From a virus, in IMG/VR virus record IMGVR_UViG_3300031950_000001, positions 64,001-128,000 of that record: 64,000 bases of DNA, one strand, 5' to 3'. Of this stretch, positions 1 to 64,000 are shown in pieces. The translations under genes were made by a program, and so were the position numbers. The notes beneath the pieces are model-generated. The model ran no database searches. It saw nothing but the letters and a program-made list of their open reading frames with translations, and was not told where the DNA came from. Within the stretch, counting starts at the first letter, position 1; each line of letters opens with the position of its first letter.

Positions 1-32
1 GCGGTGACTGGACTCCGGCACTGAATAAACTG

Positions 33-332
33 ATGGGCGGATACACCATCGTCAGTGATAGCGAAGCTGTAGCACCGATGTTATGGCAAGGAAGCCATAT
101 TTTGAATTGTGTGTCTTCTGTTCCTATTGAGTCGGCGGAACTGGCGTTTGAAGTTGCGAATTTCTTTATTTCCATGCGTCGTCCCATTGAACGACGCTTG
201 GCTGTCGCAAGGCTTCTTGTGGCCAAACTCACCGGTACCATGCCGTCGCAGCATGTTGCGGAATTGTGGGAAACGACAATTGCCGTTGTTTATGACTTTG
301 AAAAATCCTTTGTCGTCACCAAGACGACCTAA
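33..332 (+). CDS. hypothetical protein, probably 5'-truncated by the window edge (virion module)
   Basis: ORF co-directional with the downstream tail-like genes. Confidence 0.5.
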   Translation: MGGYTIVSDSEAVAPMLWQGSHILNCVSSVPIESAELAFEVANFFISMRRPIERRLAVARLLVAKLTGTMPSQHVAELWETTIAVVYDFEKSFVVTKTT

Positions 333-344
333 TGGAGAGCCGCC

Positions 345-842
345 ATGACCACCAAGATTAATGTTTTTGATGCCAATCCGACGCTCGACGCCGTATATAC
401 GATAGGTCATGCGACCGTTAAGGTTTATGGCGACAATAATCAGCTTATTGCAGAGCCGATGGCTGTGCTGCAGGTTAAGTATGGCTTTTCGGCACAAGTA
501 TCGCCGGTCTATGATCTTGTAACCGGCAATATGATTCTTATTCGCGGTGTCCCGATAGGTGAAATCAGCCTCGATGGTATTATTGGCGGGACGCACGCCA
601 TTACCGCATTCTTGCAAGGACTGTCCAAGGCATGCAATGGAGGCGGCAAAATCGAGATCGAGGTGAAAACTGCGTGCGAAAACAATCCTCAGCCGATCAC
701 GATTCGATTTTCATCGGCGATTATCAAGCTTATCGGCGGAACGATCTCGGCAAATGCGCCTGCACTGATGACATCCGTTTCGATCCAGTGCTTCAATATG
801 GAAATCGAAACGGGCAGTAGCGGAAGTAGTAGTGGCAGTTAA
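345..842 (+). CDS. putative tail tube-like/structural protein
   Basis: 165 aa beta-rich ORF with GGAG RBS, in a tail/baseplate context; function inferred from context only. Confidence 0.35.
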   Translation: MTTKINVFDANPTLDAVYTIGHATVKVYGDNNQLIAEPMAVLQVKYGFSAQVSPVYDLVTGNMILIRGVPIGEISLDGIIGGTHAITAFLQGLSKACNGGGKIEIEVKTACENNPQPITIRFSSAIIKLIGGTISANAPALMTSVSIQCFNMEIETGSSGSSSGS

Positions 843-871
843 ACAAAATTGAAAAAAGTGGAAGATCAACA

Positions 872-3496
872 ATGAGTGCAAAGGCAGATCCTGAACAGCT
901 TAGACAGATTCCGGCTCCGCAGCCACGACAGCATCAAACAGAGGCAGATATTGGCGGACCGCGCCCGGATCCGACGCATATAACGACAACAATGCCTATA
1001 ACCCAGGGCACGATTAAAGCCGGCAGGGTCGTAGGCATGTCGCCTTACTTGCAAGTTTATAAAGTTATTACTGGCGACGGGCTACCTGTTCTAGCCACGC
1101 CTTTACGTGTAGGCGGTCCAGGCCAATTCGGAACGGTTTCAACGCCGACGTATACTCCCGGCGATTATGTGTTGCTTCTTGTCCATCCCGGGTATCCGCA
1201 CGCCTTTATTGTCGGCGCCATGCCGCTTTCCCGCGTAGGTCCGGTTCCTGTTCCAGATAAGGTATCCCTTATCGGATGTGACTTTTATCATTCCGTCTGG
1301 GCTCCGGTAGCGACATTGTTGGGCTATCCGGACTTCTCAGGACGAACGTTTGCGGATGCCTGTGGACTCGAACAAGGTTTTACTGCAAATGGGATGGCGT
1401 TTACGATTGACCCGTTTTTAGCGCAGCTTCGTTACGACGAAGCAACGGGCCTGTTTGTTTTTGCAATGGACCGCACGGTCCGGATCAGCGGCAGGACATA
1501 TGAAGAGAGATCGGCAGCGCATGAGAAGACAGGATGGGCAGCATCCAATCTTATGTGTTTGTACGAAGGAGTTAATCTAAAGAGGCACGAACTACTTGGT
1601 TATTATTATACAGGGCTGGATCCACGCACGAGCAGGCCTACCGATGAGATTTGGGCTGCAGCAACGGATTGTGCGGATTATGGACAATTTCCTTTCCATC
1701 GTTTGCAGGAATATAAGGGCGCGCTTGGCTTCTTTAAGCGGACATTTCTAGTGGGCCTGCCGATCGAAAAGCTAGATGCTTATCATGCCTTTGAAGGCAA
1801 AAAAGACAGTCGCAGCAGTAGTAGCAGTAGCAGTGGTGATGATAACGGTAGTTCGAGCGGCGACGAGGAAAAAGAAATAGGCTATGTAGGGCTCTATGAC
1901 GAACAGTTGGGTATTGATGGCTATTATTGTGTTCGGTCGTCGGCCGGTTTCGGCTGGATAAAGACGCCCATTATTTCTGCGCCACGTCGGAAGAAGCGAA
2001 TAAATGATACCGGTCTTCAATTGAATGATCCTGTTCGTTCGTGGCCACACGACACACAGACAGGCAATTTTAAAGCCGTATCGTATGCCTTGACTACTTG
2101 GGATGTATTGCTTCATTCTTTTGTCTGGTTTGGATCGCAGAAGTTTATAAATGGAGATGACTTTGTCTGCGCTAATGAGAAAGATTATTTTGAAAAAGTC
2201 TATCAAAATCAGAGATGGGACCGTGTAATGAGTCTAAAAGGATTAGACGAGCTGCAAAGTGGCAAGTTTATGCCGCCGCCGGACAAAGCCGATCTTAATA
2301 TTTTGGGATTAAATGATGGTAAGGTTTTCAATAGCGTAGCCTACATCGCAATTCTTCCGGACGGGTCCATCACGATCGGTGATGGTTATGGCGGCGAAAT
2401 TGCGATGACCGGCGGCAAAATATTCATCGACGCGCCGGGCGGAGTATTCTTAAGATCGGGACGGGAAGTCTGTGTCCTTGCAGGAAGCGATTTTATTGCC
2501 ACGGCCGACCGAAGTATTGATATACAAGCCAAAAAAGATACACGGCTGGCAGCTAAACACAATCTTCATCTAGCCGGAGCTCTCGACGGTGGTGCTCATG
2601 GCGTGCTGATCGAGAGCCGAAGTACGGCTGATGATCCGAGTTGGTTTTTTAGTAACGACCCCGAAGCCTTGGGTGAGAACACGACCATCGGCGGTATTCG
2701 ATTGGTATGTCCGCAGCATGTAATAGCCGGTTATGCTGCGGGTGTACATATGGTTGCGCATGGATCGGGATATGGCGGAGGCGAAATCCGACTGGAAGCC
2801 TGCCGTCCCGCTCCAGGACAACCAAATGGTCATATTGTTCTGGTTGGAGATAGCGTCAATCATCATGTCGATTGTGCTGTTGTCTTTCGATATCCGGCCT
2901 ATCGGCAGGACGATGCAGATCCCACGGTTTATTTCGCGGCAAAAGATCATTTCATCGTTCCGGTTAAGCAAATTGGGACTGAAATCCAATGCAATCGCGT
3001 CGATCAATCCGGGTTTGATCAAGCCAGGTATAATGACGTAGTTACAACCGTTACAAGCACGATCTCTGCCCTGCATCCTAATAGTTTTGCAAACGACATA
3101 CCGACGACTTCGTACTGTTTCACCTTCAGGTCCGTCAATCAGATGTGTACAAAATGCATTGAGCTTATAAAGCCAAGATGGTATCGGCTTGCGTATCGGC
3201 TCGGCGAGACGTACGATAATATATTAAAAGAAAGTCACGCTCGAATTCGTCTGTTCGTACCAAAACCATGCGGGTCTTATCCTGGCTATGATCCAACCGG
3301 TCAAGCACGGCCAAAAGAGTATGATCAAGATAAGACCATTTTGGATGAGTACTATAATACGGCGGGACCTCCTCCAGAAATCATTGAGTCCCATGCGGAT
3401 ATACCTATTAGCATCAAACACGAGAACTCCATTGGCATCTATGGATTGCAGCCATGCTATCCGGACATGAGATGCGATCAGCCATCGTCCGGGTAA
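872..3496 (+). CDS. putative baseplate hub/spike protein (gp5/VgrG-like)
   Basis: N-terminal OB-fold-like segment (GRVVG...TPGDYVLLLV...AFIVGA); beta-helix-like segment (ILPDGSITIGDGYGGEIAMTGGKIFIDAPGGVFLRSG). Confidence 0.5.
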   Translation: MSAKADPEQLRQIPAPQPRQHQTEADIGGPRPDPTHITTTMPITQGTIKAGRVVGMSPYLQVYKVITGDGLPVLATPLRVGGPGQFGTVSTPTYTPGDYVLLLVHPGYPHAFIVGAMPLSRVGPVPVPDKVSLIGCDFYHSVWAPVATLLGYPDFSGRTFADACGLEQGFTANGMAFTIDPFLAQLRYDEATGLFVFAMDRTVRISGRTYEERSAAHEKTGWAASNLMCLYEGVNLKRHELLGYYYTGLDPRTSRPTDEIWAAATDCADYGQFPFHRLQEYKGALGFFKRTFLVGLPIEKLDAYHAFEGKKDSRSSSSSSSGDDNGSSSGDEEKEIGYVGLYDEQLGIDGYYCVRSSAGFGWIKTPIISAPRRKKRINDTGLQLNDPVRSWPHDTQTGNFKAVSYALTTWDVLLHSFVWFGSQKFINGDDFVCANEKDYFEKVYQNQRWDRVMSLKGLDELQSGKFMPPPDKADLNILGLNDGKVFNSVAYIAILPDGSITIGDGYGGEIAMTGGKIFIDAPGGVFLRSGREVCVLAGSDFIATADRSIDIQAKKDTRLAAKHNLHLAGALDGGAHGVLIESRSTADDPSWFFSNDPEALGENTTIGGIRLVCPQHVIAGYAAGVHMVAHGSGYGGGEIRLEACRPAPGQPNGHIVLVGDSVNHHVDCAVVFRYPAYRQDDADPTVYFAAKDHFIVPVKQIGTEIQCNRVDQSGFDQARYNDVVTTVTSTISALHPNSFANDIPTTSYCFTFRSVNQMCTKCIELIKPRWYRLAYRLGETYDNILKESHARIRLFVPKPCGSYPGYDPTGQARPKEYDQDKTILDEYYNTAGPPPEIIESHADIPISIKHENSIGIYGLQPCYPDMRCDQPSSG

Positions 3497-3584
3497 AGTT
3501 GATTCCGGAATCAAATTTCCTTAAAAACGTACATATTCTAGCGAAACGGTAATGTCGTTAGTCTGTCAAAAAGGGGACTATTCT

Positions 3585-4058
3585 ATGTCTAACGTTTCGG
3601 AAACGACGTCAGTTCCAAAAGATACGGATATCGACGTTATTGAATATCTCAACTGTCTAGCGGCAGGAAGACCGTTTGAGGCTAAGTACACCTTATTTGG
3701 AAATCTTACCGTCATGTTTCGTGAGCTATCGCTTCATGATATCCGGCTTCTCGATGAAGCCGAACAAACCCAAAACATCAACCGCAAGCAAGCGGAGGTC
3801 TTTGCCGCAATATCGCGGTTTGAAAATCAACTTCAAAATAAGACTCACCTTTTTAAACCCGTCTCCGAGCTTGCCAGATCGACACAGAACGTCGTGTCCC
3901 ATCTTGTACGATGGTTTTGCGACAATATCGCGACCACGACGACCATCTATACCGCGATTGAAAATGTATATGACGACTTCAAGCAACGACTAGAGAAGAT
4001 CGTAAAACGGGCGGCGGATCCGGATTTTTTCGTAAAAACATCGCAGCAAGAGCAATAG
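3585..4058 (+). CDS. tail assembly chaperone (gpG-like)
   Basis: Ends in PDFF over slippery T TTT TTC followed by a strong hairpin; tail module context; ATG 3585 has a GGGG RBS. Confidence 0.65.
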   Translation: MSNVSETTSVPKDTDIDVIEYLNCLAAGRPFEAKYTLFGNLTVMFRELSLHDIRLLDEAEQTQNINRKQAEVFAAISRFENQLQNKTHLFKPVSELARSTQNVVSHLVRWFCDNIATTTTIYTAIENVYDDFKQRLEKIVKRAADPDFFVKTSQQEQ

Positions 4059-4072
4059 TTCTTGCTGCGATG
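4025..4072 (+). promoter_or_regulatory. programmed -1 ribosomal frameshift signal
   Basis: TTTTTTC heptamer 4025-4031 in X XXY YYZ phase, 7-nt spacer, hairpin CATCGCAGCAAGA/TCTTGCTGCGATG 4039-4072. Confidence 0.75.
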
Positions 4073-4276
4073 GATAGAATGCCGGTTGCAGTAAAAATTG
4101 CTTACTATTGTGTTCATGAGGCTGAACAGGCGGTTTTGATGTCGGCGCTGTTGAGCATTCTGTCGGCGCTTGACACCAGTAAGGCATCCAGTGCTGCGAG
4201 TGCGTTTAACTTTTTGTATGATTTCAATCAAATAGCGGCAATGATTTTACAAAGGCGTCGCGATGAATCCGGATGA
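4031..4276 (+). CDS. -1 frameshift extension (gpGT-like) of the tail chaperone
   Basis: The -1 frame from 4031 is open and continues into the 4070..4276 ORF. Confidence 0.65.
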   Translation, partial: RKNIAARAIVLAAMDRMPVAVKIAYYCVHEAEQAVLMSALLSILSALDTSKASSAASAFNFLYDFNQIAAMILQRRRDESG

Positions 4277-4706
4277 CCAACTTACGGAATTTTTAGGAAG
4301 ACTCGGTTCTGTTGTGACGGGGCTTGCCCCTTCCAGCGTGCTGGGGATGTTTGGCCAAAATACGAGTATAGGCGGCCGGTCAGCAAACACGGGCATATCA
4401 TCCAATCCCAGCACGTCTATTCCTTCGAGCGATTTGCCATTGCCACCAGCGCCGAATTTGAACACTGCTGGTTACGCGTCTAATGTTCCATCTCTCGGTT
4501 TGCCGCCAGCACCGAATTTCCCTGAGATACCTGTTCCTAATTTGGACGCTGCTGGTTACGCGTCGAATGTTCCACAGATCAATTTTCTGAGTCCTTATAC
4601 ATCCCCGATGCCCGCGGCTATACAAACACCGAATATTTCTACGACTCCGCCGGCGGATTCATACGCAGGACTGAATTTCGATAATATTACTTTCGAGCGC
4701 GCATGA
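4263..4706 (+). CDS. Pro-rich hypothetical protein with internal duplication (LPPAPN, AGYASNVP x2)
   Basis: ORF overlaps its neighbours in an operon-like way. Confidence 0.6.
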   Translation: MNPDDQLTEFLGRLGSVVTGLAPSSVLGMFGQNTSIGGRSANTGISSNPSTSIPSSDLPLPPAPNLNTAGYASNVPSLGLPPAPNFPEIPVPNLDAAGYASNVPQINFLSPYTSPMPAAIQTPNISTTPPADSYAGLNFDNITFERA

Positions 4707-5095
4707 CAATCACAGTATTGCCGGTAAAGAACCGTGCTGTTGCCGTCGTAAAGGACGCTGTACCGATTACGGTACAGTTTCATCATACCTTCGGCGGCGC
4801 GGTGAACCGAATAACGATTGCAAGACGAGCAGGTTATCAGGTTCTGCATACGCTAGGCAACATTTTGTTTTATGCGACCTTTGTCGAAAGAGCGTCGGTA
4901 GTCGAAATACAAGGTGCTCTGTACGCTCCATGCAACTCTAGTGGAGGACGACTCTATCCAGAAGGACCGTTGCCTGCGTTAAACGCGATCATGGCAGTGG
5001 GAGGGTTTCGGGGAATATGCGTCGAAACCGCGACGTCGTACGTTGCTGGCCCTGTATCTGCTTTTAGCCTTCGGCTGGTCGGAGTTTATGCCTAG
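4703..5095 (+). CDS. hypothetical tail/baseplate protein
   Basis: ATGA overlap with upstream gene; context. Confidence 0.45.
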   Translation: MTITVLPVKNRAVAVVKDAVPITVQFHHTFGGAVNRITIARRAGYQVLHTLGNILFYATFVERASVVEIQGALYAPCNSSGGRLYPEGPLPALNAIMAVGGFRGICVETATSYVAGPVSAFSLRLVGVYA

Positions 5096-6569
5096 CCTTG
5101 TTAAGTCGCCTCCTTTTACCGCATATTGCATTATTACGGGCGGCTCCGGCATAGCCGTAGCTCCCGTCGTGAAGATCGACTGTATTTACGCTAAGAATCA
5201 AATCCCGCAAGCGACAATTGTTGTTGCAGGCGGTTATGAGCTACGCAGCATACTAGCAGGTGTTCCGCAGCTAAGTCCAATCGCGTACATGTCGCCGAGG
5301 TTTACTGATTTATATGCGGCGGAAGTAGTTCTTGGCGGCACGACTCTTATAAGCGGTATTATTGTCCATCTTTCGCGAACCGAGACGGGAAGTTCGCTTC
5401 ACTACGAGCTGCATATCAATCATTGGCTTGACTGGCTAAACTATGCTGCGCCGCATTCGGCATATAGCTCGCCCGAAAATCCCGTCTGCCTAACTGGCCA
5501 TCCTTTCAACTTTGCTTTGCCTGCGGGCCAGCTTCCTATTGGAGGCCATCTTGTTTCCGCAATGCGACATTTATATGCGCTTGGCGATTTGTGGGAGGAC
5601 AAGGTCAAACCGTTTTTGATGCAAATTCTTCGTACCAACTTCCTCGAAGACGTAGGATTTTTCCGGCTTCCGGATATACCACAGGCCCGAATGGCGTTGA
5701 GCCGGATTACCTCGTTAGGGTTGCTTCCGACGGGACTTCTTAATATCATTCCAGAGCTTCCCAACGTTATTGCGATGCTGTGTCTTGATCTTCCCAAAAA
5801 ACCGGAAGAAAGCTGGGGAAGTACGTTATGGAAGCGCCTCGTTGAAGCTTTCTGTCCTTACTTTATGCTCGATATCATACCGTGCGTGCATTCGGCGCTT
5901 ATCGTTCCCTCGACACCGACGTGTCCGTATGCGTCATTTCCTATCTTGAGAGAAGAGCAGCTAGCAAATGTCGGGGCGCGGACATTCCAAAAATCCATTA
6001 TGTTTTATGGTTTATATACTCAGGTTCAAAGTATCTATGGGCTTGGTCCCGGCGACGTATCGGCTACTCCTATTGTGGGTGGCGTTGCCAATCCTTGGCC
6101 GGGCACTATTACCTTAAGACGTGCGCCGCCTATTCTTGATTATTTGCTTACACTGGCGCCGTCGGTGGTCTATACAGGAAACGTTTTGTCGATAGGCGAT
6201 CCGCGAGGGCAGTTTCCGATTGCTGCAAATAAAGGCGGTGATCCGGCCACGCTTGCCAACGCGGCCGCATATTCTATGATGATGCGAGAGTTCTTAGAAA
6301 CACGTAAAGCCGTGCTTGTCTGTACGCCGACATACGCATTCCGGGTTGCATCGCCGGGCTCGATTATTTCGTTTGTAGGCCCGTACCTAGGTTCGACGAT
6401 CTGGTATGGTTGTGTAGACGCTGTTAGAATTATGGTAGATTCGGAATCATGCCAAGCACAAATAACATATTCCCTCTCCTATTGTCGGAATGAAGCCGAA
6501 AACGCCGCGTGTCCGGATAGCAGTCCTTTATACGGTACCTATTTTAGTGGAGCACCGTTAATCGCGTAG
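5088..6569 (+). CDS. putative baseplate hub/late-control-D-like protein
   Basis: ~490 aa; GGAG RBS before ATG 5088; C-terminal PGSIISF...YGCVDAVRI pattern resembles hub proteins. Confidence 0.4.
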   Translation: MPSLVKSPPFTAYCIITGGSGIAVAPVVKIDCIYAKNQIPQATIVVAGGYELRSILAGVPQLSPIAYMSPRFTDLYAAEVVLGGTTLISGIIVHLSRTETGSSLHYELHINHWLDWLNYAAPHSAYSSPENPVCLTGHPFNFALPAGQLPIGGHLVSAMRHLYALGDLWEDKVKPFLMQILRTNFLEDVGFFRLPDIPQARMALSRITSLGLLPTGLLNIIPELPNVIAMLCLDLPKKPEESWGSTLWKRLVEAFCPYFMLDIIPCVHSALIVPSTPTCPYASFPILREEQLANVGARTFQKSIMFYGLYTQVQSIYGLGPGDVSATPIVGGVANPWPGTITLRRAPPILDYLLTLAPSVVYTGNVLSIGDPRGQFPIAANKGGDPATLANAAAYSMMMREFLETRKAVLVCTPTYAFRVASPGSIISFVGPYLGSTIWYGCVDAVRIMVDSESCQAQITYSLSYCRNEAENAACPDSSPLYGTYFSGAPLIA

Positions 6570-6571
6570 CC

Positions 6572-7015
6572 ATGGGATGCGGATGTGGAAAGAAAGCAAA
6601 TCAGCCTAACCAGCCTCCGATGCCAGCGCCGGTACCGCCTGCGCCGGCTGTCGGACATAGACCGTTGTTTCCTCCTCCACCACCCCCACCACCTTTTTTT
6701 CCACGACCGTCATTTCATCCTGTTGTAGGAGCACCGCCTATGAGAGCAGAAGGACGACCCAGTTGTATGGAATGTGTCGAGAAGCACATTGGAGCAGCGA
6801 TGGTTCTAGCAACGGAGCTTCAGCAAGGCTATCCATATCGGGTTCGTATTATAGGTCATTTGCATGAGGCAGAGGAAGAAAGTCTGCAATGGCCTGAGCT
6901 TTCGGCCTGTATTCGAGAAGAAAGGGTCAAATTCCAACAGTCCGGGGGTAAGATTTTGCCCAATTTTGATCGAATCATCGCCATTATGGGCCGATATGCG
7001 GCCGGGACCGCCTAA
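6572..7015 (+). CDS. hypothetical protein (MGCGCGKK start, poly-Pro linker, CxxC)
   Basis: ORF track, tight packing. Confidence 0.7.
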   Translation: MGCGCGKKANQPNQPPMPAPVPPAPAVGHRPLFPPPPPPPPFFPRPSFHPVVGAPPMRAEGRPSCMECVEKHIGAAMVLATELQQGYPYRVRIIGHLHEAEEESLQWPELSACIREERVKFQQSGGKILPNFDRIIAIMGRYAAGTA

Positions 7016-7192
7016 AATTTGATTCCGGAATCAAATTTTAGGCGAATTTGTGGCTTCTGCGGCGTCGAAAGTCGGGTTCGACAGGCCAGTTGTCGTTTTT
7101 TGAGGCATTTAATATTGGGGTGGCGTTTGCCACCCTTTTTGTTTTTAGTTATGTTTTTTTCGTGTCCCTCTTTTTTAGTTAGGAGGTGTTTC

Positions 7193-8212
7193 ATGGTCGA
7201 CGTAATTCATGCAACGGCGTTTCCATTACGAATTCCCAGGCTCAGACAGATGGGCGACGCCATCGGTATCGAATCCGCCGATCGCCCCATGCAAATTATT
7301 CTTCCGGGTTTGGGTACGGAGAATGTATTTCCTCGTGCTAACCCTTCAAAGCATGGCATGTTTATCATGCCCGATAAATCAGTTATTGAAGTAGCCGACA
7401 AGATTACGTTGTATCGCTCTATGCTGAGGACCGATGAGCTTGAGACCCTATGGTCTAAAAAGACGCGTGCCTATGCCGTGGCCGTAGGAAAAGTGTTTAT
7501 TGCGGCTCTGTATCCGTCACGGATATCTATTTTAGATATGACAGGGAAGGAAGTTGATCGTATTAAGTTTAGCGCCAACGCGATTCCTCCGATCTCAAGC
7601 CGTCGGGGCGACACTCTGTGCGCGCTTCCCGCCCACGGTAGCAAAATCGTGTTTGCCTATCGTTCTCGGCGCCCACTGTGTGCCGTTGTCGTGTTTGATA
7701 TGCAGAAACGAGATATTGAAAACATTTATGAGCGCGGTTATATTTCTCCGGACGGGAGGTATCTATTTGAGCAAATAATTACGGACGTTGATCAGGACTT
7801 TCGTTTTAAAGTCATTTCCATCGAGACCGGTGCGGTTGTATTTGAGGACATATTGTCCCGCGATGTCGTCCGGTGTAGCGTTCAGGCCGGTCATATTATT
7901 GCGCAGACCGAGGATGCTGGGATACTTCTTGTCAATTTAGAGACACTTGATACGATCTCAATACCCGCATATGATGTTGCGATTACGAACGATGGGTACG
8001 TCGCAGCTGTTTCGTACAGCGATTGGACATATGGCGAAAGAAATCGTTTCCAGCAGTCGTCAGTGATATATTCGGACGATAAAATCTATCGCCCCGTCTA
8101 TATTTTTAAGCTAAGCGACCTTCCACGCGCTCAGGCGCCATTTATGAATCGTCATATCGTTCTATTTCCGACGGATGCCGTTCAGGCATATTGCGCTGTA
8201 GATGGAGTGTGA
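7193..8212 (+). CDS. beta-propeller-like hypothetical protein, paralog family A copy 1
   Basis: AGGAGG RBS before ATG 7193; shares QMGDAIGI, AVGKxFIAALYPSR and VVVFDMQKRDIENIYE with the next gene. Confidence 0.75.
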   Translation: MVDVIHATAFPLRIPRLRQMGDAIGIESADRPMQIILPGLGTENVFPRANPSKHGMFIMPDKSVIEVADKITLYRSMLRTDELETLWSKKTRAYAVAVGKVFIAALYPSRISILDMTGKEVDRIKFSANAIPPISSRRGDTLCALPAHGSKIVFAYRSRRPLCAVVVFDMQKRDIENIYERGYISPDGRYLFEQIITDVDQDFRFKVISIETGAVVFEDILSRDVVRCSVQAGHIIAQTEDAGILLVNLETLDTISIPAYDVAITNDGYVAAVSYSDWTYGERNRFQQSSVIYSDDKIYRPVYIFKLSDLPRAQAPFMNRHIVLFPTDAVQAYCAVDGV

Positions 8213-8272
8213 CCGCATAACGTAACCAATGGGCGCATGTTGCGTGAACGTTTTTAAGTTCGGAGGTGGTCC

Positions 8273-9304
8273 GTGACCCGCGTAATTCCGACAATTGTAC
8301 TTTCGTCCTTTTTAAATCCTAAGCTCCACCAGATGGGTGATGCTATAGGTATCAAATCGGATAATCGTGTCCTGGATATCCTTCTTCCGGGTTTGGATGA
8401 AGAAGACCTGCTGTGTGTTAGTCGGTATTCAGGGCCGCGTTCCGTATTTATCATGGATGATAAAGCGATTATTGGCGTGAGTGACCATTCTAGTGTTTCC
8501 CGCTATGTGCGAAAGAATGACGATTTTAGTGTCGTATGGGCCAAAAATCTACGTGCCTATACGGTGGCGGTAGGAAAAACGTTTATTGCCGCGCTGTATC
8601 CGTCTCGTGTATCGATTCTCAATCTGGAGGGTAAGGAAGTGGACAGCATTAAGTTTGCTCCTCGTACGATTCCTCGAATCATGTACGACCTAGAAGCCGG
8701 TCCGCGCGTGCTCCCCGTACACGGGAGTAAAATTGTATTTGCTTATTATTCTGCGAAAGCGCTGGACACCGCTGTTGTGGTGTTTGACATGCAAAAACGG
8801 GATATTGAGAACATTTATGAAGACCGCTGGATCTCTTCGGACGGTAAATATCTCGTTCAACAAACGATTGTCGATCGCGTGCAGAATATCCATCGTATTA
8901 CGATTGTTTCCGTTGAGACAGGAACGGTTGTATTTGATGATCTATTGCCAGACGAATTAGGCCTAACCGACATTCAGGCAGGTTACATGATCCTGAATGT
9001 CGCGTATCGCGGTGATACGCCGTATCTGTGGACGATTCTTATTAATTTAGATACCCTTGACGTAACCTCAATTCCGACCGATGAGGTGACTATTACGAAC
9101 AACGGGTACGTTGCGATTGTTCCCGATTCTAACCGGCAGTACGACGAGGAGAAGGGCTGCTGGTATACCGAGAATATTTATGACGTGGTTCATATTTTTA
9201 AACTAAGCGATATTCCACGTGCTCCGGCGACAGATATGAATGGTCATACCATTCTACTTCCGACGAATGAAATTCAGGCGTGTTGTGTTACGGATGGAGT
9301 GTGA
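8273..9304 (+). CDS. beta-propeller-like hypothetical protein, paralog family A copy 2
   Basis: GGAGG RBS; tandem paralog of 7193..8212. Confidence 0.75.
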   Translation: MTRVIPTIVLSSFLNPKLHQMGDAIGIKSDNRVLDILLPGLDEEDLLCVSRYSGPRSVFIMDDKAIIGVSDHSSVSRYVRKNDDFSVVWAKNLRAYTVAVGKTFIAALYPSRVSILNLEGKEVDSIKFAPRTIPRIMYDLEAGPRVLPVHGSKIVFAYYSAKALDTAVVVFDMQKRDIENIYEDRWISSDGKYLVQQTIVDRVQNIHRITIVSVETGTVVFDDLLPDELGLTDIQAGYMILNVAYRGDTPYLWTILINLDTLDVTSIPTDEVTITNNGYVAIVPDSNRQYDEEKGCWYTENIYDVVHIFKLSDIPRAPATDMNGHTILLPTNEIQACCVTDGV

Positions 9305-9306
9305 CT

Positions 9307-10323
9307 ATGCGTGGTATAACCCATTGTCCTATGTTACATGTGCTTCCGGAGCAAGAAAAGCAAGGAGAGGCAGTCGTGGACAGTATGGACTACCGAGTTT
9401 TTAATTTCGATGGCGAGATATTTGAAGGAAAGGACGGAAACTTATATGCTCTCGTTTATCCCCATGACGCTATTTATAAGCTAAATGGCAACGACTTGGG
9501 TCCGGTACTTTATTGTGGCCCGCAAATGTTTTACAAATCGATGACGAAGACGGGCTATGACTACGCCCTAACTCAATTTCTGTCCCGACGCGGACGCAGG
9601 TTCCGTACATGGAGGGTCTTTCGGATAAGCGAGCAAAAGGAATACACATATACGTTTCCGGCCCGGTATTTCAACGCATTCGGATTTAACGCAGAGCGAA
9701 AAGTACTAGTTGCGTTTCAAGACTCGGTGGGTCACCGCGAAGTAGTCGGCATCGATTTTCGTTCGCGTCCGCGTACGACAAGACGAGTGCTGCTCGCTTT
9801 GTGTTCGATGCCTAACGTCGACCGACTTCTTGTCGCCTACTATGACGCGTCGAGAGTTATTCATATGTACGATCTGATGGAGCACAAGCACGTCTCGACA
9901 ATCGATGTAGGCATGTTTCATATTTATGAAGTATTCACTTACTATCCACTAGCGCCGAACATCGTCATTCTGCTGGGAATGTCGGACCATCGGGCGCTCT
10001 TTATTATTAAAGATCGGTCTATCGTTTTTCAGCTTCCTCTGCTCAATCCGCATGCTGTATATTCGGTCGAAAGTATAGGCAATCGATGTATTATCGGCAT
10101 ATGTTATAGCGCCAATGATAACAGATATATTTACGCGAATTTGGACAACGAGCGATTCTGCATTTTAAGCGACGTCTCCGGAGCCGATTTATTGTGCTCT
10201 GGCGTCGTAGTCCGACTTAAGCCGCATGGTCTTATCATCATTCCGACAGCGGATCTGGAACGAAATCAAGTTGGTTTGATCAGGGCTATGCCGAGCCGAC
10301 AGTCCGCGCTTGCGCTACTGTGA
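9307..10323 (+). CDS. hypothetical protein, paralog family B copy 1
   Basis: Shares FDGxIFxGxDGxLYA, YYPxAPNI and YxNLDxxRFC with the next two genes. Confidence 0.75.
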   Translation: MRGITHCPMLHVLPEQEKQGEAVVDSMDYRVFNFDGEIFEGKDGNLYALVYPHDAIYKLNGNDLGPVLYCGPQMFYKSMTKTGYDYALTQFLSRRGRRFRTWRVFRISEQKEYTYTFPARYFNAFGFNAERKVLVAFQDSVGHREVVGIDFRSRPRTTRRVLLALCSMPNVDRLLVAYYDASRVIHMYDLMEHKHVSTIDVGMFHIYEVFTYYPLAPNIVILLGMSDHRALFIIKDRSIVFQLPLLNPHAVYSVESIGNRCIIGICYSANDNRYIYANLDNERFCILSDVSGADLLCSGVVVRLKPHGLIIIPTADLERNQVGLIRAMPSRQSALALL

Positions 10324-10347
10324 CCCGTAGAACAGGAGGATCGTACA

Positions 10348-11406
10348 ATGTGCAGTGTGTCCTGTCCTGATGGACAAAGTGTAACCGCAAGCAACGTAAC
10401 CGATCATATCAAGTTGCATGAACTAGAAGATCGAGAAAGTCAAAAAGAGGCGATCGTGGACGGGAGGTGCTACCCAGTATTTCGTTTTGATGGCCGTATA
10501 TTTGACGGGAAAGACGGTAATTTGTATGCCGTCGTTTATAACCGTCGCGAGATATATAGACTAAATGGCAATAAGTTAGGTTCGGTCGTTTATAAGAGTC
10601 CGCAGTCTCTTGATCTCTATGTGACGAATACGGGTTATGATCACGTCATATATCAACTCACCCCTCGATACAGGCAGACGTACCGGGTATGGAGGATTTT
10701 TCAGCCGAGCAATCAAAAGGAATACCGATATACGCAGTCGTCCCGTTATTCTGCACCATATGGATTTAATGTAGGACGGCAAGCACTTGTCATACACAAT
10801 GATGGGTTTCATAATTGTCGTGAAATGCGCTGTGCCGATTTGAGTTCCCGCCCAATCACAGAATGGCGAACAGCGATCGACGTTAAATCCTCGCCAAACG
10901 TTGATAGGCTTCTCGTTGCCAAATATGACACGCCGAGTCTGATTCATATCCACAATATAATGGGAGGTGAGCGCGTCTCGACGGTCGATCTAGATGGGCT
11001 TCCGATTCATAAGATATTATTCTACTATCCACTAGCACCGAATATTGTCATTCTTCTGGGAATGTCGGACGATTATGCGCTCTTTATTGTGAAAGATCAA
11101 TCTATCGTCTTCCAGCTTCCGATACAAAGTCCAATTTTTACGTACTCGGCCGAAAGCATGGGCAATCGGTGTCTTATCAGTCTATACCATTGGCCCGATC
11201 GTCGCCGATATATTTACGCAAATCTGGATAATGAGCGATTCTGTGTGCTAAGCGGTGCTACAGACGCCTCCTTATTATGCTCGGGTGTCGTAGCCAGACT
11301 TAAGCAACGGGATCTTCTCATTATTCCGACAGCCGATCTGGAACAAAAGCAGTTTGGTTTGATCACGTTTGCGCAGAGTCAACAGTCGGTTCTTGCCTTG
11401 TTGTGA
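10348..11406 (+). CDS. hypothetical protein, paralog family B copy 2
   Basis: AGGAGG RBS; same family motifs. Confidence 0.75.
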   Translation: MCSVSCPDGQSVTASNVTDHIKLHELEDRESQKEAIVDGRCYPVFRFDGRIFDGKDGNLYAVVYNRREIYRLNGNKLGSVVYKSPQSLDLYVTNTGYDHVIYQLTPRYRQTYRVWRIFQPSNQKEYRYTQSSRYSAPYGFNVGRQALVIHNDGFHNCREMRCADLSSRPITEWRTAIDVKSSPNVDRLLVAKYDTPSLIHIHNIMGGERVSTVDLDGLPIHKILFYYPLAPNIVILLGMSDDYALFIVKDQSIVFQLPIQSPIFTYSAESMGNRCLISLYHWPDRRRYIYANLDNERFCVLSGATDASLLCSGVVARLKQRDLLIIPTADLEQKQFGLITFAQSQQSVLALL

Positions 11407-11433
11407 TCTAGTTAACAGGAGGAGGAGGGTCCA

Positions 11434-12369
11434 ATGCGGAATAGGTCCTATCACGTTATTAACTTTGACGGTGCTATATTTGAAGGAGGAGATGGTAGAT
11501 TATATGCTGTGCGGTATGGCAGTAGTGATGTGTATCGGATAGATGGTACCAAGCTTCGATGGGCGTTTGCGCTTCCCAAAGGTTGCGTATACGATTCGTA
11601 TGGGTTTGTTGGCTATGACTACGTTCTTGCTCGGGTTCCGGGTAACGATGATAGCGTCGACAAATGGAAGGTTCGCGTCGTAAGTAGCGACCAAGTTTAT
11701 CGGTTTTACCAGCATAACCCTGCGTTCTATGGATTTAATGCAAAACATAAGATACTGCTCGTAAACCGCTCTCCCGATCGTATTGACTATACCAACCTTC
11801 AGACGATGGAGATATCCGCCACAACGCTTGATCAAATGGCTCAGATCAACGTAGATAAGCTTTTGATCGCCAATTACCGTGACGGGATAATTCAAACGCG
11901 TTATTTGACCGCGCCCGATGATATTGTTTCGACCGTCGATATCGCAGGGCTACATCTATGCGAGCCGGTCTTTTACTATCCTATCGCGCCAAATATTATT
12001 GCTCTATTGGGATGGGCACATGACAACGACGAAAATCGGCTATTTATCGTACGAAATGATCGCGTTGTGTTCCAGATGCCGATGATTGATGTTATAGGCG
12101 CAGAGAGCATGGAAAAGCGATTCCTTATTTACGGACGCCTACCGAAGAACCGCCGACCTAGCTCGGTCATTCTATACGGAAATCTTGATACGAATCGGTT
12201 CTGTATCTTGCCTAATATTTTTGACGCGAAGCTGATTAGTTATGGAATTGTTGTTGAGCCGCGAAGTATGTCTGGATATTGTATTGTGCCGTCCAAGCAC
12301 TTAGAGCACAAAACGCTTAATATTATGAAATTTAATCCGTGCGATTCATCGGCGCTAGTTGCTGTATGA
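11434..12369 (+). CDS. hypothetical protein, paralog family B copy 3
   Basis: GGAGGAGG RBS; same family motifs. Confidence 0.75.
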   Translation: MRNRSYHVINFDGAIFEGGDGRLYAVRYGSSDVYRIDGTKLRWAFALPKGCVYDSYGFVGYDYVLARVPGNDDSVDKWKVRVVSSDQVYRFYQHNPAFYGFNAKHKILLVNRSPDRIDYTNLQTMEISATTLDQMAQINVDKLLIANYRDGIIQTRYLTAPDDIVSTVDIAGLHLCEPVFYYPIAPNIIALLGWAHDNDENRLFIVRNDRVVFQMPMIDVIGAESMEKRFLIYGRLPKNRRPSSVILYGNLDTNRFCILPNIFDAKLISYGIVVEPRSMSGYCIVPSKHLEHKTLNIMKFNPCDSSALVAV

Positions 12370-12412
12370 GACCGGATAGTCTTTTTCTGGCGTAAAAGGA
12401 GGGATTTGCAGA

Positions 12413-13492
12413 ATGCTAGCGTTGGCCTCCGCAGACTGGCATATCGGAGACACGATAAAAGGCTTTATGCCATACGAACTCAAAGAGGATATTGATACCA
12501 TTCTCGACCTTATTCTAAAAGAAGTTGAACGGCTATCCCCTAAATGCTTTATTCTGGCTGGCGATATTTTCGACACCAAAACCGTCGGGGGCGAATCCTT
12601 AGCAAAATGCTCCCGGTTCATTAAACGCTGCCGGGACGTCGGCTGTACTGTGCTTTTTGTCCAAGGCCAGCATGATCTTAATACGGTTCCCATTCTGTCT
12701 ACATACGGCTACGACAACGTCGTTTATCTCAACGGAAAACTGCAGTGGTTTTCGCCTGACGGTAATCTACGGATTGCAGGTATGGATTTTGCCTACAAGC
12801 CTTTACGGGCTATCTCCTGTGATCTCTTAGTGACGCATCAAAACTGGAAACGGCCAGGATGGCCTTTCGGTATCCAAGAGCCTATTCCAGCCCTTTTAAA
12901 GAAGAAGCTGGTTGTTTCCGGTGATTGGCACGAGCATACGGTATTTCATTTGGGTTCCGATCTGCCTGCTGTCCTTTCTCCAGGACCGCTTCTGCCACAA
13001 CGACTAACGGAACCAAAAACATGCGCCATCTGGGCTATCGAGGATGATCTTTCCTATCGAAGCATTATCATCCCTACCAGGAAGTGGTTTGAATACACCA
13101 TAATGGGTGACGACGAATTAGACAAAGCGGTATCCGAAGTCAATGGTTTTCGGTGCGATCCTACCATTCCAGAAAGATTCGTAAAACCAGTATGCGTCTT
13201 GCGTTATCCTGCCGATTTCCATAATCAGGTGCTAAAAGCCGAAGAAAGCATGAACGCCATTTGTATTCATGTTTTGCTGACTAGCCCTAAAGAAAGGGGA
13301 CCTGTGGAAAAACTCACGTCCAGCCAGTTCGATATTCGACAGATTTTACGGCGTCTCTACGCAGACGATCCGAAACTAGCGGATATCGAACGTATTCTTA
13401 TGGCTTCAAGTCCATCGGCAGTAAAAGAGATTATTCGGGACATTCTGGGAGAACCAAAGAACCACGTCAACGGAGGGAAGGTTGAGTCATGA
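12413..13492 (+). CDS. sbcD: Mre11/SbcD-like metallophosphoesterase nuclease
   Basis: ADWH, AGDIFD, GQHD and GDWH motifs; adjacent to a Rad50-like gene. Confidence 0.9.
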   Translation: MLALASADWHIGDTIKGFMPYELKEDIDTILDLILKEVERLSPKCFILAGDIFDTKTVGGESLAKCSRFIKRCRDVGCTVLFVQGQHDLNTVPILSTYGYDNVVYLNGKLQWFSPDGNLRIAGMDFAYKPLRAISCDLLVTHQNWKRPGWPFGIQEPIPALLKKKLVVSGDWHEHTVFHLGSDLPAVLSPGPLLPQRLTEPKTCAIWAIEDDLSYRSIIIPTRKWFEYTIMGDDELDKAVSEVNGFRCDPTIPERFVKPVCVLRYPADFHNQVLKAEESMNAICIHVLLTSPKERGPVEKLTSSQFDIRQILRRLYADDPKLADIERILMASSPSAVKEIIRDILGEPKNHVNGGKVES

Positions 13493-15207
13493 GTATTTCT
13501 CGTCTTTCGTTACGTCACTTCCGAAAGCATCGAAATCTCGACATTTCCTTTGGCCCAACGACATTGATCATAGGCCCAAACGGTTCAGGCAAAAGCACGA
13601 TTATCGAAGCCATACGTTTCGCGCTCGTAGGTGCGCTTAATAGCGACCTTAAGGACGCGATTACCGTCGGATCAAGCGAAGCCTTTGTCGATCTTCATTT
13701 CGACGACGGACTCATTGTTCGACGAAGGATTGACAAGCGCGGTAGTTACGCCGGACTTGAGCACGACGGCAACGCCGTCAATGGGGTTTCGGCCGTAACG
13801 AAATACATCTTGGACCATTTCGATATCTCCGAAGAAGCCGTTCATGTACTGCTGTCTCGGCAGGAAGCACTGTATGAATTCTTTATGGAAGCTGAAGCCA
13901 AACGAGTAGGGATGGTCTCTTCGCTCATTCCTGGCGTAGGCGTCATCAAGTCCCGATATGACTGGCTGACAGACGCGTTATCATCCTATCCGGACTATGG
14001 CACGCTCGAACCGACCAGCGAGGAAAAAGTCCGCCAATTAAAAAATAAGCTGAATGAGGTCGAAGCCAAACTAAATGAGCTCAAAAAGCGAAGGAATGAT
14101 GCTCTAGCCCGACAAAATGCCGATCGTGAAAAGGCCAGAATAAAGGAATTGGCACACCTCATAGCGCTGAAGCAGTACGAGATTGAAGAAATTAATCGAA
14201 GGGTCGCTCAGATGGAGGCGATGCTAGCCGAACTGCAGCCGAAACTTGAAACTCTGACTTCCCAAATCCAGAAAATCGAGACGCCGGCGGCCGATCTTGC
14301 GCGTCAGAACGAGCTACGGAAAGCCTATCAGACGGTCATGGAAGATATGACCCACAAGATTGCAACCGAGCCTCGATTTGAGGATATGAAAGAAGTCCTT
14401 GCTCCGATTGTTTCGGAGCTACTGAGCTGGTTCATCCCTCCGCCCGTTGATACGACCATTTTCGACAAGCTTGCCGAGCTTCGACAGGAAGAACAGGTCT
14501 TAAGCCATAACAAGCAAGTGCTTCAGACCGAAATCGCCACTCTCAGAAACCGAAAGTCTCTTATGGCGTCTGAAAAAAGCTTTCTACAGAGCAGGAGAAA
14601 CGCCATCATGATTCCGCAAGAAGAGCTGTCTTCAGAGGAGAATGTGGAAGAGCTTGTTGCGAAGACGGACAGTATGATGAGTGAAATGGCCAAGATATGC
14701 GAGGAACTCAGCAAAGAGAAGCGGCTATTACAAATGGGCCAATATCAACAGAAAAGAGACTATGTCAATCAGCTTCGGAATGTATTTCACTGGCGAAACA
14801 TCTCGATGCAGGCTTCAACATTCATCCTTGATAACCTTGTCGACGATATCAATGACTATCTCGCCCTATTAGATGTTCCATTTAGGGTCAAAACGAAGGA
14901 AGGCTCTATGACGCTGACAGCCGTATTTGGAGACACCGAGCTTCCGGATCAATTACTCTCAGGAGGCCAACGGGTGGCTGTTTCAATCGCTATGAAGTTG
15001 GCAATTTTACGCCTTTTGGGGGGTAAGTTCCGGTTTATCGCCCTAGATGAGCCGACGGCTTTTCTAGACAACGCCAGAATAGCCGGGCTAAGGGAGCTTA
15101 TGAGACGGACAAACGAAGTATGCCGTAATGAAGGGACGAAACTGATCGTAATCAGCCATTGTCCCGAAATTCAATCGGCATTTGATAATGTGGTCCAACT
15201 GGGCTAA
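13489..15207 (+). CDS. sbcC: Rad50/SbcC-like SMC ATPase
   Basis: Walker A GPNGSGKS, coiled coil, LSGGQ signature, LDEPT, ISH. Confidence 0.92.
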   Translation: MSISRLSLRHFRKHRNLDISFGPTTLIIGPNGSGKSTIIEAIRFALVGALNSDLKDAITVGSSEAFVDLHFDDGLIVRRRIDKRGSYAGLEHDGNAVNGVSAVTKYILDHFDISEEAVHVLLSRQEALYEFFMEAEAKRVGMVSSLIPGVGVIKSRYDWLTDALSSYPDYGTLEPTSEEKVRQLKNKLNEVEAKLNELKKRRNDALARQNADREKARIKELAHLIALKQYEIEEINRRVAQMEAMLAELQPKLETLTSQIQKIETPAADLARQNELRKAYQTVMEDMTHKIATEPRFEDMKEVLAPIVSELLSWFIPPPVDTTIFDKLAELRQEEQVLSHNKQVLQTEIATLRNRKSLMASEKSFLQSRRNAIMIPQEELSSEENVEELVAKTDSMMSEMAKICEELSKEKRLLQMGQYQQKRDYVNQLRNVFHWRNISMQASTFILDNLVDDINDYLALLDVPFRVKTKEGSMTLTAVFGDTELPDQLLSGGQRVAVSIAMKLAILRLLGGKFRFIALDEPTAFLDNARIAGLRELMRRTNEVCRNEGTKLIVISHCPEIQSAFDNVVQLG

Positions 15208-15621
15208 AGATTTGCTGAAATTAAGGGCATTTACAAACGGCCCGGGGCGTCCACATTTTGCTCCTTGTGGCGTCCCGGGCCATTTCTGAAGAGAATTTTT
15301 TGTCCCCTAAACTGGCCGCGACCCCGGCGGCCTAAAATAATCGGAGGGGCGCCCCCCAGCGTTTGTGCGGGTGAGGCTGATTCTGCCAGGTGGCTGCCGG
15401 CCTGGCGATTCCATAGTCGGGACACTGGCTTTTGGGGACAGCCGGTGCGACTATGAAGTGCCTTTTCCGGCGGCGTTTTTTTAGCTATTAGGCAATTTTT
15501 GATTCCGGAATCAAATTTTTTTAATCATATCGCCAAAAGTGCGGCATTTAATAATGGGAATGGCCATCGTGCGGTGCGATGGCTAATTTTTTTTACTTTT
15601 TTTACAATTGGAGGTTTTTTT

Positions 15622-16101
15622 ATGAACCAAGTGTCAACCGGTTTTCAAAATGTTCTAAGTCAAGAAATTTCAAAAGAGCAGTTTGTCGAACTGCTCAACC
15701 AGGCCCGAGAGAGGGCCAAGCGGCTAGGAAGGCCGCTAACCGGGCTAATTTGGCTGCCCAAGGGGCTTTCCGAGCCCCTCAGGGCAGCCGCCGTTACCGT
15801 CTACCCAGACGGTAACGGAATTGCCGGAATGGGGATTTTCAATCCCCACCCGGCCACGACGGGCAGGTATGAGGGCCGGTGGTATCGGTGGTCGGTCGAC
15901 GAGACCGACGTAACCAAGCCAACCGGCCAATGGGCCGGGCGAGCCCTGGCTTTAATTGCTCATGGCCTCGCCACCGGGCGAGCCTACCCGTTCCCAAACG
16001 GGCAGGCCGCGCCGGAGGGGGACTATGAAGCCCCACCCCGCTACGCCGTAGCGGCCGGTGGGCTGCATTCAGTAATCCCCCAGGCCTTCCTGGCCCGATA
16101 A
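15622..16101 (+). CDS. hypothetical protein (GC-rich, possibly early gene)
   Basis: GGAGG RBS before ATG 15622; downstream of the promoter-like motif. Confidence 0.7.
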   Translation: MNQVSTGFQNVLSQEISKEQFVELLNQARERAKRLGRPLTGLIWLPKGLSEPLRAAAVTVYPDGNGIAGMGIFNPHPATTGRYEGRWYRWSVDETDVTKPTGQWAGRALALIAHGLATGRAYPFPNGQAAPEGDYEAPPRYAVAAGGLHSVIPQAFLAR

Positions 16102-16138
16102 AGAATTTCAATTAAAGTGAATTAATTCATGGAACGTT

Positions 16139-16206
16139 GCGGGTAGCCCGGCGTCGGTTCAAACAGCTTTTTTTGAAACGCCGGGCTACCCGCTTGAATT
16201 TTTTTA
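16139..16206 (+). terminator. probable intrinsic terminator
   Basis: GCGGGTAGCCCGGCGT/ACGCCGGGCTACCCGC stem followed by a T tract. Confidence 0.65.
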
Positions 16207-16273
16207 GTGATCAGACAAGAATCGACAGTAGAATTTGCCTCGTTCTTCTATTTTTTCACTTGGAGTAAGGCCT

Positions 16274-16720
16274 ATGTTTGTTTTAGGTATTGATCCTGGT
16301 CAACGGGGCGCAATTGCGGTTCTTTCCGACTCACGAACAGGCGCAATCTTTGGAATGCCCCAAACCGAAAAGGATATATGCGAACTTCTTTTAGATATTA
16401 AAGACAAATATTCTCCTATCATGTGCTACATTGAAGACGTCCATGCAATGCCCAAACAGGGTGTATCTTCGACGTTCAAGTTTGGGCGGAACTATGGATT
16501 TCTTCGAGGTGTTCTAACCGCACTTAAGATTCCATTCGACGGAATTAGTCCTGTTACATGGCAACGTAAAATACGCTTTTCTTCTAGGGGAAACAAGAAG
16601 CTAGCCAAGCAAAAGGCGCAGAACCTATTTCCGGGCATCGAAGGTATTACAGATCTTACGGCTGATGCCGTTCTAATCGCCTATAGTTGCCTATTGGACG
16701 TCACCAAGGTAAGAGAGTAA
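16274..16720 (+). CDS. RuvC-like Holliday junction resolvase
   Basis: LGIDPG, YIEDV, SSTFKFG and ADAVLIA motifs. Confidence 0.85.
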   Translation: MFVLGIDPGQRGAIAVLSDSRTGAIFGMPQTEKDICELLLDIKDKYSPIMCYIEDVHAMPKQGVSSTFKFGRNYGFLRGVLTALKIPFDGISPVTWQRKIRFSSRGNKKLAKQKAQNLFPGIEGITDLTADAVLIAYSCLLDVTKVRE

Positions 16721-16748
16721 CTTTTTGGCTCTGTCTGGAGCAGGAGTA

Positions 16749-17390
16749 ATGCTTCCCTGTTCTAAGCTAGAAGGAGTTATTAAATATCCGAATCTTTTAT
16801 CTTTCGACTATGCGCGGGCTCGGCTGCTTGTGCATGGTTGTCTTGACGCATCGGGTCGATACATTCTCGCTTATGGCAAACCTACGGGTGTAATACTTGA
16901 TAAAACGGTTGTACTGCCGTATGACATTTACCCGCGGCTCTTGCACAGACTTCTTGTCCGCGAGCTCTTGCCGAATACGACGGGATGGCTCTTTGCGTGC
17001 GGAGATGACTACGGCGAATTCTTCGTCGATGGCAAGCGGAAGGGAACTCGGATTCACTTCGATCGTTACGAACCCTTTAAAGATCCGCTAAAACGCAGGA
17101 GTCTGCCCGAACTTGTTCGGCCGTCGTACGATCTGTTCGTCGAGCTTTATGAACTGATTCTCAAGATTCTCGAAATATCGCGTCCTGAGGAATTGGGTAA
17201 ATGGCCGATTTACATGTACAACATAAAACACAAAGGGCGTATTGATTGTCTTTTCAACGCTGCCATGACGGAGCATCTTCGATGCGAAATCCATTTAAAA
17301 TTTCGCGATATCATCCAGCCGACCGAGAAACTACTCCGACGCGGTAGTCAGACTGTAGCCCGGAAGCGAGAGCGAATATGTGCTACGTAG
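16749..17390 (+). CDS. hypothetical protein, paralog family C copy 1
   Basis: KLEGVxxY start, PELVRPSYD and HxKxRDIIxPTEK motifs shared in the family. Confidence 0.75.
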   Translation: MLPCSKLEGVIKYPNLLSFDYARARLLVHGCLDASGRYILAYGKPTGVILDKTVVLPYDIYPRLLHRLLVRELLPNTTGWLFACGDDYGEFFVDGKRKGTRIHFDRYEPFKDPLKRRSLPELVRPSYDLFVELYELILKILEISRPEELGKWPIYMYNIKHKGRIDCLFNAAMTEHLRCEIHLKFRDIIQPTEKLLRRGSQTVARKRERICAT

Positions 17391-17408
17391 TACGTAAAGG
17401 AGTCACGT

Positions 17409-18083
17409 ATGTGGAATCACATTAAACTGGAGGGCGTGCTAAGGTATCGGAGTCAGCTGACATTTGATGTTGTGATCGCTAAGCTGTTGAAAGACGGCTA
17501 CTTTGACCACGTAAGCCAATCGATTTTAGCTTACGGCGAACCGGTTGGTTCCGTATTTGACAAGGTCATCGTGTTCCCTTATGCAACATATCCGCCGTCT
17601 ATATATTCGACGTTACTTTATGAGCAGCATTTGTTCGATTCAACAGGTTGGCTGTTAGCAGCTGGCGACCGTGTCGGCGAGTTCATAACCGACAAACAGA
17701 CCACTCAAATCCGGTTTAGTATAGACACAGATTGGTACAAACCCATATTATGTCGTGCCGAGATTCCGGAGCTCGTTCGACCGTCGTACGATTTGCTCAT
17801 ACGACTTTCGTTCGTATCTCGTGTGAGATGGAGTAGCGAGGAGCATATTCAGCAACAAGATGAATTAGCCTATCTGGATGACGGGGTCATGTACGCGACC
17901 AGGTATAATGATACTCCTATTTATGATACAATTCGTACGGAGTATTTTCGGTGCGTGATGCATGTTAAATATCGTGATATTATTGCGCCCACAGAAAAAT
18001 GGCTTCGTCGAGGCGGCCAGGCGTATGCACGAAAGCTGCGCGAACGGTTCCTCAGTCGACGGAGCGCAGGAGTCTCGCCGTGA
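17409..18083 (+). CDS. hypothetical protein, paralog family C copy 2
   Basis: Same family motifs; AAGGAG RBS. Confidence 0.75.
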   Translation: MWNHIKLEGVLRYRSQLTFDVVIAKLLKDGYFDHVSQSILAYGEPVGSVFDKVIVFPYATYPPSIYSTLLYEQHLFDSTGWLLAAGDRVGEFITDKQTTQIRFSIDTDWYKPILCRAEIPELVRPSYDLLIRLSFVSRVRWSSEEHIQQQDELAYLDDGVMYATRYNDTPIYDTIRTEYFRCVMHVKYRDIIAPTEKWLRRGGQAYARKLRERFLSRRSAGVSP

Positions 18084-18757
18084 TCGTTAAGCTAGAAGGC
18101 GTGCTCAAATATCGCGATCAGATCACATTTGATCGCGTAATCGCTAATCTGTTTGAATATGGGTTTTTTGATCCCGTCGAGCAATCGATTTCATCCTATG
18201 GCGAACCCATCGGCGCTGTATTTGATCGAGTTATCGTCCTCCCCTATGCGACGTATGCGACATTGTTGAGCGATGCACTATGTGAGGAATGGTTTGCGCC
18301 AACATATCGAAGCTGGTTGTTGCGGATCGATCATCGTGGCGGCGATTTTCTAGCAGACGGACGTGTGGACGAGATACGGTTTCTCGGCAGTAAGGATTGG
18401 TTCAAACCCGTACTGCGTCGTGCCGATGTTCCTGAATTCGTGCAACCGTCCTATGATCGCGTTGTACGATGTCTGGCCGCATTGCGGCATATTTGGGAAA
18501 AGTCCGATGGCCGCGGATGCGCGAGGCCTCCGTACGAACTGACCTGCGAAGATGAGCCGGTTTTGAGTCGCGTCAACCATGCTCCCGGCATCCATCGTAA
18601 CGATGTAATTCTTATGGAGTACTTCCGATGCTTAATGCATGTTAAATATCGTGATATTATTGCACCTACAGAAAAGTGGCTTCGTCGAGGTTGCCGATTA
18701 CGGGCAAAGCGGTTGAAAACGATAGCGGACCCGCGGTCGAAAGGAGACTCTCCGTGA
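18080..18757 (+). CDS. hypothetical protein, paralog family C copy 3
   Basis: Same family motifs; GTG start with AGGAG RBS. Confidence 0.75.
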   Translation: MIVKLEGVLKYRDQITFDRVIANLFEYGFFDPVEQSISSYGEPIGAVFDRVIVLPYATYATLLSDALCEEWFAPTYRSWLLRIDHRGGDFLADGRVDEIRFLGSKDWFKPVLRRADVPEFVQPSYDRVVRCLAALRHIWEKSDGRGCARPPYELTCEDEPVLSRVNHAPGIHRNDVILMEYFRCLMHVKYRDIIAPTEKWLRRGCRLRAKRLKTIADPRSKGDSP

Positions 18758-19629
18758 GTGAGCTGCTTTTTTATCTCGAAGAATACATAAAACAAAATGG
18801 TCGGACAAAAATAGCGGAGCTAGCACGACTATTTGGGATTGGCAGGTCAATTGTCAGAAAATACATCAGAACATCGACCATTCTCGATATTTCGGGCCCA
18901 TATGCCGTATTGAGGCGGACCGTTGGGAGCGAATACGGCGAAGTCACTCCGGATGATCTTATTACTATTCGGAAGTACGATGTACCGACGCCCGAAGAGA
19001 TCGAATGCCGCAAACAGACTATTCTTGACTGTATTGATGATTCGCTTCAAACACCGTTTATTCTCGAACGTCCGGATGAGTTTACAAATCTTATTCAGGC
19101 GGTCATCGAATTCTTTACTTCATTAACAGACGAGCGGGCTAGCAGCCTTGCGATGCAGATACGTTCCGATCTTTGCGAGGAAAGGGACGAGCACAAGCTT
19201 TATAAGATCTACATCTATATCTATAGTCGCCAGTCCAGATCAATAAAGGGCTGGGCGGCATTTATCGTAAACCGAAATAATCTCATGCACGCCATGAGTG
19301 GTTGCATGCTTCGCGTATCGGTTCTTCACATGTATCTCAATATTCTTGCACGAATTCTCCGATTTGTTAAACCTTTCTCAGCCATTCAGATTGTATCGGA
19401 CAAGCGAAGTATCGATACGTTGCGGCGGAGCCTCAATACCGATCATCGCATGTCCCTAAGCGAGCGATACGCTCGAAAGAAGTTGCTGTCGCTACTATCT
19501 TCATATACTATTAGCTTTGGCATTGCCGATGATGAGATACTCCAAAATTGCCGAAATATGGCGATTAAGGCAAGGGAGGACCTTTGTTTGTTAGGAGTTG
19601 GTAATGGCCGTGTATCGCGTTTATTGTAG
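18754..19629 (+). CDS. HTH domain fused to a degenerate RNase HI-like domain
   Basis: N-terminal TKIAELARLFGIGRSIVRKYI; C-terminal IYIYS...GWAAFIV...SG...HMYL...IQIVSD follows the RNase HI pattern. Confidence 0.55.
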   Translation: MSELLFYLEEYIKQNGRTKIAELARLFGIGRSIVRKYIRTSTILDISGPYAVLRRTVGSEYGEVTPDDLITIRKYDVPTPEEIECRKQTILDCIDDSLQTPFILERPDEFTNLIQAVIEFFTSLTDERASSLAMQIRSDLCEERDEHKLYKIYIYIYSRQSRSIKGWAAFIVNRNNLMHAMSGCMLRVSVLHMYLNILARILRFVKPFSAIQIVSDKRSIDTLRRSLNTDHRMSLSERYARKKLLSLLSSYTISFGIADDEILQNCRNMAIKAREDLCLLGVGNGRVSRLL

Positions 19630-19957
19630 GGAGGGGCGCTACAAAGCCGTTCCGATACGTCGGATCGACTTTCGGGCGCTTTTGTTAGGCCCGATATGGC
19701 TCGTACTCCAACGAGCTTATCTTGAAGCCTTAGCGACATTCCTCTTGCTAATTGGACTGTGGGGCTGTGGACTCCCTCTATTTGTGGCGATTATCGTGGT
19801 GAATATGCTAGTAAGTTACATTAATTTGGTCGTCCTTGATTCCCGGTTGCAGCGATCGGGATGGGACTACATAAGCTCAGTAGAGGCTAAAGATCCGCAT
19901 ACGGCGATAAAGTTGGTTTTGGACCCGTTTTTGTCTTTGAAGAAAGGAGTGAAATGA
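19604..19957 (+). CDS. DUF2628-like membrane protein
   Basis: FRALLLGPIWL followed by TM helices and LQRSGW. Confidence 0.6.
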   Translation: MAVYRVYCREGRYKAVPIRRIDFRALLLGPIWLVLQRAYLEALATFLLLIGLWGCGLPLFVAIIVVNMLVSYINLVVLDSRLQRSGWDYISSVEAKDPHTAIKLVLDPFLSLKKGVK

Positions 19958-20292
19958 TGTTTGATGACGATCAAGTCCACGATGATTTCGATCAACAGCC
20001 AGAGCAGCCAAGTTATGATGAGTTGTCAAAACACATTGTCTTGCCTTCGAAGGTAGTAGGCGTTTTTGTGGTACCGACTCCAGGAACGTTTAAACTATCG
20101 ATTTTGTGCATCCCCGAAAATGCCAAGCTCGAAGACGTAGGCAAGACGGAGCCCGCGGTACATGTCGTACTTTCGCTGCAGGACGTGGAAGCGCTGCTCC
20201 AGATGCTAAAAGACGGACTCGAAAGAGTCAAACTAGAACAAAAGGCACGATCGGCAGCGAATTATGGCCGTGAGCTGTTCGGACTGAGTTAG
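19954..20292 (+). CDS. hypothetical protein
   Basis: AAGGAG RBS; ORF. Confidence 0.7.
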   Translation: MMFDDDQVHDDFDQQPEQPSYDELSKHIVLPSKVVGVFVVPTPGTFKLSILCIPENAKLEDVGKTEPAVHVVLSLQDVEALLQMLKDGLERVKLEQKARSAANYGRELFGLS

Positions 20293-20777
20293 CCAGGCCA
20301 AAAAACCCTACTTGTAGGGGGTAGGCTTATAAAATTTGATTCCGGAATCAAATTTTGGCTTGTCCGTTTTGAAAAAATCTGTTAAATTGATTTAACAAAC
20401 CTCCTACCTGCCCGCCCCGCGGAGCACCGCAGAACACAATCCTGCGGGGCGGGCAGGGTTTAATCGTCCGTCCTATAACGAAAGGAGAAGGAGAAATGAA
20501 GTATCGTGCAATTGTGTCGGGTCTAATGGTTCTGTCGGTTTTGGCTGTTTCGTCGCTGCGAGCGGCTGATGTTCCGCCCGATATCGAGAAGAAGCATGTC
20601 CAAATGCTCTATCCAGTCGTCCGCGTGACGGTCAAGAACGCTGGCGGCTCTGGGACAATTCTCTATAGCGAAGATCGTGGAGATGGCTGTCAGACCTACG
20701 TTTTGACGAACTATCACGTTATCGAGGGAGCCATTAATATCGTTACCGAGTGGTCTTCGCTGGTTTACCAAACCTGC

Positions 20778-22004
20778 CTAAACCACGGCAGGTTTGGTAG
20801 GCTGCCTTTCTTCAGCCAATTTTGACGCTTCATCCAGAACTGCCCCGAAGGGTCTTACGTCCTGTCCACGTCCGTTTAGAGAGTCCGTGAACCCACTCCG
20901 GCCTCTGTTGATCAAACGTAACGCTTCCCGCTCAATGTTCCGAGCGGCGTTCAAATCCCTATCAGCGGTATACCCGCACTCACAAACAAACGTTCGGTCA
21001 CTCAGTGCCAAGTCTGATTTGACTACACCACACATTGGGCATAGCCGACTAGAGGGGAAGAAGCGGTCAACTTTTACCAATACGCCGCCGTACCACTCGG
21101 ATTTGTATCGTAACTGTCGTACAATCTCGCCAAGCCCAGCATCGGAGATTAGCAGGGCCATGCGGTGGTTACGCAGCATTCCGGCGACATTCAAATCTTC
21201 CACGCCGATAATCCGATAGGTGCGGGCGATCTCGGTCGTCATCTTGTGCAGATAATCCAACCGCTTGTTGGCTATCCGACGATGTAGCGTCGCCAACTTC
21301 TTCTTGGTGCGGTTCCAGCGACCGCTTCCCTCTTGTCGGCGGGATAGTTCGCGGCTCAGACGCTTTAACTTTCTCAGTCTTGAGCGTAGCAGCACTTGGT
21401 TCTCGTACCGCTTGCCATCTGAGAGAACAGCCAAAGTCCTGACGCCCACGTCTATCCCGACTGCCCCTTGTGGGTGCTTGTGTTCTGGTGGTTCGATTTC
21501 TACATTGACAGCAGCATACCAATGCCCTGCGTTCTCCGAAATAGTAACTGACTTGATTTCACCGTTAAACCTCAACACCTCGGCCATATTGATTGGTTTA
21601 TCTAACTTTTCCAACTTGAGCCAATGGCCGTCAATACGAACCCGTGTCCCGTCCATTCTGAAGGATAATTTGGATCGTTTCTTGGACTTGAACCTGGGAT
21701 AGCCCTTCTTAGTATCGCCATTCTTGCACCGGCGAAAGAACCTCGTGAATGCGTCATCAAGATTCCGAAAGCCAGTTTCTACAGCGCATTTAGAAACGTC
21801 CAGGGCCCAGGGGAACTGCTTGCGCTTGATGGCGTTGAATTGCCTTTTCAAGGTATAAGCTGATGGTTTCCTGCCAGCGGCATATTCTTTCTGCCACTCG
21901 GCCAAACCCCAATTGAAGGCAAATCTTGCCGTTCCGCAAGCCTTGCGCAGGTACTCGGTCTGTTGAGGCGTGGGATTAAGTCTGATTTTATGTGCTCGCT
22001 GCAT
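20778..22004 (-). CDS. tnpB: RNA-guided endonuclease TnpB
   Basis: HTH start (AHKIRLNPT), RuvC motifs GIDVG, VEDL and DRDLNAA, zinc finger CPMCG/CECG. Confidence 0.95.
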   Translation of the reverse strand: MQRAHKIRLNPTPQQTEYLRKACGTARFAFNWGLAEWQKEYAAGRKPSAYTLKRQFNAIKRKQFPWALDVSKCAVETGFRNLDDAFTRFFRRCKNGDTKKGYPRFKSKKRSKLSFRMDGTRVRIDGHWLKLEKLDKPINMAEVLRFNGEIKSVTISENAGHWYAAVNVEIEPPEHKHPQGAVGIDVGVRTLAVLSDGKRYENQVLLRSRLRKLKRLSRELSRRQEGSGRWNRTKKKLATLHRRIANKRLDYLHKMTTEIARTYRIIGVEDLNVAGMLRNHRMALLISDAGLGEIVRQLRYKSEWYGGVLVKVDRFFPSSRLCPMCGVVKSDLALSDRTFVCECGYTADRDLNAARNIEREALRLINRGRSGFTDSLNGRGQDVRPFGAVLDEASKLAEERQPTKPAVV

Positions 22005-22599
22005 CGGAGCTTTCCTTCTGCCTGCGCCCGCCTCGTGCTCCATATAACCGAGACGAAAAACTTACAATGATCGTCAGAATATCCTCAATCAACTCTTCGT
22101 GCTCGTTCTTCTCTTCCGCTTCTTCCAGAACTTCTACTCTGCAACCTACGCCATTGAAGAATCGCTCAATGGTTCGGAAACCAAAGCGGGTCAATCTATC
22201 TCGATGTTCAACTACAACCTTTTTGATTTTACCTTTGCAAGCCGCGTCTATGATCTTGAAGAACTGGCGGCGATTGTCGTTTAGACCAGAAGCAATCTCG
22301 GAACAGTCTAACACAATGCGATAACCGCGCTCCCTACAGGCTTCTATCAGCCTTTCATGCTGGCGGGTAAGATTCTCTACTTGCTTTTGTGTAGATACAC
22401 GAGCATACAAGGCTACGTCCTTCTCGGTTACAGTAACACCATCCGATATAGACAGGAGCTTTTCAATCTCGGCACTATCATAGCGACGATGCCCGCCAGC
22501 AGTACGGTGTTCAGTCAGCTTTCCATCCCTGAGCCACCGATGCAAGGTGGTCTTGGAGAGCCGATACTTCTGCTCGACTTCCGATTGCCTCAACAACAT
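21988..22599 (-). CDS. tnpA: IS607 serine transposase TnpA
   Basis: MerR-like HTH (TLHRW...GGHRRY), YARVST, DRLTRFG, FSSRLYG. Confidence 0.95.
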   Translation of the reverse strand: MLLRQSEVEQKYRLSKTTLHRWLRDGKLTEHRTAGGHRRYDSAEIEKLLSISDGVTVTEKDVALYARVSTQKQVENLTRQHERLIEACRERGYRIVLDCSEIASGLNDNRRQFFKIIDAACKGKIKKVVVEHRDRLTRFGFRTIERFFNGVGCRVEVLEEAEEKNEHEELIEDILTIIVSFSSRLYGARGGRRQKESSDAAST

Positions 22600-22732
22600 C
22601 AGCCATTACCTCATTCAGCCAAGTCTCATAGTCCTGTTTGTCCGGTACGGATTCAAATGGCGGGTCAACCTCGATTCTTTCACCGTTGACCAGTACGTAA
22701 TCCTCACCAATTTCATTTATAGTATAGCGCAT
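22511..22732 (-). CDS. small ORF in the IS left end
   Basis: 73 aa; AAGGAG RBS; overlaps tnpA. Confidence 0.35.
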   Translation of the reverse strand: MRYTINEIGEDYVLVNGERIEVDPPFESVPDKQDYETWLNEVMADVVEAIGSRAEVSALQDHLASVAQGWKAD

Positions 22733-23459
22733 CTTTGTCTCCTTGTCAAGTGTTATTGGTATGTTTGTAGCGGTATAGTCAGTTATTTGAAAACAGCTTT
22801 AACCTCCAGCAAGACGTGAAGCGGGAAGTCAACGACGAAGTCAAGGTTGAAATTTTCCGCTACACGCAAGGAAGTCGTCAAGACTTTAGTGACGCTTGTC
22901 AGGCGGAAATTGTAGCCAATTCGAAAGAAGAGGATTTGGCACTTTTACGCCTTAAGACCTCCCGCAAGATCGATCACGTCGCGAAAATGCTTCCCGAAAA
23001 CGTCAGGGTTTACATTTTCCAGCCGATCTATGCGGTAGGATGCTCGCTGCCGCATCCGCCGATTGCAACAAAGGGCGAGATTAACTATCTCGATGACGTT
23101 ATTGATAAGCGTACTTATTGGATGGGAACGGCCAACATCGTCTTCGGTAATAGCGGTGGCGCCGTCTTTACCGAACATAACGGGGACTATTATTTCATTG
23201 GCGTCCCTAGCCGGGTTGCCGGCAGCTGGACGCAGATCTTCCCTCATATGGGATGGTTCATCCCGATCACGCGAGTTAGAAACTGGGCTAAGGCCGAGCA
23301 TCTTGAGTTTCTGATTGATCCGAAGGTCAAGCCTTCGGATTGCTTTGCCAAGCGCGAGCAATTGCGCAAAGAAGCCGAACTGCGGATTTCGGCACAAAAG
23401 AAAGGCGAGCCAACTCCAGCGCCGAAGCCTTAAAACAATCTGATTAGCATTTCGACTAA

Positions 23460-23511
23460 AACAAAAAACGTCCAGCCACGCTGTTTTGTGACTGGTTGGA
23501 CGTTTTTGTTT
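23460..23511. terminator. probable bidirectional terminator
   Basis: AAAAACGTCCAGCCA...TGGTTGGACGTTTTT hairpin flanked by A and T tracts. Confidence 0.6.
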
Positions 23512-23615
23512 CAACGGCATTTCGTTGAGTCGATCTGGACGTGACTCTTCGTTTGAGATCGTCTTCACGACGATCTCGTTCTTCGTTATTCCCGCTTTCA
23601 CGAGGAGGCTTTCTT

Positions 23616-24296
23616 GTGACTCGTGTTATGTTCGAGGGGGTTATCGTATACCCCAATCAGATTTCTTGCGACCGTATTAAAAAGCTGCTCCAGTCTTACA
23701 TGGACGAGACGGGGTCGTATATCGTTACGGATAACCAGCCATCCGCCGTCTTTGTAGACACCGCCATTGTGTTTCCTGGCGATTACTATGACGGCTTTGA
23801 TGACCTTGTCCCGGAGCTGTTTTATAACGGAGAAGGATGGTTGTTATGGCACACACCGGCGCTCCAGCTTGTAGGCTTTATTCTCGATGGTCGCGAGATG
23901 GAAGGAACGGACTATGATTCTTACATTAAGTATGTTATAAATACAGGTAAGGTACCAAAAGTACCGCCTTCTCTAAGGCCGATTTGGCAAAGATACAGGT
24001 CGAGTCGAACGGAGCTCTATCAGCTGATTGGGCGCTATTATAAACACTCATTTCCTAATTTTGAGTTTATTGATCATTATTGCAAAGTATATGGCGGTGA
24101 TAGGAATGCGATTCTACGGTGTTGGATCGAGTCTATTGTGTGCCATAGCCGATGCTTCTTCCGACACAAATATCGTCGGGAGATAAAGCCGACGATGAGC
24201 ATTTTTAGGAAAGGCGTTAGATTATTGGACGCGCTTCTTTTGAACAAGGGCGTTACGTTGTTGGATGCACTGAAGTCGCAATCGAGCGGAAACTAA
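23616..24296 (+). CDS. hypothetical protein, diverged paralog family C copy 4
   Basis: FEGVIVYPNQIS, GWL and HKYRREIKPT motifs; GAGGAGG RBS. Confidence 0.7.
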   Translation: MTRVMFEGVIVYPNQISCDRIKKLLQSYMDETGSYIVTDNQPSAVFVDTAIVFPGDYYDGFDDLVPELFYNGEGWLLWHTPALQLVGFILDGREMEGTDYDSYIKYVINTGKVPKVPPSLRPIWQRYRSSRTELYQLIGRYYKHSFPNFEFIDHYCKVYGGDRNAILRCWIESIVCHSRCFFRHKYRREIKPTMSIFRKGVRLLDALLLNKGVTLLDALKSQSSGN

Positions 24297-24372
24297 CATT
24301 TTTACTCAAAATGGGTGGTAAGGAGTACCGCCTAAAATTTGATTCCGGAATCAAATTTTTTAGCTAGTCGCA

Positions 24373-24513
24373 TTGGGACTATTGCGGTTAAAGACCAGTC
24401 GACAGGTGCCGCATGTGGCCAAACTACTGCCAGTCGAAGCGAAGGTGTATATCTTTCAGCCGATTTATGCGGCGGGATGTTCTCTCCTGCATCCGCCGAT
24501 TGCTACGAAAGGA
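24373..24513 (+). pseudogene. fragment of a paralogous trypsin-like protease
   Basis: LLRLKTSRQVPHVAKLLP...IFQPIYAAGCSLLHPPIATKG matches 22942-23075. Confidence 0.8.
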
Positions 24514-24736
24514 CCAGAACACAAGCATCCGCATCGGATATTTGAATGCCGCTCGAAACATTGAGCGGGAAGCGCTACTTGTGATCAACAGAGGCCGGAG
24601 TGGGTTCACGGACTCTCTAAACGGACGTGGACAGGACGTAAGACCCTTCGGGGCAGTCCTGGATGAAGCGTCAAAATTGGCCGACGAACGGCGGCCTTCC
24701 ATTCCTGCCGTGGTTTAGGCAGGTTTGGTAAACCAG
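24514..24736 (+). mobile_element. internally deleted IS607 remnant (tnpB 3' end, omegaRNA region, right end)
   Basis: PEHKHP plus LNAARNIEREA...PAVV coding remnants; near-identical to 20760-20955 reverse complement, diverging after GGTAAACCAG. Confidence 0.85.
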
Positions 24737-25059
24737 TGGCAAGTGTTTGCGCCAGTAACTTGCACACAGAAGTCGCCGGTGCCGTGTCTGATATGGCAGT
24801 GGGATGCGGGGCGCATGTGTCTGCGCAATGGCAATAGTCCGCTAGTGATTCATGTGTCTGGGCGTGGGAAACCGTACTTGAGCGCATGGGATAACATGAT
24901 GCGTAATCGGTGGTCATGTCGGGAGTAAGGTGTAGTGTGGGCTGATCGGCAGGTTGGCGGCTAAGCCTGCCAATGAACCGACACCGGCGCCACCAGCGCA
25001 GCAACCGTGATCATACTTGCATAAAGAACGAGAAGGTCTATCATTTGGGAGTGCGGCCT

Positions 25060-25707
25060 GTGGCGAACTATACCATTTTTTACCGTTGTGACGATGGCGC
25101 TGGTCCGTTTTATACACCTGGTACCAATTTTTCCGGCGTTTATCGCGCGTGGTTTGATGGGCGTTATTATCGCGTAGATCATTATAGCGACGTTCCGGAG
25201 GGGGATTACCTCGTCGTAGGGACTCGGGACTATTACAGTTCCGAGTGCCCGCCAAGAGATTCCTTTACCATTTTCTATCGTTGTAGAGATAATGCAGGAC
25301 CATACTCCAGATATGGCACTAATTACTCCGGCGTTTATTACAATTGGCATGATCTGTGTCATTATCGCGTAGATCATTATAGCGATATTCCGGAAGGGAA
25401 TTACTTCTACGGCTTGGACCCGGACTATTACGGTTCCGAGTGCCCGCCAGGCGATTTTACTATTTTCTATCGTTGTGGCGATAATGCGGGACCATACTAC
25501 GCAGCTTCCACTAAGTACTCCGGCGTTTATTACTATCCGGGTGATGAGCAGTATTACCGCGTCGATCATTATAGTTGGCAGCCCGAGGGCGAGGGGCTCG
25601 CCGGCTGGCGATTGTCTTATTACGGTCCCACTTGTCCAGGCGGCCCTTCTTTTAACCCTGCTTGGGCGCTTTATACCAATACTTATATAGGGAACGGCCA
25701 TGTATAA
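25060..25707 (+). CDS. Tyr-rich three-repeat protein, probably tail-associated
   Basis: Three ~56 aa repeats TIFYRC.D.AGP....T..SGVY.....YRVDHYS..PEG; C-terminal FNPAWA. Confidence 0.7.
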   Translation: MANYTIFYRCDDGAGPFYTPGTNFSGVYRAWFDGRYYRVDHYSDVPEGDYLVVGTRDYYSSECPPRDSFTIFYRCRDNAGPYSRYGTNYSGVYYNWHDLCHYRVDHYSDIPEGNYFYGLDPDYYGSECPPGDFTIFYRCGDNAGPYYAASTKYSGVYYYPGDEQYYRVDHYSWQPEGEGLAGWRLSYYGPTCPGGPSFNPAWALYTNTYIGNGHV

Positions 25708-28018
25708 GAAAAACGATCCCAGTCCGAAACCTATCAAGGCCAAAGTCGTCAAGGCCTCTGATGGCTCCGGTATCACATCTGGAGTTACGGCGTACCACAT
25801 TACCGGTACGAGCCGTACTACCGGCAGTGGGAGCCTAACCCATATTGCGAACGGCTTATGGTCTTATACGCCAACGCAGAGCGAGACCAACTACAACGAA
25901 TTCGCAATCGAGTTTTACCATGCGGACGCCGTAGCTAGGGGTCCAATCGTTCAGGTCTTTACGTCCAGCAAGCTTGTTTCCGAATTGAATGATCTCGCAA
26001 AGACGGATATCCTCAGCGACGGCGTAGCCTTCCCAGGCGCTCGTATCGATGCGGCCATCTCTAGCCGTCTGGCTACAGGCGATAGCAGGCTCAATTACTT
26101 GGATGCCTCGATTTCGAGCCGATTGGCCTCGACGGATAGCCGACTCAACAACCTCGATGCCGCTATTTCGAGCAGGCTGGCTACGAATGATTCGAGGCTT
26201 AATAATCTCGATGCTACCATTTCGAGCCGTGCGTCAGCGACGTATTACACCAGCGAACGAGCGGCCAAACTCGATTATCTGGATGCTTCCATCAGCAGTC
26301 GACTAGCTTCGTCGGCTTATACGGCTCCGGATAACGCCGGGATTGCGGCGATTAAAGCGAAGACCGATAAGCTCACCTTTAATGAAGGGAACGCTGTCTA
26401 TGCTTATGGTTCGACGGGCGGCGCGTCGGCTGAAGAGGTTTGGACCTACTCCAATAGATCGCTCACCGATAAATCCGGATTCTCCTTAACTTCAGATTAT
26501 AATGCGGCGAAAAATGCTGCCTCTCAGTCGACGGTCGATGCGATTAAAGCGCAAACCGACAAGCTGCAATTCACTACCGAAAACTACGTAAAAGCCAAAG
26601 CGGAAATCGTCGGTGATAAAACTGGCTATGGTCTTACAACCGACTACGACCGTGCAAAAACAGCGTTGGCCGTCTCTGAATACACCGCCCCCGATAACGC
26701 AAGCATTACGGCTATTAAGACGCAAACCGATAAATTACAGTTCAATGCTGCCAATGACGTAAAAGCTACACTGGATGGCGAAACCGTTACCGTTTCCACC
26801 AATCAGGACAAGACTGGCTATTCCTTGACATCGGACTATGATGCCGCAAAAACAGCGGCTAGCCAGTCTACGGTTAATGCTATCAAGACCAAAACCGACA
26901 AACTCACGTTTAATGAATCTAATGCGGTCTATGCGTACGGACCCGCAGGGGGCGGAGCGTCTGCTGAAGAGGTCTGGACGTACTCCAACCGATCCTTGAC
27001 CGACAAGTCGGGCTTCTCGCTGACCTCGGACTACAACGCTGCGAAGACTGCCGCGTCGCAGTCAACAGTTGATGCGATTAAATCGAAGACCGATAAACTC
27101 ACATTTAATGAATCTAATGCCGTCTATGCCTATGGCTCAACTGGCGGTGCATCTGCCGAAGAAGTCTGGACGTATTCTAACCGATCTCTTACGGATAAGT
27201 CGAATTTCTCGCTTACTTCGGACTACAATGCAGCAAAGACTGCCGCTTCGCAGTCAACAGTTGATGCTATCAAGGCCAAGACGGATCGTCTGCAATTTAC
27301 GACCGACAACGACGTTAAAGCAACCCTTGACGGCGAGAAAGTTACTGTTCAGTCGAACGAAGACAAGACAGGTTACTCGCTAACCTCTGCTTATGATGCC
27401 GCCAAAAATGCCGCTTCGCAATCTACGGCTGATGCTATTAAGGCCAAAACCGACAAACTCACATTCAACGACTCGAACGCAGTCTACGCCTACGGAGCCG
27501 GTGGCGCGTCGGCAGCCGAAGTGTGGTCGTATTCGACACGATCGCTTACTGATAAGGCAGGGTTCTCGCTAACCTCCGATTATGATGCCGCCAAGACGGC
27601 TGCGTCGCAGTCATCGGTCAACGCCATTCTTAATAAGATGGCTGCAACAGTGGTGATCGTTAGTCCGCTTAATCCTGTATCCAAGCAAATAACCCTAATC
27701 AAAGGCGATTCGTACGAAGCCGAAGATAACCGTGATATACGATTTATGCTCGGTCCTACGCCAGACTTGTCTTCGTATTCACTCACATTTACAGCTGTTG
27801 AGACGGAAAGAGGCGCGTTCGTTATTGAAAAGACGCCGAGGCGTATTATACAAGATAATCATCAGATTCTATCTATCGAACTCACGTCGGCAGATACGGC
27901 TAATTTGCCCGTCGGACCGAATTCACTCGAATATAATATAAAAGCTGCAAAGAGTGACGGTGATAAAATCACACTTGTTATGGGATCGATAACGGTCATC
28001 GAAGGCCGCGTTCGATAA
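25700..28018 (+). CDS. repeat-rich tail fibre/virion protein
   Basis: LDAxISSR repeats; about five IKAKTDKL...GASAEEVWTYSNRSLT...DYNAAKTAASQS modules. Confidence 0.7.
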   Translation: MYKKNDPSPKPIKAKVVKASDGSGITSGVTAYHITGTSRTTGSGSLTHIANGLWSYTPTQSETNYNEFAIEFYHADAVARGPIVQVFTSSKLVSELNDLAKTDILSDGVAFPGARIDAAISSRLATGDSRLNYLDASISSRLASTDSRLNNLDAAISSRLATNDSRLNNLDATISSRASATYYTSERAAKLDYLDASISSRLASSAYTAPDNAGIAAIKAKTDKLTFNEGNAVYAYGSTGGASAEEVWTYSNRSLTDKSGFSLTSDYNAAKNAASQSTVDAIKAQTDKLQFTTENYVKAKAEIVGDKTGYGLTTDYDRAKTALAVSEYTAPDNASITAIKTQTDKLQFNAANDVKATLDGETVTVSTNQDKTGYSLTSDYDAAKTAASQSTVNAIKTKTDKLTFNESNAVYAYGPAGGGASAEEVWTYSNRSLTDKSGFSLTSDYNAAKTAASQSTVDAIKSKTDKLTFNESNAVYAYGSTGGASAEEVWTYSNRSLTDKSNFSLTSDYNAAKTAASQSTVDAIKAKTDRLQFTTDNDVKATLDGEKVTVQSNEDKTGYSLTSAYDAAKNAASQSTADAIKAKTDKLTFNDSNAVYAYGAGGASAAEVWSYSTRSLTDKAGFSLTSDYDAAKTAASQSSVNAILNKMAATVVIVSPLNPVSKQITLIKGDSYEAEDNRDIRFMLGPTPDLSSYSLTFTAVETERGAFVIEKTPRRIIQDNHQILSIELTSADTANLPVGPNSLEYNIKAAKSDGDKITLVMGSITVIEGRVR

Positions 28019-28051
28019 CACGAGAATTCCGTTTATCCGCTCTTGACACGG

Positions 28052-28088
28052 ACACCTCGACGGCATAGATTAGTCGAGGTGTTTTTTT
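28052..28088 (+). terminator. probable intrinsic terminator
   Basis: ACACCTCGAC/GTCGAGGTGT stem followed by a T tract. Confidence 0.65.
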
Positions 28089-28110
28089 GTCCCTGCTTGG
28101 AGGGTCTGTA

Positions 28111-29604
28111 GTGAAGGCACTAATCACGGTTGGAGGTCCTCTTATCTCTATCGCTGCCGATGAGCAGACGCCGCTTACCGGTTCGATCGTCGAAAAGATC
28201 ACCAAACCGCTCATCTTTACCAAGATTAAACTCAATTATCATCGAGGCAATCTCAACAAGCATCCGGAACGATGTGTTCTCTATCATGTTGACGAACAAG
28301 GTAAGATTTGGTGTCATCGTGGCTGGATCGACAAAATTCACCGTATGCTCTTGTCAGAGGGATATGAAGTTACTATAAAAGAGGATTGGCCGCCGCTGGC
28401 GCGACCCGACTGCTATACAGAAGATATCCAAGCGTTGGCAAATAGCCTCCAATTCCGGCCTAAACAGATTGAATGCATTGCGGCTTTGATCGCAAGAATT
28501 AGAGACCGACGAGGTGGTGTTGTTGTCGCTCCTCCAGCGTTTGGAAAGACAAAGCTCATCTCGGCGTTGTGCGTTCTCTATCCTAAGGCGAAGATCGATA
28601 TCATTACGCACGGTAACGAGCTCATTGAGGACCTTTATCGGCATGTTCTAAAGCTGACCCCGGACGTCGGTGTTATCGCCAAAGGAAGCTGCGACAAGCG
28701 TCGAGTAACGATTATCTCGGATATGAGTTTGAAGTATTCGGATGGAGACGCAGATATTGTATTGGCAGATGAAGTTCATAAACTCATGACGGATCGTGCG
28801 GTGAAGGAATTGGCAAGATACGATCACGCGTGTATGTTTGGATTTACGGCTACGCCCGACACACGGCTGGATAATGCCCATCGCCGAATGGAGGGGCTAT
28901 TTGGTCCAGTGATCTTTCAGGTCGATTGGGAAGAGGCTGTCCGGCTCGGGGTCGTTGTTCCCATTCACGTCTATATGCTTCATATCGATTCCGGTGTTCC
29001 GGTATCGAAATATTACCGCAGCCAAATTAGTATGAAACGCTTTGCGTATTGGCGAAATACGGTTCGTAATCGCCGAATTGCCGAAGCCGCCCGAAACTTT
29101 GTTAAAGCTGGGCTTCAGACCCTCATCCTAGTTGAAACCGTTGAGCATATGGTGTATCTTAAGGAGCTCCTTCCCGAATTTCAGGTCTGCTACAGCAACA
29201 TGAATTTAGACCGTCCGGCCATGAAATTCCTTCGAAGCCGCGGATTGCTGGAGAATGTTCCAAAACTTTCTTACCGCGATCGAATGGACGTCAAAGCGCG
29301 ATTCGAGAATCGTGATATAATGGGTTGTATCGCCACTACAATTTGGACGCAGGGTGTTAGCTTCGATAGTCTTCAGGTTCTTATCCGTGCTGATGGCGGC
29401 TATAGCGAGACCAATAACCAACAATGGCCTGGCCGCGTCGCCAGAATTGATCCGAAAACCAATAAATCGTATGGTATTCTGGTAGATTGCTTCGACGAGT
29501 TCGATGTTTGGACCAAGGCCAGGTCTTTCGCTCGCCTCAGGAGCTATCGCAGCAATGGCTGGCAAATCTCCCATCATCGGCCCAGTGAAACGCCTACCTT
29601 CTGA
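28111..29604 (+). CDS. superfamily 2 (UvsW/XPB-like) helicase
   Basis: APPAFGKT, ADEVH, GFTATP and QWPGRVAR motifs. Confidence 0.9.
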   Translation: MKALITVGGPLISIAADEQTPLTGSIVEKITKPLIFTKIKLNYHRGNLNKHPERCVLYHVDEQGKIWCHRGWIDKIHRMLLSEGYEVTIKEDWPPLARPDCYTEDIQALANSLQFRPKQIECIAALIARIRDRRGGVVVAPPAFGKTKLISALCVLYPKAKIDIITHGNELIEDLYRHVLKLTPDVGVIAKGSCDKRRVTIISDMSLKYSDGDADIVLADEVHKLMTDRAVKELARYDHACMFGFTATPDTRLDNAHRRMEGLFGPVIFQVDWEEAVRLGVVVPIHVYMLHIDSGVPVSKYYRSQISMKRFAYWRNTVRNRRIAEAARNFVKAGLQTLILVETVEHMVYLKELLPEFQVCYSNMNLDRPAMKFLRSRGLLENVPKLSYRDRMDVKARFENRDIMGCIATTIWTQGVSFDSLQVLIRADGGYSETNNQQWPGRVARIDPKTNKSYGILVDCFDEFDVWTKARSFARLRSYRSNGWQISHHRPSETPTF

Positions 29605-30259
29605 AATTCTTGCCACTTCGACGGTTCAAGCAAAGAATGAATTCGATCTCGAAAAGATAATCCGTGACTGCTATGTTGCAAATCGAAAGTATTACGTCGG
29701 CGATAGTCAATCCAAGTACGGAGATACGCAGACCCGATGGGACATGCCGTCCAGGAAGGACGGCCTTACCACCTGGGGCCGAATAGCTCGATTTCTTATC
29801 GAACATAATATCGATGATGTTCATCGCTATGTTCACGCCCAGTTTGCTGCCAGCGATAATCCAGCTGCACTCTACCCTCCATTTCTCATCGGCGGGAATG
29901 CCCTCAAAGCCTATCATGAGTACAATAGTACTGCGGATGAACGGCTAAGGTCGAGTCTTCATGCGGAGATCTCTCGATTTAGAACGGAAGTTGTCTTAAA
30001 CTCGAAGCCAGGTATGACTACGGAAGAGTGTTGGCGGTTTGTTTTGATGAATTCGGGCAATAGTATTTCGCCGCTCTTGCGTTATCTGTGTGCTGTCGAT
30101 ATTGGAGCTATGGATTTGGCGAAGTTTTGGTATGACGCTGCTATGTTGCAAGTCATCATGGATCCACGCGGATATATCCGCGTATGGGACGATTGTTTCA
30201 ACGGGCGTATCAAAACGTTGATTACCGGGGCCGGAATTTTGATTCCGGAATCAAAATAA
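29585..30259 (+). CDS. hypothetical replication-module protein
   Basis: ORF between two helicase genes; start uncertain. Confidence 0.6.
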   Translation: MKRLPSEILATSTVQAKNEFDLEKIIRDCYVANRKYYVGDSQSKYGDTQTRWDMPSRKDGLTTWGRIARFLIEHNIDDVHRYVHAQFAASDNPAALYPPFLIGGNALKAYHEYNSTADERLRSSLHAEISRFRTEVVLNSKPGMTTEECWRFVLMNSGNSISPLLRYLCAVDIGAMDLAKFWYDAAMLQVIMDPRGYIRVWDDCFNGRIKTLITGAGILIPESK

Positions 30260-30269
30260 GGAGTCTCCA

Positions 30270-31808
30270 ATGCAGCAGAACAGCCGTTTAGACCTCATTC
30301 TGTCCTATGTGATTCACAACCCTGCCTTTGCACGAACGGCATTTACACAGCTTACGGACGAGCATTTTAATCTGATGACCGAACAGCACTATCGGCTATT
30401 GTGGCAATTTCTAAAAATCTATTACCAGCAGTTTAGTAGCGTTCCGAGCCAAAGCGTACTGAAAGATAGCATTAAAGCGCTTAGTCGAGAAAATACGATT
30501 ATCTCAAAGCTAGAAGACAGCGTCCTTCAGCTTATTGATACCCTTTACAGTCGACCTTCAAGCGATTTCCAAGATACCGCTCATGCAAATCGCGTTTTGC
30601 AGGATTTCTTAGGAGAAGTACTCAAGCGAAACCTAGCCAAGAACCTTGAGCTCGCGTCCGATGCGCCGACGATTAAACTACCTAAGATCCTTCAAGAAGC
30701 CGAGGAGAAGTTGCGCCACATCTCGACGATTACAAATCCGGTCCCGACCGGGTCGATCGTCGATGCCCTTTTCCAGCAAGACGTAGGCGACATTGTACTG
30801 ACTGGTCTGCCATTTATTGACGACCACATGAAAATGCGGACAAAAAACGTAAATGTTCTTTTAGGGCCGACAGGCGGCGGCAAGACGACGCTTGCGTGCC
30901 AGATCCTAACCCAAGCAGCTCTAACCCTATATGCCGATGACCGTTTTCTCGGCAGAGAGCCGTCGGGATGGTTCGCGTATTTTGGATATGAAGGTCCTAT
31001 AGGCCGATCAGCATCCCTGATGATGAGTTATGCGGCCAGAATCCCAAGAAATGTATTAGTTAATCTACGTAGCCTAGACGAGCTTTCAACGACCGAGAGA
31101 CCAAGTGATTCCGATAGAGAACTTAGAAATCGAGGTGAAATACCGAGACTTGTCGGACAACGAGAGCGATTTGAAGAAGCCCAAAGCATCTTATCCAAGT
31201 ACGTTAAAATATTTGACTTTTCCGGAGGAAAAGATAAAGACGGTCGATCATACGGACATGGCGGTATCGACGAAATCGCCTCATTTGTCGACCATCATTG
31301 CAGTCAAACAAAGCTCCTGCCGAAGCTAATCGTTATCGATTGGGCAGGGATGGTTGTCCAGCGTTATATTAGTGCCCATAATCAGTCCGATAAAAACCTG
31401 ATCATAGAACTGGGTCGGTTTGTTGATAAGGTCTATAATAAAATTGCGAGTCCGTATAACTGCGTTGTGCTTGTCGTTCATCAGCTAAGAGGGGCCGTCC
31501 AACGCAACAAAACCATGTGCATGTCCGCCACCCACGCGGATGCGGCATGGTGCTCGGATTTTGGGGTTAACGCTTCGTACGTTTTCTGTCTTGGCGATAA
31601 AGACCCTGATACGAACGTCTGTCTGTTGCGATGGACAAAGACGCGGGACGGCAAGACTCCGCCTCCCATCGTTTGCCAGTTGGACGGCGAACTCTCTCGA
31701 TTTGTGACCGTTGATGACCTTTATCAATACGACTACGTCATTAAGCAGATTGTGCCGCGTGAGAAAGAGACGAGCCGAAAACCTCGTGTGTTTAGCGTCG
31801 ATTTTTAG
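30270..31808 (+). CDS. dnaB: replicative DnaB-like helicase
   Basis: GPTGGGKTT, GYE, IVIDW, VVHQL and KTR motifs. Confidence 0.85.
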   Translation: MQQNSRLDLILSYVIHNPAFARTAFTQLTDEHFNLMTEQHYRLLWQFLKIYYQQFSSVPSQSVLKDSIKALSRENTIISKLEDSVLQLIDTLYSRPSSDFQDTAHANRVLQDFLGEVLKRNLAKNLELASDAPTIKLPKILQEAEEKLRHISTITNPVPTGSIVDALFQQDVGDIVLTGLPFIDDHMKMRTKNVNVLLGPTGGGKTTLACQILTQAALTLYADDRFLGREPSGWFAYFGYEGPIGRSASLMMSYAARIPRNVLVNLRSLDELSTTERPSDSDRELRNRGEIPRLVGQRERFEEAQSILSKYVKIFDFSGGKDKDGRSYGHGGIDEIASFVDHHCSQTKLLPKLIVIDWAGMVVQRYISAHNQSDKNLIIELGRFVDKVYNKIASPYNCVVLVVHQLRGAVQRNKTMCMSATHADAAWCSDFGVNASYVFCLGDKDPDTNVCLLRWTKTRDGKTPPPIVCQLDGELSRFVTVDDLYQYDYVIKQIVPREKETSRKPRVFSVDF

Positions 31809-31820
31809 AAGGAGCGTTTC

Positions 31821-32945
31821 GTGTTGCCTCTAAACGTCGAGCTTTATTCGATTCTCGAAAAAACCTTTGGATCCGTAAAGATCGCCAAAACCGGCGAACC
31901 GTTCCGCTATAATGCCGGAACGTTTGCCGGTTCTTCTTTTTTCGAAATCATCGATTACGGTGAAACGTACCGAGTCTGCTGTCCGTTCTGTCTGAAACGG
32001 GGCGATCCTGATCACCGCTACCGGCTATGGATCAGCCATGTTTGGGGCTGTTACATGCCCGAGTTGGATCGCAGACTATGGACAGCGGCAAAGTGCTTTC
32101 ATAATGACTGCTTGGCAGATAAAGACGCGCTCAACGCGCTTATCGACATGGTTTTTATCTCGACATACAACATTTCGACGACGGATTTCGTGTATCCGGA
32201 AATAGAAGAACGAACGATTCCAGACCTTCCAGGCGAGTGTATTCCTCTTACTCAGCTTCCACCAGATCATAAAGCTATCGTCTTTTTGAAGCAGCGGAAT
32301 TTTGATCCAGCGGAGCTATTTTCAAAATTTGGGGTGATGTACTGCCATAACTCATCACAGTACCCTTATGCTATCGACAAACTCGTCTTTCCGATCGACT
32401 TTGAAGGCCGACGAGTAGGTTGGCAATGCCGTTATATTGGCAATTCACCCAAGAACATGCCAAAGTATTTCTCGGCTCCCGGAATGAGCATTAGCCGCTA
32501 TGTCTACAACTATGATACGGCCAAAAACCACCCGTATGGGGTAATCGTGGAAGGGGTTTTCGACGCCATTCGAATCGGCTATGCGATTGCTGTTTTTGGA
32601 AAGACCATAAGCCGAGCGCAACTTTCACTTATTACCTCTACATGGAACAAATGCCTTGTATTCCTTGACCCCGATGCTGCCTATGACGCCGAGAAGATTG
32701 TCAGTACTTTGCGGCAGAACGGCGTCAAGGCGATTGCAATTACCGGGCATCCATCCGATCCCGGAAAGATGCCTGCGGAAATATGCCATCAGTGGATCGA
32801 CAAAGCTTTGACGACGCTGGAACATGATAATACCCCCTCGATCGAGGGATCCGAAGAGCCCTTTGCGGATTACAGTACGGCTATTGAGCAGACAATTCGT
32901 CGTCTCGAGGCCAGCCGCAATGGACATGAGCAGCCCAAAATTTGA
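31821..32945 (+). CDS. dnaG: DNA primase (DnaG-like, Zn finger + TOPRIM)
   Basis: CPFC...CF zinc motif, VEGVFDA, LDPDA. Confidence 0.9.
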   Translation: MLPLNVELYSILEKTFGSVKIAKTGEPFRYNAGTFAGSSFFEIIDYGETYRVCCPFCLKRGDPDHRYRLWISHVWGCYMPELDRRLWTAAKCFHNDCLADKDALNALIDMVFISTYNISTTDFVYPEIEERTIPDLPGECIPLTQLPPDHKAIVFLKQRNFDPAELFSKFGVMYCHNSSQYPYAIDKLVFPIDFEGRRVGWQCRYIGNSPKNMPKYFSAPGMSISRYVYNYDTAKNHPYGVIVEGVFDAIRIGYAIAVFGKTISRAQLSLITSTWNKCLVFLDPDAAYDAEKIVSTLRQNGVKAIAITGHPSDPGKMPAEICHQWIDKALTTLEHDNTPSIEGSEEPFADYSTAIEQTIRRLEASRNGHEQPKI

Positions 32946-33057
32946 TTCCGGAATCAAATTTTGATGCGAAAAGGCAAACCGACGGCATTTAATATTGGGA
33001 GGGCGGTTTCGGGCCGCCCGCGGCGATGTTTGTTAGCTAGTCGAAGGAGAGCCCGTC

Positions 33058-35964
33058 GTGTTTGACGTCCTAAGGACTTGCGCACCAGAAGACCTCATGA
33101 ATCTTGCTACGACGAGGTCAAGACTAACCGGGGAGCGGCTAGAGGACGCTCTCCTAGGTCTATGCTACGATTTCATTCAATCTAAAGGCAATCACTCGAT
33201 TTCGATTCGATACAAGACCGCGTCGTACCATTTCCCAGTGTTAGGCGGGCATTTGTGGAATGGCCGTCCCGGCAGGTCGGATATTGTCATTATTGGTAAA
33301 AATCCAGGCTCGACCGAAATGGCGTTCGGCTGTAATTTCGTCGGCCCTAGCGGCGAAGTCCTTCGCGAAGCTCTTAAGGAGCTAGGATTTACCGACGATC
33401 AGTTTAAGTCGATCTATGTTACGAACGTTATCAAGTGGTACCCGAAGTCCATTCCAAATAACGCCTTTCCGGCAAATTGGATGGAAGTTGGTCGATTCAT
33501 TTTAGCTCTGGAGCTCATTCAGATAAAACCGAAGATCATCCTTTTATTAGGTACGGATGCCGTTAAAGCCGTTCTCGGCTCAAAATACACGCTGAAGGGC
33601 TGCCTTCATAAAGAACTACGACGGAAAATCACAGATACGCACGAAGCGAGGGTCTTTGTCGCTACCCATCCTGCAGCGATAGCCCGGAATCGGGAGCTAT
33701 TTAAGCTTTTCGTGTCCGAGCTCGCCGATTTCGCAGGAGCCATTCTGAATAGGCAATTTCCGACTCGGAATAGCCAAATTAAGATCGACGTTATTCGCCG
33801 AGCCGAAGACCTGCAAAAGCTTGTCAATGAGATTAAGCAAACGCCTGGTCTGATAAAGCTTGCCGTAGACCTCGAATGGGAAGGCCAATTCCCGGTTAAT
33901 AAAGGTGCCTACGTCAGGACCATTCAGCTTTCGCATCGACCCGACTATGCCGTCGTTATCCTACTTCATGACGTAGACGGCAAGCCCTGTTTTCAGCCTT
34001 CTGTCGAGGCTGCAACAGAGCTTTTGAAGGAAATCTTCTCGTTACCGAATCTTCAGATCGGAGGTGCCAATATCGCAGCGGACTATCCTTGGCTGAAATC
34101 CCTTGGGATCGATATTCTCGAACCACGAGGAACGATCCCTGAAGACGCAACCGGACCAGACTATCCGGGGATTTTTGACGTCGCATTGGCGGAGCATTCG
34201 TATAACGAGAATGCTCGATATGATCTGGAAAGTCTGGCCGTTTCGCGTTGCGGTTTTAAGCCGTGGTCCGAAGAGCTTGAAAAATGGAAACGGAAACGCT
34301 GCAATGAATTGAACATTACCGAAAAGCAGCTCTCCGGGTACGGCGCATGCCCGGATCATATTCTTATCCCCTATGCCGCAACGGACGCTGCGGCAACGCG
34401 AAGTCTTATGGATGTTTATTCTGCGGTTTTAGAGACCGGCGATCCTGCAACCGGAAATGATGTCTTTCAAGTTTTCAAGGTATCAATGAAAGGGCTTGCC
34501 GCCGTCATGCATATGCATGATGTCGGCGTTAAGGTCAATAAAAACCAAATTGATAAACTCACGCTTTCGTACATGGAAGTGCTCCATGAGCGGCTTGAGG
34601 AATTTCGCGCAAAAATCAATTGGCCAGACTTCAATCCCCGTAGCTACTATCATGTAACGGAATTCCTGTTTGGCGACGCGTTGACCCGAAAGGTTGATGC
34701 GGAGGGCCGGCGCATTCGCGTACGGCCTACTGGAGCGCTGACGCTCAACTTAACGCCGATCAAAACCACGAACAAAAAATCGTGGTCTGGAAGTCCCATC
34801 GAAAATCCGAGTACGGATAAAGAGGTTTGCGGTATTTTGGCCCTTCAGCATCCGCTGGCAGGCGAGCTTCGGGACATTAAATTCATTGATCACGTCCTTA
34901 AAAGCGTCCTACGGCTTCCCAAACGCGACGGGGACAAGTTTATTACCGATGAAGATGGCAATCTAGACTATGATGAAGGGATTGCCTCATTCATATGCGA
35001 CGATGGACGGATTCATGGCATGTTCTCGATCCTCGCCGAAACCGGTCGGCTCCGAAGTTCCCGACCCAATCTGCAAAATATGGCCAAAAGCCGCGAAAGC
35101 GCTTATGAGGCCATTGCCAAAGATAAATATCCTGGTCCTATCCGTAGCATTTTTACGGCGGAACCCGGCTATCTGCTTATTGAAGCAGATTTCAAAGTAG
35201 CCGAGGTCTTCTGTCTCGCCGTAATGTCCCAAGATCCGCTACTTTTAGAGCATTGTATGCGGGCAACGCTGCCCGAAAGCGATCCCAATTATTACGATAT
35301 CCACTCCAATGTAGCCGTAAACGCCTTCCATCTCGACTGTGCGCCGACGAAGAAAGCCCTTGCTGCGATTGGTAAAGCCCACCTAAGAGTGGGGGCTAAA
35401 GCCGTACTCTTTGGAGGGATGTATGGCCGTGGCGCCGACGCCATTGCCAGACAGTGCCAACAGGAGGGAGTCCATCTTACCGTCGAGGACGCCGAAAAGA
35501 TCATGAATGCGATCTTTTCGACCTATAAAGATGCGGCGCACTATCTGGAAACCTTAGAGGCGAGGGTTGACAGCCCTGGCTGGATTAGGACATACTTTGG
35601 TCGGATTCGGCATTTCTTCCCCTCTGCCGATCCGGCAGAACAAGGGCATCAGAGACGGCAAGCTCGCAATTTTGTTATGCAATCCACCGTGGCGGACGCC
35701 ATGAATCTGACTCTGTATGCCCTATATTGTAATCAGGCTCGTAAGCAATTAGGATATAGGATCGTGCTGCAGATGCACGATGCGTTTTTGTTGGAGGTAC
35801 CCGAAAAGTATGTCGACGTTGTTGCGAAGGAGATCATTCCAAAGTGTGTCGAAAGCGTTCGCTTTCGACCGTGCACTCCCGATGGAGAGCCATATGGATC
35901 TTACTATCATTTCTGTCCAGAGGTTGATGTCTATGAACAATGGGGCGTTCCTTTGAAGCGTTGA
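33058..35964 (+). CDS. polA: family A DNA polymerase with N-terminal uracil-DNA-glycosylase-like domain
   Basis: UDG-like GKNPG..FVGPSG, TNVIK, HPAA; exonuclease DLE, NIAAD, YAATD; polymerase TGRLRS, ADF..AE, AK..LFG..YG, MHDA. Confidence 0.93.
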   Translation: MFDVLRTCAPEDLMNLATTRSRLTGERLEDALLGLCYDFIQSKGNHSISIRYKTASYHFPVLGGHLWNGRPGRSDIVIIGKNPGSTEMAFGCNFVGPSGEVLREALKELGFTDDQFKSIYVTNVIKWYPKSIPNNAFPANWMEVGRFILALELIQIKPKIILLLGTDAVKAVLGSKYTLKGCLHKELRRKITDTHEARVFVATHPAAIARNRELFKLFVSELADFAGAILNRQFPTRNSQIKIDVIRRAEDLQKLVNEIKQTPGLIKLAVDLEWEGQFPVNKGAYVRTIQLSHRPDYAVVILLHDVDGKPCFQPSVEAATELLKEIFSLPNLQIGGANIAADYPWLKSLGIDILEPRGTIPEDATGPDYPGIFDVALAEHSYNENARYDLESLAVSRCGFKPWSEELEKWKRKRCNELNITEKQLSGYGACPDHILIPYAATDAAATRSLMDVYSAVLETGDPATGNDVFQVFKVSMKGLAAVMHMHDVGVKVNKNQIDKLTLSYMEVLHERLEEFRAKINWPDFNPRSYYHVTEFLFGDALTRKVDAEGRRIRVRPTGALTLNLTPIKTTNKKSWSGSPIENPSTDKEVCGILALQHPLAGELRDIKFIDHVLKSVLRLPKRDGDKFITDEDGNLDYDEGIASFICDDGRIHGMFSILAETGRLRSSRPNLQNMAKSRESAYEAIAKDKYPGPIRSIFTAEPGYLLIEADFKVAEVFCLAVMSQDPLLLEHCMRATLPESDPNYYDIHSNVAVNAFHLDCAPTKKALAAIGKAHLRVGAKAVLFGGMYGRGADAIARQCQQEGVHLTVEDAEKIMNAIFSTYKDAAHYLETLEARVDSPGWIRTYFGRIRHFFPSADPAEQGHQRRQARNFVMQSTVADAMNLTLYALYCNQARKQLGYRIVLQMHDAFLLEVPEKYVDVVAKEIIPKCVESVRFRPCTPDGEPYGSYYHFCPEVDVYEQWGVPLKR

Positions 35965-35976
35965 GAGGAGCTGCAG

Positions 35977-36258
35977 ATGTATGTCAATCACAACGAAGTC
36001 TGCCCCGTTTGCAGGTACCATCGATTCATTGTTCAATTCAAAAATGAATACGACATGGACTGTATATGTCCCATGTGCGGCTATCGAATAGCACCCGAAT
36101 ATCCTGATCTTCGGTATATTGATATGATTCGAGATAAGGTAAGAAAATTGACAGAGGAAGAAGAAGACGAGATTTATAAAGCATATTTCGAGACGGGTTA
36201 TAGTTATTTGGAACGGGTTTTTCTGGGTTTTGGTAAAAAGGAGAAGGACGATGTTTGA
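35977..36258 (+). CDS. zinc-ribbon protein
   Basis: CPVC...CPMCG. Confidence 0.65.
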   Translation: MYVNHNEVCPVCRYHRFIVQFKNEYDMDCICPMCGYRIAPEYPDLRYIDMIRDKVRKLTEEEEDEIYKAYFETGYSYLERVFLGFGKKEKDDV

Positions 36259-37243
36259 GTTTGACGAAACTGTCGGTCGTTCAACGGTTCTGTTGAAAAA
36301 CGAATTCGAGGGAAAGTATGGTATCGTATACCCCATTTGGGGTAGTGCGACGAATGTTTTCCGAATCTTGCCTGGAAGACTGCCAAACGGTGATCTCGTT
36401 AACGGCGTATCGTACAACGGTCGGTGCGGTCCGTGGATTCATCTAGTCTACGGAATGACCGTTACGTCGCCGACACGCCAGAAGACGTTCTTTATTGGCG
36501 ACCGGGCGACGCATGATGAGTACAGCATGCAGAGGTCATTGGCCTACCAAGTGTACTCAACCGTTTATGACGTGATTGCCAGCGGCAGCAAGCCCGAATG
36601 GCGGGAATATAATCTTATAAGGCTCCGTGGCGAGGCGTTTGATGCGACTCGTCCGACAGTACTTCGCAGACCGGGCATATTTTACCTTGTGTTTGCCGAA
36701 GTGCTTGAGCACAGCCAAAAAGAGAGCATAAGCCCAAATCCGCCTGTCGTACTTGTACTGACGCAGACGGCAGGACAGGCACTGGTTATGGCGGCCAGGA
36801 AGGCGTTCAGTCTTGGCAAGGATATCGTTAAGGACGGCATTAAGGTCAATATTCGACCCACCCATCTTGGTTCCCCGTATCCGGCTCTTTGTACCGAAAA
36901 GGGCAATGCCGGATTTGCGGTAGATATTCTAGCAGAGGCGATTCCTCATCCAATAAGTGAGGAAACGCTAACCCAAATCCGGCCGTGGTCCGAGATCCTC
37001 AAATTTGCGTCGGACGACGAGCAGAAGGAGATCTTCCGCGAGATGCTGCCTCGTGACGTAGTTAAATACCTCTTCGGCGAAGATGCTGTCGAGGATTCGC
37101 CCGCTTTCGATGACATTCCGTTCGATGTGCCGGATACGGGTCCTACCCCGTTACAATCCGAACAACCGGCGGACGATATGAAGACAATCGATATTCTCAG
37201 ACAGTCGATCGAGGCGTTCCATAAGAAATATAAAATCGAATAA
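36251..37243 (+). CDS. putative single-stranded DNA-binding protein
   Basis: FRILP motif, acidic FDDIPFD tail, position between polymerase and recombinase. Confidence 0.5.
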   Translation: MFEFDETVGRSTVLLKNEFEGKYGIVYPIWGSATNVFRILPGRLPNGDLVNGVSYNGRCGPWIHLVYGMTVTSPTRQKTFFIGDRATHDEYSMQRSLAYQVYSTVYDVIASGSKPEWREYNLIRLRGEAFDATRPTVLRRPGIFYLVFAEVLEHSQKESISPNPPVVLVLTQTAGQALVMAARKAFSLGKDIVKDGIKVNIRPTHLGSPYPALCTEKGNAGFAVDILAEAIPHPISEETLTQIRPWSEILKFASDDEQKEIFREMLPRDVVKYLFGEDAVEDSPAFDDIPFDVPDTGPTPLQSEQPADDMKTIDILRQSIEAFHKKYKIE

Positions 37244-37339
37244 CGGGAAATAGTGCGTGAGGAGCACGGACAGGACGTCCGTGTCGCCTTCTTTTTGCAA
37301 AATTTGATTCCGGAATCAAATTTTTTGGAGGAGTTGGTG

Positions 37340-38596
37340 ATGGGTCGCCCTATGGACGATAGTCTCGAAAGCGCCTTAAAGGTGCTTCAAAGCAAGCTTT
37401 CGCGGGAGTCCAAGATGGTCAGCAATAGCCCGACATTAATGGTGGGCTTGCCTGTTCCATCTCTGGCGATTCGATATCTATTGCAAAATACAGGGCTACC
37501 GTTGGGCGTTGTTTACCATCTTGTCGGTCCGCCCGCATCATTTAAATCCACGCTTGCGGTGGAGATTGCCAGATGGCATCATGCTTGCGGCGGTGCTGTC
37601 ATTATTTGCGAAGCCGAGACAAAACCGACGCCTGTTCTTCGAGAAAGCATTCTAGGCAAAGACCCGCCCCGGGTCCTTGTCCATGAATGCCTATTTCTTG
37701 AAGAATGGCAAAAGGTTATCCTCGAAGCCGTCAAAATCATGCAAGATAGACAAGGCGACACTCAAAAACCGGTCGCCTTTATCGTCGATAGCTATATGGG
37801 TAAATTGCCTCGCAAGCTTTATGACGACGTTTTGCGGCAAGGATTTGCCCAACGTCATTTTGGCGAGGCAGCTATGCTTATCGGCGACTGGTTAAGTGCC
37901 TATACCTCCACCGTGCAGGGATATCCCTATAACCTAATAGGGGTAAATCATCTTAAAGAGTCCGTTCATCCCATTACCGGGATGCCTGTCTATCGCACTC
38001 CGGGTGGTCAGTATTTGCGGCATCAAAACTCGATTGAAATCCGAGTAAACCGCAGCAAAACGGAGCAGCGGAAGGCAGGTGATCTGGTCTACTATGAGAC
38101 GCTCATTCAGCTTTATACGTCAAAAAACTGTCGCGGTGCGCAGGACAAGAAGATCGCCGTCGTTTTGCGCCAATGGAACGAAGTTGTCGATGATAAGCCT
38201 ACGCTTATCAGCAATTTTGAGTGGTGGGAAGCCGCCACCTGGATGCTCTACGACGGAACAGGAATGCCAAAAACAGACTGCGAAATCCTGCTTCCGAAAG
38301 TAAAGAAGGTCATTGACGTCAAAAAGCGTTCGCGAGGCGATCTCTTCTACTGCGAGCAGTTAGGAATTCCTCAATCGGATCCGATTCCGGCACATGAAAT
38401 GGGCCTTAAGATCGAGGAGCGTGAAGACATCCTTCACGAGCTCTACAAAATATTCGGCATTAACGTTATGGATCTCTATAACGCCGAGCAGCCGCTACTG
38501 AAGAGATCCGTAACTACGGGCGACGACTATGACAGTCCGATGGAGACGATGAAAGAGGGTATCCCTGACCTTAGTTTTGAAGGGGACGAGGTGTGA
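37340..38596 (+). CDS. recA: RecA/UvsX-like recombinase
   Basis: GLP.G...GPPASFKST (UvsX-type Walker A), EAE, IVDS, VNH, TPGG. Confidence 0.88.
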   Translation: MGRPMDDSLESALKVLQSKLSRESKMVSNSPTLMVGLPVPSLAIRYLLQNTGLPLGVVYHLVGPPASFKSTLAVEIARWHHACGGAVIICEAETKPTPVLRESILGKDPPRVLVHECLFLEEWQKVILEAVKIMQDRQGDTQKPVAFIVDSYMGKLPRKLYDDVLRQGFAQRHFGEAAMLIGDWLSAYTSTVQGYPYNLIGVNHLKESVHPITGMPVYRTPGGQYLRHQNSIEIRVNRSKTEQRKAGDLVYYETLIQLYTSKNCRGAQDKKIAVVLRQWNEVVDDKPTLISNFEWWEAATWMLYDGTGMPKTDCEILLPKVKKVIDVKKRSRGDLFYCEQLGIPQSDPIPAHEMGLKIEEREDILHELYKIFGINVMDLYNAEQPLLKRSVTTGDDYDSPMETMKEGIPDLSFEGDEV

Positions 38597-39834
38597 GCGG
38601 TCAAACTCCTTTTTGGTCGTTTGTCGAAACGTTATTGGAAATTGACCCTGAAACGACAATTGTGGACGCAAGACAGTCCGTTGTCGGCCAGATTCCAATC
38701 GGGAAACCGGTTAGGATCGAAAAGGCCCGTCCGGACACACACTATAATTTCCTTATTGTCGACGGCAAAGGACTTCAGAAGTGCAAGTCCGAAATTGCCA
38801 GCTTAACGTTCGATAATTTGGTCGTTCTTTCCGAAGGGACAAAGAACGATGAAGCGTTGAATTTTATGACATTTGTGGATGCTCATTTCGAGTCGGTTCC
38901 CGATATTTCGATGTATCTACCCGATTGTACCATTGAAAAGAACTGTCCCTATAAATGGTTGTTTGCGTGTCGAATTACGGCGAAGAAGGAGGAAGCTATG
39001 TCTTTGGAACCTGAAACTGTGCCGGTTAGTCAGCCAAATCTCGAAGACAGCTCGAACGAGCTTATGCCGAGTCCATCCGGCGATGCGGTCGTAGACCACA
39101 CTATTGAGGGGTTTGGGGCCGTAAATCTCGACGGGCTGTACGACTTTGAGAAGCCAATTGTTTCTCAGATATGCGAACATATCAATGAGCATGTAAAACG
39201 AACGTTAGAGTGGTATTGGAAACTGGGAAAACTGGTGTATAAGCTAAAGCGCGAAGAGGATAAACATAATTGTTCGTTTCACGAGCGACTCGAAGTCTTA
39301 CGACAGATGCTCGATAATCGTACGATCCGGACGCTTTTAAACGCAAAAATGATTTATGAACGATGGTCGAATCTGGAAGAGTTCAAGAAGGTCATTAGCT
39401 ATAACGAAAGCCCTGAACGTCAAGGTATGCTGAGCTTTCGTCATTTACTTGCTCTTGCCCGGATCGACGATGACGAGAAAGTCGATGAGCTTGCCCAGGC
39501 TGTCGTCACTAAAGGAATTGCCGCGCAGGAGCTGGAAGCGATACTGATAGGTAAAACAGGCAAGCGTCGCGGTCCGGGTCGAGGTGTTAATGTTCCTGAA
39601 TCCATCGAGGAAAGGCTATATAAATTAAATAGACATGCAGCCGCGTTTCGCAAAGTTCTCGAGGCGCTTTATGCGGGCGGAAAGTTTGCTTCTGATTTAG
39701 AACAATTGAACGTCGACGATGAAATAGAGCTCGTAATAGTGAATGCAATAGATGCGTTAGAAGATATATCGTCAATGGCGCAGGTTCTACTGCAGACGTT
39801 TGATAAAATGACCCGTAGTAAAGATCGAGATTAA
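38593..39834 (+). CDS. DNA-binding protein with DUF1016_N/ParB-HTH-like C-terminal region
   Basis: WYWKLGKLV...LSFRHLLALARIDD...ELAQAVVTKGIAAQELE; strong internal in-frame RBS/ATG at 38998. Confidence 0.55.
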   Translation: MSGQTPFWSFVETLLEIDPETTIVDARQSVVGQIPIGKPVRIEKARPDTHYNFLIVDGKGLQKCKSEIASLTFDNLVVLSEGTKNDEALNFMTFVDAHFESVPDISMYLPDCTIEKNCPYKWLFACRITAKKEEAMSLEPETVPVSQPNLEDSSNELMPSPSGDAVVDHTIEGFGAVNLDGLYDFEKPIVSQICEHINEHVKRTLEWYWKLGKLVYKLKREEDKHNCSFHERLEVLRQMLDNRTIRTLLNAKMIYERWSNLEEFKKVISYNESPERQGMLSFRHLLALARIDDDEKVDELAQAVVTKGIAAQELEAILIGKTGKRRGPGRGVNVPESIEERLYKLNRHAAAFRKVLEALYAGGKFASDLEQLNVDDEIELVIVNAIDALEDISSMAQVLLQTFDKMTRSKDRD

Positions 39835-39983
39835 AAATTCGCATCCGGGATTTTTCTTGGCCTGAAGGACGTCAGGCCGCATTTTTTAATCCGAAAATTC
39901 CTGCCCGCCCGACGACGCGGTCGGCCAGTTACTGGCTGAAAAGTCGTCATTTTAACCCTCCCATTTTACTTTTTGATTTTATT

Positions 39984-40428
39984 CCGGGGACCTGGCGGTC
40001 GCCGGGGACTAGAAGCGTCTCAAAAATGAGACATTTCTAGATGACAATCGGAAATAGCGTCTGTTCGGCAGGCGCGCATTTCAAGAAGGTTTTAGCCAGA
40101 CGCATTGTCGTCTATGGCCGAAAGAATATTCGACCGACGACCGCCAAATTGTAGCCAGCAGCATAACGGCCGTTGGCAGATTAGTTGTATCGGCCCATCA
40201 GATCGCCCGCGCCAGTGTGCTAGGCGAACATTTATCGTGTTTAACTATGGGCGGCGAATGGCTAAAAAGGAGATTAAAACTATCGGTAGGGTTCAGAACG
40301 AACCTTTACCCTGCCGACAGTATTCTACGGGCCCGCAGGAAGCCCGATTACGCTATTTTGCGACTGTTATTCTAGAAATATCTCATTTTTGAGGCGCTTC
40401 TAGTCCCCGGCGACCGCCAGGTCCCCGG
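39984..40428. ncRNA. candidate large structured ncRNA (or origin) bounded by a long inverted repeat
   Basis: 58-bp IR 39984-40041/40371-40428 with 2 mismatches, extending imperfectly; nested internal stems. Confidence 0.55.
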
Positions 40429-40463
40429 GGTCGGGGGCGCTTAGCTATTAAAGGTCGGGAAAA

Positions 40464-41204
40464 ATGGTTGGTAAATTCGCTGTCGATGGGCGTCGGCGTC
40501 CTTATCCTCCGCTGAAAGTAATTAAGCGTTTGGCCGATAAAATCTACAGCAATCTTCTCTTGTTTGCGGATAAGCCGATTCAGCAGGAGGAGATCGTCAA
40601 AATCGGCCAGCGGCTGATCGAGATTTTTAAGCCGCCCGATGAGAAAACGCTCTTTGACTGTCTCATACCTATTTATAATCAGACACTAAACAAATACGAA
40701 ATCGAGCGGTTCGCTTGGCGATTGGCGGCTAATGCTCGGCGAATCCGGAATTCGATTCCGGTGTCTTTTTGGTTTGGTCAGACAAAAGAAGAGCCGGCAA
40801 TTTGTCAGTTTATTGCCCCAGAGGAAGAAGGCGATGTTAGGCAAGGTTTTATGCGGTACTGTGTACTTACAGGTCCCGCAGCTACCATTACCGGACGTAT
40901 CTTTATCAACAGTTCTCGAAGATATCGTATTTATCGTGCAAGCAGCGTGAACGATCATCTGCGTCTTCGCTATCTATCGGCGGCAACATTTACGTGCCTT
41001 CTCATTCCGTCGCGAGCATCCTATCCGATGATCGATCCTTGGACTATCGGATGTACGAACAAACTTACCGCGCGTAACAAAAAACTTTTCGATCTCTGGT
41101 TACAAGCACGACGGGAACGGGTCGAAATAAAAGCTAGAAATGCCTATTATGTTCCGGTTATATTAAAGGATGGTTATACAAAAGACCTCGTAATTTCTTT
41201 TTAG
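40464..41204 (+). CDS. hypothetical protein
   Basis: ORF track. Confidence 0.7.
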   Translation: MVGKFAVDGRRRPYPPLKVIKRLADKIYSNLLLFADKPIQQEEIVKIGQRLIEIFKPPDEKTLFDCLIPIYNQTLNKYEIERFAWRLAANARRIRNSIPVSFWFGQTKEEPAICQFIAPEEEGDVRQGFMRYCVLTGPAATITGRIFINSSRRYRIYRASSVNDHLRLRYLSAATFTCLLIPSRASYPMIDPWTIGCTNKLTARNKKLFDLWLQARRERVEIKARNAYYVPVILKDGYTKDLVISF

Positions 41205-41225
41205 CTATTCAAGAAGGAGGCGGCA

Positions 41226-41663
41226 ATGCTCCAGTTTCGTCCGATCGGTAATCCGTCCGAAGTACCGTTTTACAATCCTGAGCGCGATCTTGCGCATGTT
41301 GGACCGCTACTAATCCGAGAGGCAATTGCGCAACTTGAGCCGTCTGCGCGCGAATTCTGGTTCAATGACTATCTGACTAAGAACAATGTTAGTGATGCGC
41401 AGCTTGCCGTAGCGGCAGAACGGATTGCGAAAGCCCTGAGCGACATGACAACCGATGCAAGGATCGCCCTAGGCCATGCGGGATTTTTCGACCTTCCTAT
41501 CGAAGTGCAAATAGCTGTTTATACGAAAATTGGCCAAGTATTTCTTGCCGCAACCCATACGGCCATACGTTGGACGCTTGATGAGAGCGTAACAAAAGCT
41601 CCTATTGCAGACCGAATTCAAGATGCTGCCCAAACCATCTCTTCGACAATCAAAATCGAGTAA
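41226..41663 (+). CDS. hypothetical protein
   Basis: AAGGAGG RBS. Confidence 0.75.
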   Translation: MLQFRPIGNPSEVPFYNPERDLAHVGPLLIREAIAQLEPSAREFWFNDYLTKNNVSDAQLAVAAERIAKALSDMTTDARIALGHAGFFDLPIEVQIAVYTKIGQVFLAATHTAIRWTLDESVTKAPIADRIQDAAQTISSTIKIE

Positions 41664-42928
41664 TGCCTACGTTTCCTCGTCCGTACCTCAGTGAAAATCT
41701 CGTGATGCCGCTTCCGACGGACATTGTCTGTCCGTCATGCTGCGGTGTGGCCACAGTTTATCTTGACTCTCGTCATATGCCGATTATTTACTGCCGCAAA
41801 TGCGGACTGCAGTCGTTTATCAGTCTTTTTGATAAAGACGATCAAAGGCGTTGGTTCGAGCGACCATTCTTGCCGTCTCGACCGATTGAAGATAACGACT
41901 TGCCCGCGTTTACTGTATGGCTAAAGCGTTACTTTGATCCTCTTCTTTCAACAGCGGATGCACCGACGTTGCTTCGTCAGATTTTCTGTCGTATTGAGAA
42001 AAGATGGAAACGGTTCGCCTGCCCAGTGTATCATTGCGAAGGCCTTGTGACCGGATATGTTTCGCTAAGCAATCGCTCATTCTATGTGCATCGAAACTAC
42101 GACAATAGCACAGGCGGAATTTTGCCGCGGGCTGACGTCTTTAGGAGCAATCGAGCTATCTTTATTTCGCCGATCGATGCGCTGCGCTGCTATGTCATAA
42201 ACGCACGACAGAAAGGCAGTATTGATATTCCTATATACGCGGTTATTCAACGGGAATTAAAAATAAAATATCGCTGGCATGATCCTCCTTCGCCATTACT
42301 GCCTCTACTTAACATCAATCGAAAGTGCGAGATGATTTTTGCCATTCCCGCTGGTAGCGCCGCCAAGACGATAAATAGGATCGTTCGTGCCGCGAACGTG
42401 CTCAACGCATTTGTTTCAGCATACGACCCCGAAGAGTTTGATGACGTCGATAGCCTTATTGCTACCATCGAACGTCGCGCGCAGCCTGCCAGTAACGCGT
42501 ATTTCCTTATTAGCAACAGGAAGTTTTTCCTTCAAAAGGACAAACTCGTTACCGCCGATCTAAGCGAATATGATGGCGTACTACTTTTGGGTGGGGGTCT
42601 ATACGTAATTAAGCGCGAGAATTGTATTCTTGACGCTACTAAATTAGAACCGATCACCAATTTTGGTTTCAAAGTTGTCGGCTGCACCAGCAGGCGTTTG
42701 CTTGTCGATGTAACCTATATTGACGGAACAAAACTTAGAATTTCCGTGTCGCTTGAACTGCTACGAATATCGGCACAGATGCTTAGAAAGGCGATCATAC
42801 GTGCCTTAAACGCTGCTGGAAAAGTCCCCTTTATCCGTTGTTCGAGCAATCTATTAATGTATATTCTCCTAACAACGGCGAATCCCGAGGTAAATCTAGC
42901 ATCGTACGTTCGGCACATGGTAAGATGA
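41663..42928 (+). CDS. hypothetical protein with N-terminal zinc finger
   Basis: CPSC...CRKCG. Confidence 0.65.
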   Translation: MPTFPRPYLSENLVMPLPTDIVCPSCCGVATVYLDSRHMPIIYCRKCGLQSFISLFDKDDQRRWFERPFLPSRPIEDNDLPAFTVWLKRYFDPLLSTADAPTLLRQIFCRIEKRWKRFACPVYHCEGLVTGYVSLSNRSFYVHRNYDNSTGGILPRADVFRSNRAIFISPIDALRCYVINARQKGSIDIPIYAVIQRELKIKYRWHDPPSPLLPLLNINRKCEMIFAIPAGSAAKTINRIVRAANVLNAFVSAYDPEEFDDVDSLIATIERRAQPASNAYFLISNRKFFLQKDKLVTADLSEYDGVLLLGGGLYVIKRENCILDATKLEPITNFGFKVVGCTSRRLLVDVTYIDGTKLRISVSLELLRISAQMLRKAIIRALNAAGKVPFIRCSSNLLMYILLTTANPEVNLASYVRHMVR

Positions 42929-42976
42929 AAAAAACTGGGAGTTTCCGTTGTCATCTAACTGTAAAGGGGTAAGATT

Positions 42977-43375
42977 ATGTGTCGATGCAACGTAGAAACA
43001 CGTAGAGACGCTTGTGACATGCTGCAAAAAGGTCTCATGCGGTTTGCGACTGGAGCCGTGCGCAGTACCGACGCCGAAGGTGAACGGTGGGATCTGATTA
43101 CTCCGATTGGTTTAAGGCGTCTAGCCCAAACCTGCGCCGAAGGGGCTGCGAAATACGGCGAATATAATTGGCAGAAAGGTATTCCGGCTAGCGTAATGCT
43201 CAATCATGCGATACGGCATCTATATCTGTATTTGGCGGGGGATACAAACGAAGATCATCTTGCCCATGCGGCGTGGAATATCCTGGGCGTGTGTCATTTT
43301 GAAGAAGTTATGCCCGAAATGATCGACATTCCCACTCGACGTCGCGAAAAAACAAACGACGACAAAGCTGAGTAA
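42977..43375 (+). CDS. dATP/dGTP diphosphohydrolase (DUF5664-like)
   Basis: FATGAVRS, RWDLI, EGAAKYGEYNWQKG, RH and EDHLAHAAWN motifs. Confidence 0.85.
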   Translation: MCRCNVETRRDACDMLQKGLMRFATGAVRSTDAEGERWDLITPIGLRRLAQTCAEGAAKYGEYNWQKGIPASVMLNHAIRHLYLYLAGDTNEDHLAHAAWNILGVCHFEEVMPEMIDIPTRRREKTNDDKAE

Positions 43376-43451
43376 CGCGTGTCTGTGGCGGCGTTTTGTG
43401 GCAGCGTGGAATCTGGCCTTCTTTTGCTGTTAGACCGCGATTTTCAATCCC

Positions 43452-45227
43452 ATGGCTTCCGACGTCGTTAAATCCGATTCCGTTCCACAAGCTGCGGTCG
43501 CCGTCGATCCCAAGGAAATTCTCGAAAAGCTTGCCAAAACGGTTCAAGCCAACGACAACACCAGCGCGCTTCTTCCGGTTCTTTTCTCGTTAAACGGCGA
43601 ACCGCTTCGGCTGGAAGATCATTTTGTTTTCAAGCCGCTTTTTAACCTCCACCAGCCGATGGAAACGGTTCTGATGTGCGGTCGTCAAGTAGGGAAAACT
43701 ACCAATATCGCGGTTCAGAGCCTTCTATTAGCCGCCAGCCTTCCCTACTTTACGGTTACCGTGGTCTTCCCTCGGGAAATTCATGCCGCCCGATTCAGTA
43801 CCCTTTATCTTAGCCCGCTTCTCCGCTCATCAGTTATAAGCGATATTTTGATGGGCAAGGATAGCGTGGATCAGGTGTTCCAGAAAGACTTTACGAACGG
43901 ATCCCATATCATCCTGACCTATGCTTACGATAATCCCGATCGAACACGTGGTATTGCGGCAACACGGCTATTGTGTGACGAAACACAAGATATGCTCCTT
44001 ACGTCTATTGAAATCATTAAAGAGACGCTTTCTCATGCCAAATTTGGCGTACAGGCCCTTTATGCCGGAACTCCGAAAACGACAAGCAACACCTTAGCCA
44101 CCCTCTGGTACCGAAGCAGCCAAGCGGAATGGTTTATACGTTGTACCCATTGTACGACAAACGGTAAACCGACTTGGAACATTCCCTCGCCGGATCATCA
44201 TTTAGAGAAGCTTCTGGGACCCGTCCATGAGAAAATTTCCGAAAGATACCCTGCCTTACTGTGTCATAAATGCCGACAACCGATTTCGCCGCGAAACGGG
44301 CAATGGGTCCATCGATATCGAGATAGGATCCCCGATTTTACGGGGTATCACGTCCCCCAAATTCTTCTTCCGCATCATTATGCCAACCCTAGAAACTGGG
44401 CAACGCTTCTAAAGAAGACGAACGGTCCAACATACATCTTCTACAACGAGGTCATGGGGTGGCCATATGATGCTGCAGCCGCCATTGTAAGCGAGCAAGA
44501 TTTGATCCGTGCCTCTACATTAGGGGAAAATAAAGATGAACTTGCGGTCCAAGAGGCTAAAAAATATACGGTTACGGCTCTTGGTGTAGACTGGGGCGGC
44601 GGCGGGGAGGATATGACGAGCTTTACCACCCTTGCGCTTGTAGGCCTCTGTCCGGACGGCAAATTGCACGTCATTTGGGGGAAAAGGCTTCTTACGCCAA
44701 ACGATCATCTTCGTGAGGCCGCCGAAATCTGCCGGTATTGCTGTTACTTTAACCCTACTTTTCTGGCCCACGACTACGGCGGAGGAGGTACGGTTCGTGA
44801 GACAATCCTTGTAAATGCCGGCTTTCCGGACCACAAAATCGTCCCCATGTTATATGCGGGAACGAGCATGGCGGCCGTTTATAAGGTTAAAGAGCCGAAC
44901 GAGCTTAACCCTCGTTCTTACATCCTCATTAATAAAACAAAGACCATTCAGATACTTTGTGCGCTTATCAAACTTGGCCAGATTAGATTTTTTGCTTATA
45001 ACAGGCAGAATCCGCAGGAATGCTTAACGGCCGATTTTCTGAATTTGAAAGAAGAGCGTACCGTTTCTCTCGTCCGCGAGCGCTATCATATCTCTAAGCA
45101 AACCGGCTCTATCGACGATTTCGTTCACGCCGTCAACTATGCGTGCATTGCCATATGGCTAAATACGCGCTGGCCCGATATGGCAAATGCCGTGGCTGAA
45201 TACGCGTCGGAGCAACTCGTCGAATAA
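43452..45227 (+). CDS. terL: terminase large subunit
   Basis: GRQVGKT, RG, CDE, GTPK, GVDWG and DDFVHA motifs; CxxC pairs as in GpA-like terminases. Confidence 0.88.
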   Translation: MASDVVKSDSVPQAAVAVDPKEILEKLAKTVQANDNTSALLPVLFSLNGEPLRLEDHFVFKPLFNLHQPMETVLMCGRQVGKTTNIAVQSLLLAASLPYFTVTVVFPREIHAARFSTLYLSPLLRSSVISDILMGKDSVDQVFQKDFTNGSHIILTYAYDNPDRTRGIAATRLLCDETQDMLLTSIEIIKETLSHAKFGVQALYAGTPKTTSNTLATLWYRSSQAEWFIRCTHCTTNGKPTWNIPSPDHHLEKLLGPVHEKISERYPALLCHKCRQPISPRNGQWVHRYRDRIPDFTGYHVPQILLPHHYANPRNWATLLKKTNGPTYIFYNEVMGWPYDAAAAIVSEQDLIRASTLGENKDELAVQEAKKYTVTALGVDWGGGGEDMTSFTTLALVGLCPDGKLHVIWGKRLLTPNDHLREAAEICRYCCYFNPTFLAHDYGGGGTVRETILVNAGFPDHKIVPMLYAGTSMAAVYKVKEPNELNPRSYILINKTKTIQILCALIKLGQIRFFAYNRQNPQECLTADFLNLKEERTVSLVRERYHISKQTGSIDDFVHAVNYACIAIWLNTRWPDMANAVAEYASEQLVE

Positions 45228-45411
45228 GTTATAATAAGATAAGTGAGAAATTAGATTCCGGAATTTTAGCAGCCTACGATGAATACCCTTTTTGGGGGGT
45301 TTCGTCAGAATTTGATTCCGGAATCAAATTTTTTAAAATGTTACGAACGTCAAGAATCGTAATAAATTTGATTCCGGAATCAAATTTTTTAACTCTATCG
45401 GAGGCAAGACG

Positions 45412-46581
45412 ATGGCATTTCTTGACCAGCGATCTGACAAAAGCGGCCAAAAAACCGCCAGTATTATGACGAGTTTCCAGGCGCCAGCGTTTGTAAAGTC
45501 GGCATCGTTAGATCAAATCATGGGTAAGGAGGCCAAGGGTAGTCTTGACTATGCGGATCCGTATCATAAACGCTACCCGATTACAAATCCGGCAGCGATA
45601 TGGATGTCGGCTGCCTATTTTTGGCTTGAAAAGAACGCCGATGAAGACGTAGAACGTCGTATTATTGAGGCTGCCGAATTATTCAATATTAAAGATGAGG
45701 TTCTTCAGCTCAAAAGCGAAATCTCAAAGACCCTCGAAAAGCAGGCCGCTGACGAGGAAGTTTCCGACGATTACTTTGCCTTGGTCAAAGAAGTTGCTGG
45801 GCACAAGCGCCGTTACTATCCGCTTCGTAACCGCCAGGAAGTGAAAGTAGCGGCCCGATACTTTAACGAAAACCGGGCGAGCATTCCTCGGTTTGAAGAC
45901 CGCTATCAGATGGCCAACAAAATTCTTGCGGCGGCCGAGCGAGAAGGCGTTTACATCGGAGATGAGTTGGACGCACTTCTCAAATCGGCTTGTATCGGAG
46001 TACCGTCCTTTGACGGACTCTGCAAAGTAATCCGAAACCGGGTCAATATGGCTAAGGTCGATGGCAAATACGATCTTGCTGTCGAATTGGAGGAACTGGC
46101 CAAGAAGGTAACGCATCTCGAAAAAACGGCTTCGCTGAATATTGGCGAGGTTCAGGCAGTTCTGGAGCTTATCGATAATCTCGATAATACAAATAGGTGG
46201 ACCCGCCATTACCATTTAGCGGGGCTTCCCGAAGATTATATCTTTACGGTTACGGAAAAGAGCGCTGAGTTAGTGAATATCGTCGTCAACCCCGATACGG
46301 GTGCTATTTATAACGCCGATGCTTTTAAGGACCTTACGCCTTCTTCGCTCATCCCATCCCTCGGAGAAGATTTTGTTAAGTTGGCTTCAGATCCGGACGT
46401 TGATCGGTTCGATCAAAATCGGCTTCAAGAAGCGCTTTCGAACTATGGTTATGGTGCGATTTTCGATGACGTAATGGCGAGTCTAGGGATCGCCCCTATC
46501 ATGAAAGTCGAGAAGGGTTATCAGATTCCGGACTATATGTGGTCAAGGTTGGCACGCTATGGACGACCAATTGCAAGTTGA
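45412..46581 (+). CDS. putative head assembly/internal protein rich in K-x-A motifs
   Basis: About ten KxA motifs; lies between terminase and portal. Confidence 0.5.
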   Translation: MAFLDQRSDKSGQKTASIMTSFQAPAFVKSASLDQIMGKEAKGSLDYADPYHKRYPITNPAAIWMSAAYFWLEKNADEDVERRIIEAAELFNIKDEVLQLKSEISKTLEKQAADEEVSDDYFALVKEVAGHKRRYYPLRNRQEVKVAARYFNENRASIPRFEDRYQMANKILAAAEREGVYIGDELDALLKSACIGVPSFDGLCKVIRNRVNMAKVDGKYDLAVELEELAKKVTHLEKTASLNIGEVQAVLELIDNLDNTNRWTRHYHLAGLPEDYIFTVTEKSAELVNIVVNPDTGAIYNADAFKDLTPSSLIPSLGEDFVKLASDPDVDRFDQNRLQEALSNYGYGAIFDDVMASLGIAPIMKVEKGYQIPDYMWSRLARYGRPIAS

Positions 46582-46903
46582 TGCTAGCGTTATTGAAGGT
46601 TTGGCCGTGGCACTTAAACAGGCCGCAGAGGCTATGAAAAATATCGATAAATCGAAGCTTTACCTTGTCATTGCTTCTGTAACCGGCCGACCTTCTGTAT
46701 TTGAATTTGACTCGATTGAGCAGTGTAAGGCCAAAGTGGCCGAACTGCACCAAGAAAAGAAAGACTATCCTCTCTTTGTTTATTTGTTTGAAGGTAGGAA
46801 GTGGAGCGTCCGTAATAGTCCTCTGTCTCTAGTGTCTCCCGATGGCCAGTTTTATCTTATTCGTCCTGAGTCTATAACCGAGGAGCAAGTCGATGTCATC
46901 TGA
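46559..46903 (+). CDS. hypothetical protein
   Basis: ORF overlap packing. Confidence 0.65.
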   Translation: MDDQLQVDASVIEGLAVALKQAAEAMKNIDKSKLYLVIASVTGRPSVFEFDSIEQCKAKVAELHQEKKDYPLFVYLFEGRKWSVRNSPLSLVSPDGQFYLIRPESITEEQVDVI

Positions 46904-47552
46904 CGTTCCTGAAACCGAGGTTTCCTTGCTTCAGAACGAGGATAAATATAAAGCTTTAGGAATACAGATTGTCGAGGATGACGTTCATGTCGTCGGAAAA
47001 GGCATGTTTTACAGCGTCCCAAAGTCTAAAGGAGGTGTTATGACCTGGTATAACCCAAACAAAGTCGAAACGGTAATCGTAGATCCGGGTACTGAGTTTG
47101 AGCGGATATTTAACCCGACAACCGGAAGGTCGGAACCTTCCAAAGGAGCTGCCGAACTTTTAAAAGCAGTAATCCAAGAACACGGTAGCGGTCCTCCGTC
47201 CGCAAGTCCAGGATATGCTCAGCCAGCTTTTGTTCCGGAAACCATTCATAAAAACGAGCTAAAGGTAACCTTCGCTGTTACTGGTTCGCCAATCCTAATT
47301 ACAAGTCGGTATTACAAACACATCATTACCGAGAACAAGCGATTCATCATTCTCATTAAGTCATTGGCCGATAGAGGCGAAGAGATGCTTGATTTTGTCT
47401 CTTCAAACGAGTCGACCATCGGCATTCATGTGGACGGGCTCGACAGCGTTCTCGTAACGACAACTGCCGAGTATACCGCTTTTGAATTTAACGGGTTCAA
47501 ATTCCAAATCTTTAAGATTCTTGACGAACGATTTCCAGGCAGGCCGTCATGA
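46893..47552 (+). CDS. hypothetical protein
   Basis: GAGGAG RBS; overlap packing. Confidence 0.7.
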   Translation: MSSDVPETEVSLLQNEDKYKALGIQIVEDDVHVVGKGMFYSVPKSKGGVMTWYNPNKVETVIVDPGTEFERIFNPTTGRSEPSKGAAELLKAVIQEHGSGPPSASPGYAQPAFVPETIHKNELKVTFAVTGSPILITSRYYKHIITENKRFIILIKSLADRGEEMLDFVSSNESTIGIHVDGLDSVLVTTTAEYTAFEFNGFKFQIFKILDERFPGRPS

Positions 47553-49471
47553 TTGATAACCCATTCCAGACAACCGGTGCTGGGCCGTTTGGAGACGCCT
47601 ATACTTATCGTGCCCGCTTTCAACCATTTCCAGCGCCTTGGTTTGATTATGCTAGCACCCAGCTTCCTGCGACGCTATGGGATGCTCTGCGTTGGTGTGA
47701 GTTTCTCGTAACGACGCAGCCGGTCTATAGATCGGCGATTGAACGAATCATTTCCTACTTTATTACTGAAATCGAGGTTACCGGCACCGATCGAGAAGGA
47801 AAACGGAGCTATAAAGACCTCCTTGAGAACGTCTTAGGCATTTATGGCCATTTAAAGTCGTTCGGTCTGGACTATTTCACGTATGGCAACTCTTTTGTTA
47901 GCGTCATCGCTCCGTTCGAGAAGTTTGCCAGGTGTACCAATAAGGAATGCTCGTTTGAGACAACCGTTCTTCGTCTTTTCGACAATAAAGATAACAACAA
48001 AGCACGATGGACCGACGGCGAGCTTTTCGCAACATGCCCTGCCTGCAAAAGGAATGTCAAATGGCACGTCATTTCGCGACGTAATTTAACTGCCGAAAAG
48101 CTCGTTATAAAGCGTTGGTCGCCATTTGAGATCGAAATCGAATTCGATCCCTTCTCCGGCGCAACACGACATATTTGGCGTATTCCAGCCTACTTTAGAA
48201 CCGAAGTCGCGAAAGGCTCTCCTCTTACCATCGCCAATGCACCGGATGAAGTTTTGCTAGCGGCTACGCGGAATCAGAATATCCGGTTCTATCCTTCGGA
48301 GATTTTCCACGCCAAAGTACCTACTTTGGCGGGGCATATCCTCCGCGGATGGGGTATAAGTCCCGTTTTGGCGCATTTCAGGCAGGCGTGGCTTGTCGCA
48401 CTGTTCCATAGACATAACGAAGCTGTTGCGCTTGACTACATCATTCCGCTACGGATTCTTACCCCCGCAACGAGGGGAGGGGCATTAGGGGATTCGCTAA
48501 TGGCGGGGGATGCGGGCATTATTTCGCAACAGCTTCATTTTGCCGTTCAAGCCCGTAGATACGATCCGACTAGTTGGGCTATCTTTCCGTTTCCGGTTCA
48601 ATATCAATTTGTGGGAGCAGAAGCTAGTCATTTAGCCCCGGTTCAGCTGTTGGATTATGTGCGTGCCGAGCTTTTAGAATCTGTCGGCATCCCGATGGAG
48701 CTTTATCGAGGCTCGTTGTCAGTTCAAGCCGCCCCAGCAGCATTACGACTGTTTGAGGCGAACTGGTCTTACATTATTCATATCTTTAACCGGTTCTTGC
48801 AATGGGTTGCAGATAAGATTGCTGCCCTCTTAGATTGGGACCGAGTCCAGGTCAAGCTGGTTAAGCCGTCCATTAGTGATGACATCAATAAACAGCTGGC
48901 CAAGATACAGCTTATGCAAGCTGGGCTGGTCTCCAAGCAAACCGCCCTCAAAGCGCTCGGCATCGAAGATTTCCTCGAAGAGACGCAGCAGGCTCTTACG
49001 GAGGAGAAACAGCTCACGACACTGCTCGAAAAGAGCAAGGAGGATATCGAAAAGAGCCAAGCTATGCGTCAATTGCTAAGCTTGCCTGCAGGGGCCGGAG
49101 AGCAAGCCGCGCAGGGCGCAGTTATTGGTGGTCCTCCTCCCGCGGTAATGGGGGGAGGCATGCCTCCACAGCAGGGTGGCGGCGGAGGTGCTCCTCAAGG
49201 TCCGATGCCGATGCCTGGCCCAGTGTCGCCTACGGATCAAGTGCTGGCACAGCTGACTATGCGTCAATCGACCATGACCGTCCAAGATTTGGAACAGGTC
49301 GCTACAACGTTTGCTCAGCAGCTTATGCAGATGCCGCTTGGTCAGCGTATTAGCGAACTGAGACGGCTTCGGGTGAAGAATCCTACTGTCCATGCCCTTG
49401 TTAAAGCAAAAGTCGAGGAAATGGACCGTGAAATGACGCGACGGGCAAGACAGACGATGATGCCGCGCTAG
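47549..49471 (+). CDS. probable portal protein
   Basis: 640 aa near terL; DYFTYGNSFVS, IFH...GWGISP, helical crown, Gly/Pro/Gln-rich tail. Confidence 0.7.
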   Translation: MIDNPFQTTGAGPFGDAYTYRARFQPFPAPWFDYASTQLPATLWDALRWCEFLVTTQPVYRSAIERIISYFITEIEVTGTDREGKRSYKDLLENVLGIYGHLKSFGLDYFTYGNSFVSVIAPFEKFARCTNKECSFETTVLRLFDNKDNNKARWTDGELFATCPACKRNVKWHVISRRNLTAEKLVIKRWSPFEIEIEFDPFSGATRHIWRIPAYFRTEVAKGSPLTIANAPDEVLLAATRNQNIRFYPSEIFHAKVPTLAGHILRGWGISPVLAHFRQAWLVALFHRHNEAVALDYIIPLRILTPATRGGALGDSLMAGDAGIISQQLHFAVQARRYDPTSWAIFPFPVQYQFVGAEASHLAPVQLLDYVRAELLESVGIPMELYRGSLSVQAAPAALRLFEANWSYIIHIFNRFLQWVADKIAALLDWDRVQVKLVKPSISDDINKQLAKIQLMQAGLVSKQTALKALGIEDFLEETQQALTEEKQLTTLLEKSKEDIEKSQAMRQLLSLPAGAGEQAAQGAVIGGPPPAVMGGGMPPQQGGGGGAPQGPMPMPGPVSPTDQVLAQLTMRQSTMTVQDLEQVATTFAQQLMQMPLGQRISELRRLRVKNPTVHALVKAKVEEMDREMTRRARQTMMPR

Positions 49472-49495
49472 AAATTTGATTCCGGAATCAAATTT

Positions 49496-49849
49496 ATGGA
49501 AATCTTTTGGATTCACGAGCTTCCAAAGGATCCGCAATCTCTCGTGATCCCCGGCGTTCCGTCTCTTTATGAGCGACTATATGAAGATGAGGAGGCGGAG
49601 CGGAAGGATATTCTACGCTGTTTCATGCAACTTAAGTCCGAACTAGCATTGACTCAAGAGTCGATTGACGTTGATGACTTAAAACCGGTCGATGTGTTAA
49701 ACGAGAATGTTTACGACGAGCAGCCACATGTAATAGTCAATGTGCCGAAAAAAGAGGATGGGTCGGATGATCAAGACGAGCGTGCTACGCCAGCGAATTT
49801 ACTTCAAGCGCTTCGCCGCTTGAGTACGGATAGAAAAGGGTCGAAATAA
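49496..49849 (+). CDS. hypothetical acidic protein
   Basis: ORF track. Confidence 0.6.
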   Translation: MEIFWIHELPKDPQSLVIPGVPSLYERLYEDEEAERKDILRCFMQLKSELALTQESIDVDDLKPVDVLNENVYDEQPHVIVNVPKKEDGSDDQDERATPANLLQALRRLSTDRKGSK

Positions 49850-52842
49850 TGGGTCTTAGCTACGAGGCAATAAGATGGTTGCTCGACCTTTTAATGACGA
49901 AAACGGCGCAGCAGATACAACCGCTTGTGTTGCCGCCGAACCTCCATGGCAACGATTCTATGCAGTTGCCTCGCCCCGATGATTCTATACGACAGGGAAC
50001 TAATGGTCCTTTTACGGGGCCGCAGTTGACTCTCCGCGCCGCTGATCCTAGGCAGTCTAGCATTAATAATTTGTTTAATCCTCAGTGGCCATATTCCCCC
50101 GGCAAGACGTCTACGCCGGAGGGATCTTGGAATCGTTTTGGTCGTGCGGAGTCCGCCGGTGCCACTCTTTTTGGTCCTCGGTACGAATTTGAGTCTTTGC
50201 TAAGGCTCCCTCCGGCTGGTCCTTTGCGTGTTCAACCACTTGCTAGCGAGCCATTCGCTAGTAATCGGCCGCCGCATGAGCTCCTGAATATAAGTGGTCA
50301 CGGAGGTGACTGGACTATACCTGCGCGGGAGCCGCAAAACAGTTTAGTACTATATCTTAATCGGCGTTACGACGATGCGGTAATGGATGAATCGCTAAGT
50401 CATGTCGACCTCTTTCGTTTTAAGGATTTTCCTAGGGCTATGGAGGAGTATCTCAAGCTATTGACCGGGCAAGATAATATGTTTTATCGTATGAATCTTA
50501 GAACCGCAGAGCGCGGCTCTCTTGACGCGTCTAACATTCTCGTTGCATTGTTTAGCCGCCGCCCTCTTGACCCGTCTAACAGTCCCATCGCATTGTTTGA
50601 CGGACTGAACCGAACTATCGATCAGTACAGATACGTACAAGGTCATCCGCGTCACGGTTCCGCGTCTCGATTTATTTCGCGGGTCAACGAGAAACTGAAG
50701 GCTATTCCAACTCCGCTAGATGCTGGGTCGTATGCTTTTTTCGGTGAGGTACCCGAATATACCTTGGGTGCAATGGCCGCATACGGGACGCCCGGGAGAG
50801 ATCGTCCAGAACATTACACGTCTGCTATTGTACCGTTGATATGGCAACCGATTACATGGCCTCCGCTACATGAGTCGTTCCACATCGGTACCATGTCAGC
50901 GTACGCTGGCGCAGGGCTTCTAGCTCTGCAACTGCTTTCATGGATTCCGCATCCTTCTGCGGGAGCCGTTCGTGGAGTTGCGGCGAATGCTCGTCATGCG
51001 CTGCGGCTACTTCAGCATGGCGCACACCGACTTGGACGCGTTAGTGGCTATGTCGCATCGAATATCGTGTGGCCGATTATCTTGCCGGACATTTTTAAGG
51101 ACACTACCACGGGGGTCATAAGCGCTTGGAAGACCCTTGTCGACGATCCCGATTATCGCGTACTGACATTAAATAATACGCTCACCCATTTCGCTTGTCG
51201 TACTCCGATTATAGGCCCCGACGGTCGCATGTCGACATTTTGGGATGCTAGCTATGATATCCCGCACATGATGCGCAATCCGCTTATGCGCTCGTTCTTT
51301 AGTACGAAAGTCGCCGCGGGGGCGCTTGGGGTGTGGCCTGATGATCCTCAATATAATGATGTTCTGTCCGAAGCGAGTGACCGCATACCCGAACGTGTTC
51401 ATAAGGTACGACACGAGATGAGTCCAACGTACCGTATATCCGCCGAAAGCATGACCGTTCTAACATTAACGACACCGTTACTATTTCCGAATACCGATTT
51501 TGCACCGGTGACACACATCTATGCTGATCGTGTCGAAGAAAGAGAGGTCCTTCATGGGATCATAGAGAAGTATAAAGATCAATATGCAAAAATGCAGCCG
51601 AACGACCCAGCATACGATGCAAGGGTAAAACGAGGGGCTTCTCTATTGGCGTCTAATTGGGAGAAGTTGCAAGAGCCGGATCTAAGGGTCGCAAACCAGT
51701 TTGTTGGCGACATGCAGGTAGCCGCAAGCGGCCGTGGTCTTAAATATCACGTCTTGCCGAAATTGATGATGGCTAGGTATCCGGGATCGGAGATTTTAGC
51801 AGATATCTTCCGTCCCGGCCAGACGTCCACACCGATAGAAAACGAAATCCGCAGCTTGACGCTTTCGGAAGCTGAACTTGCCAAGTATACATTTCGACTT
51901 TTGTCGTATATGAACGTTGCATCGGATGAACGTGGTAGGATATGGTTTAGCTTCGATGCCGAAGCGTTAAAGACGGACGCGGATCGAGCCACGTTTTTTA
52001 ACGATGCTGCCAAATTTAGTGTCTTACTTGAATGGTATCTAAACCGTGGTATAAATCAACTGCAGGCAGAACAGCTTCAGAATCCTCATCTCGAAATGGT
52101 CCGTAAAGCTGACGACATCGCTCAGCGCTTAATTAGGGACCTAGGCGGTAGCCTATCGGAAGCGACTGAGCAAGGTGCAAGTACGCTGCAGGCCCTGCGC
52201 AATCCAACTATTAGGCATTTAGTTTACAGCCGAATCTTTAACGCAGAATGGGTTGCAACGCAACTTGCTCTTTCGCCTTCGGAAAACGATCGAAAACAAA
52301 TTTTTAACAACGTGTATAGATATAGCCCATTTATTGCTGTACAAGCGCGCCAGTTGCAACTCGATAAGGAATGGCAGAGACAACAATACCGTGCTACTGG
52401 CAACGCTCAAATACTCGACGAATCGTTGCGGGACCAGGTTGACCAGTTGGAGGAGCCCTTCTATTTTGCATATGCGGCAGCGACCAAAGATGCGCAAGTT
52501 ACGGCTGCATTTACGCCTATGGATATGTCACTTGGCGCACTTGCCAAACAAATGGCATATCGGTGGGTGCCACAACCAAAATGGATGGTTGCCTGTTTCC
52601 AGGCTAGAGACGCGATTGCCGCTGCTCCTCTATTCCATCGCTACACGTTATTGTTGTATCCAGTTGCAGCATTCGCCCGAGGCTACGTTGATAGAACTGG
52701 GAAAGCATATAAAGAACACGCTATCGCGGCGGCCGACGAGGAACTGGCTCGTGGGTCGGACTTTGCCCAACTACTAAACGCGGGGCCTGCACGGACCGGC
52801 GAAGTTGTTTTATTGCTGAGGGAGTTGTTACCTAAGAAGTGA
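49849..52842 (+). CDS. large hypothetical protein (possible internal virion protein)
   Basis: 997 aa; N-terminal KTA; no recognised motif. Confidence 0.7.
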   Translation: MGLSYEAIRWLLDLLMTKTAQQIQPLVLPPNLHGNDSMQLPRPDDSIRQGTNGPFTGPQLTLRAADPRQSSINNLFNPQWPYSPGKTSTPEGSWNRFGRAESAGATLFGPRYEFESLLRLPPAGPLRVQPLASEPFASNRPPHELLNISGHGGDWTIPAREPQNSLVLYLNRRYDDAVMDESLSHVDLFRFKDFPRAMEEYLKLLTGQDNMFYRMNLRTAERGSLDASNILVALFSRRPLDPSNSPIALFDGLNRTIDQYRYVQGHPRHGSASRFISRVNEKLKAIPTPLDAGSYAFFGEVPEYTLGAMAAYGTPGRDRPEHYTSAIVPLIWQPITWPPLHESFHIGTMSAYAGAGLLALQLLSWIPHPSAGAVRGVAANARHALRLLQHGAHRLGRVSGYVASNIVWPIILPDIFKDTTTGVISAWKTLVDDPDYRVLTLNNTLTHFACRTPIIGPDGRMSTFWDASYDIPHMMRNPLMRSFFSTKVAAGALGVWPDDPQYNDVLSEASDRIPERVHKVRHEMSPTYRISAESMTVLTLTTPLLFPNTDFAPVTHIYADRVEEREVLHGIIEKYKDQYAKMQPNDPAYDARVKRGASLLASNWEKLQEPDLRVANQFVGDMQVAASGRGLKYHVLPKLMMARYPGSEILADIFRPGQTSTPIENEIRSLTLSEAELAKYTFRLLSYMNVASDERGRIWFSFDAEALKTDADRATFFNDAAKFSVLLEWYLNRGINQLQAEQLQNPHLEMVRKADDIAQRLIRDLGGSLSEATEQGASTLQALRNPTIRHLVYSRIFNAEWVATQLALSPSENDRKQIFNNVYRYSPFIAVQARQLQLDKEWQRQQYRATGNAQILDESLRDQVDQLEEPFYFAYAAATKDAQVTAAFTPMDMSLGALAKQMAYRWVPQPKWMVACFQARDAIAAAPLFHRYTLLLYPVAAFARGYVDRTGKAYKEHAIAAADEELARGSDFAQLLNAGPARTGEVVLLLRELLPKK

Positions 52843-52848
52843 TTCAAT

Positions 52849-53334
52849 ATGACCTTTATCGACGTATTAAACACTAAGATCGCAGACTTTGCTGCCGACC
52901 CGGATAAGGTTTTGTCCGAATCGGCAGATGACTTATTACGTCGTCTTGACGTCGGTTCGCCGTCCACAGACGACGTCGCGACGTCTCTTATATATTTTGT
53001 TGCCACGTATGGGCTTAATCAGCTACGTCATATTCCTTTGGAAAGAATGTTAGAATTAATTTATAGGGGCGAACTCCCAGAAACGCCTACGGAAATTGCA
53101 GTTATTGTTTCGTCTGCCCTAAAGCTTGATAAGTTCGACTACAGTACGTTAGGCGGAAGTCGTGTATTGGATTTTTGGACTGAGCTTACAGTCCAAGATC
53201 GTCTGTGTACGATTGCGGGCGTGCCGGATATTGTATTTGACGCGTTAAAGAAGTGTGTCGAGTCGGAAGATCGTGCAGAGGCAATCATTTTGGCTTTGGT
53301 TAGTCACATGAAATCACTCCTAAAGGTCGATTAG
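52849..53334 (+). CDS. hypothetical protein
   Basis: ORF track. Confidence 0.65.
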   Translation: MTFIDVLNTKIADFAADPDKVLSESADDLLRRLDVGSPSTDDVATSLIYFVATYGLNQLRHIPLERMLELIYRGELPETPTEIAVIVSSALKLDKFDYSTLGGSRVLDFWTELTVQDRLCTIAGVPDIVFDALKKCVESEDRAEAIILALVSHMKSLLKVD

Positions 53335-53349
53335 TCGGAGAGGTACATC

Positions 53350-53598
53350 ATGTTTAAGAAAGGAAAAATAAAGAAGATTTTCCACGACAAAGGGTATGGT
53401 TTCATCGTACCCAATGGTGGGGGTGCAGATGTCTTTTTCCATGTCAAATCCTACGTCGGCGATATTCCTTTTACCGAACTTCAGCCCGGTTATGAAATCG
53501 AATATGAAGATTACATCGTCAATTCGCGAATCCGAACCAAATTAGTCAAGTTTACAAAGGACATCAGTGATGACACCGTTAACACTTCAGGATCGTGA
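53350..53598 (+). CDS. cold-shock domain protein
   Basis: KGYGFI (RNP1) and DVFFH (RNP2). Confidence 0.88.
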   Translation: MFKKGKIKKIFHDKGYGFIVPNGGGADVFFHVKSYVGDIPFTELQPGYEIEYEDYIVNSRIRTKLVKFTKDISDDTVNTSGS

Positions 53599-53893
53599 AT
53601 GGGTAACTGCCGTTATTGAATCCACCGTTGCCAAGGCAATGATTGAGTTTAAGGATGAAAATGCAAAGCTCAGGGAAGAACTTATTGCTACAACAAGGGA
53701 TCTATCAAAGTCCTTGGAGGAATACGTCCATCGACAGCTCAAGGAGTGTCAGACAACTTGTCGAGAACGACAGTATGGTTTTCTCCAACATCTCATTGCC
53801 GGAGCCGTAGGTGGATTGGTCGTAGGTGCTGCTACGAACGGACATAATATTTTTAGTATCATACAGGGAATCATTCGATATATTTTCTCGTGA
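53567..53893 (+). CDS. coiled-coil protein with C-terminal TM segment
   Basis: Hydrophobic LIAGAVGGLVVGA tail. Confidence 0.55.
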   Translation: MMTPLTLQDREWVTAVIESTVAKAMIEFKDENAKLREELIATTRDLSKSLEEYVHRQLKECQTTCRERQYGFLQHLIAGAVGGLVVGAATNGHNIFSIIQGIIRYIFS

Positions 53894-53956
53894 TTTTCAT
53901 TCCCTCCTTGAGCGTGCGGGTTTGCTCGACTGCTTCCTGGCATTGGACGTCGAAAA

Positions 53957-55732
53957 ATGCCCGAAAAGCCGAAACCGCAACAACCGGTCGTGCAACAACA
54001 GCAGCAGGTCGAAGAAGGCCCTGGGATGCTGGAGCAGGCGCTCAGCATCCTTAAAATGTTCCTGTTTATGTATGCCGCGAGCGCCGGCCTTGTCCCTAGA
54101 AGCGAGGCGGCAAAACGTAGTTTACAGGCCTTTAGACAACAGATAAAAGCACGAGGCGACATAGTTCCACTGGAGCAGAAAGAAGTCGACAAAATCGTCA
54201 ATACCGTGGCGCGCTGGTTCGGATTTCCTTCCATAGAGCAGGTTCCCGAAAAAAATCGACAACTAATTTACGAAGTTGCTAGATACGTCAACTGGTTCGC
54301 GCCAGAGATAACGGACTATGTGCTCGCGCCGACCGGCAGTTTTTCGCAGCTATATTCCTATCTTGGTGCAGGGTTCCAAAAATTTGATCCTACTCTTAGT
54401 CGCGTAGGACCCAACGGGAAGCCCCTGTTTCAAGAAGTTGGCGAATGGATCATCGATAAATTCTACGCGAACGCCAATTTACGTGATAATAGGTTTATTG
54501 CTCTAACGGGCGGGATGCCGGCCGGCGCGTTCGGCGAGATGGTCTATCATTTAATCACGTTGGGATTGGTTCCCTTTAACGAATCCTATAACGAGATTAT
54601 TTCTGCCATTAATCGACACGCCCCGGCAGTTGTAAGAACAGGGCTTCTGCTGCAGAGCCTTGGCAAATCAAATATCGATATTAGCGACGCCGTAACGGCT
54701 TATAATTCTTTTCTTGCTATGCTCGCTCCCGAAAAGATTGGCGGGACCCCGGCCGAGCAAATTGAACGACTACGGCATACAATCGCTCGGCTTAAAGCTA
54801 CTTTTGCTCCTAAAGGACCGGGTGAACTTTCTACGGAAGAAGCGCTGAAGAAAGATGCCGAGCGTATTGTAAAAGCCATCAACTCTATGGGAGGACGATG
54901 GTACGGCACCTTAGTATACGCCCTTCAGAACGGATTTGTAAGTCCAGCGTCGATAGCCGGGCGAATGGCTTCGCAGATTTTAAGCGGCCGGCCCGTTCCC
55001 GTTTTCAATTCGAATCAGGTATATAGCGCCCTTGTTCGAAGTGGCGTTCGCCCGGCGGATGCCGTCGTCATGCTCCAGAGTCCCAATATCTATAAGCCCT
55101 ATTTTAATGATCCTCGACTGCAGCACGCCCTGCGAGGCGCTCAGTGGATGGAGTTTAATCGAAATATGAGTTGGCTCGAGGCCGCGCTCCGTCGTGGAGG
55201 GGTTTCCCCAGGACTTGCCCATGAGGCAGCGATGGCAAATTTTGCGGCTCTTGTTGGCTATACTTTGCCCGAAGCACGACAAATATTAGGACGGTATGAT
55301 CCGACGTTGTTCGATAAGATACAGCAACTTACCGAAGAGAATCTCCGACGTCCTGAATCCTTGATACTAGGACGAAACGACTTAGCAGTAAGAGCGGTTA
55401 GTACTATTAAAGACATAGCGCAGAACCCCCCAAAAGATTGGTTCCAAGCACTCTTGCGCGTTATAGGCGGACTCTACGATTACGCTCCGGTAGAACTAGA
55501 AATGCCGCCTGCGGAAATACCGCCGCCCGGAGCTCCGGCGGCTTCGGGACTTGGTCATCTAACCGGAGGACCAGCAGGCCAGTTGTTTGGTCAATTCGGC
55601 CGTCAGGGATATGGAACAACCGGTGGACTAGGTGTACCTATCGTTAATGCAGTGGCGGGAACATTTACCGAATGGCCGCCTAAACCGCCAAGCGGGGCGG
55701 GGCCTCGGCCGTTAGGACAGCCTATAGCGTAA
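53957..55732 (+). CDS. helical hypothetical protein (possible virion/ejected protein)
   Basis: 591 aa ORF. Confidence 0.65.
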   Translation: MPEKPKPQQPVVQQQQQVEEGPGMLEQALSILKMFLFMYAASAGLVPRSEAAKRSLQAFRQQIKARGDIVPLEQKEVDKIVNTVARWFGFPSIEQVPEKNRQLIYEVARYVNWFAPEITDYVLAPTGSFSQLYSYLGAGFQKFDPTLSRVGPNGKPLFQEVGEWIIDKFYANANLRDNRFIALTGGMPAGAFGEMVYHLITLGLVPFNESYNEIISAINRHAPAVVRTGLLLQSLGKSNIDISDAVTAYNSFLAMLAPEKIGGTPAEQIERLRHTIARLKATFAPKGPGELSTEEALKKDAERIVKAINSMGGRWYGTLVYALQNGFVSPASIAGRMASQILSGRPVPVFNSNQVYSALVRSGVRPADAVVMLQSPNIYKPYFNDPRLQHALRGAQWMEFNRNMSWLEAALRRGGVSPGLAHEAAMANFAALVGYTLPEARQILGRYDPTLFDKIQQLTEENLRRPESLILGRNDLAVRAVSTIKDIAQNPPKDWFQALLRVIGGLYDYAPVELEMPPAEIPPPGAPAASGLGHLTGGPAGQLFGQFGRQGYGTTGGLGVPIVNAVAGTFTEWPPKPPSGAGPRPLGQPIA

Positions 55733-55777
55733 GAAACAGCGACAAGGACAAAAAAATTTGATTCCGGAATCAAAATT

Positions 55778-58069
55778 ATGGCCTTCGCACCAGGCATTCA
55801 AGACAGATACCGGTTTGGCGACTATACGGCGCTAAAGCCTGGCCAGTTTGCGACTCTTGTCATTCAAGAGCATCATGCCAAGCGGGCCGGAAAGCACTAC
55901 GATATTCGTCTCGGAACACCGGAGCTGGGTCTTTTTTCCTGGTCATCCCGAAAGTTTCTGCCCGATATCAGTGATAAAATACTCGCCGTCCAGCAACCTC
56001 TTCATGATTATGATTACAAAGACTATGTCGGGCCAATCGACGCAGGATATGGCGCTGGAGATGTAAGAAAAGTCCTCGAGACATCCGTTCTTGTTACGAA
56101 TGTTACCCCGGACTCGATTAGCTTTACGACTGCGGAGGAACGCCTCCCTTCTAGGTTTACGCTTGTAAGGGATAAACGAGACCCCCGTCGGTGGTATCTT
56201 ATTAATAATACGCCGTCTGAGTATCCCGATTACACAAAACCTCGGATGAAATACGTAGATACCGAGGAAGTCGATAAATTTATCGACAAAATGAAAAACG
56301 GGGATACGCTGCAGGAAAAGATCGACGGCGCGCACGGGATCGTTCGGCTGCTGAAGGATACGGTTGAGGTCTATAGCGTCAGGAAATCCGTTACCGGCCG
56401 TCCAATCGTACATACCGAGCGCATTTTCGGTGGAAGACCTAAGATACAGCTGCCACCGGAAATCAGGGATTCGATTCTGGGTGGCGAAATCCGGGCGGAA
56501 CGCGAAGGCAAAGCCACGGCGCCCCAGGAATTAGGTTCATTTCTAAACTCTGCCATCGCCAAAAGCCTTATCAAACAGCTACAGACCGATACAAAACTCA
56601 AAGTATCGTTATTCGATATAGTCCGATTGGGGGGGAAGCCAGTAACCGATAAGGACTATCAGGAGCGACTCAAGCTTTTACAAGAAAAAGTATTGCCGCA
56701 TCTTCCTCGAGACACCTTCGATATTGTTCAAACCGCGACCACGCCTGATGCGGCTCGAAAGCTCTGGAATAGCATTCTCAAAGGCGAGAACCCAAGAACT
56801 GAAGAGGGGGTTATTCTCCGTCCTGCCGGAAAAGAACCGCTTAAAGCTAAATTGGTTACGGAATTTAACGTTTATATCCGAGGTATCTTTCCTGGCGAAG
56901 GGAAGTATCGGAACAAAGCTGCCGGCGGTTTTTACTATTCCTTCGAGCCAGATGGGCCTATCGTTGGTTACGTCGGAACAGGGTTTAGTGATGAATTTCG
57001 CGAAGAACTTTTCCGGAATCCGGAGAACTATATTGGACGGGTTGCAAGAATAAAAGCGCAAGGTCAGTTCCCCTCAGGAGCACTTCGTGCGCCTGTCTTT
57101 ATTGCCATTGACGAAGATAAACCGCAAGTTGCCGTGCCGCCAGCTACTCCGCCGAGAGGCGTAAAGGTGGCATATTTAAACATTATTGACGATCCGGAGC
57201 ACCGCGGCAAATGGCTGAATGTCTTCGATGAGATTAAGGAATTGGTTGATAAATATAAAGACAAGGCTGTTGAGGCCTGGAAGAACGGTCAATTATATAT
57301 CGAAACGGATAAAGGAATCATCAAAATAGCCGGTACAAGCTGGTCGCCGGTAGGATGGGTTTATGATGCGATGGAATTGATGACGCAACCTATTGGTGGA
57401 CCGACTCCGCTTTCGATGAGTCTTGCCGGCGGCGTGCTCTCCGGTACCATTTCGGCGCTTACGGCTTTGGGCATAGGCACGCTTCTGAATCTCTTTGAAG
57501 GCAAAAAGAAAATTGTCAATACGAAAAAATTAGTTACGCGCGCTGCAATTTTAGGCGCAATTTTAGGGGCCCTTCCTGGACTATCGGTCGGGATTTCGCG
57601 ACGCATGAGCGGCGGTGATTGGAAAGGTTTTTTTGAGCCGTGGCCAGAAAAGGCGGTGGAGTCAAAAGCAGCAGCCGATGGGATGGAACGTGTCGCTCAA
57701 GAGCTTACGATTCAGTATCCTCCTCTTACGCCTATTGACCAAAGAACCAAGGAGCCCGTCGATATCGCGCCCATTTATATCGTCAATGAGCCCCATTGGC
57801 GGGATGTTGTTCTGCGAGACCCTTATCTTACCGAAATTGAAAAAGCCGTTGTCGCCGCACCTGTCTATGCGACTGCTTTAGCGGCCGGTAGAAACTCCGT
57901 AACCCCAGGAGAAATAGCATATACTGCCCTAAAAGCCGGTCTTGGTGCTATAATAGGCCATAAGATAGGCACTCTTGCCGGGGCAATTCTAGCTCTCAGC
58001 CCGGAATTTCGCGAAAAGCTTCAGCAAAGCGGGATGCTTGCTGGAATTCTAAAGACAGTTATAACTTGA
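55778..58069 (+). CDS. LigD 3'-phosphoesterase + ATP-dependent DNA ligase with C-terminal extension
   Basis: IQEHHA.RAG.HYDIRL (PE domain); EKIDG, EGVIL, KAK, VGTGFSD, LRAPVF (ligase + OB). Confidence 0.88.
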   Translation: MAFAPGIQDRYRFGDYTALKPGQFATLVIQEHHAKRAGKHYDIRLGTPELGLFSWSSRKFLPDISDKILAVQQPLHDYDYKDYVGPIDAGYGAGDVRKVLETSVLVTNVTPDSISFTTAEERLPSRFTLVRDKRDPRRWYLINNTPSEYPDYTKPRMKYVDTEEVDKFIDKMKNGDTLQEKIDGAHGIVRLLKDTVEVYSVRKSVTGRPIVHTERIFGGRPKIQLPPEIRDSILGGEIRAEREGKATAPQELGSFLNSAIAKSLIKQLQTDTKLKVSLFDIVRLGGKPVTDKDYQERLKLLQEKVLPHLPRDTFDIVQTATTPDAARKLWNSILKGENPRTEEGVILRPAGKEPLKAKLVTEFNVYIRGIFPGEGKYRNKAAGGFYYSFEPDGPIVGYVGTGFSDEFREELFRNPENYIGRVARIKAQGQFPSGALRAPVFIAIDEDKPQVAVPPATPPRGVKVAYLNIIDDPEHRGKWLNVFDEIKELVDKYKDKAVEAWKNGQLYIETDKGIIKIAGTSWSPVGWVYDAMELMTQPIGGPTPLSMSLAGGVLSGTISALTALGIGTLLNLFEGKKKIVNTKKLVTRAAILGAILGALPGLSVGISRRMSGGDWKGFFEPWPEKAVESKAAADGMERVAQELTIQYPPLTPIDQRTKEPVDIAPIYIVNEPHWRDVVLRDPYLTEIEKAVVAAPVYATALAAGRNSVTPGEIAYTALKAGLGAIIGHKIGTLAGAILALSPEFREKLQQSGMLAGILKTVIT

Positions 58070-58135
58070 GCATCGTACCAGGACCGGATTATAATTGAAA
58101 AGAAGTAACGACACCCCTCTTTTGGAGAAGTAGTC

Positions 58136-59155
58136 ATGCGATATCTTGTCGGTTTTTCGGTCCTTTTACTCTCTATTGTTGGCTGCGGAAAGGACAACCC
58201 ACCTATGCCTCCACGACCGCCCGACGAACTCGATATTTCCTTCAACGGCCCAACGAACATTTCTTATGGGGAACTTGCGACGATTTCGATTTCAGGCTTG
58301 CCGTTGGAAGTCGTTAACAGTGCCAAGGTTTATGTCTGGCCTCGAGATGAAGTCAAACTCGTACCGGCCATTTCATGGGATTCGAAACCGTTTGTCTTCT
58401 TTTCCTCGACCAAACCTGCCAAATATCTCCTTTGGATCACCGTCAATACGGGAAAGCTAGTAGGCTATGCCGAATGGCCTATTGAAGTAGGTGTACCGCC
58501 CGGCCCCGAACCTAAGCCTGAACCCAAGCCAGAACCGAAACCAGAGCCCGAGCCCAAGCCCGAACCGAAACCTGCGCCTAAACCCGAACCCAAGCCCGAA
58601 CCGAAACCTGAGCCTAAACCCGAACCCAAGCCCGAACCGAAACCTGAGCCTAAACCCGAACCCAAGCCCGAACCTGTTGCGGAAAAAGTCTGGGGCGTTC
58701 TGATCGTCGAAGAAAGCAGCAAGCGTACCCCTCAGATCGCATCCGTCATTTTCTCGCAAGATGTCGATAGATACGTCAAGTCCAAAGGCTGGGGATTCTA
58801 TAAATTAGATAAGGACATCGTTACTCCTGACAATGCGCCGCCTAAGGAATATGTTGATTGGATTAAGCTGGCCGTCCAGAAAGGAATTCCTTATGTCTTC
58901 GTGATTTCCGAAAAAGGAAAGCGACTGCGAGAATTTCCGCTTCCTGCAACTGCAGACGGGCTATTGCGAGAATTGACCAATTGCGGGAAGGATAACTATG
59001 ACGAAGTGAAACGATGGTTGCAAGAGACGTCGCCGCCTCCAAAGAAACAGGAAAGCGGCGTCAAGTGGACCATTCCTCAAAGCCCGTCAGGCGTTTCATG
59101 GCCTACTACATGTCCGTCTGGAACCTGTCCTAGCAGATATTTTATTAATTTCTAA
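58136..59155 (+). CDS. lipoprotein with PEPK repeat linker
   Basis: Lipobox IVGC; (PEPK)n; C-terminal CPSGTCP. Confidence 0.8.
58505..58675 (+). repeat. 12-bp coding tandem repeat (PEPK)
   Basis: Reiterated CCCGAACCCAAG-type units. Confidence 0.9.
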
Positions 59156-59176
59156 TTCCGCAAAGGGATTCCAATC

Positions 59177-59992
59177 ATGGCCGATAGCTACAAAGGTTTT
59201 CATTTTGGGTTGCTACCCCGTACGGTAGCGTACGGTGACGTCAGTCCGATCTACTCCGAAGTCATGCCTGTGATTCCGAGGGATCAATGGCAAGACTTCA
59301 CGTTATCGCACTATATTCCAAGAATTCTCGACCAAGACGGACAAGGAAGCTGTGTTGCCGCCTCTGGCGTAGCTTCGGTAATGCTTTGTAGGCTACAGAC
59401 TGGACTGAAAGACGTTGAGCTTTCCATTGGTAGTCTTTACGGGCAGATCAACGGCGGGGTTGATGGTGGTTCCACGTTAGACCGATCAATCACAGCACTT
59501 ACAAAAGTAGGTTGCTGCCCGGTCAGATTAATTCCCCATTATGAATGGCGGCCTAGTCGATGGCCCAGGAACTGGAAAGAAGAGGCAAAGAAATACCGAA
59601 TTACCGAAAGCTACGATTGCACCAACTTTGATGAGATTTGCTCGGCTATTCTATCTGGATTTGCTGTGTCGTATGGTATTCCTGTAACCAAAGGTTTTGT
59701 CGAAAACGTATCAAAGGATGGCTTCGTTCCAGAAAGTGTAACCAATGTTGTTGGCCTTCATGCGCTATTAGGGGTTGGGTTGAAAAAACACAACGGTAAA
59801 TGGTGGGTTGAAACACAGAATTCATGGGGTGAAAAATGGGGCAATAACGGTATGTGCTATGTTCCTGAGTCCTATTTCAAAACCCGGTATGGTGTAGATG
59901 CGTGGGCGATCCGCGTTACGACGTTTAGCGCGAAGGATAGTGAAAATGGAAATAAAGAAGTTCGAGTACGTAAACGCCGAAAAGCTTCATAA
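59177..59992 (+). CDS. papain-like C1 cysteine peptidase
   Basis: DQDGQGSCVA (Cys), LHAL (His), QNSWGEKWG (Asn). Confidence 0.9.
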   Translation: MADSYKGFHFGLLPRTVAYGDVSPIYSEVMPVIPRDQWQDFTLSHYIPRILDQDGQGSCVAASGVASVMLCRLQTGLKDVELSIGSLYGQINGGVDGGSTLDRSITALTKVGCCPVRLIPHYEWRPSRWPRNWKEEAKKYRITESYDCTNFDEICSAILSGFAVSYGIPVTKGFVENVSKDGFVPESVTNVVGLHALLGVGLKKHNGKWWVETQNSWGEKWGNNGMCYVPESYFKTRYGVDAWAIRVTTFSAKDSENGNKEVRVRKRRKAS

Positions 59993-60386
59993 GGTCTTAA
60001 GTACTTCAACGCCCTTCATGGAAGGTTTCTTCGCCTATCGTGAGAAAATCGGAGAGGAAGATAACCCTTATAAGTTTGGTACAGAAAACTACTGGGCCTG
60101 GCGGCATGGGTGGTATCAAGCCAAGAAAGAAGACGAAGGGCCCTTTTGGCGCAACAAGTATGTGATTAACGGCATTATTCTTCTGGCTATTGCTGCTGTC
60201 ACGGTACTTGCCGATTTCTTCCCTGCGTCTCCTATGATTACGTCGTTTGTTGTGGCGTGTTACGGTATTGCGTCCATACTTCTTCGGAACGCTTTTGTCG
60301 TCAATATCCGTGCTCCAGTAAAGTCGACATATGAGTCGCCACACGAGAACTCGACCGAAAGCGCCAAAACGAACAGCCAAGCATAA
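59946..60386 (+). CDS. Rmf/CrpP-like domain + two TM helices (holin-like)
   Basis: EGFFAY....EDNPY.....WAWRHGW, then PFWRNK and two TM segments. Confidence 0.5.
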   Translation: MEIKKFEYVNAEKLHKVLSTSTPFMEGFFAYREKIGEEDNPYKFGTENYWAWRHGWYQAKKEDEGPFWRNKYVINGIILLAIAAVTVLADFFPASPMITSFVVACYGIASILLRNAFVVNIRAPVKSTYESPHENSTESAKTNSQA

Positions 60387-61254
60387 AGTCGTAGAAGCCT
60401 GCGTCGTCGTATCCGATCTTCATTGTGGCTGTCAATTGGGCTTGTGCCACGAGAAGAGCATTCTTCTTGACGAAGGGGGCTTTTACACTCCCTCCGAACT
60501 TCAGCAAAAATTGTGGAAATGGTGGCGCGAATTTTGGGATGAATGGGTTCCGTTTGTTACAGGAAATGAACCGTATTGTGTCGTCGTTAATGGCGATGTT
60601 ATCGACGGGGTTCATCATCGATCCGTAACGCAAATTACGCATAATTTGGCCGATCAGATCAAAATTGCGCACCTGATTCTATCCGAAGTTGCCGAGCGTT
60701 GTGATCATCGATTGTTCTTCATTCGTGGCACGGAGGCTCATGCCGGCCCTAGCGCCGAATATGAGGAGCTTTTGGCGAAAGAGTTGGGGGCAATAAAGGC
60801 TAGAGACGGCAAATCATCCCGGTACGACCTTCTTTTAGAAATAGGCGGAGGGCTGGCTCATTTTGCCCATCACATTTCTGTGTCCGGGTCGATGCACTAT
60901 GAAAGCACGGCCCTGATGAAGGAGCTATCGGAGTCCTTCGTTGAGTGTACGCGATGGGGATCACGACATCCTGATATGATTGTGCGAAGCCATCGGCACC
61001 GCCACATGGAAGTACGGTGTTATACGGCTTCTGGGTTGACGACGGTTGTCACCACGCCAGGATGGCAACTAAAAACACCGTTTGCCTACAAAATGCCTGG
61101 TGCAAGACCGGCTCTTCCCCAGATAGGGGGTATTGTGATAAGATGGCATAAAAATACCCTGTTTACTCAGGCGTTTATCAAAAACATTCAACATGCAGAA
61201 CCGGAGTTAGTCTATGTCAAGAAGTCAAATCACCGTCGACGAGTTACTTCGTGA
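60331..61254 (+). CDS. calcineurin-like metallophosphoesterase
   Basis: SDLH, NGDVIDG, RGTEAH and SHRH motifs. Confidence 0.85.
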   Translation: MSRHTRTRPKAPKRTAKHKVVEACVVVSDLHCGCQLGLCHEKSILLDEGGFYTPSELQQKLWKWWREFWDEWVPFVTGNEPYCVVVNGDVIDGVHHRSVTQITHNLADQIKIAHLILSEVAERCDHRLFFIRGTEAHAGPSAEYEELLAKELGAIKARDGKSSRYDLLLEIGGGLAHFAHHISVSGSMHYESTALMKELSESFVECTRWGSRHPDMIVRSHRHRHMEVRCYTASGLTTVVTTPGWQLKTPFAYKMPGARPALPQIGGIVIRWHKNTLFTQAFIKNIQHAEPELVYVKKSNHRRRVTS

Positions 61255-61495
61255 GATTAAGCGTATTGAGCAGTCCCAAGATGGTATTACGACCAAAGAA
61301 TTAGCCAACAAGCTTGGCGTTTCCGAAGCGACTGCTCTACGAAGGATACGGGAGCTACACGCGAGAGGCCTTATAAAAATCGGGTTTCGTCGCGCGGCAA
61401 ATATTCTCGGCAATCCTACGTTTGTGCCCGTCTACACGCTCAGTGCCAAGGCGTCTCCGACTAAAAATACAAGAAGAAGGGCAAAATCAACATGA
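61214..61495 (+). CDS. winged-HTH DNA-binding protein
   Basis: ITTKELANKLGVSEATALRRIRELHARGLI. Confidence 0.8.
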   Translation: MSRSQITVDELLREIKRIEQSQDGITTKELANKLGVSEATALRRIRELHARGLIKIGFRRAANILGNPTFVPVYTLSAKASPTKNTRRRAKST

Positions 61496-62097
61496 CTATC
61501 GTCGAATCGATCCTTAAGATAATGCTTGCTATCCTTAGGATAGTATTTGGCGTAATCGCTCTTATTGCGAACTATATTTATCAAGGAGCGAAATACATGG
61601 TCGAGAAGCATCCCGAATTCACTCTCGGTTTTATCGTGGCGTCGGCTTTATTTATTGTCGTAATCCTTCTGACAACAAGCTGCGGACCGGGTGGGGGTGA
61701 CAATGCTGTTGCCAAGGAATATTATGCGGATGCAATAAGGGCTCTGAACGGCAGAACAATCATTATAAAAGCGCGTATTCTTGCGCGAAGTCGTGTCTAT
61801 CTCAGCGGCGTAGAGACGCCTTTAGAGGACGCTCCATTTGGATCCGAAGCTCGTCAGACATTAAATCGGTTAGTTGCCGGGCAACGTATCTTTGTAAAGC
61901 AGATGAAGGGCGATCCTGACAACAGCGGCATCGTTTGGAATGAGTACGGCCAGTGCGTCCAACAGCAGCTTGTCAAAGACGGATTGGCCCGATGCACGGG
62001 TAAACTATGGCGAGCGGAAGAGGACGAGGCAAAACGTAATAAACGGGGTATATGGAGCGTTAAAAACGTCGAAGAGCTGTTTGAGGCTAAAAACTAA
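61492..62097 (+). CDS. membrane-anchored thermonuclease (SNase)-like protein, possibly degenerate
   Basis: VYLSGVETP, FGSEAR, LVKDGLA, EDEAKRNKRGIWS; canonical DGDT appears as NGRT. Confidence 0.75.
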   Translation: MTIVESILKIMLAILRIVFGVIALIANYIYQGAKYMVEKHPEFTLGFIVASALFIVVILLTTSCGPGGGDNAVAKEYYADAIRALNGRTIIIKARILARSRVYLSGVETPLEDAPFGSEARQTLNRLVAGQRIFVKQMKGDPDNSGIVWNEYGQCVQQQLVKDGLARCTGKLWRAEEDEAKRNKRGIWSVKNVEELFEAKN

Positions 62098-62174
62098 CGA
62101 TAAATTAGCGAAAATTGCGGCATTTAATATTGGGATGGCCAAGTTAATTTGGCCATCCCAATTTTTTTATTAAT

Positions 62175-62240
62175 GGGCCGGACCGGACGTTGAGGCGGGT
62201 TTTGAGCCCGTCGAAGTGGGTTCGACTCCCACCCGGCCTG
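62175..62240 (+). tRNA. tRNA-Gln(UUG)-like gene with truncated D-arm
   Basis: Acceptor GGGCCGG/CCGGCCT, anticodon arm GCGGG-TTTTGAG-CCCGT, T arm GTGGG-TTCGACT-CCCAC; D region only 13 nt; no encoded CCA. Confidence 0.6.
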
Positions 62241-62327
62241 CTTTTTTAGGACTGACGACCAGCTATTCCCGCCTGGCTGGTCGTCAGTTGGTGATCGGCG
62301 GGAGGCTCTTTTTTTAGTGGAGATGTT

Positions 62328-62984
62328 ATGATGGATTGGGCAAGTTGGGACGATGTCATCCGCTGGGCGTTCAGCCCAGCAACCAATGTTGAGGAACTCC
62401 AGGAGGCCCTCGAAGCGGCCTCCCTAGAAGAGTTCGAGACCCGGGAACCGAAAGCGGTTTCCGAAGAGGCCAAACGGGCGGCGTACCAACTAGCGGTGGC
62501 GCTGGGTCGATGCCGGGCGTTTGGGGTCCTTGTCCCCGTGGACATAGATGGCACCTTACATCCGCAGGTAGCCATCGCCGCGGCGGAGATAGGAGAAACT
62601 TTCCTTCGACAATGGATCGAGCGCGCGGAACAATTGGGTGTCCGGTGGGTCCACGCCGAACCGGAATTGGCCGAAACAATGGGCGCCGAGTTATTAGAAG
62701 CCCGAATGGAAGCCCTCTTCGTTCTGGAGGCTCTTTCCGAAGCGCAAGATGCGAGCTGGAACGAGCCGGCTTCCGCAGAACTCGGGGATGCAGTGAATCG
62801 ATACGTTGATGCGCTCGAGGCCTTCGACAAGGCCCTGCAGACCCCGGGAACCATCGGGCTGCTCTCTACCGCGGTTCACCTGCCGCTTTTGGAGAATTGG
62901 CGGCAGAGTTTAGCCGGCCATTACAAGGAGGTTTTGCCCTGGTGGCTGGACGGAACGCTGGAGAGAGCGATCCAGCAAAATTAA
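62328..62984 (+). CDS. hypothetical acidic helical protein (GC-rich)
   Basis: GGAG RBS; followed by a terminator. Confidence 0.75.
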   Translation: MMDWASWDDVIRWAFSPATNVEELQEALEAASLEEFETREPKAVSEEAKRAAYQLAVALGRCRAFGVLVPVDIDGTLHPQVAIAAAEIGETFLRQWIERAEQLGVRWVHAEPELAETMGAELLEARMEALFVLEALSEAQDASWNEPASAELGDAVNRYVDALEAFDKALQTPGTIGLLSTAVHLPLLENWRQSLAGHYKEVLPWWLDGTLERAIQQN

Positions 62985-62992
62985 GTTTTTCT

Positions 62993-63040
62993 GGCAGTCG
63001 TCCGGATTGTCCCCTCCGATCCGGACGGCTGCCGTTTTTT
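62993..63040 (+). terminator. probable intrinsic terminator
   Basis: GGCAGTCGTCCGGAT/ATCCGGACGGCTGCC stem followed by T6. Confidence 0.75.
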
Positions 63041-63082
63041 AGCTATGCAAAAATTTGATTCCGGAATCAAAAATGCTACCGG

Positions 63083-64000
63083 ACAAGACGGCCGTTGTGC
63101 GCTACCTCTGATAGGGGGGTCGTATTCGACCTTCTCTATTGGAGGTTAAAAAAGCAGGGGCCTTTTTTTGGGCCTGCGTGTCGAACGGCGCCCATTTCAT
63201 GTGGCCCATTCGACCCGCCGCCGACAACGGCCGTCTTGTTCTTTTTTCCTGTTTATGCGAAAATGCGCGGACAAGACGGCCGTTGTGCGCTACCTCTGAT
63301 AGGGGGGTCGTATTCGGCTTTCTCTATTGGAGGTTTAAAAGTCGGCCCTTGGGCTCGACTGGCGAAGGCGCTATGTCACGTGCTCCCTTTGGACGCACGT
63401 TCCTTGCGCCTCTTCGTACAGCCGCCGACAACGGCCGTCTTGTTCTTTTTTTCCTGTTTTATGCGTATTTTCTAATCGAAACAGAAAAAATACACGACGG
63501 CCGTTGTGCGCTGCCTCTGATAGGGACCGTACTCGGATTCCCTATTGGAGGCTAAAGTTGGCCTTCGGGCTTTGTCTGGCGATGTGTGCTCATTACACGT
63601 GAAACATTCCATGCTTTCGCATTCCATGTTTAGCACGTTCCATTCGACACCTCGCCAGCCGCCGACAACGGCCGTCTTGTATTTTTTCTGTTTCGATTAG
63701 AAAATACGCATAGACAAGACGGCTGCCTGTACGTGTCCTCTGAATGGACGGACCATTCGCCAATCTGTTTTAGAGCTTAACGAAAGATTAGATTCAGCAA
63801 AAAGTAAGTGGCGATTGCGTTCCGCCAATCGACCACAACCATTTGCTTCACGACAGCAGCCGTCCTGTCCACGCTCTGCGTGCAAGATAGGATAAAGCGC
63901 GGACAAGACGGCCGTTGTGCGTTGCCTCTGATAGGGGGTCGTATTCGGCTTTCTCTATTGGGGGTTGAAAGTTGGCCCTTGGGCTCGACTGGCGAACGTC
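63083..64000 (+). ncRNA. tandem array of structured, inverted-repeat-closed units (retron msr-msd-like), at least 5 units, truncated by window end
   Basis: Units at 63083-63239, 63271-63443, 63492-63680, 63713-63869 and 63903->64000; arms ACAAGACGGCCGTTGT/ACAACGGCCGTCTTGT; conserved and variable internal hairpins. Confidence 0.75.

Follow-up and report, generated by a model that had tools for sequence, protein, structure and literature searches.

An invariant gene-junction palindrome in an uncultured phage genome: a probable transcription signal with lineage-specific forms

The palindrome and its placement

The window analysed here is a 64-kb stretch, bases 64001-128000 of the 144,055-bp record of an uncultured phage (G000), whose genome has direct terminal repeats of 1,741 bp. 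Within it, copies of the palindrome TTGATTCCGGAATCAA lie beside genes for a terminase large subunit, replication proteins and a DNA ligase, and beside a retron-like ncRNA array (Table 1). We found 13 exact copies, against 0.02 expected from shuffled sequences; the search recovered every copy listed in the original prediction, and scanning the window with one or two mismatches allowed yielded no others. The complete genome has 33 exact copies and five with one mismatch, or about one copy per 4 kb. All 38 are found at gene junctions, although the coding share of the genome is at least 85%, and the junction placement claimed for the window holds genome-wide; three copies scored as lying inside an ORF are an artefact of ORF starts called too long. 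In about half of the sites, the upstream stop codon is 2-8 nt from the motif or within it. Copies 30239 and 32942 had both been described as overlapping stop codons; the latter contains the TGA, and the former is read through by its ORF.

The palindrome is found ahead of early-looking, polymerase, replication, packaging and tail modules. Spacing between copies has a CV of 0.61, compared with 0.96 for uniform positions (P = 0.0008) and 0.91 for random gene junctions (P = 0.005), and is therefore more even than under either random model, as had been proposed irrespective of gene class. No copies were found near the terminal repeats. Conservation reaches approximately 26 bp (AAAAWT-core-AWTTTT), with no covariation between flank pairs beyond that expected from A/T composition. 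Each copy contains GATTC and GAATC, the two GANTC sites noted previously, and the extra flank said to be common to copies 7019 and 24339 is indeed present as ACCGCCTAAAAT. Paralogous copies at 42054/43054 and 28737/30468 (genome coordinates) have a common downstream flank but not a common upstream flank, and the 40-nt spacer of the tandem pair 45312/45368 has relatives in the spacers of two further genomic tandem pairs. The palindrome is a real, selected, genome-wide cis-element.

Table 1. Palindrome copies and associated features in the window (window coordinates; G001 is the closest relative)
Feature	Position	Strand	Context
Palindrome	3499..3514	.	2 nt past stop of gene 872-3496; 38 nt ahead of ATG 3552
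Palindrome	7019..7034	.	3 nt past stop of gene 6572-7015; palindrome longer by 10 pairs; GGCATTTA box, then hairpin/T-run downstream; G001 copy syntenic
Palindrome	15499..15514	.	21 nt past polar terminator (T-run + AGCTA, 15478-15487); followed by ~95-nt unit (GGCATTTA box 15543, hairpin, T-run ending near 15594)
Palindrome	20336..20351	.	Downstream of gene 19954-20292; GC hairpin ahead; G001 copy syntenic
Palindrome	24339..24354	.	Downstream of gene 23541-24296; sole copy with T-run + AGCTA directly after (24357-24366)
Palindrome	30239..30254	.	Within final codons of ORF 29504-30259 (frame as in G001); 16 nt ahead of DnaB-like gene 30270-31808, which carries its own AAGGAG
Palindrome	32942..32957	.	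Overlaps TGA stop of gene 31821-32945; then GGCATTTA box (32984), hairpin leader, DNA polymerase gene 33058-35964
Palindrome	37304..37319	.	8 nt past GC hairpin + T-run (37259-37296); ATG of RecA-like gene (37341, GGAGG upstream) 21 nt on
Palindrome	45312..45327	.	First of tandem pair; after terminase large-subunit gene 43452-45227
Palindrome	45368..45383	.	Second of tandem pair; 29 nt ahead of ATG 45412; exact synteny with single G001 copy
Palindrome	49476..49491	.	Tight fit between stop 49471 and ATG 49496 (position 20 from motif start, without separate ribosome-binding site); ATG at position 18 in syntenic G001 counterpart
Palindrome	55758..55773	.	DNA-ligase gene ATG (55778) at position 20 from motif start; position 18 in syntenic G001 counterpart
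93-aa winged-helix protein gene	61214..61495	+	Candidate symmetric binder; no evidence ties it to the motif
Terminator signature TTTTTAGCTA	63036..63045	+	T-run + AGCTA after -32 kcal/mol hairpin; example of separate strand-polar type
Palindrome	63055..63070	.	19 nt past this strong terminator; ~12 nt ahead of retron-like ncRNA array, as predicted

Lineage forms in related phages

Counting was extended to related phages, in which the palindrome takes lineage-specific forms. G001 has 30 exact copies of a C/G form, TTGACTCCGGAGTCAA, and none of the T/A form of G000, while two partial genomes of a third lineage carry an A/T form, TTGAATCCGGATTCAA, in 12+1 and 6+1 copies; exact copies in these four genomes thus number 33, 30, 12 and 6. 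The lineages differ by one mirrored base pair, at core positions 5 and 12, which is T:A, C:G or A:T. Among 16 sites syntenic between relatives, 14 of the 16 core positions are constant and both mirrored positions have switched at every site, whereas the flanks are nearly randomised (60% identity, compared with 55% for random sequence). At least 12 sites are in exact synteny, and some junctions differ between relatives in whether the palindrome is present (e.g. genome position 67499). Five of the eight variant copies in the four genomes alter just the central CCGG, to CCAG or CTGG. A more distant lineage, L121, with a sigma factor 38% identical, carries another invariant palindrome at its junctions, TAGAATTTAAATTCTA, with the T-GA-T half-site skeleton of the G000 palindrome; in cultured relatives with the same fused polymerase (Salmonella phage Arash) the palindrome is absent.

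Transcription signals and the phage RNA polymerase

A separate terminator type is made up of a GC hairpin, a T-run and AGCTA. Its signature TTTTTAGCTA is found in 13 forward and one reverse copies genome-wide (others in the window are at 15478, 24357 and 41198), and the terminators of G000 are heterogeneous, stable and strand-polar, with hairpins that reach -20 to -32 kcal/mol. The palindrome itself lacks the stable, usually GC-rich hairpin of an intrinsic terminator: even with its flanks, the predicted hairpin has only -6.2 kcal/mol at 37 C (core, -1.6 kcal/mol), and it no longer folds at 65 C. Directly after the core come a T-run in G000 and AAAA then W in G001, and the element is symmetric where TTTTTAGCTA is polar. 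A further box, GGCATTTA, is also strand-polar (24:2). At three sites the palindrome lies 19-35 nt downstream of a strong terminator. Elsewhere it heads short units that consist of the palindrome, an RNA of about 55-95 nt and a hairpin with T-run or, in one case, of the palindrome, 7 nt, tRNA-Met and a T-run with AGCTA; such complete mini transcription units support a gene-start reading.

G000 encodes one set of multisubunit RNA polymerase, comprising a fused beta/beta'-N protein (1453 aa; domains Rpb2_6, Rpb2_3, Rpb1_1 and Rpb1_2) and a beta'-C subunit (616 aa; Rpb1_5), and a single sigma70-family factor (273 aa; Sigma70_r3 and r4). In the cultured relative Arash, homologues of beta, beta' and sigma have been found as virion proteins (PMC10585845). 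What is new here is the phage RNA polymerase with its single sigma factor, the lineage forms of the palindrome and their switch at syntenic sites.

On these sequence comparisons, we regard the palindrome as most probably a transcription signal specific to each lineage and not a chromosome-organising site; the findings point more towards the ordinary (putative) promoter or operator, against which the original prediction was framed. We tentatively prefer, with a confidence somewhat short of even, a duplex-DNA signal of gene-start or promoter type, read by the phage polymerase with two-fold symmetry. The palindrome would then mark the starts of transcription units in cis, most likely as a promoter-type site of the sigma-containing multisubunit RNA polymerase that the phage encodes, and its symmetry would be read by a dimeric specificity factor or by polymerase in either orientation. 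We infer both the start of transcription at the motif and the protein that reads it; if the motif drives the genes that abut it and the tRNA, the start would be at or before motif position 18-23. This promoter-type reading is favoured by the presence of one polymerase set and one sigma factor alongside a single motif across module classes; by mirrored positions that switch together across syntenic sites, a hairpin of low stability and terminators that are separate and polar; and by paralogous copies whose downstream flanks alone are common. The roughly 30-40 copies identical within each lineage, with one mirrored pair differing between lineages, suggest a polymerase or factor that co-evolves with its sites.

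However, several observations count against a promoter. Symmetry is perfect, A/T flanks included, although some 85% of genes share one orientation; a promoter of such symmetry would be expected to fire antisense as well, and no directional determinant was found to accompany the palindrome. There is no conserved -10 element 17 bp past TTGATT (positions 23-28), so the site lacks the bipartite sigma70 geometry, in which -35 and -10 elements are separated by 16-18 bp and transcription begins about 7 bp past the -10. The beginning of genes and a tRNA 18-23 nt from the motif start is also a misfit with this geometry. Between the T/A and C/G lineages, a single S/A change is the only difference in the recognition helix of sigma region 4.2. 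In G001, seven genes abut the motif, starting 18-22 nt from its first base, and could use the GGAG inside it, which would need transcripts whose 5' ends lie inside or ahead of the palindrome, or transcription running through from further upstream. Hairpins upstream of the motif are not significantly stronger than those downstream, and the motif is absent ahead of the tRNAs of G001.

Alternative readings and known systems

A less probable alternative is that the palindrome is an operator for a global dimeric DNA-binding protein of the phage, a repressor, roadblock or insulator that partitions or times transcription at every junction, with other, weaker sequences as promoters, in the manner of Cluster A stoperators or protein roadblock terminators. 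Perfect two-fold symmetry and a weak RNA hairpin fit a symmetric, dimeric protein on duplex DNA; core and flanks share that symmetry, the central CG is tolerant of change, and flanking A- and T-tracts are typical of bent protein-DNA complexes. In dimeric helix-turn-helix proteins, half-site centres are typically about one helical turn apart, and here they are separated by 10 bp. A homodimer also predicts a symmetric lineage-specific switch. Candidate binders include the 93-aa winged-helix protein, two STIV_B116-like proteins and one TetR_C-like protein, and the polar GGCATTTA box and T-run with AGCTA could be the true start and stop signals. On the other hand, most copies lack any other conserved promoter element, several sites leave no space for one (2-7 nt to the ATG or tRNA), and the region tested shows no enrichment of sigma70-like promoters. 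Among the matches listed in Pfam scans there was no integrase, immunity module or CI-type repressor, the only recombinase being an IS607-like resolvase/TnpB pair, and the winged-helix protein shows no unusual divergence between lineages.

It is less probable still that the palindrome acts as RNA, a junction hairpin read by a sequence-specific protein for processing, 3' ends or translation of the next gene; in one version GGA(G), 6-9 nt before abutting starts, is sequestered, possibly via a CsrA-like protein, and G000 does have a CsrA-like gene. The stop codons close to or inside the motif would fit, as would start codons that lie either 18-22 nt or no less than 30 nt past the first base of the motif, with abutting starts commonest in G001 (7 of 31), where the motif has GGAG. 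On the sense strand the two stem variants are compatible with G-U pairing, and other variants fall in the would-be loop; one stem position is a Watson-Crick U-A, C-G or A-U pair across lineages; and one copy is followed by T-run and AGCTA as a terminator hairpin would be. However, the hairpin is marginal, covariation is never seen at any other stem position, which indicates that structure alone is not what is conserved, and the flank pairs likewise do not covary. Copies right after strong terminators would seldom be transcribed, copy 30239 lies in a conserved ORF translated through it, the L121 palindrome lacks GGA and a U-tract after the hairpin is absent in G001.

The original prediction, a parS-, matS- or NBS-like site of organisation, segregation or packaging at which a dimeric protein condenses or positions the phage chromosome, now appears very unlikely. 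An invariant 16-bp palindrome, genome-wide regardless of gene class and more evenly spaced than random junctions, is consistent with such a site; however, operon-size units also yield even spacing. The ParB_N family (PF02195) had zero matches in the complete G000 genome, while control genomes matched. A parS/ParB system would show a few clustered, boundary-independent sites, and we see 38 copies over 144 kb, all junctional and locked with nucleotide precision to gene boundaries, RNA-gene starts and terminator ends, a precision needless for organisation, in a phage with its own polymerase and one sigma factor; nor do copies flank the terminal repeats. The dimeric part of the prediction fares better, as two-fold symmetry and the weak RNA hairpin fit duplex-DNA recognition.

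GANTC methylation was rejected as a function: there was no match to an N6/N4 (GANTC/CcrM-type) methylase gene (PF01555), and GANTC is incidental, because its N is the position that varies between lineages and the L121 palindrome has GAATT instead. A selfish or defence-related element, whether a miniature mobile palindrome or a protected restriction/methylation site (TCCGGA, two GANTC), is highly improbable, since, despite known restriction-type palindromes inside the motif and its variable presence at some junctions, neither target-site duplications nor longer element bodies accompany the copies, exact synteny holds for at least 12 sites, the window has 50 copies of TCCGGA and so shows no avoidance of it outside the motif, and the methylase gene and, in L121, GANTC itself are missing.

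Among known systems, parS/ParB and NBS/Noc sites are likewise dimer-bound palindromes (14-16 bp) whose specificity two base changes can switch; unlike them, the present palindrome has no ParB-family gene, is unclustered, does not occur freely within genes and is tied to transcript boundaries. The consensus for FNR is TTGAT-N4-ATCAA with AAAT/ATTT flanks, and that for CRP is TGTGA-N6-TCACA. The TTGAT/ATCAA half-sites and A/T flanks of the palindrome look like those of the FNR box, although as TTGAT-N6-ATCAA it is 2 bp longer, with an invariant TCCGGA centre; no Crp-family regulator was detected besides weak HTH_Crp_2 matches on sigma and the 93-aa winged-helix protein. Stoperators of Cluster A mycobacteriophages (L5 gp71) are also near-identical protein-binding sites (about 25-35), spread genome-wide in short intergenic gaps, and the site sequence changes together with the binding protein from one immunity group to another; however, they are asymmetric 13-14-mers oriented along transcription and belong to temperate phages whose repressor is known. 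We rejected this type for the palindrome on its symmetry and on the Pfam matches listed, which include neither integrase nor CI-type repressor.

For the non-virion RNA polymerases of phiKZ and AR9, and for T4 late TATAAATA with gp55, a short phage-specific consensus is the whole promoter (PMC7598289, PMC5449584), and here too a phage-directed multisubunit enzyme is proposed to use a short phage-specific block. Those motifs are, however, short, asymmetric and degenerate, their enzymes work without a sigma70-type factor, and none is an invariant palindrome of 16-20 bp. Promoters of T7, T3 and SP6 differ in that they are asymmetric, carry the orientation of the gene they precede and serve a single-subunit polymerase, where the present element is a perfect palindrome, flanks included, in a phage with a bacterial-type beta/beta' enzyme and sigma. 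They are nevertheless alike in forming tens of near-identical junction blocks of about 20 bp along a genome transcribed nearly one way, in sites that upstream genes may overlap, and in one or a few fixed positions that differ in all copies to match each phage's polymerase: as in T7-like phages, many near-identical intergenic copies have changed in concert between related phages.

Copies and placement of the palindrome

The window contains 13 exact copies of the palindrome TTGATTCCGGAATCAA, compared with 0.02 expected from shuffled sequences, and no further matches were found there at one or two mismatches. On re-counting, the 13 copies fell at the coordinates named in the original prediction, and the details reported with them (a shared ACCGCCTAAAAT flank, overlaps with stop codons, two GANTC sites per copy and a copy before the array) all hold. 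The window spans bases 64001-128000 of an IMG/VR virus record that carries direct terminal repeats of 1,741 bp. Mapped over this full genome of 144,055 bp, the palindrome has 33 exact and five one-mismatch copies; relatives carry lineage-specific forms. A per-position count over all 38 copies gives a conserved span from -5 to +21 relative to the motif start, roughly AAAAWT-core-AWTTTT, with no conservation beyond these limits on either side. The flanks are symmetric in composition, and covariation of flank pairs above that expected from A/T content was not found.

One strand carries about 85% of the genes, and coding sequence makes up at least 85% of the genome; despite this density, all copies are found at gene junctions. 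At about half of these junctions, the stop codon of the upstream gene is 2-8 nt 5' of the motif or within it. Copies are spaced more evenly (coefficient of variation 0.61) than uniform positions (0.96, P = 0.0008) or random gene junctions (0.91, P = 0.005). The palindrome is real and under strong selection. The phage is distant from cultured phages, DNA similarity against 50,697 phage records yielded no match, no Rfam family was identified in the window, and no comparable element was found described in the literature.

Variation of the palindrome among lineages

The closest relative, IMGVR_UViG_3300020153_000001 (polymerase 83%, sigma 77% and median protein 61.5% identical), has 30 exact copies and one variant of TTGACTCCGGAGTCAA and none of the form found in the phage under study, the two forms differing in a single mirrored pair (core positions 5 and 12). 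These genomes share at least 12 exactly syntenic sites. Over 16 syntenic sites, identity in the 40-nt flanks is about 60%, compared with 55% for unrelated sequence, and the core at these sites is fixed at 14 of its 16 positions and switched at the two mirrored ones. A third lineage, represented by two partial genomes (polymerase about 54% identical; G+C content 58% versus 48%), has 12 + 1 and 6 + 1 copies of the form TTGAATCCGGATTCAA. On a contig of a fourth lineage, with a 38%-identical sigma, a distinct invariant palindrome, TAGAATTTAAATTCTA, occurs at three junctions in 15 kb; it, too, overlaps a stop codon, abuts an ATG and has the T-GA-T half-site skeleton. Among cultured phages, Salmonella phage Arash and three Vibrio phages come closest in polymerase and terminase (about 27-30% identity); no comparable palindromes were found in Arash or in 80 further polymerase relatives (29-43% identity).

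Eight deviant copies were found across four genomes, of which five alter the central CCGG to CCAG or CTGG, one alters position 10 and two alter an arm base. The invariance of the copies, the mirrored switch and the small number of deviants across lineages show that almost every motif position is recognised sequence-specifically, with one position acting as a lineage discriminator. Two more-distant relatives that share the fused polymerase, L014 (IMGVR_UViG_3300035105_000276) and Arash, have non-palindromic intergenic repeats: TCTTATAACAAA in the former (four matches with at most one mismatch, three of them exact), and TGGTATAAGTAA and CAAACGTTGTAACC in the latter (loci L010, L221 and L222). 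These may be their promoters.

Three tandem palindrome pairs have mutually related 40-nt spacers (...CGTATTACGG...GATTCGTAATAAAT). A stretch similar to these spacers precedes one palindrome in the third lineage (L077), and for the two pairs whose syntenic counterpart in the closest relative was mapped, that counterpart is a single copy. When divergent and convergent junctions were compared, most minus-strand ORFs proved doubtful, and one genuine cluster was an IS607-like insertion. This insertion, among the few genuine minus-strand blocks, is without the palindrome; its TnpB (421 aa) is an OrfB_IS605 protein with a Cas12f-like TNB domain, and its resolvase (203 aa) has a MerR-type HTH.

Coordinates of features in the window and in the whole 144,055-bp record (genome)
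Feature	Coordinates	Strand	Remarks
Tandem-pair spacers	window 45328-45367; genome 18618-18656; genome 138347-138386		
IS607-like insertion	window 20778-22599	minus	TnpB and serine resolvase
TTTTTAGCTA terminator signatures	window 15478-15487, 24357-24366, 41198-41207, 63036-63045		
GGCATTTA(A/C)WWWTGG box	window 7104, 15226, 15543, 32984, 62119; genome 5-17.5 kb		14 copies in genome 5-17.5 kb
93-aa winged-helix protein gene	window 61214-61495		
CsrA-like RNA-binding protein	genome 5388-5618 (L005:5388-5618)		76 aa
dATP/dGTP diphosphohydrolase (MazZ-like) domain protein	window 42977-43375		adjoins terminase gene

Starts, terminators and transcription units

We tentatively favour, at somewhat less than an even chance, reading the palindrome as a promoter-type gene-start signal of the phage's own transcription machinery, recognised as two-fold symmetric duplex DNA. 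Downstream of the motif, start codons are of two classes: those at positions 18-22, which have no separate ribosome-binding site, and those at position 30 or beyond, which have their own Shine-Dalgarno sequence. The former class has two members in the phage under study (window 49476 and 55758), seven in the closest relative, two in the third lineage and one in the fourth. The sole tRNA gene forms a complete mini-unit consisting of the palindrome, 7 nt, tRNA-Met and then TTTTTTAGCTA; in the closest relative no tRNA adjoins a copy. If the motif drives the abutting genes and the tRNA (position 23), transcription would start at or before positions 18-23, which would rule out TTGATT as a canonical -35 element; nor is a conserved -10 present among the 38 copies at the spacing that such a -35 demands. 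Canonical sigma70 geometry was rejected on these two grounds. Sigma70-like promoters are not enriched in the early-looking region (13 versus 11.5 +/- 2.8). Leaderless transcripts beginning just past the palindrome, and a start in or before it with the internal GGA(G) as ribosome-binding site, fit equally well; abutting starts are commonest in the lineage with the GGAG motif.

Several copies are followed by non-coding stretches of 55-95 nt that end in a hairpin and T-run. The copy at 63055 lies 19 nt past a -32 kcal/mol terminator and ahead of the retron-like array, and those at 15499 and at genome position 17815 lie 21 and 35 nt past terminators. Paralogous copies have downstream but not upstream sequence in common. 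The simplest reading of the mini-units and post-terminator copies is a terminator with a start signal after it, as single cases with no statistical trend: hairpins of -12 kcal/mol or below occur upstream of the motif at a frequency of 0.32 and downstream at 0.16 in the phage under study, a difference that is not significant (P = 0.32, Wilcoxon test), so the arrangement is anecdotal, with three clear sites. A gene-start signal leaves perfect symmetry unexplained in a genome transcribed nearly all one way. A global operator or roadblock, which we consider unlikely though well short of implausible, would amount to a stoperator-like system, in a phage that encodes a polymerase and is probably virulent.

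An RNA-level hairpin at the junctions is improbable. It would be consistent with the sense-strand G-U pairs available to both arm variants, with the three different Watson-Crick pairs held by one stem position across lineages, and with the T-run and AGCTA directly after the copy at 24339. However, the predicted hairpin is weak (at 37 C, -1.6 kcal/mol for the core alone and -6.2 kcal/mol once the flanks are included) and unfolded at 65 C, the stem in the closest relative has no U-tract behind it, and ORF 29504-30259 runs through the copy at 30239 in a frame identical in both phages. A canonical terminator was rejected on the hairpin energy, the lack of a U-tract in the closest relative and this ORF. 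Terminators form a separate class, in which varied, stable GC hairpins precede a T-run and AGCTA; the signature TTTTTAGCTA occurs 13 times forward and once in reverse genome-wide, with about 0.1 expected per 64 kb. It follows that genuine directional signals here have polarity and a variable stem; the palindrome has neither. The same strongly strand-polar signature, with its fixed AGCTA tail, is found in the closest relative.

A further polar box, GGCATTTA(A/C)WWWTGG (24 forward and two reverse; 8:0 in the closest relative), often has TAAAGATT about 14 nt upstream and a hairpin with T-run after it. It belongs either to a second class of promoters or to a small-RNA family, as the conserved 5' part of the latter; ahead of the gene for DNA polymerase it resembles a leader or attenuator.

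Candidate readers and significance

Genes in the window encode an SbcC-like protein, two helicases, a DNA polymerase, the terminase large subunit, a RecA-like protein and a LigD-like ligase. Two polymerase proteins are encoded outside it: one of 1453 aa, a fusion of Rpb2 domains 3 and 6 with Rpb1 domains 1 and 2, and one of 616 aa that carries Rpb1 domain 5. Jointly, the two form a bacterial-type multisubunit RNA polymerase. The sole sigma in the genome is a 273-aa protein with Sigma70 regions 3 and 4, SigA/RpoD-like in regions 2-3. In Arash, homologues of beta, beta' and sigma are abundant in the virion (PMC10585845).

The presence of one polymerase, one sigma and one motif before all gene classes points to the holoenzyme as reader, and the symmetry of the motif points to a dimer. 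Because the T/A and C/G lineages have almost the same recognition helix in sigma region 4.2, region 4 is no obvious reader of the switched base, and this candidate is unsupported. Region 2.3 differs (THH versus TNH), a comparison of two lineages only that carries no argument; the partial contigs of the third lineage do not include its sigma. The 93-aa winged-helix protein was rejected as a fast-evolving partner, being no outlier at 46% identity between lineages. Other nucleic-acid-binding candidates are two STIV_B116-like proteins and TetR_C-like, cold-shock-domain and CsrA-like proteins. Any transcribed palindrome would show GGA atop a hairpin, and the same phage encodes the CsrA-like protein. 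Taken with the several glycosyltransferases and the radical-SAM protein that the genome encodes elsewhere, the MazZ-like protein is a hint of modified DNA bases, which, if present, would affect reading of the palindrome by any protein.

The original prediction, citing invariance and even spacing, had proposed a parS-like chromosome-organising site; this reading, the least supported of those invoking a protein-bound site, is very improbable. The complete genome has no ParB_N gene, N6/N4 methylase or GerE-type regulator. A selfish or restriction-related sequence is scarcely credible.

To our knowledge, no promoters are described for the metagenomic phages with deep-branching beta/beta' polymerases, nor any transcription signal for the sigma-bearing group. 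If the palindrome is that signal, its architecture would be unusual for a promoter: symmetric, single-block and with abutting, leaderless-type starts. It would also offer three natural specificity variants one mirrored base pair apart, a handle on how DNA is read by sigma, polymerase or a partner, and a source of orthogonal expression parts. A broader generalisation is possible but doubtful, namely that in the phage clade with a sigma-containing multisubunit polymerase a perfectly symmetric 16-20-bp junction element would serve as a universal gene-start signal (perhaps of a stop/start or bidirectional kind) with a dimeric specificity factor as its reader, and one mirrored pair would keep the transcription of sister lineages orthogonal (T:A, C:G or A:T); if true, it would provide natural orthogonal promoter/factor pairs for bacterial-type RNA polymerase. 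Whichever reading holds, the motif allows transcription units to be drawn on uncultured genomes of the clade. As a gene-start signal, the palindrome would co-evolve with its reader, and it is in this co-evolution of site and reader that we liken it to the T7-group promoters.
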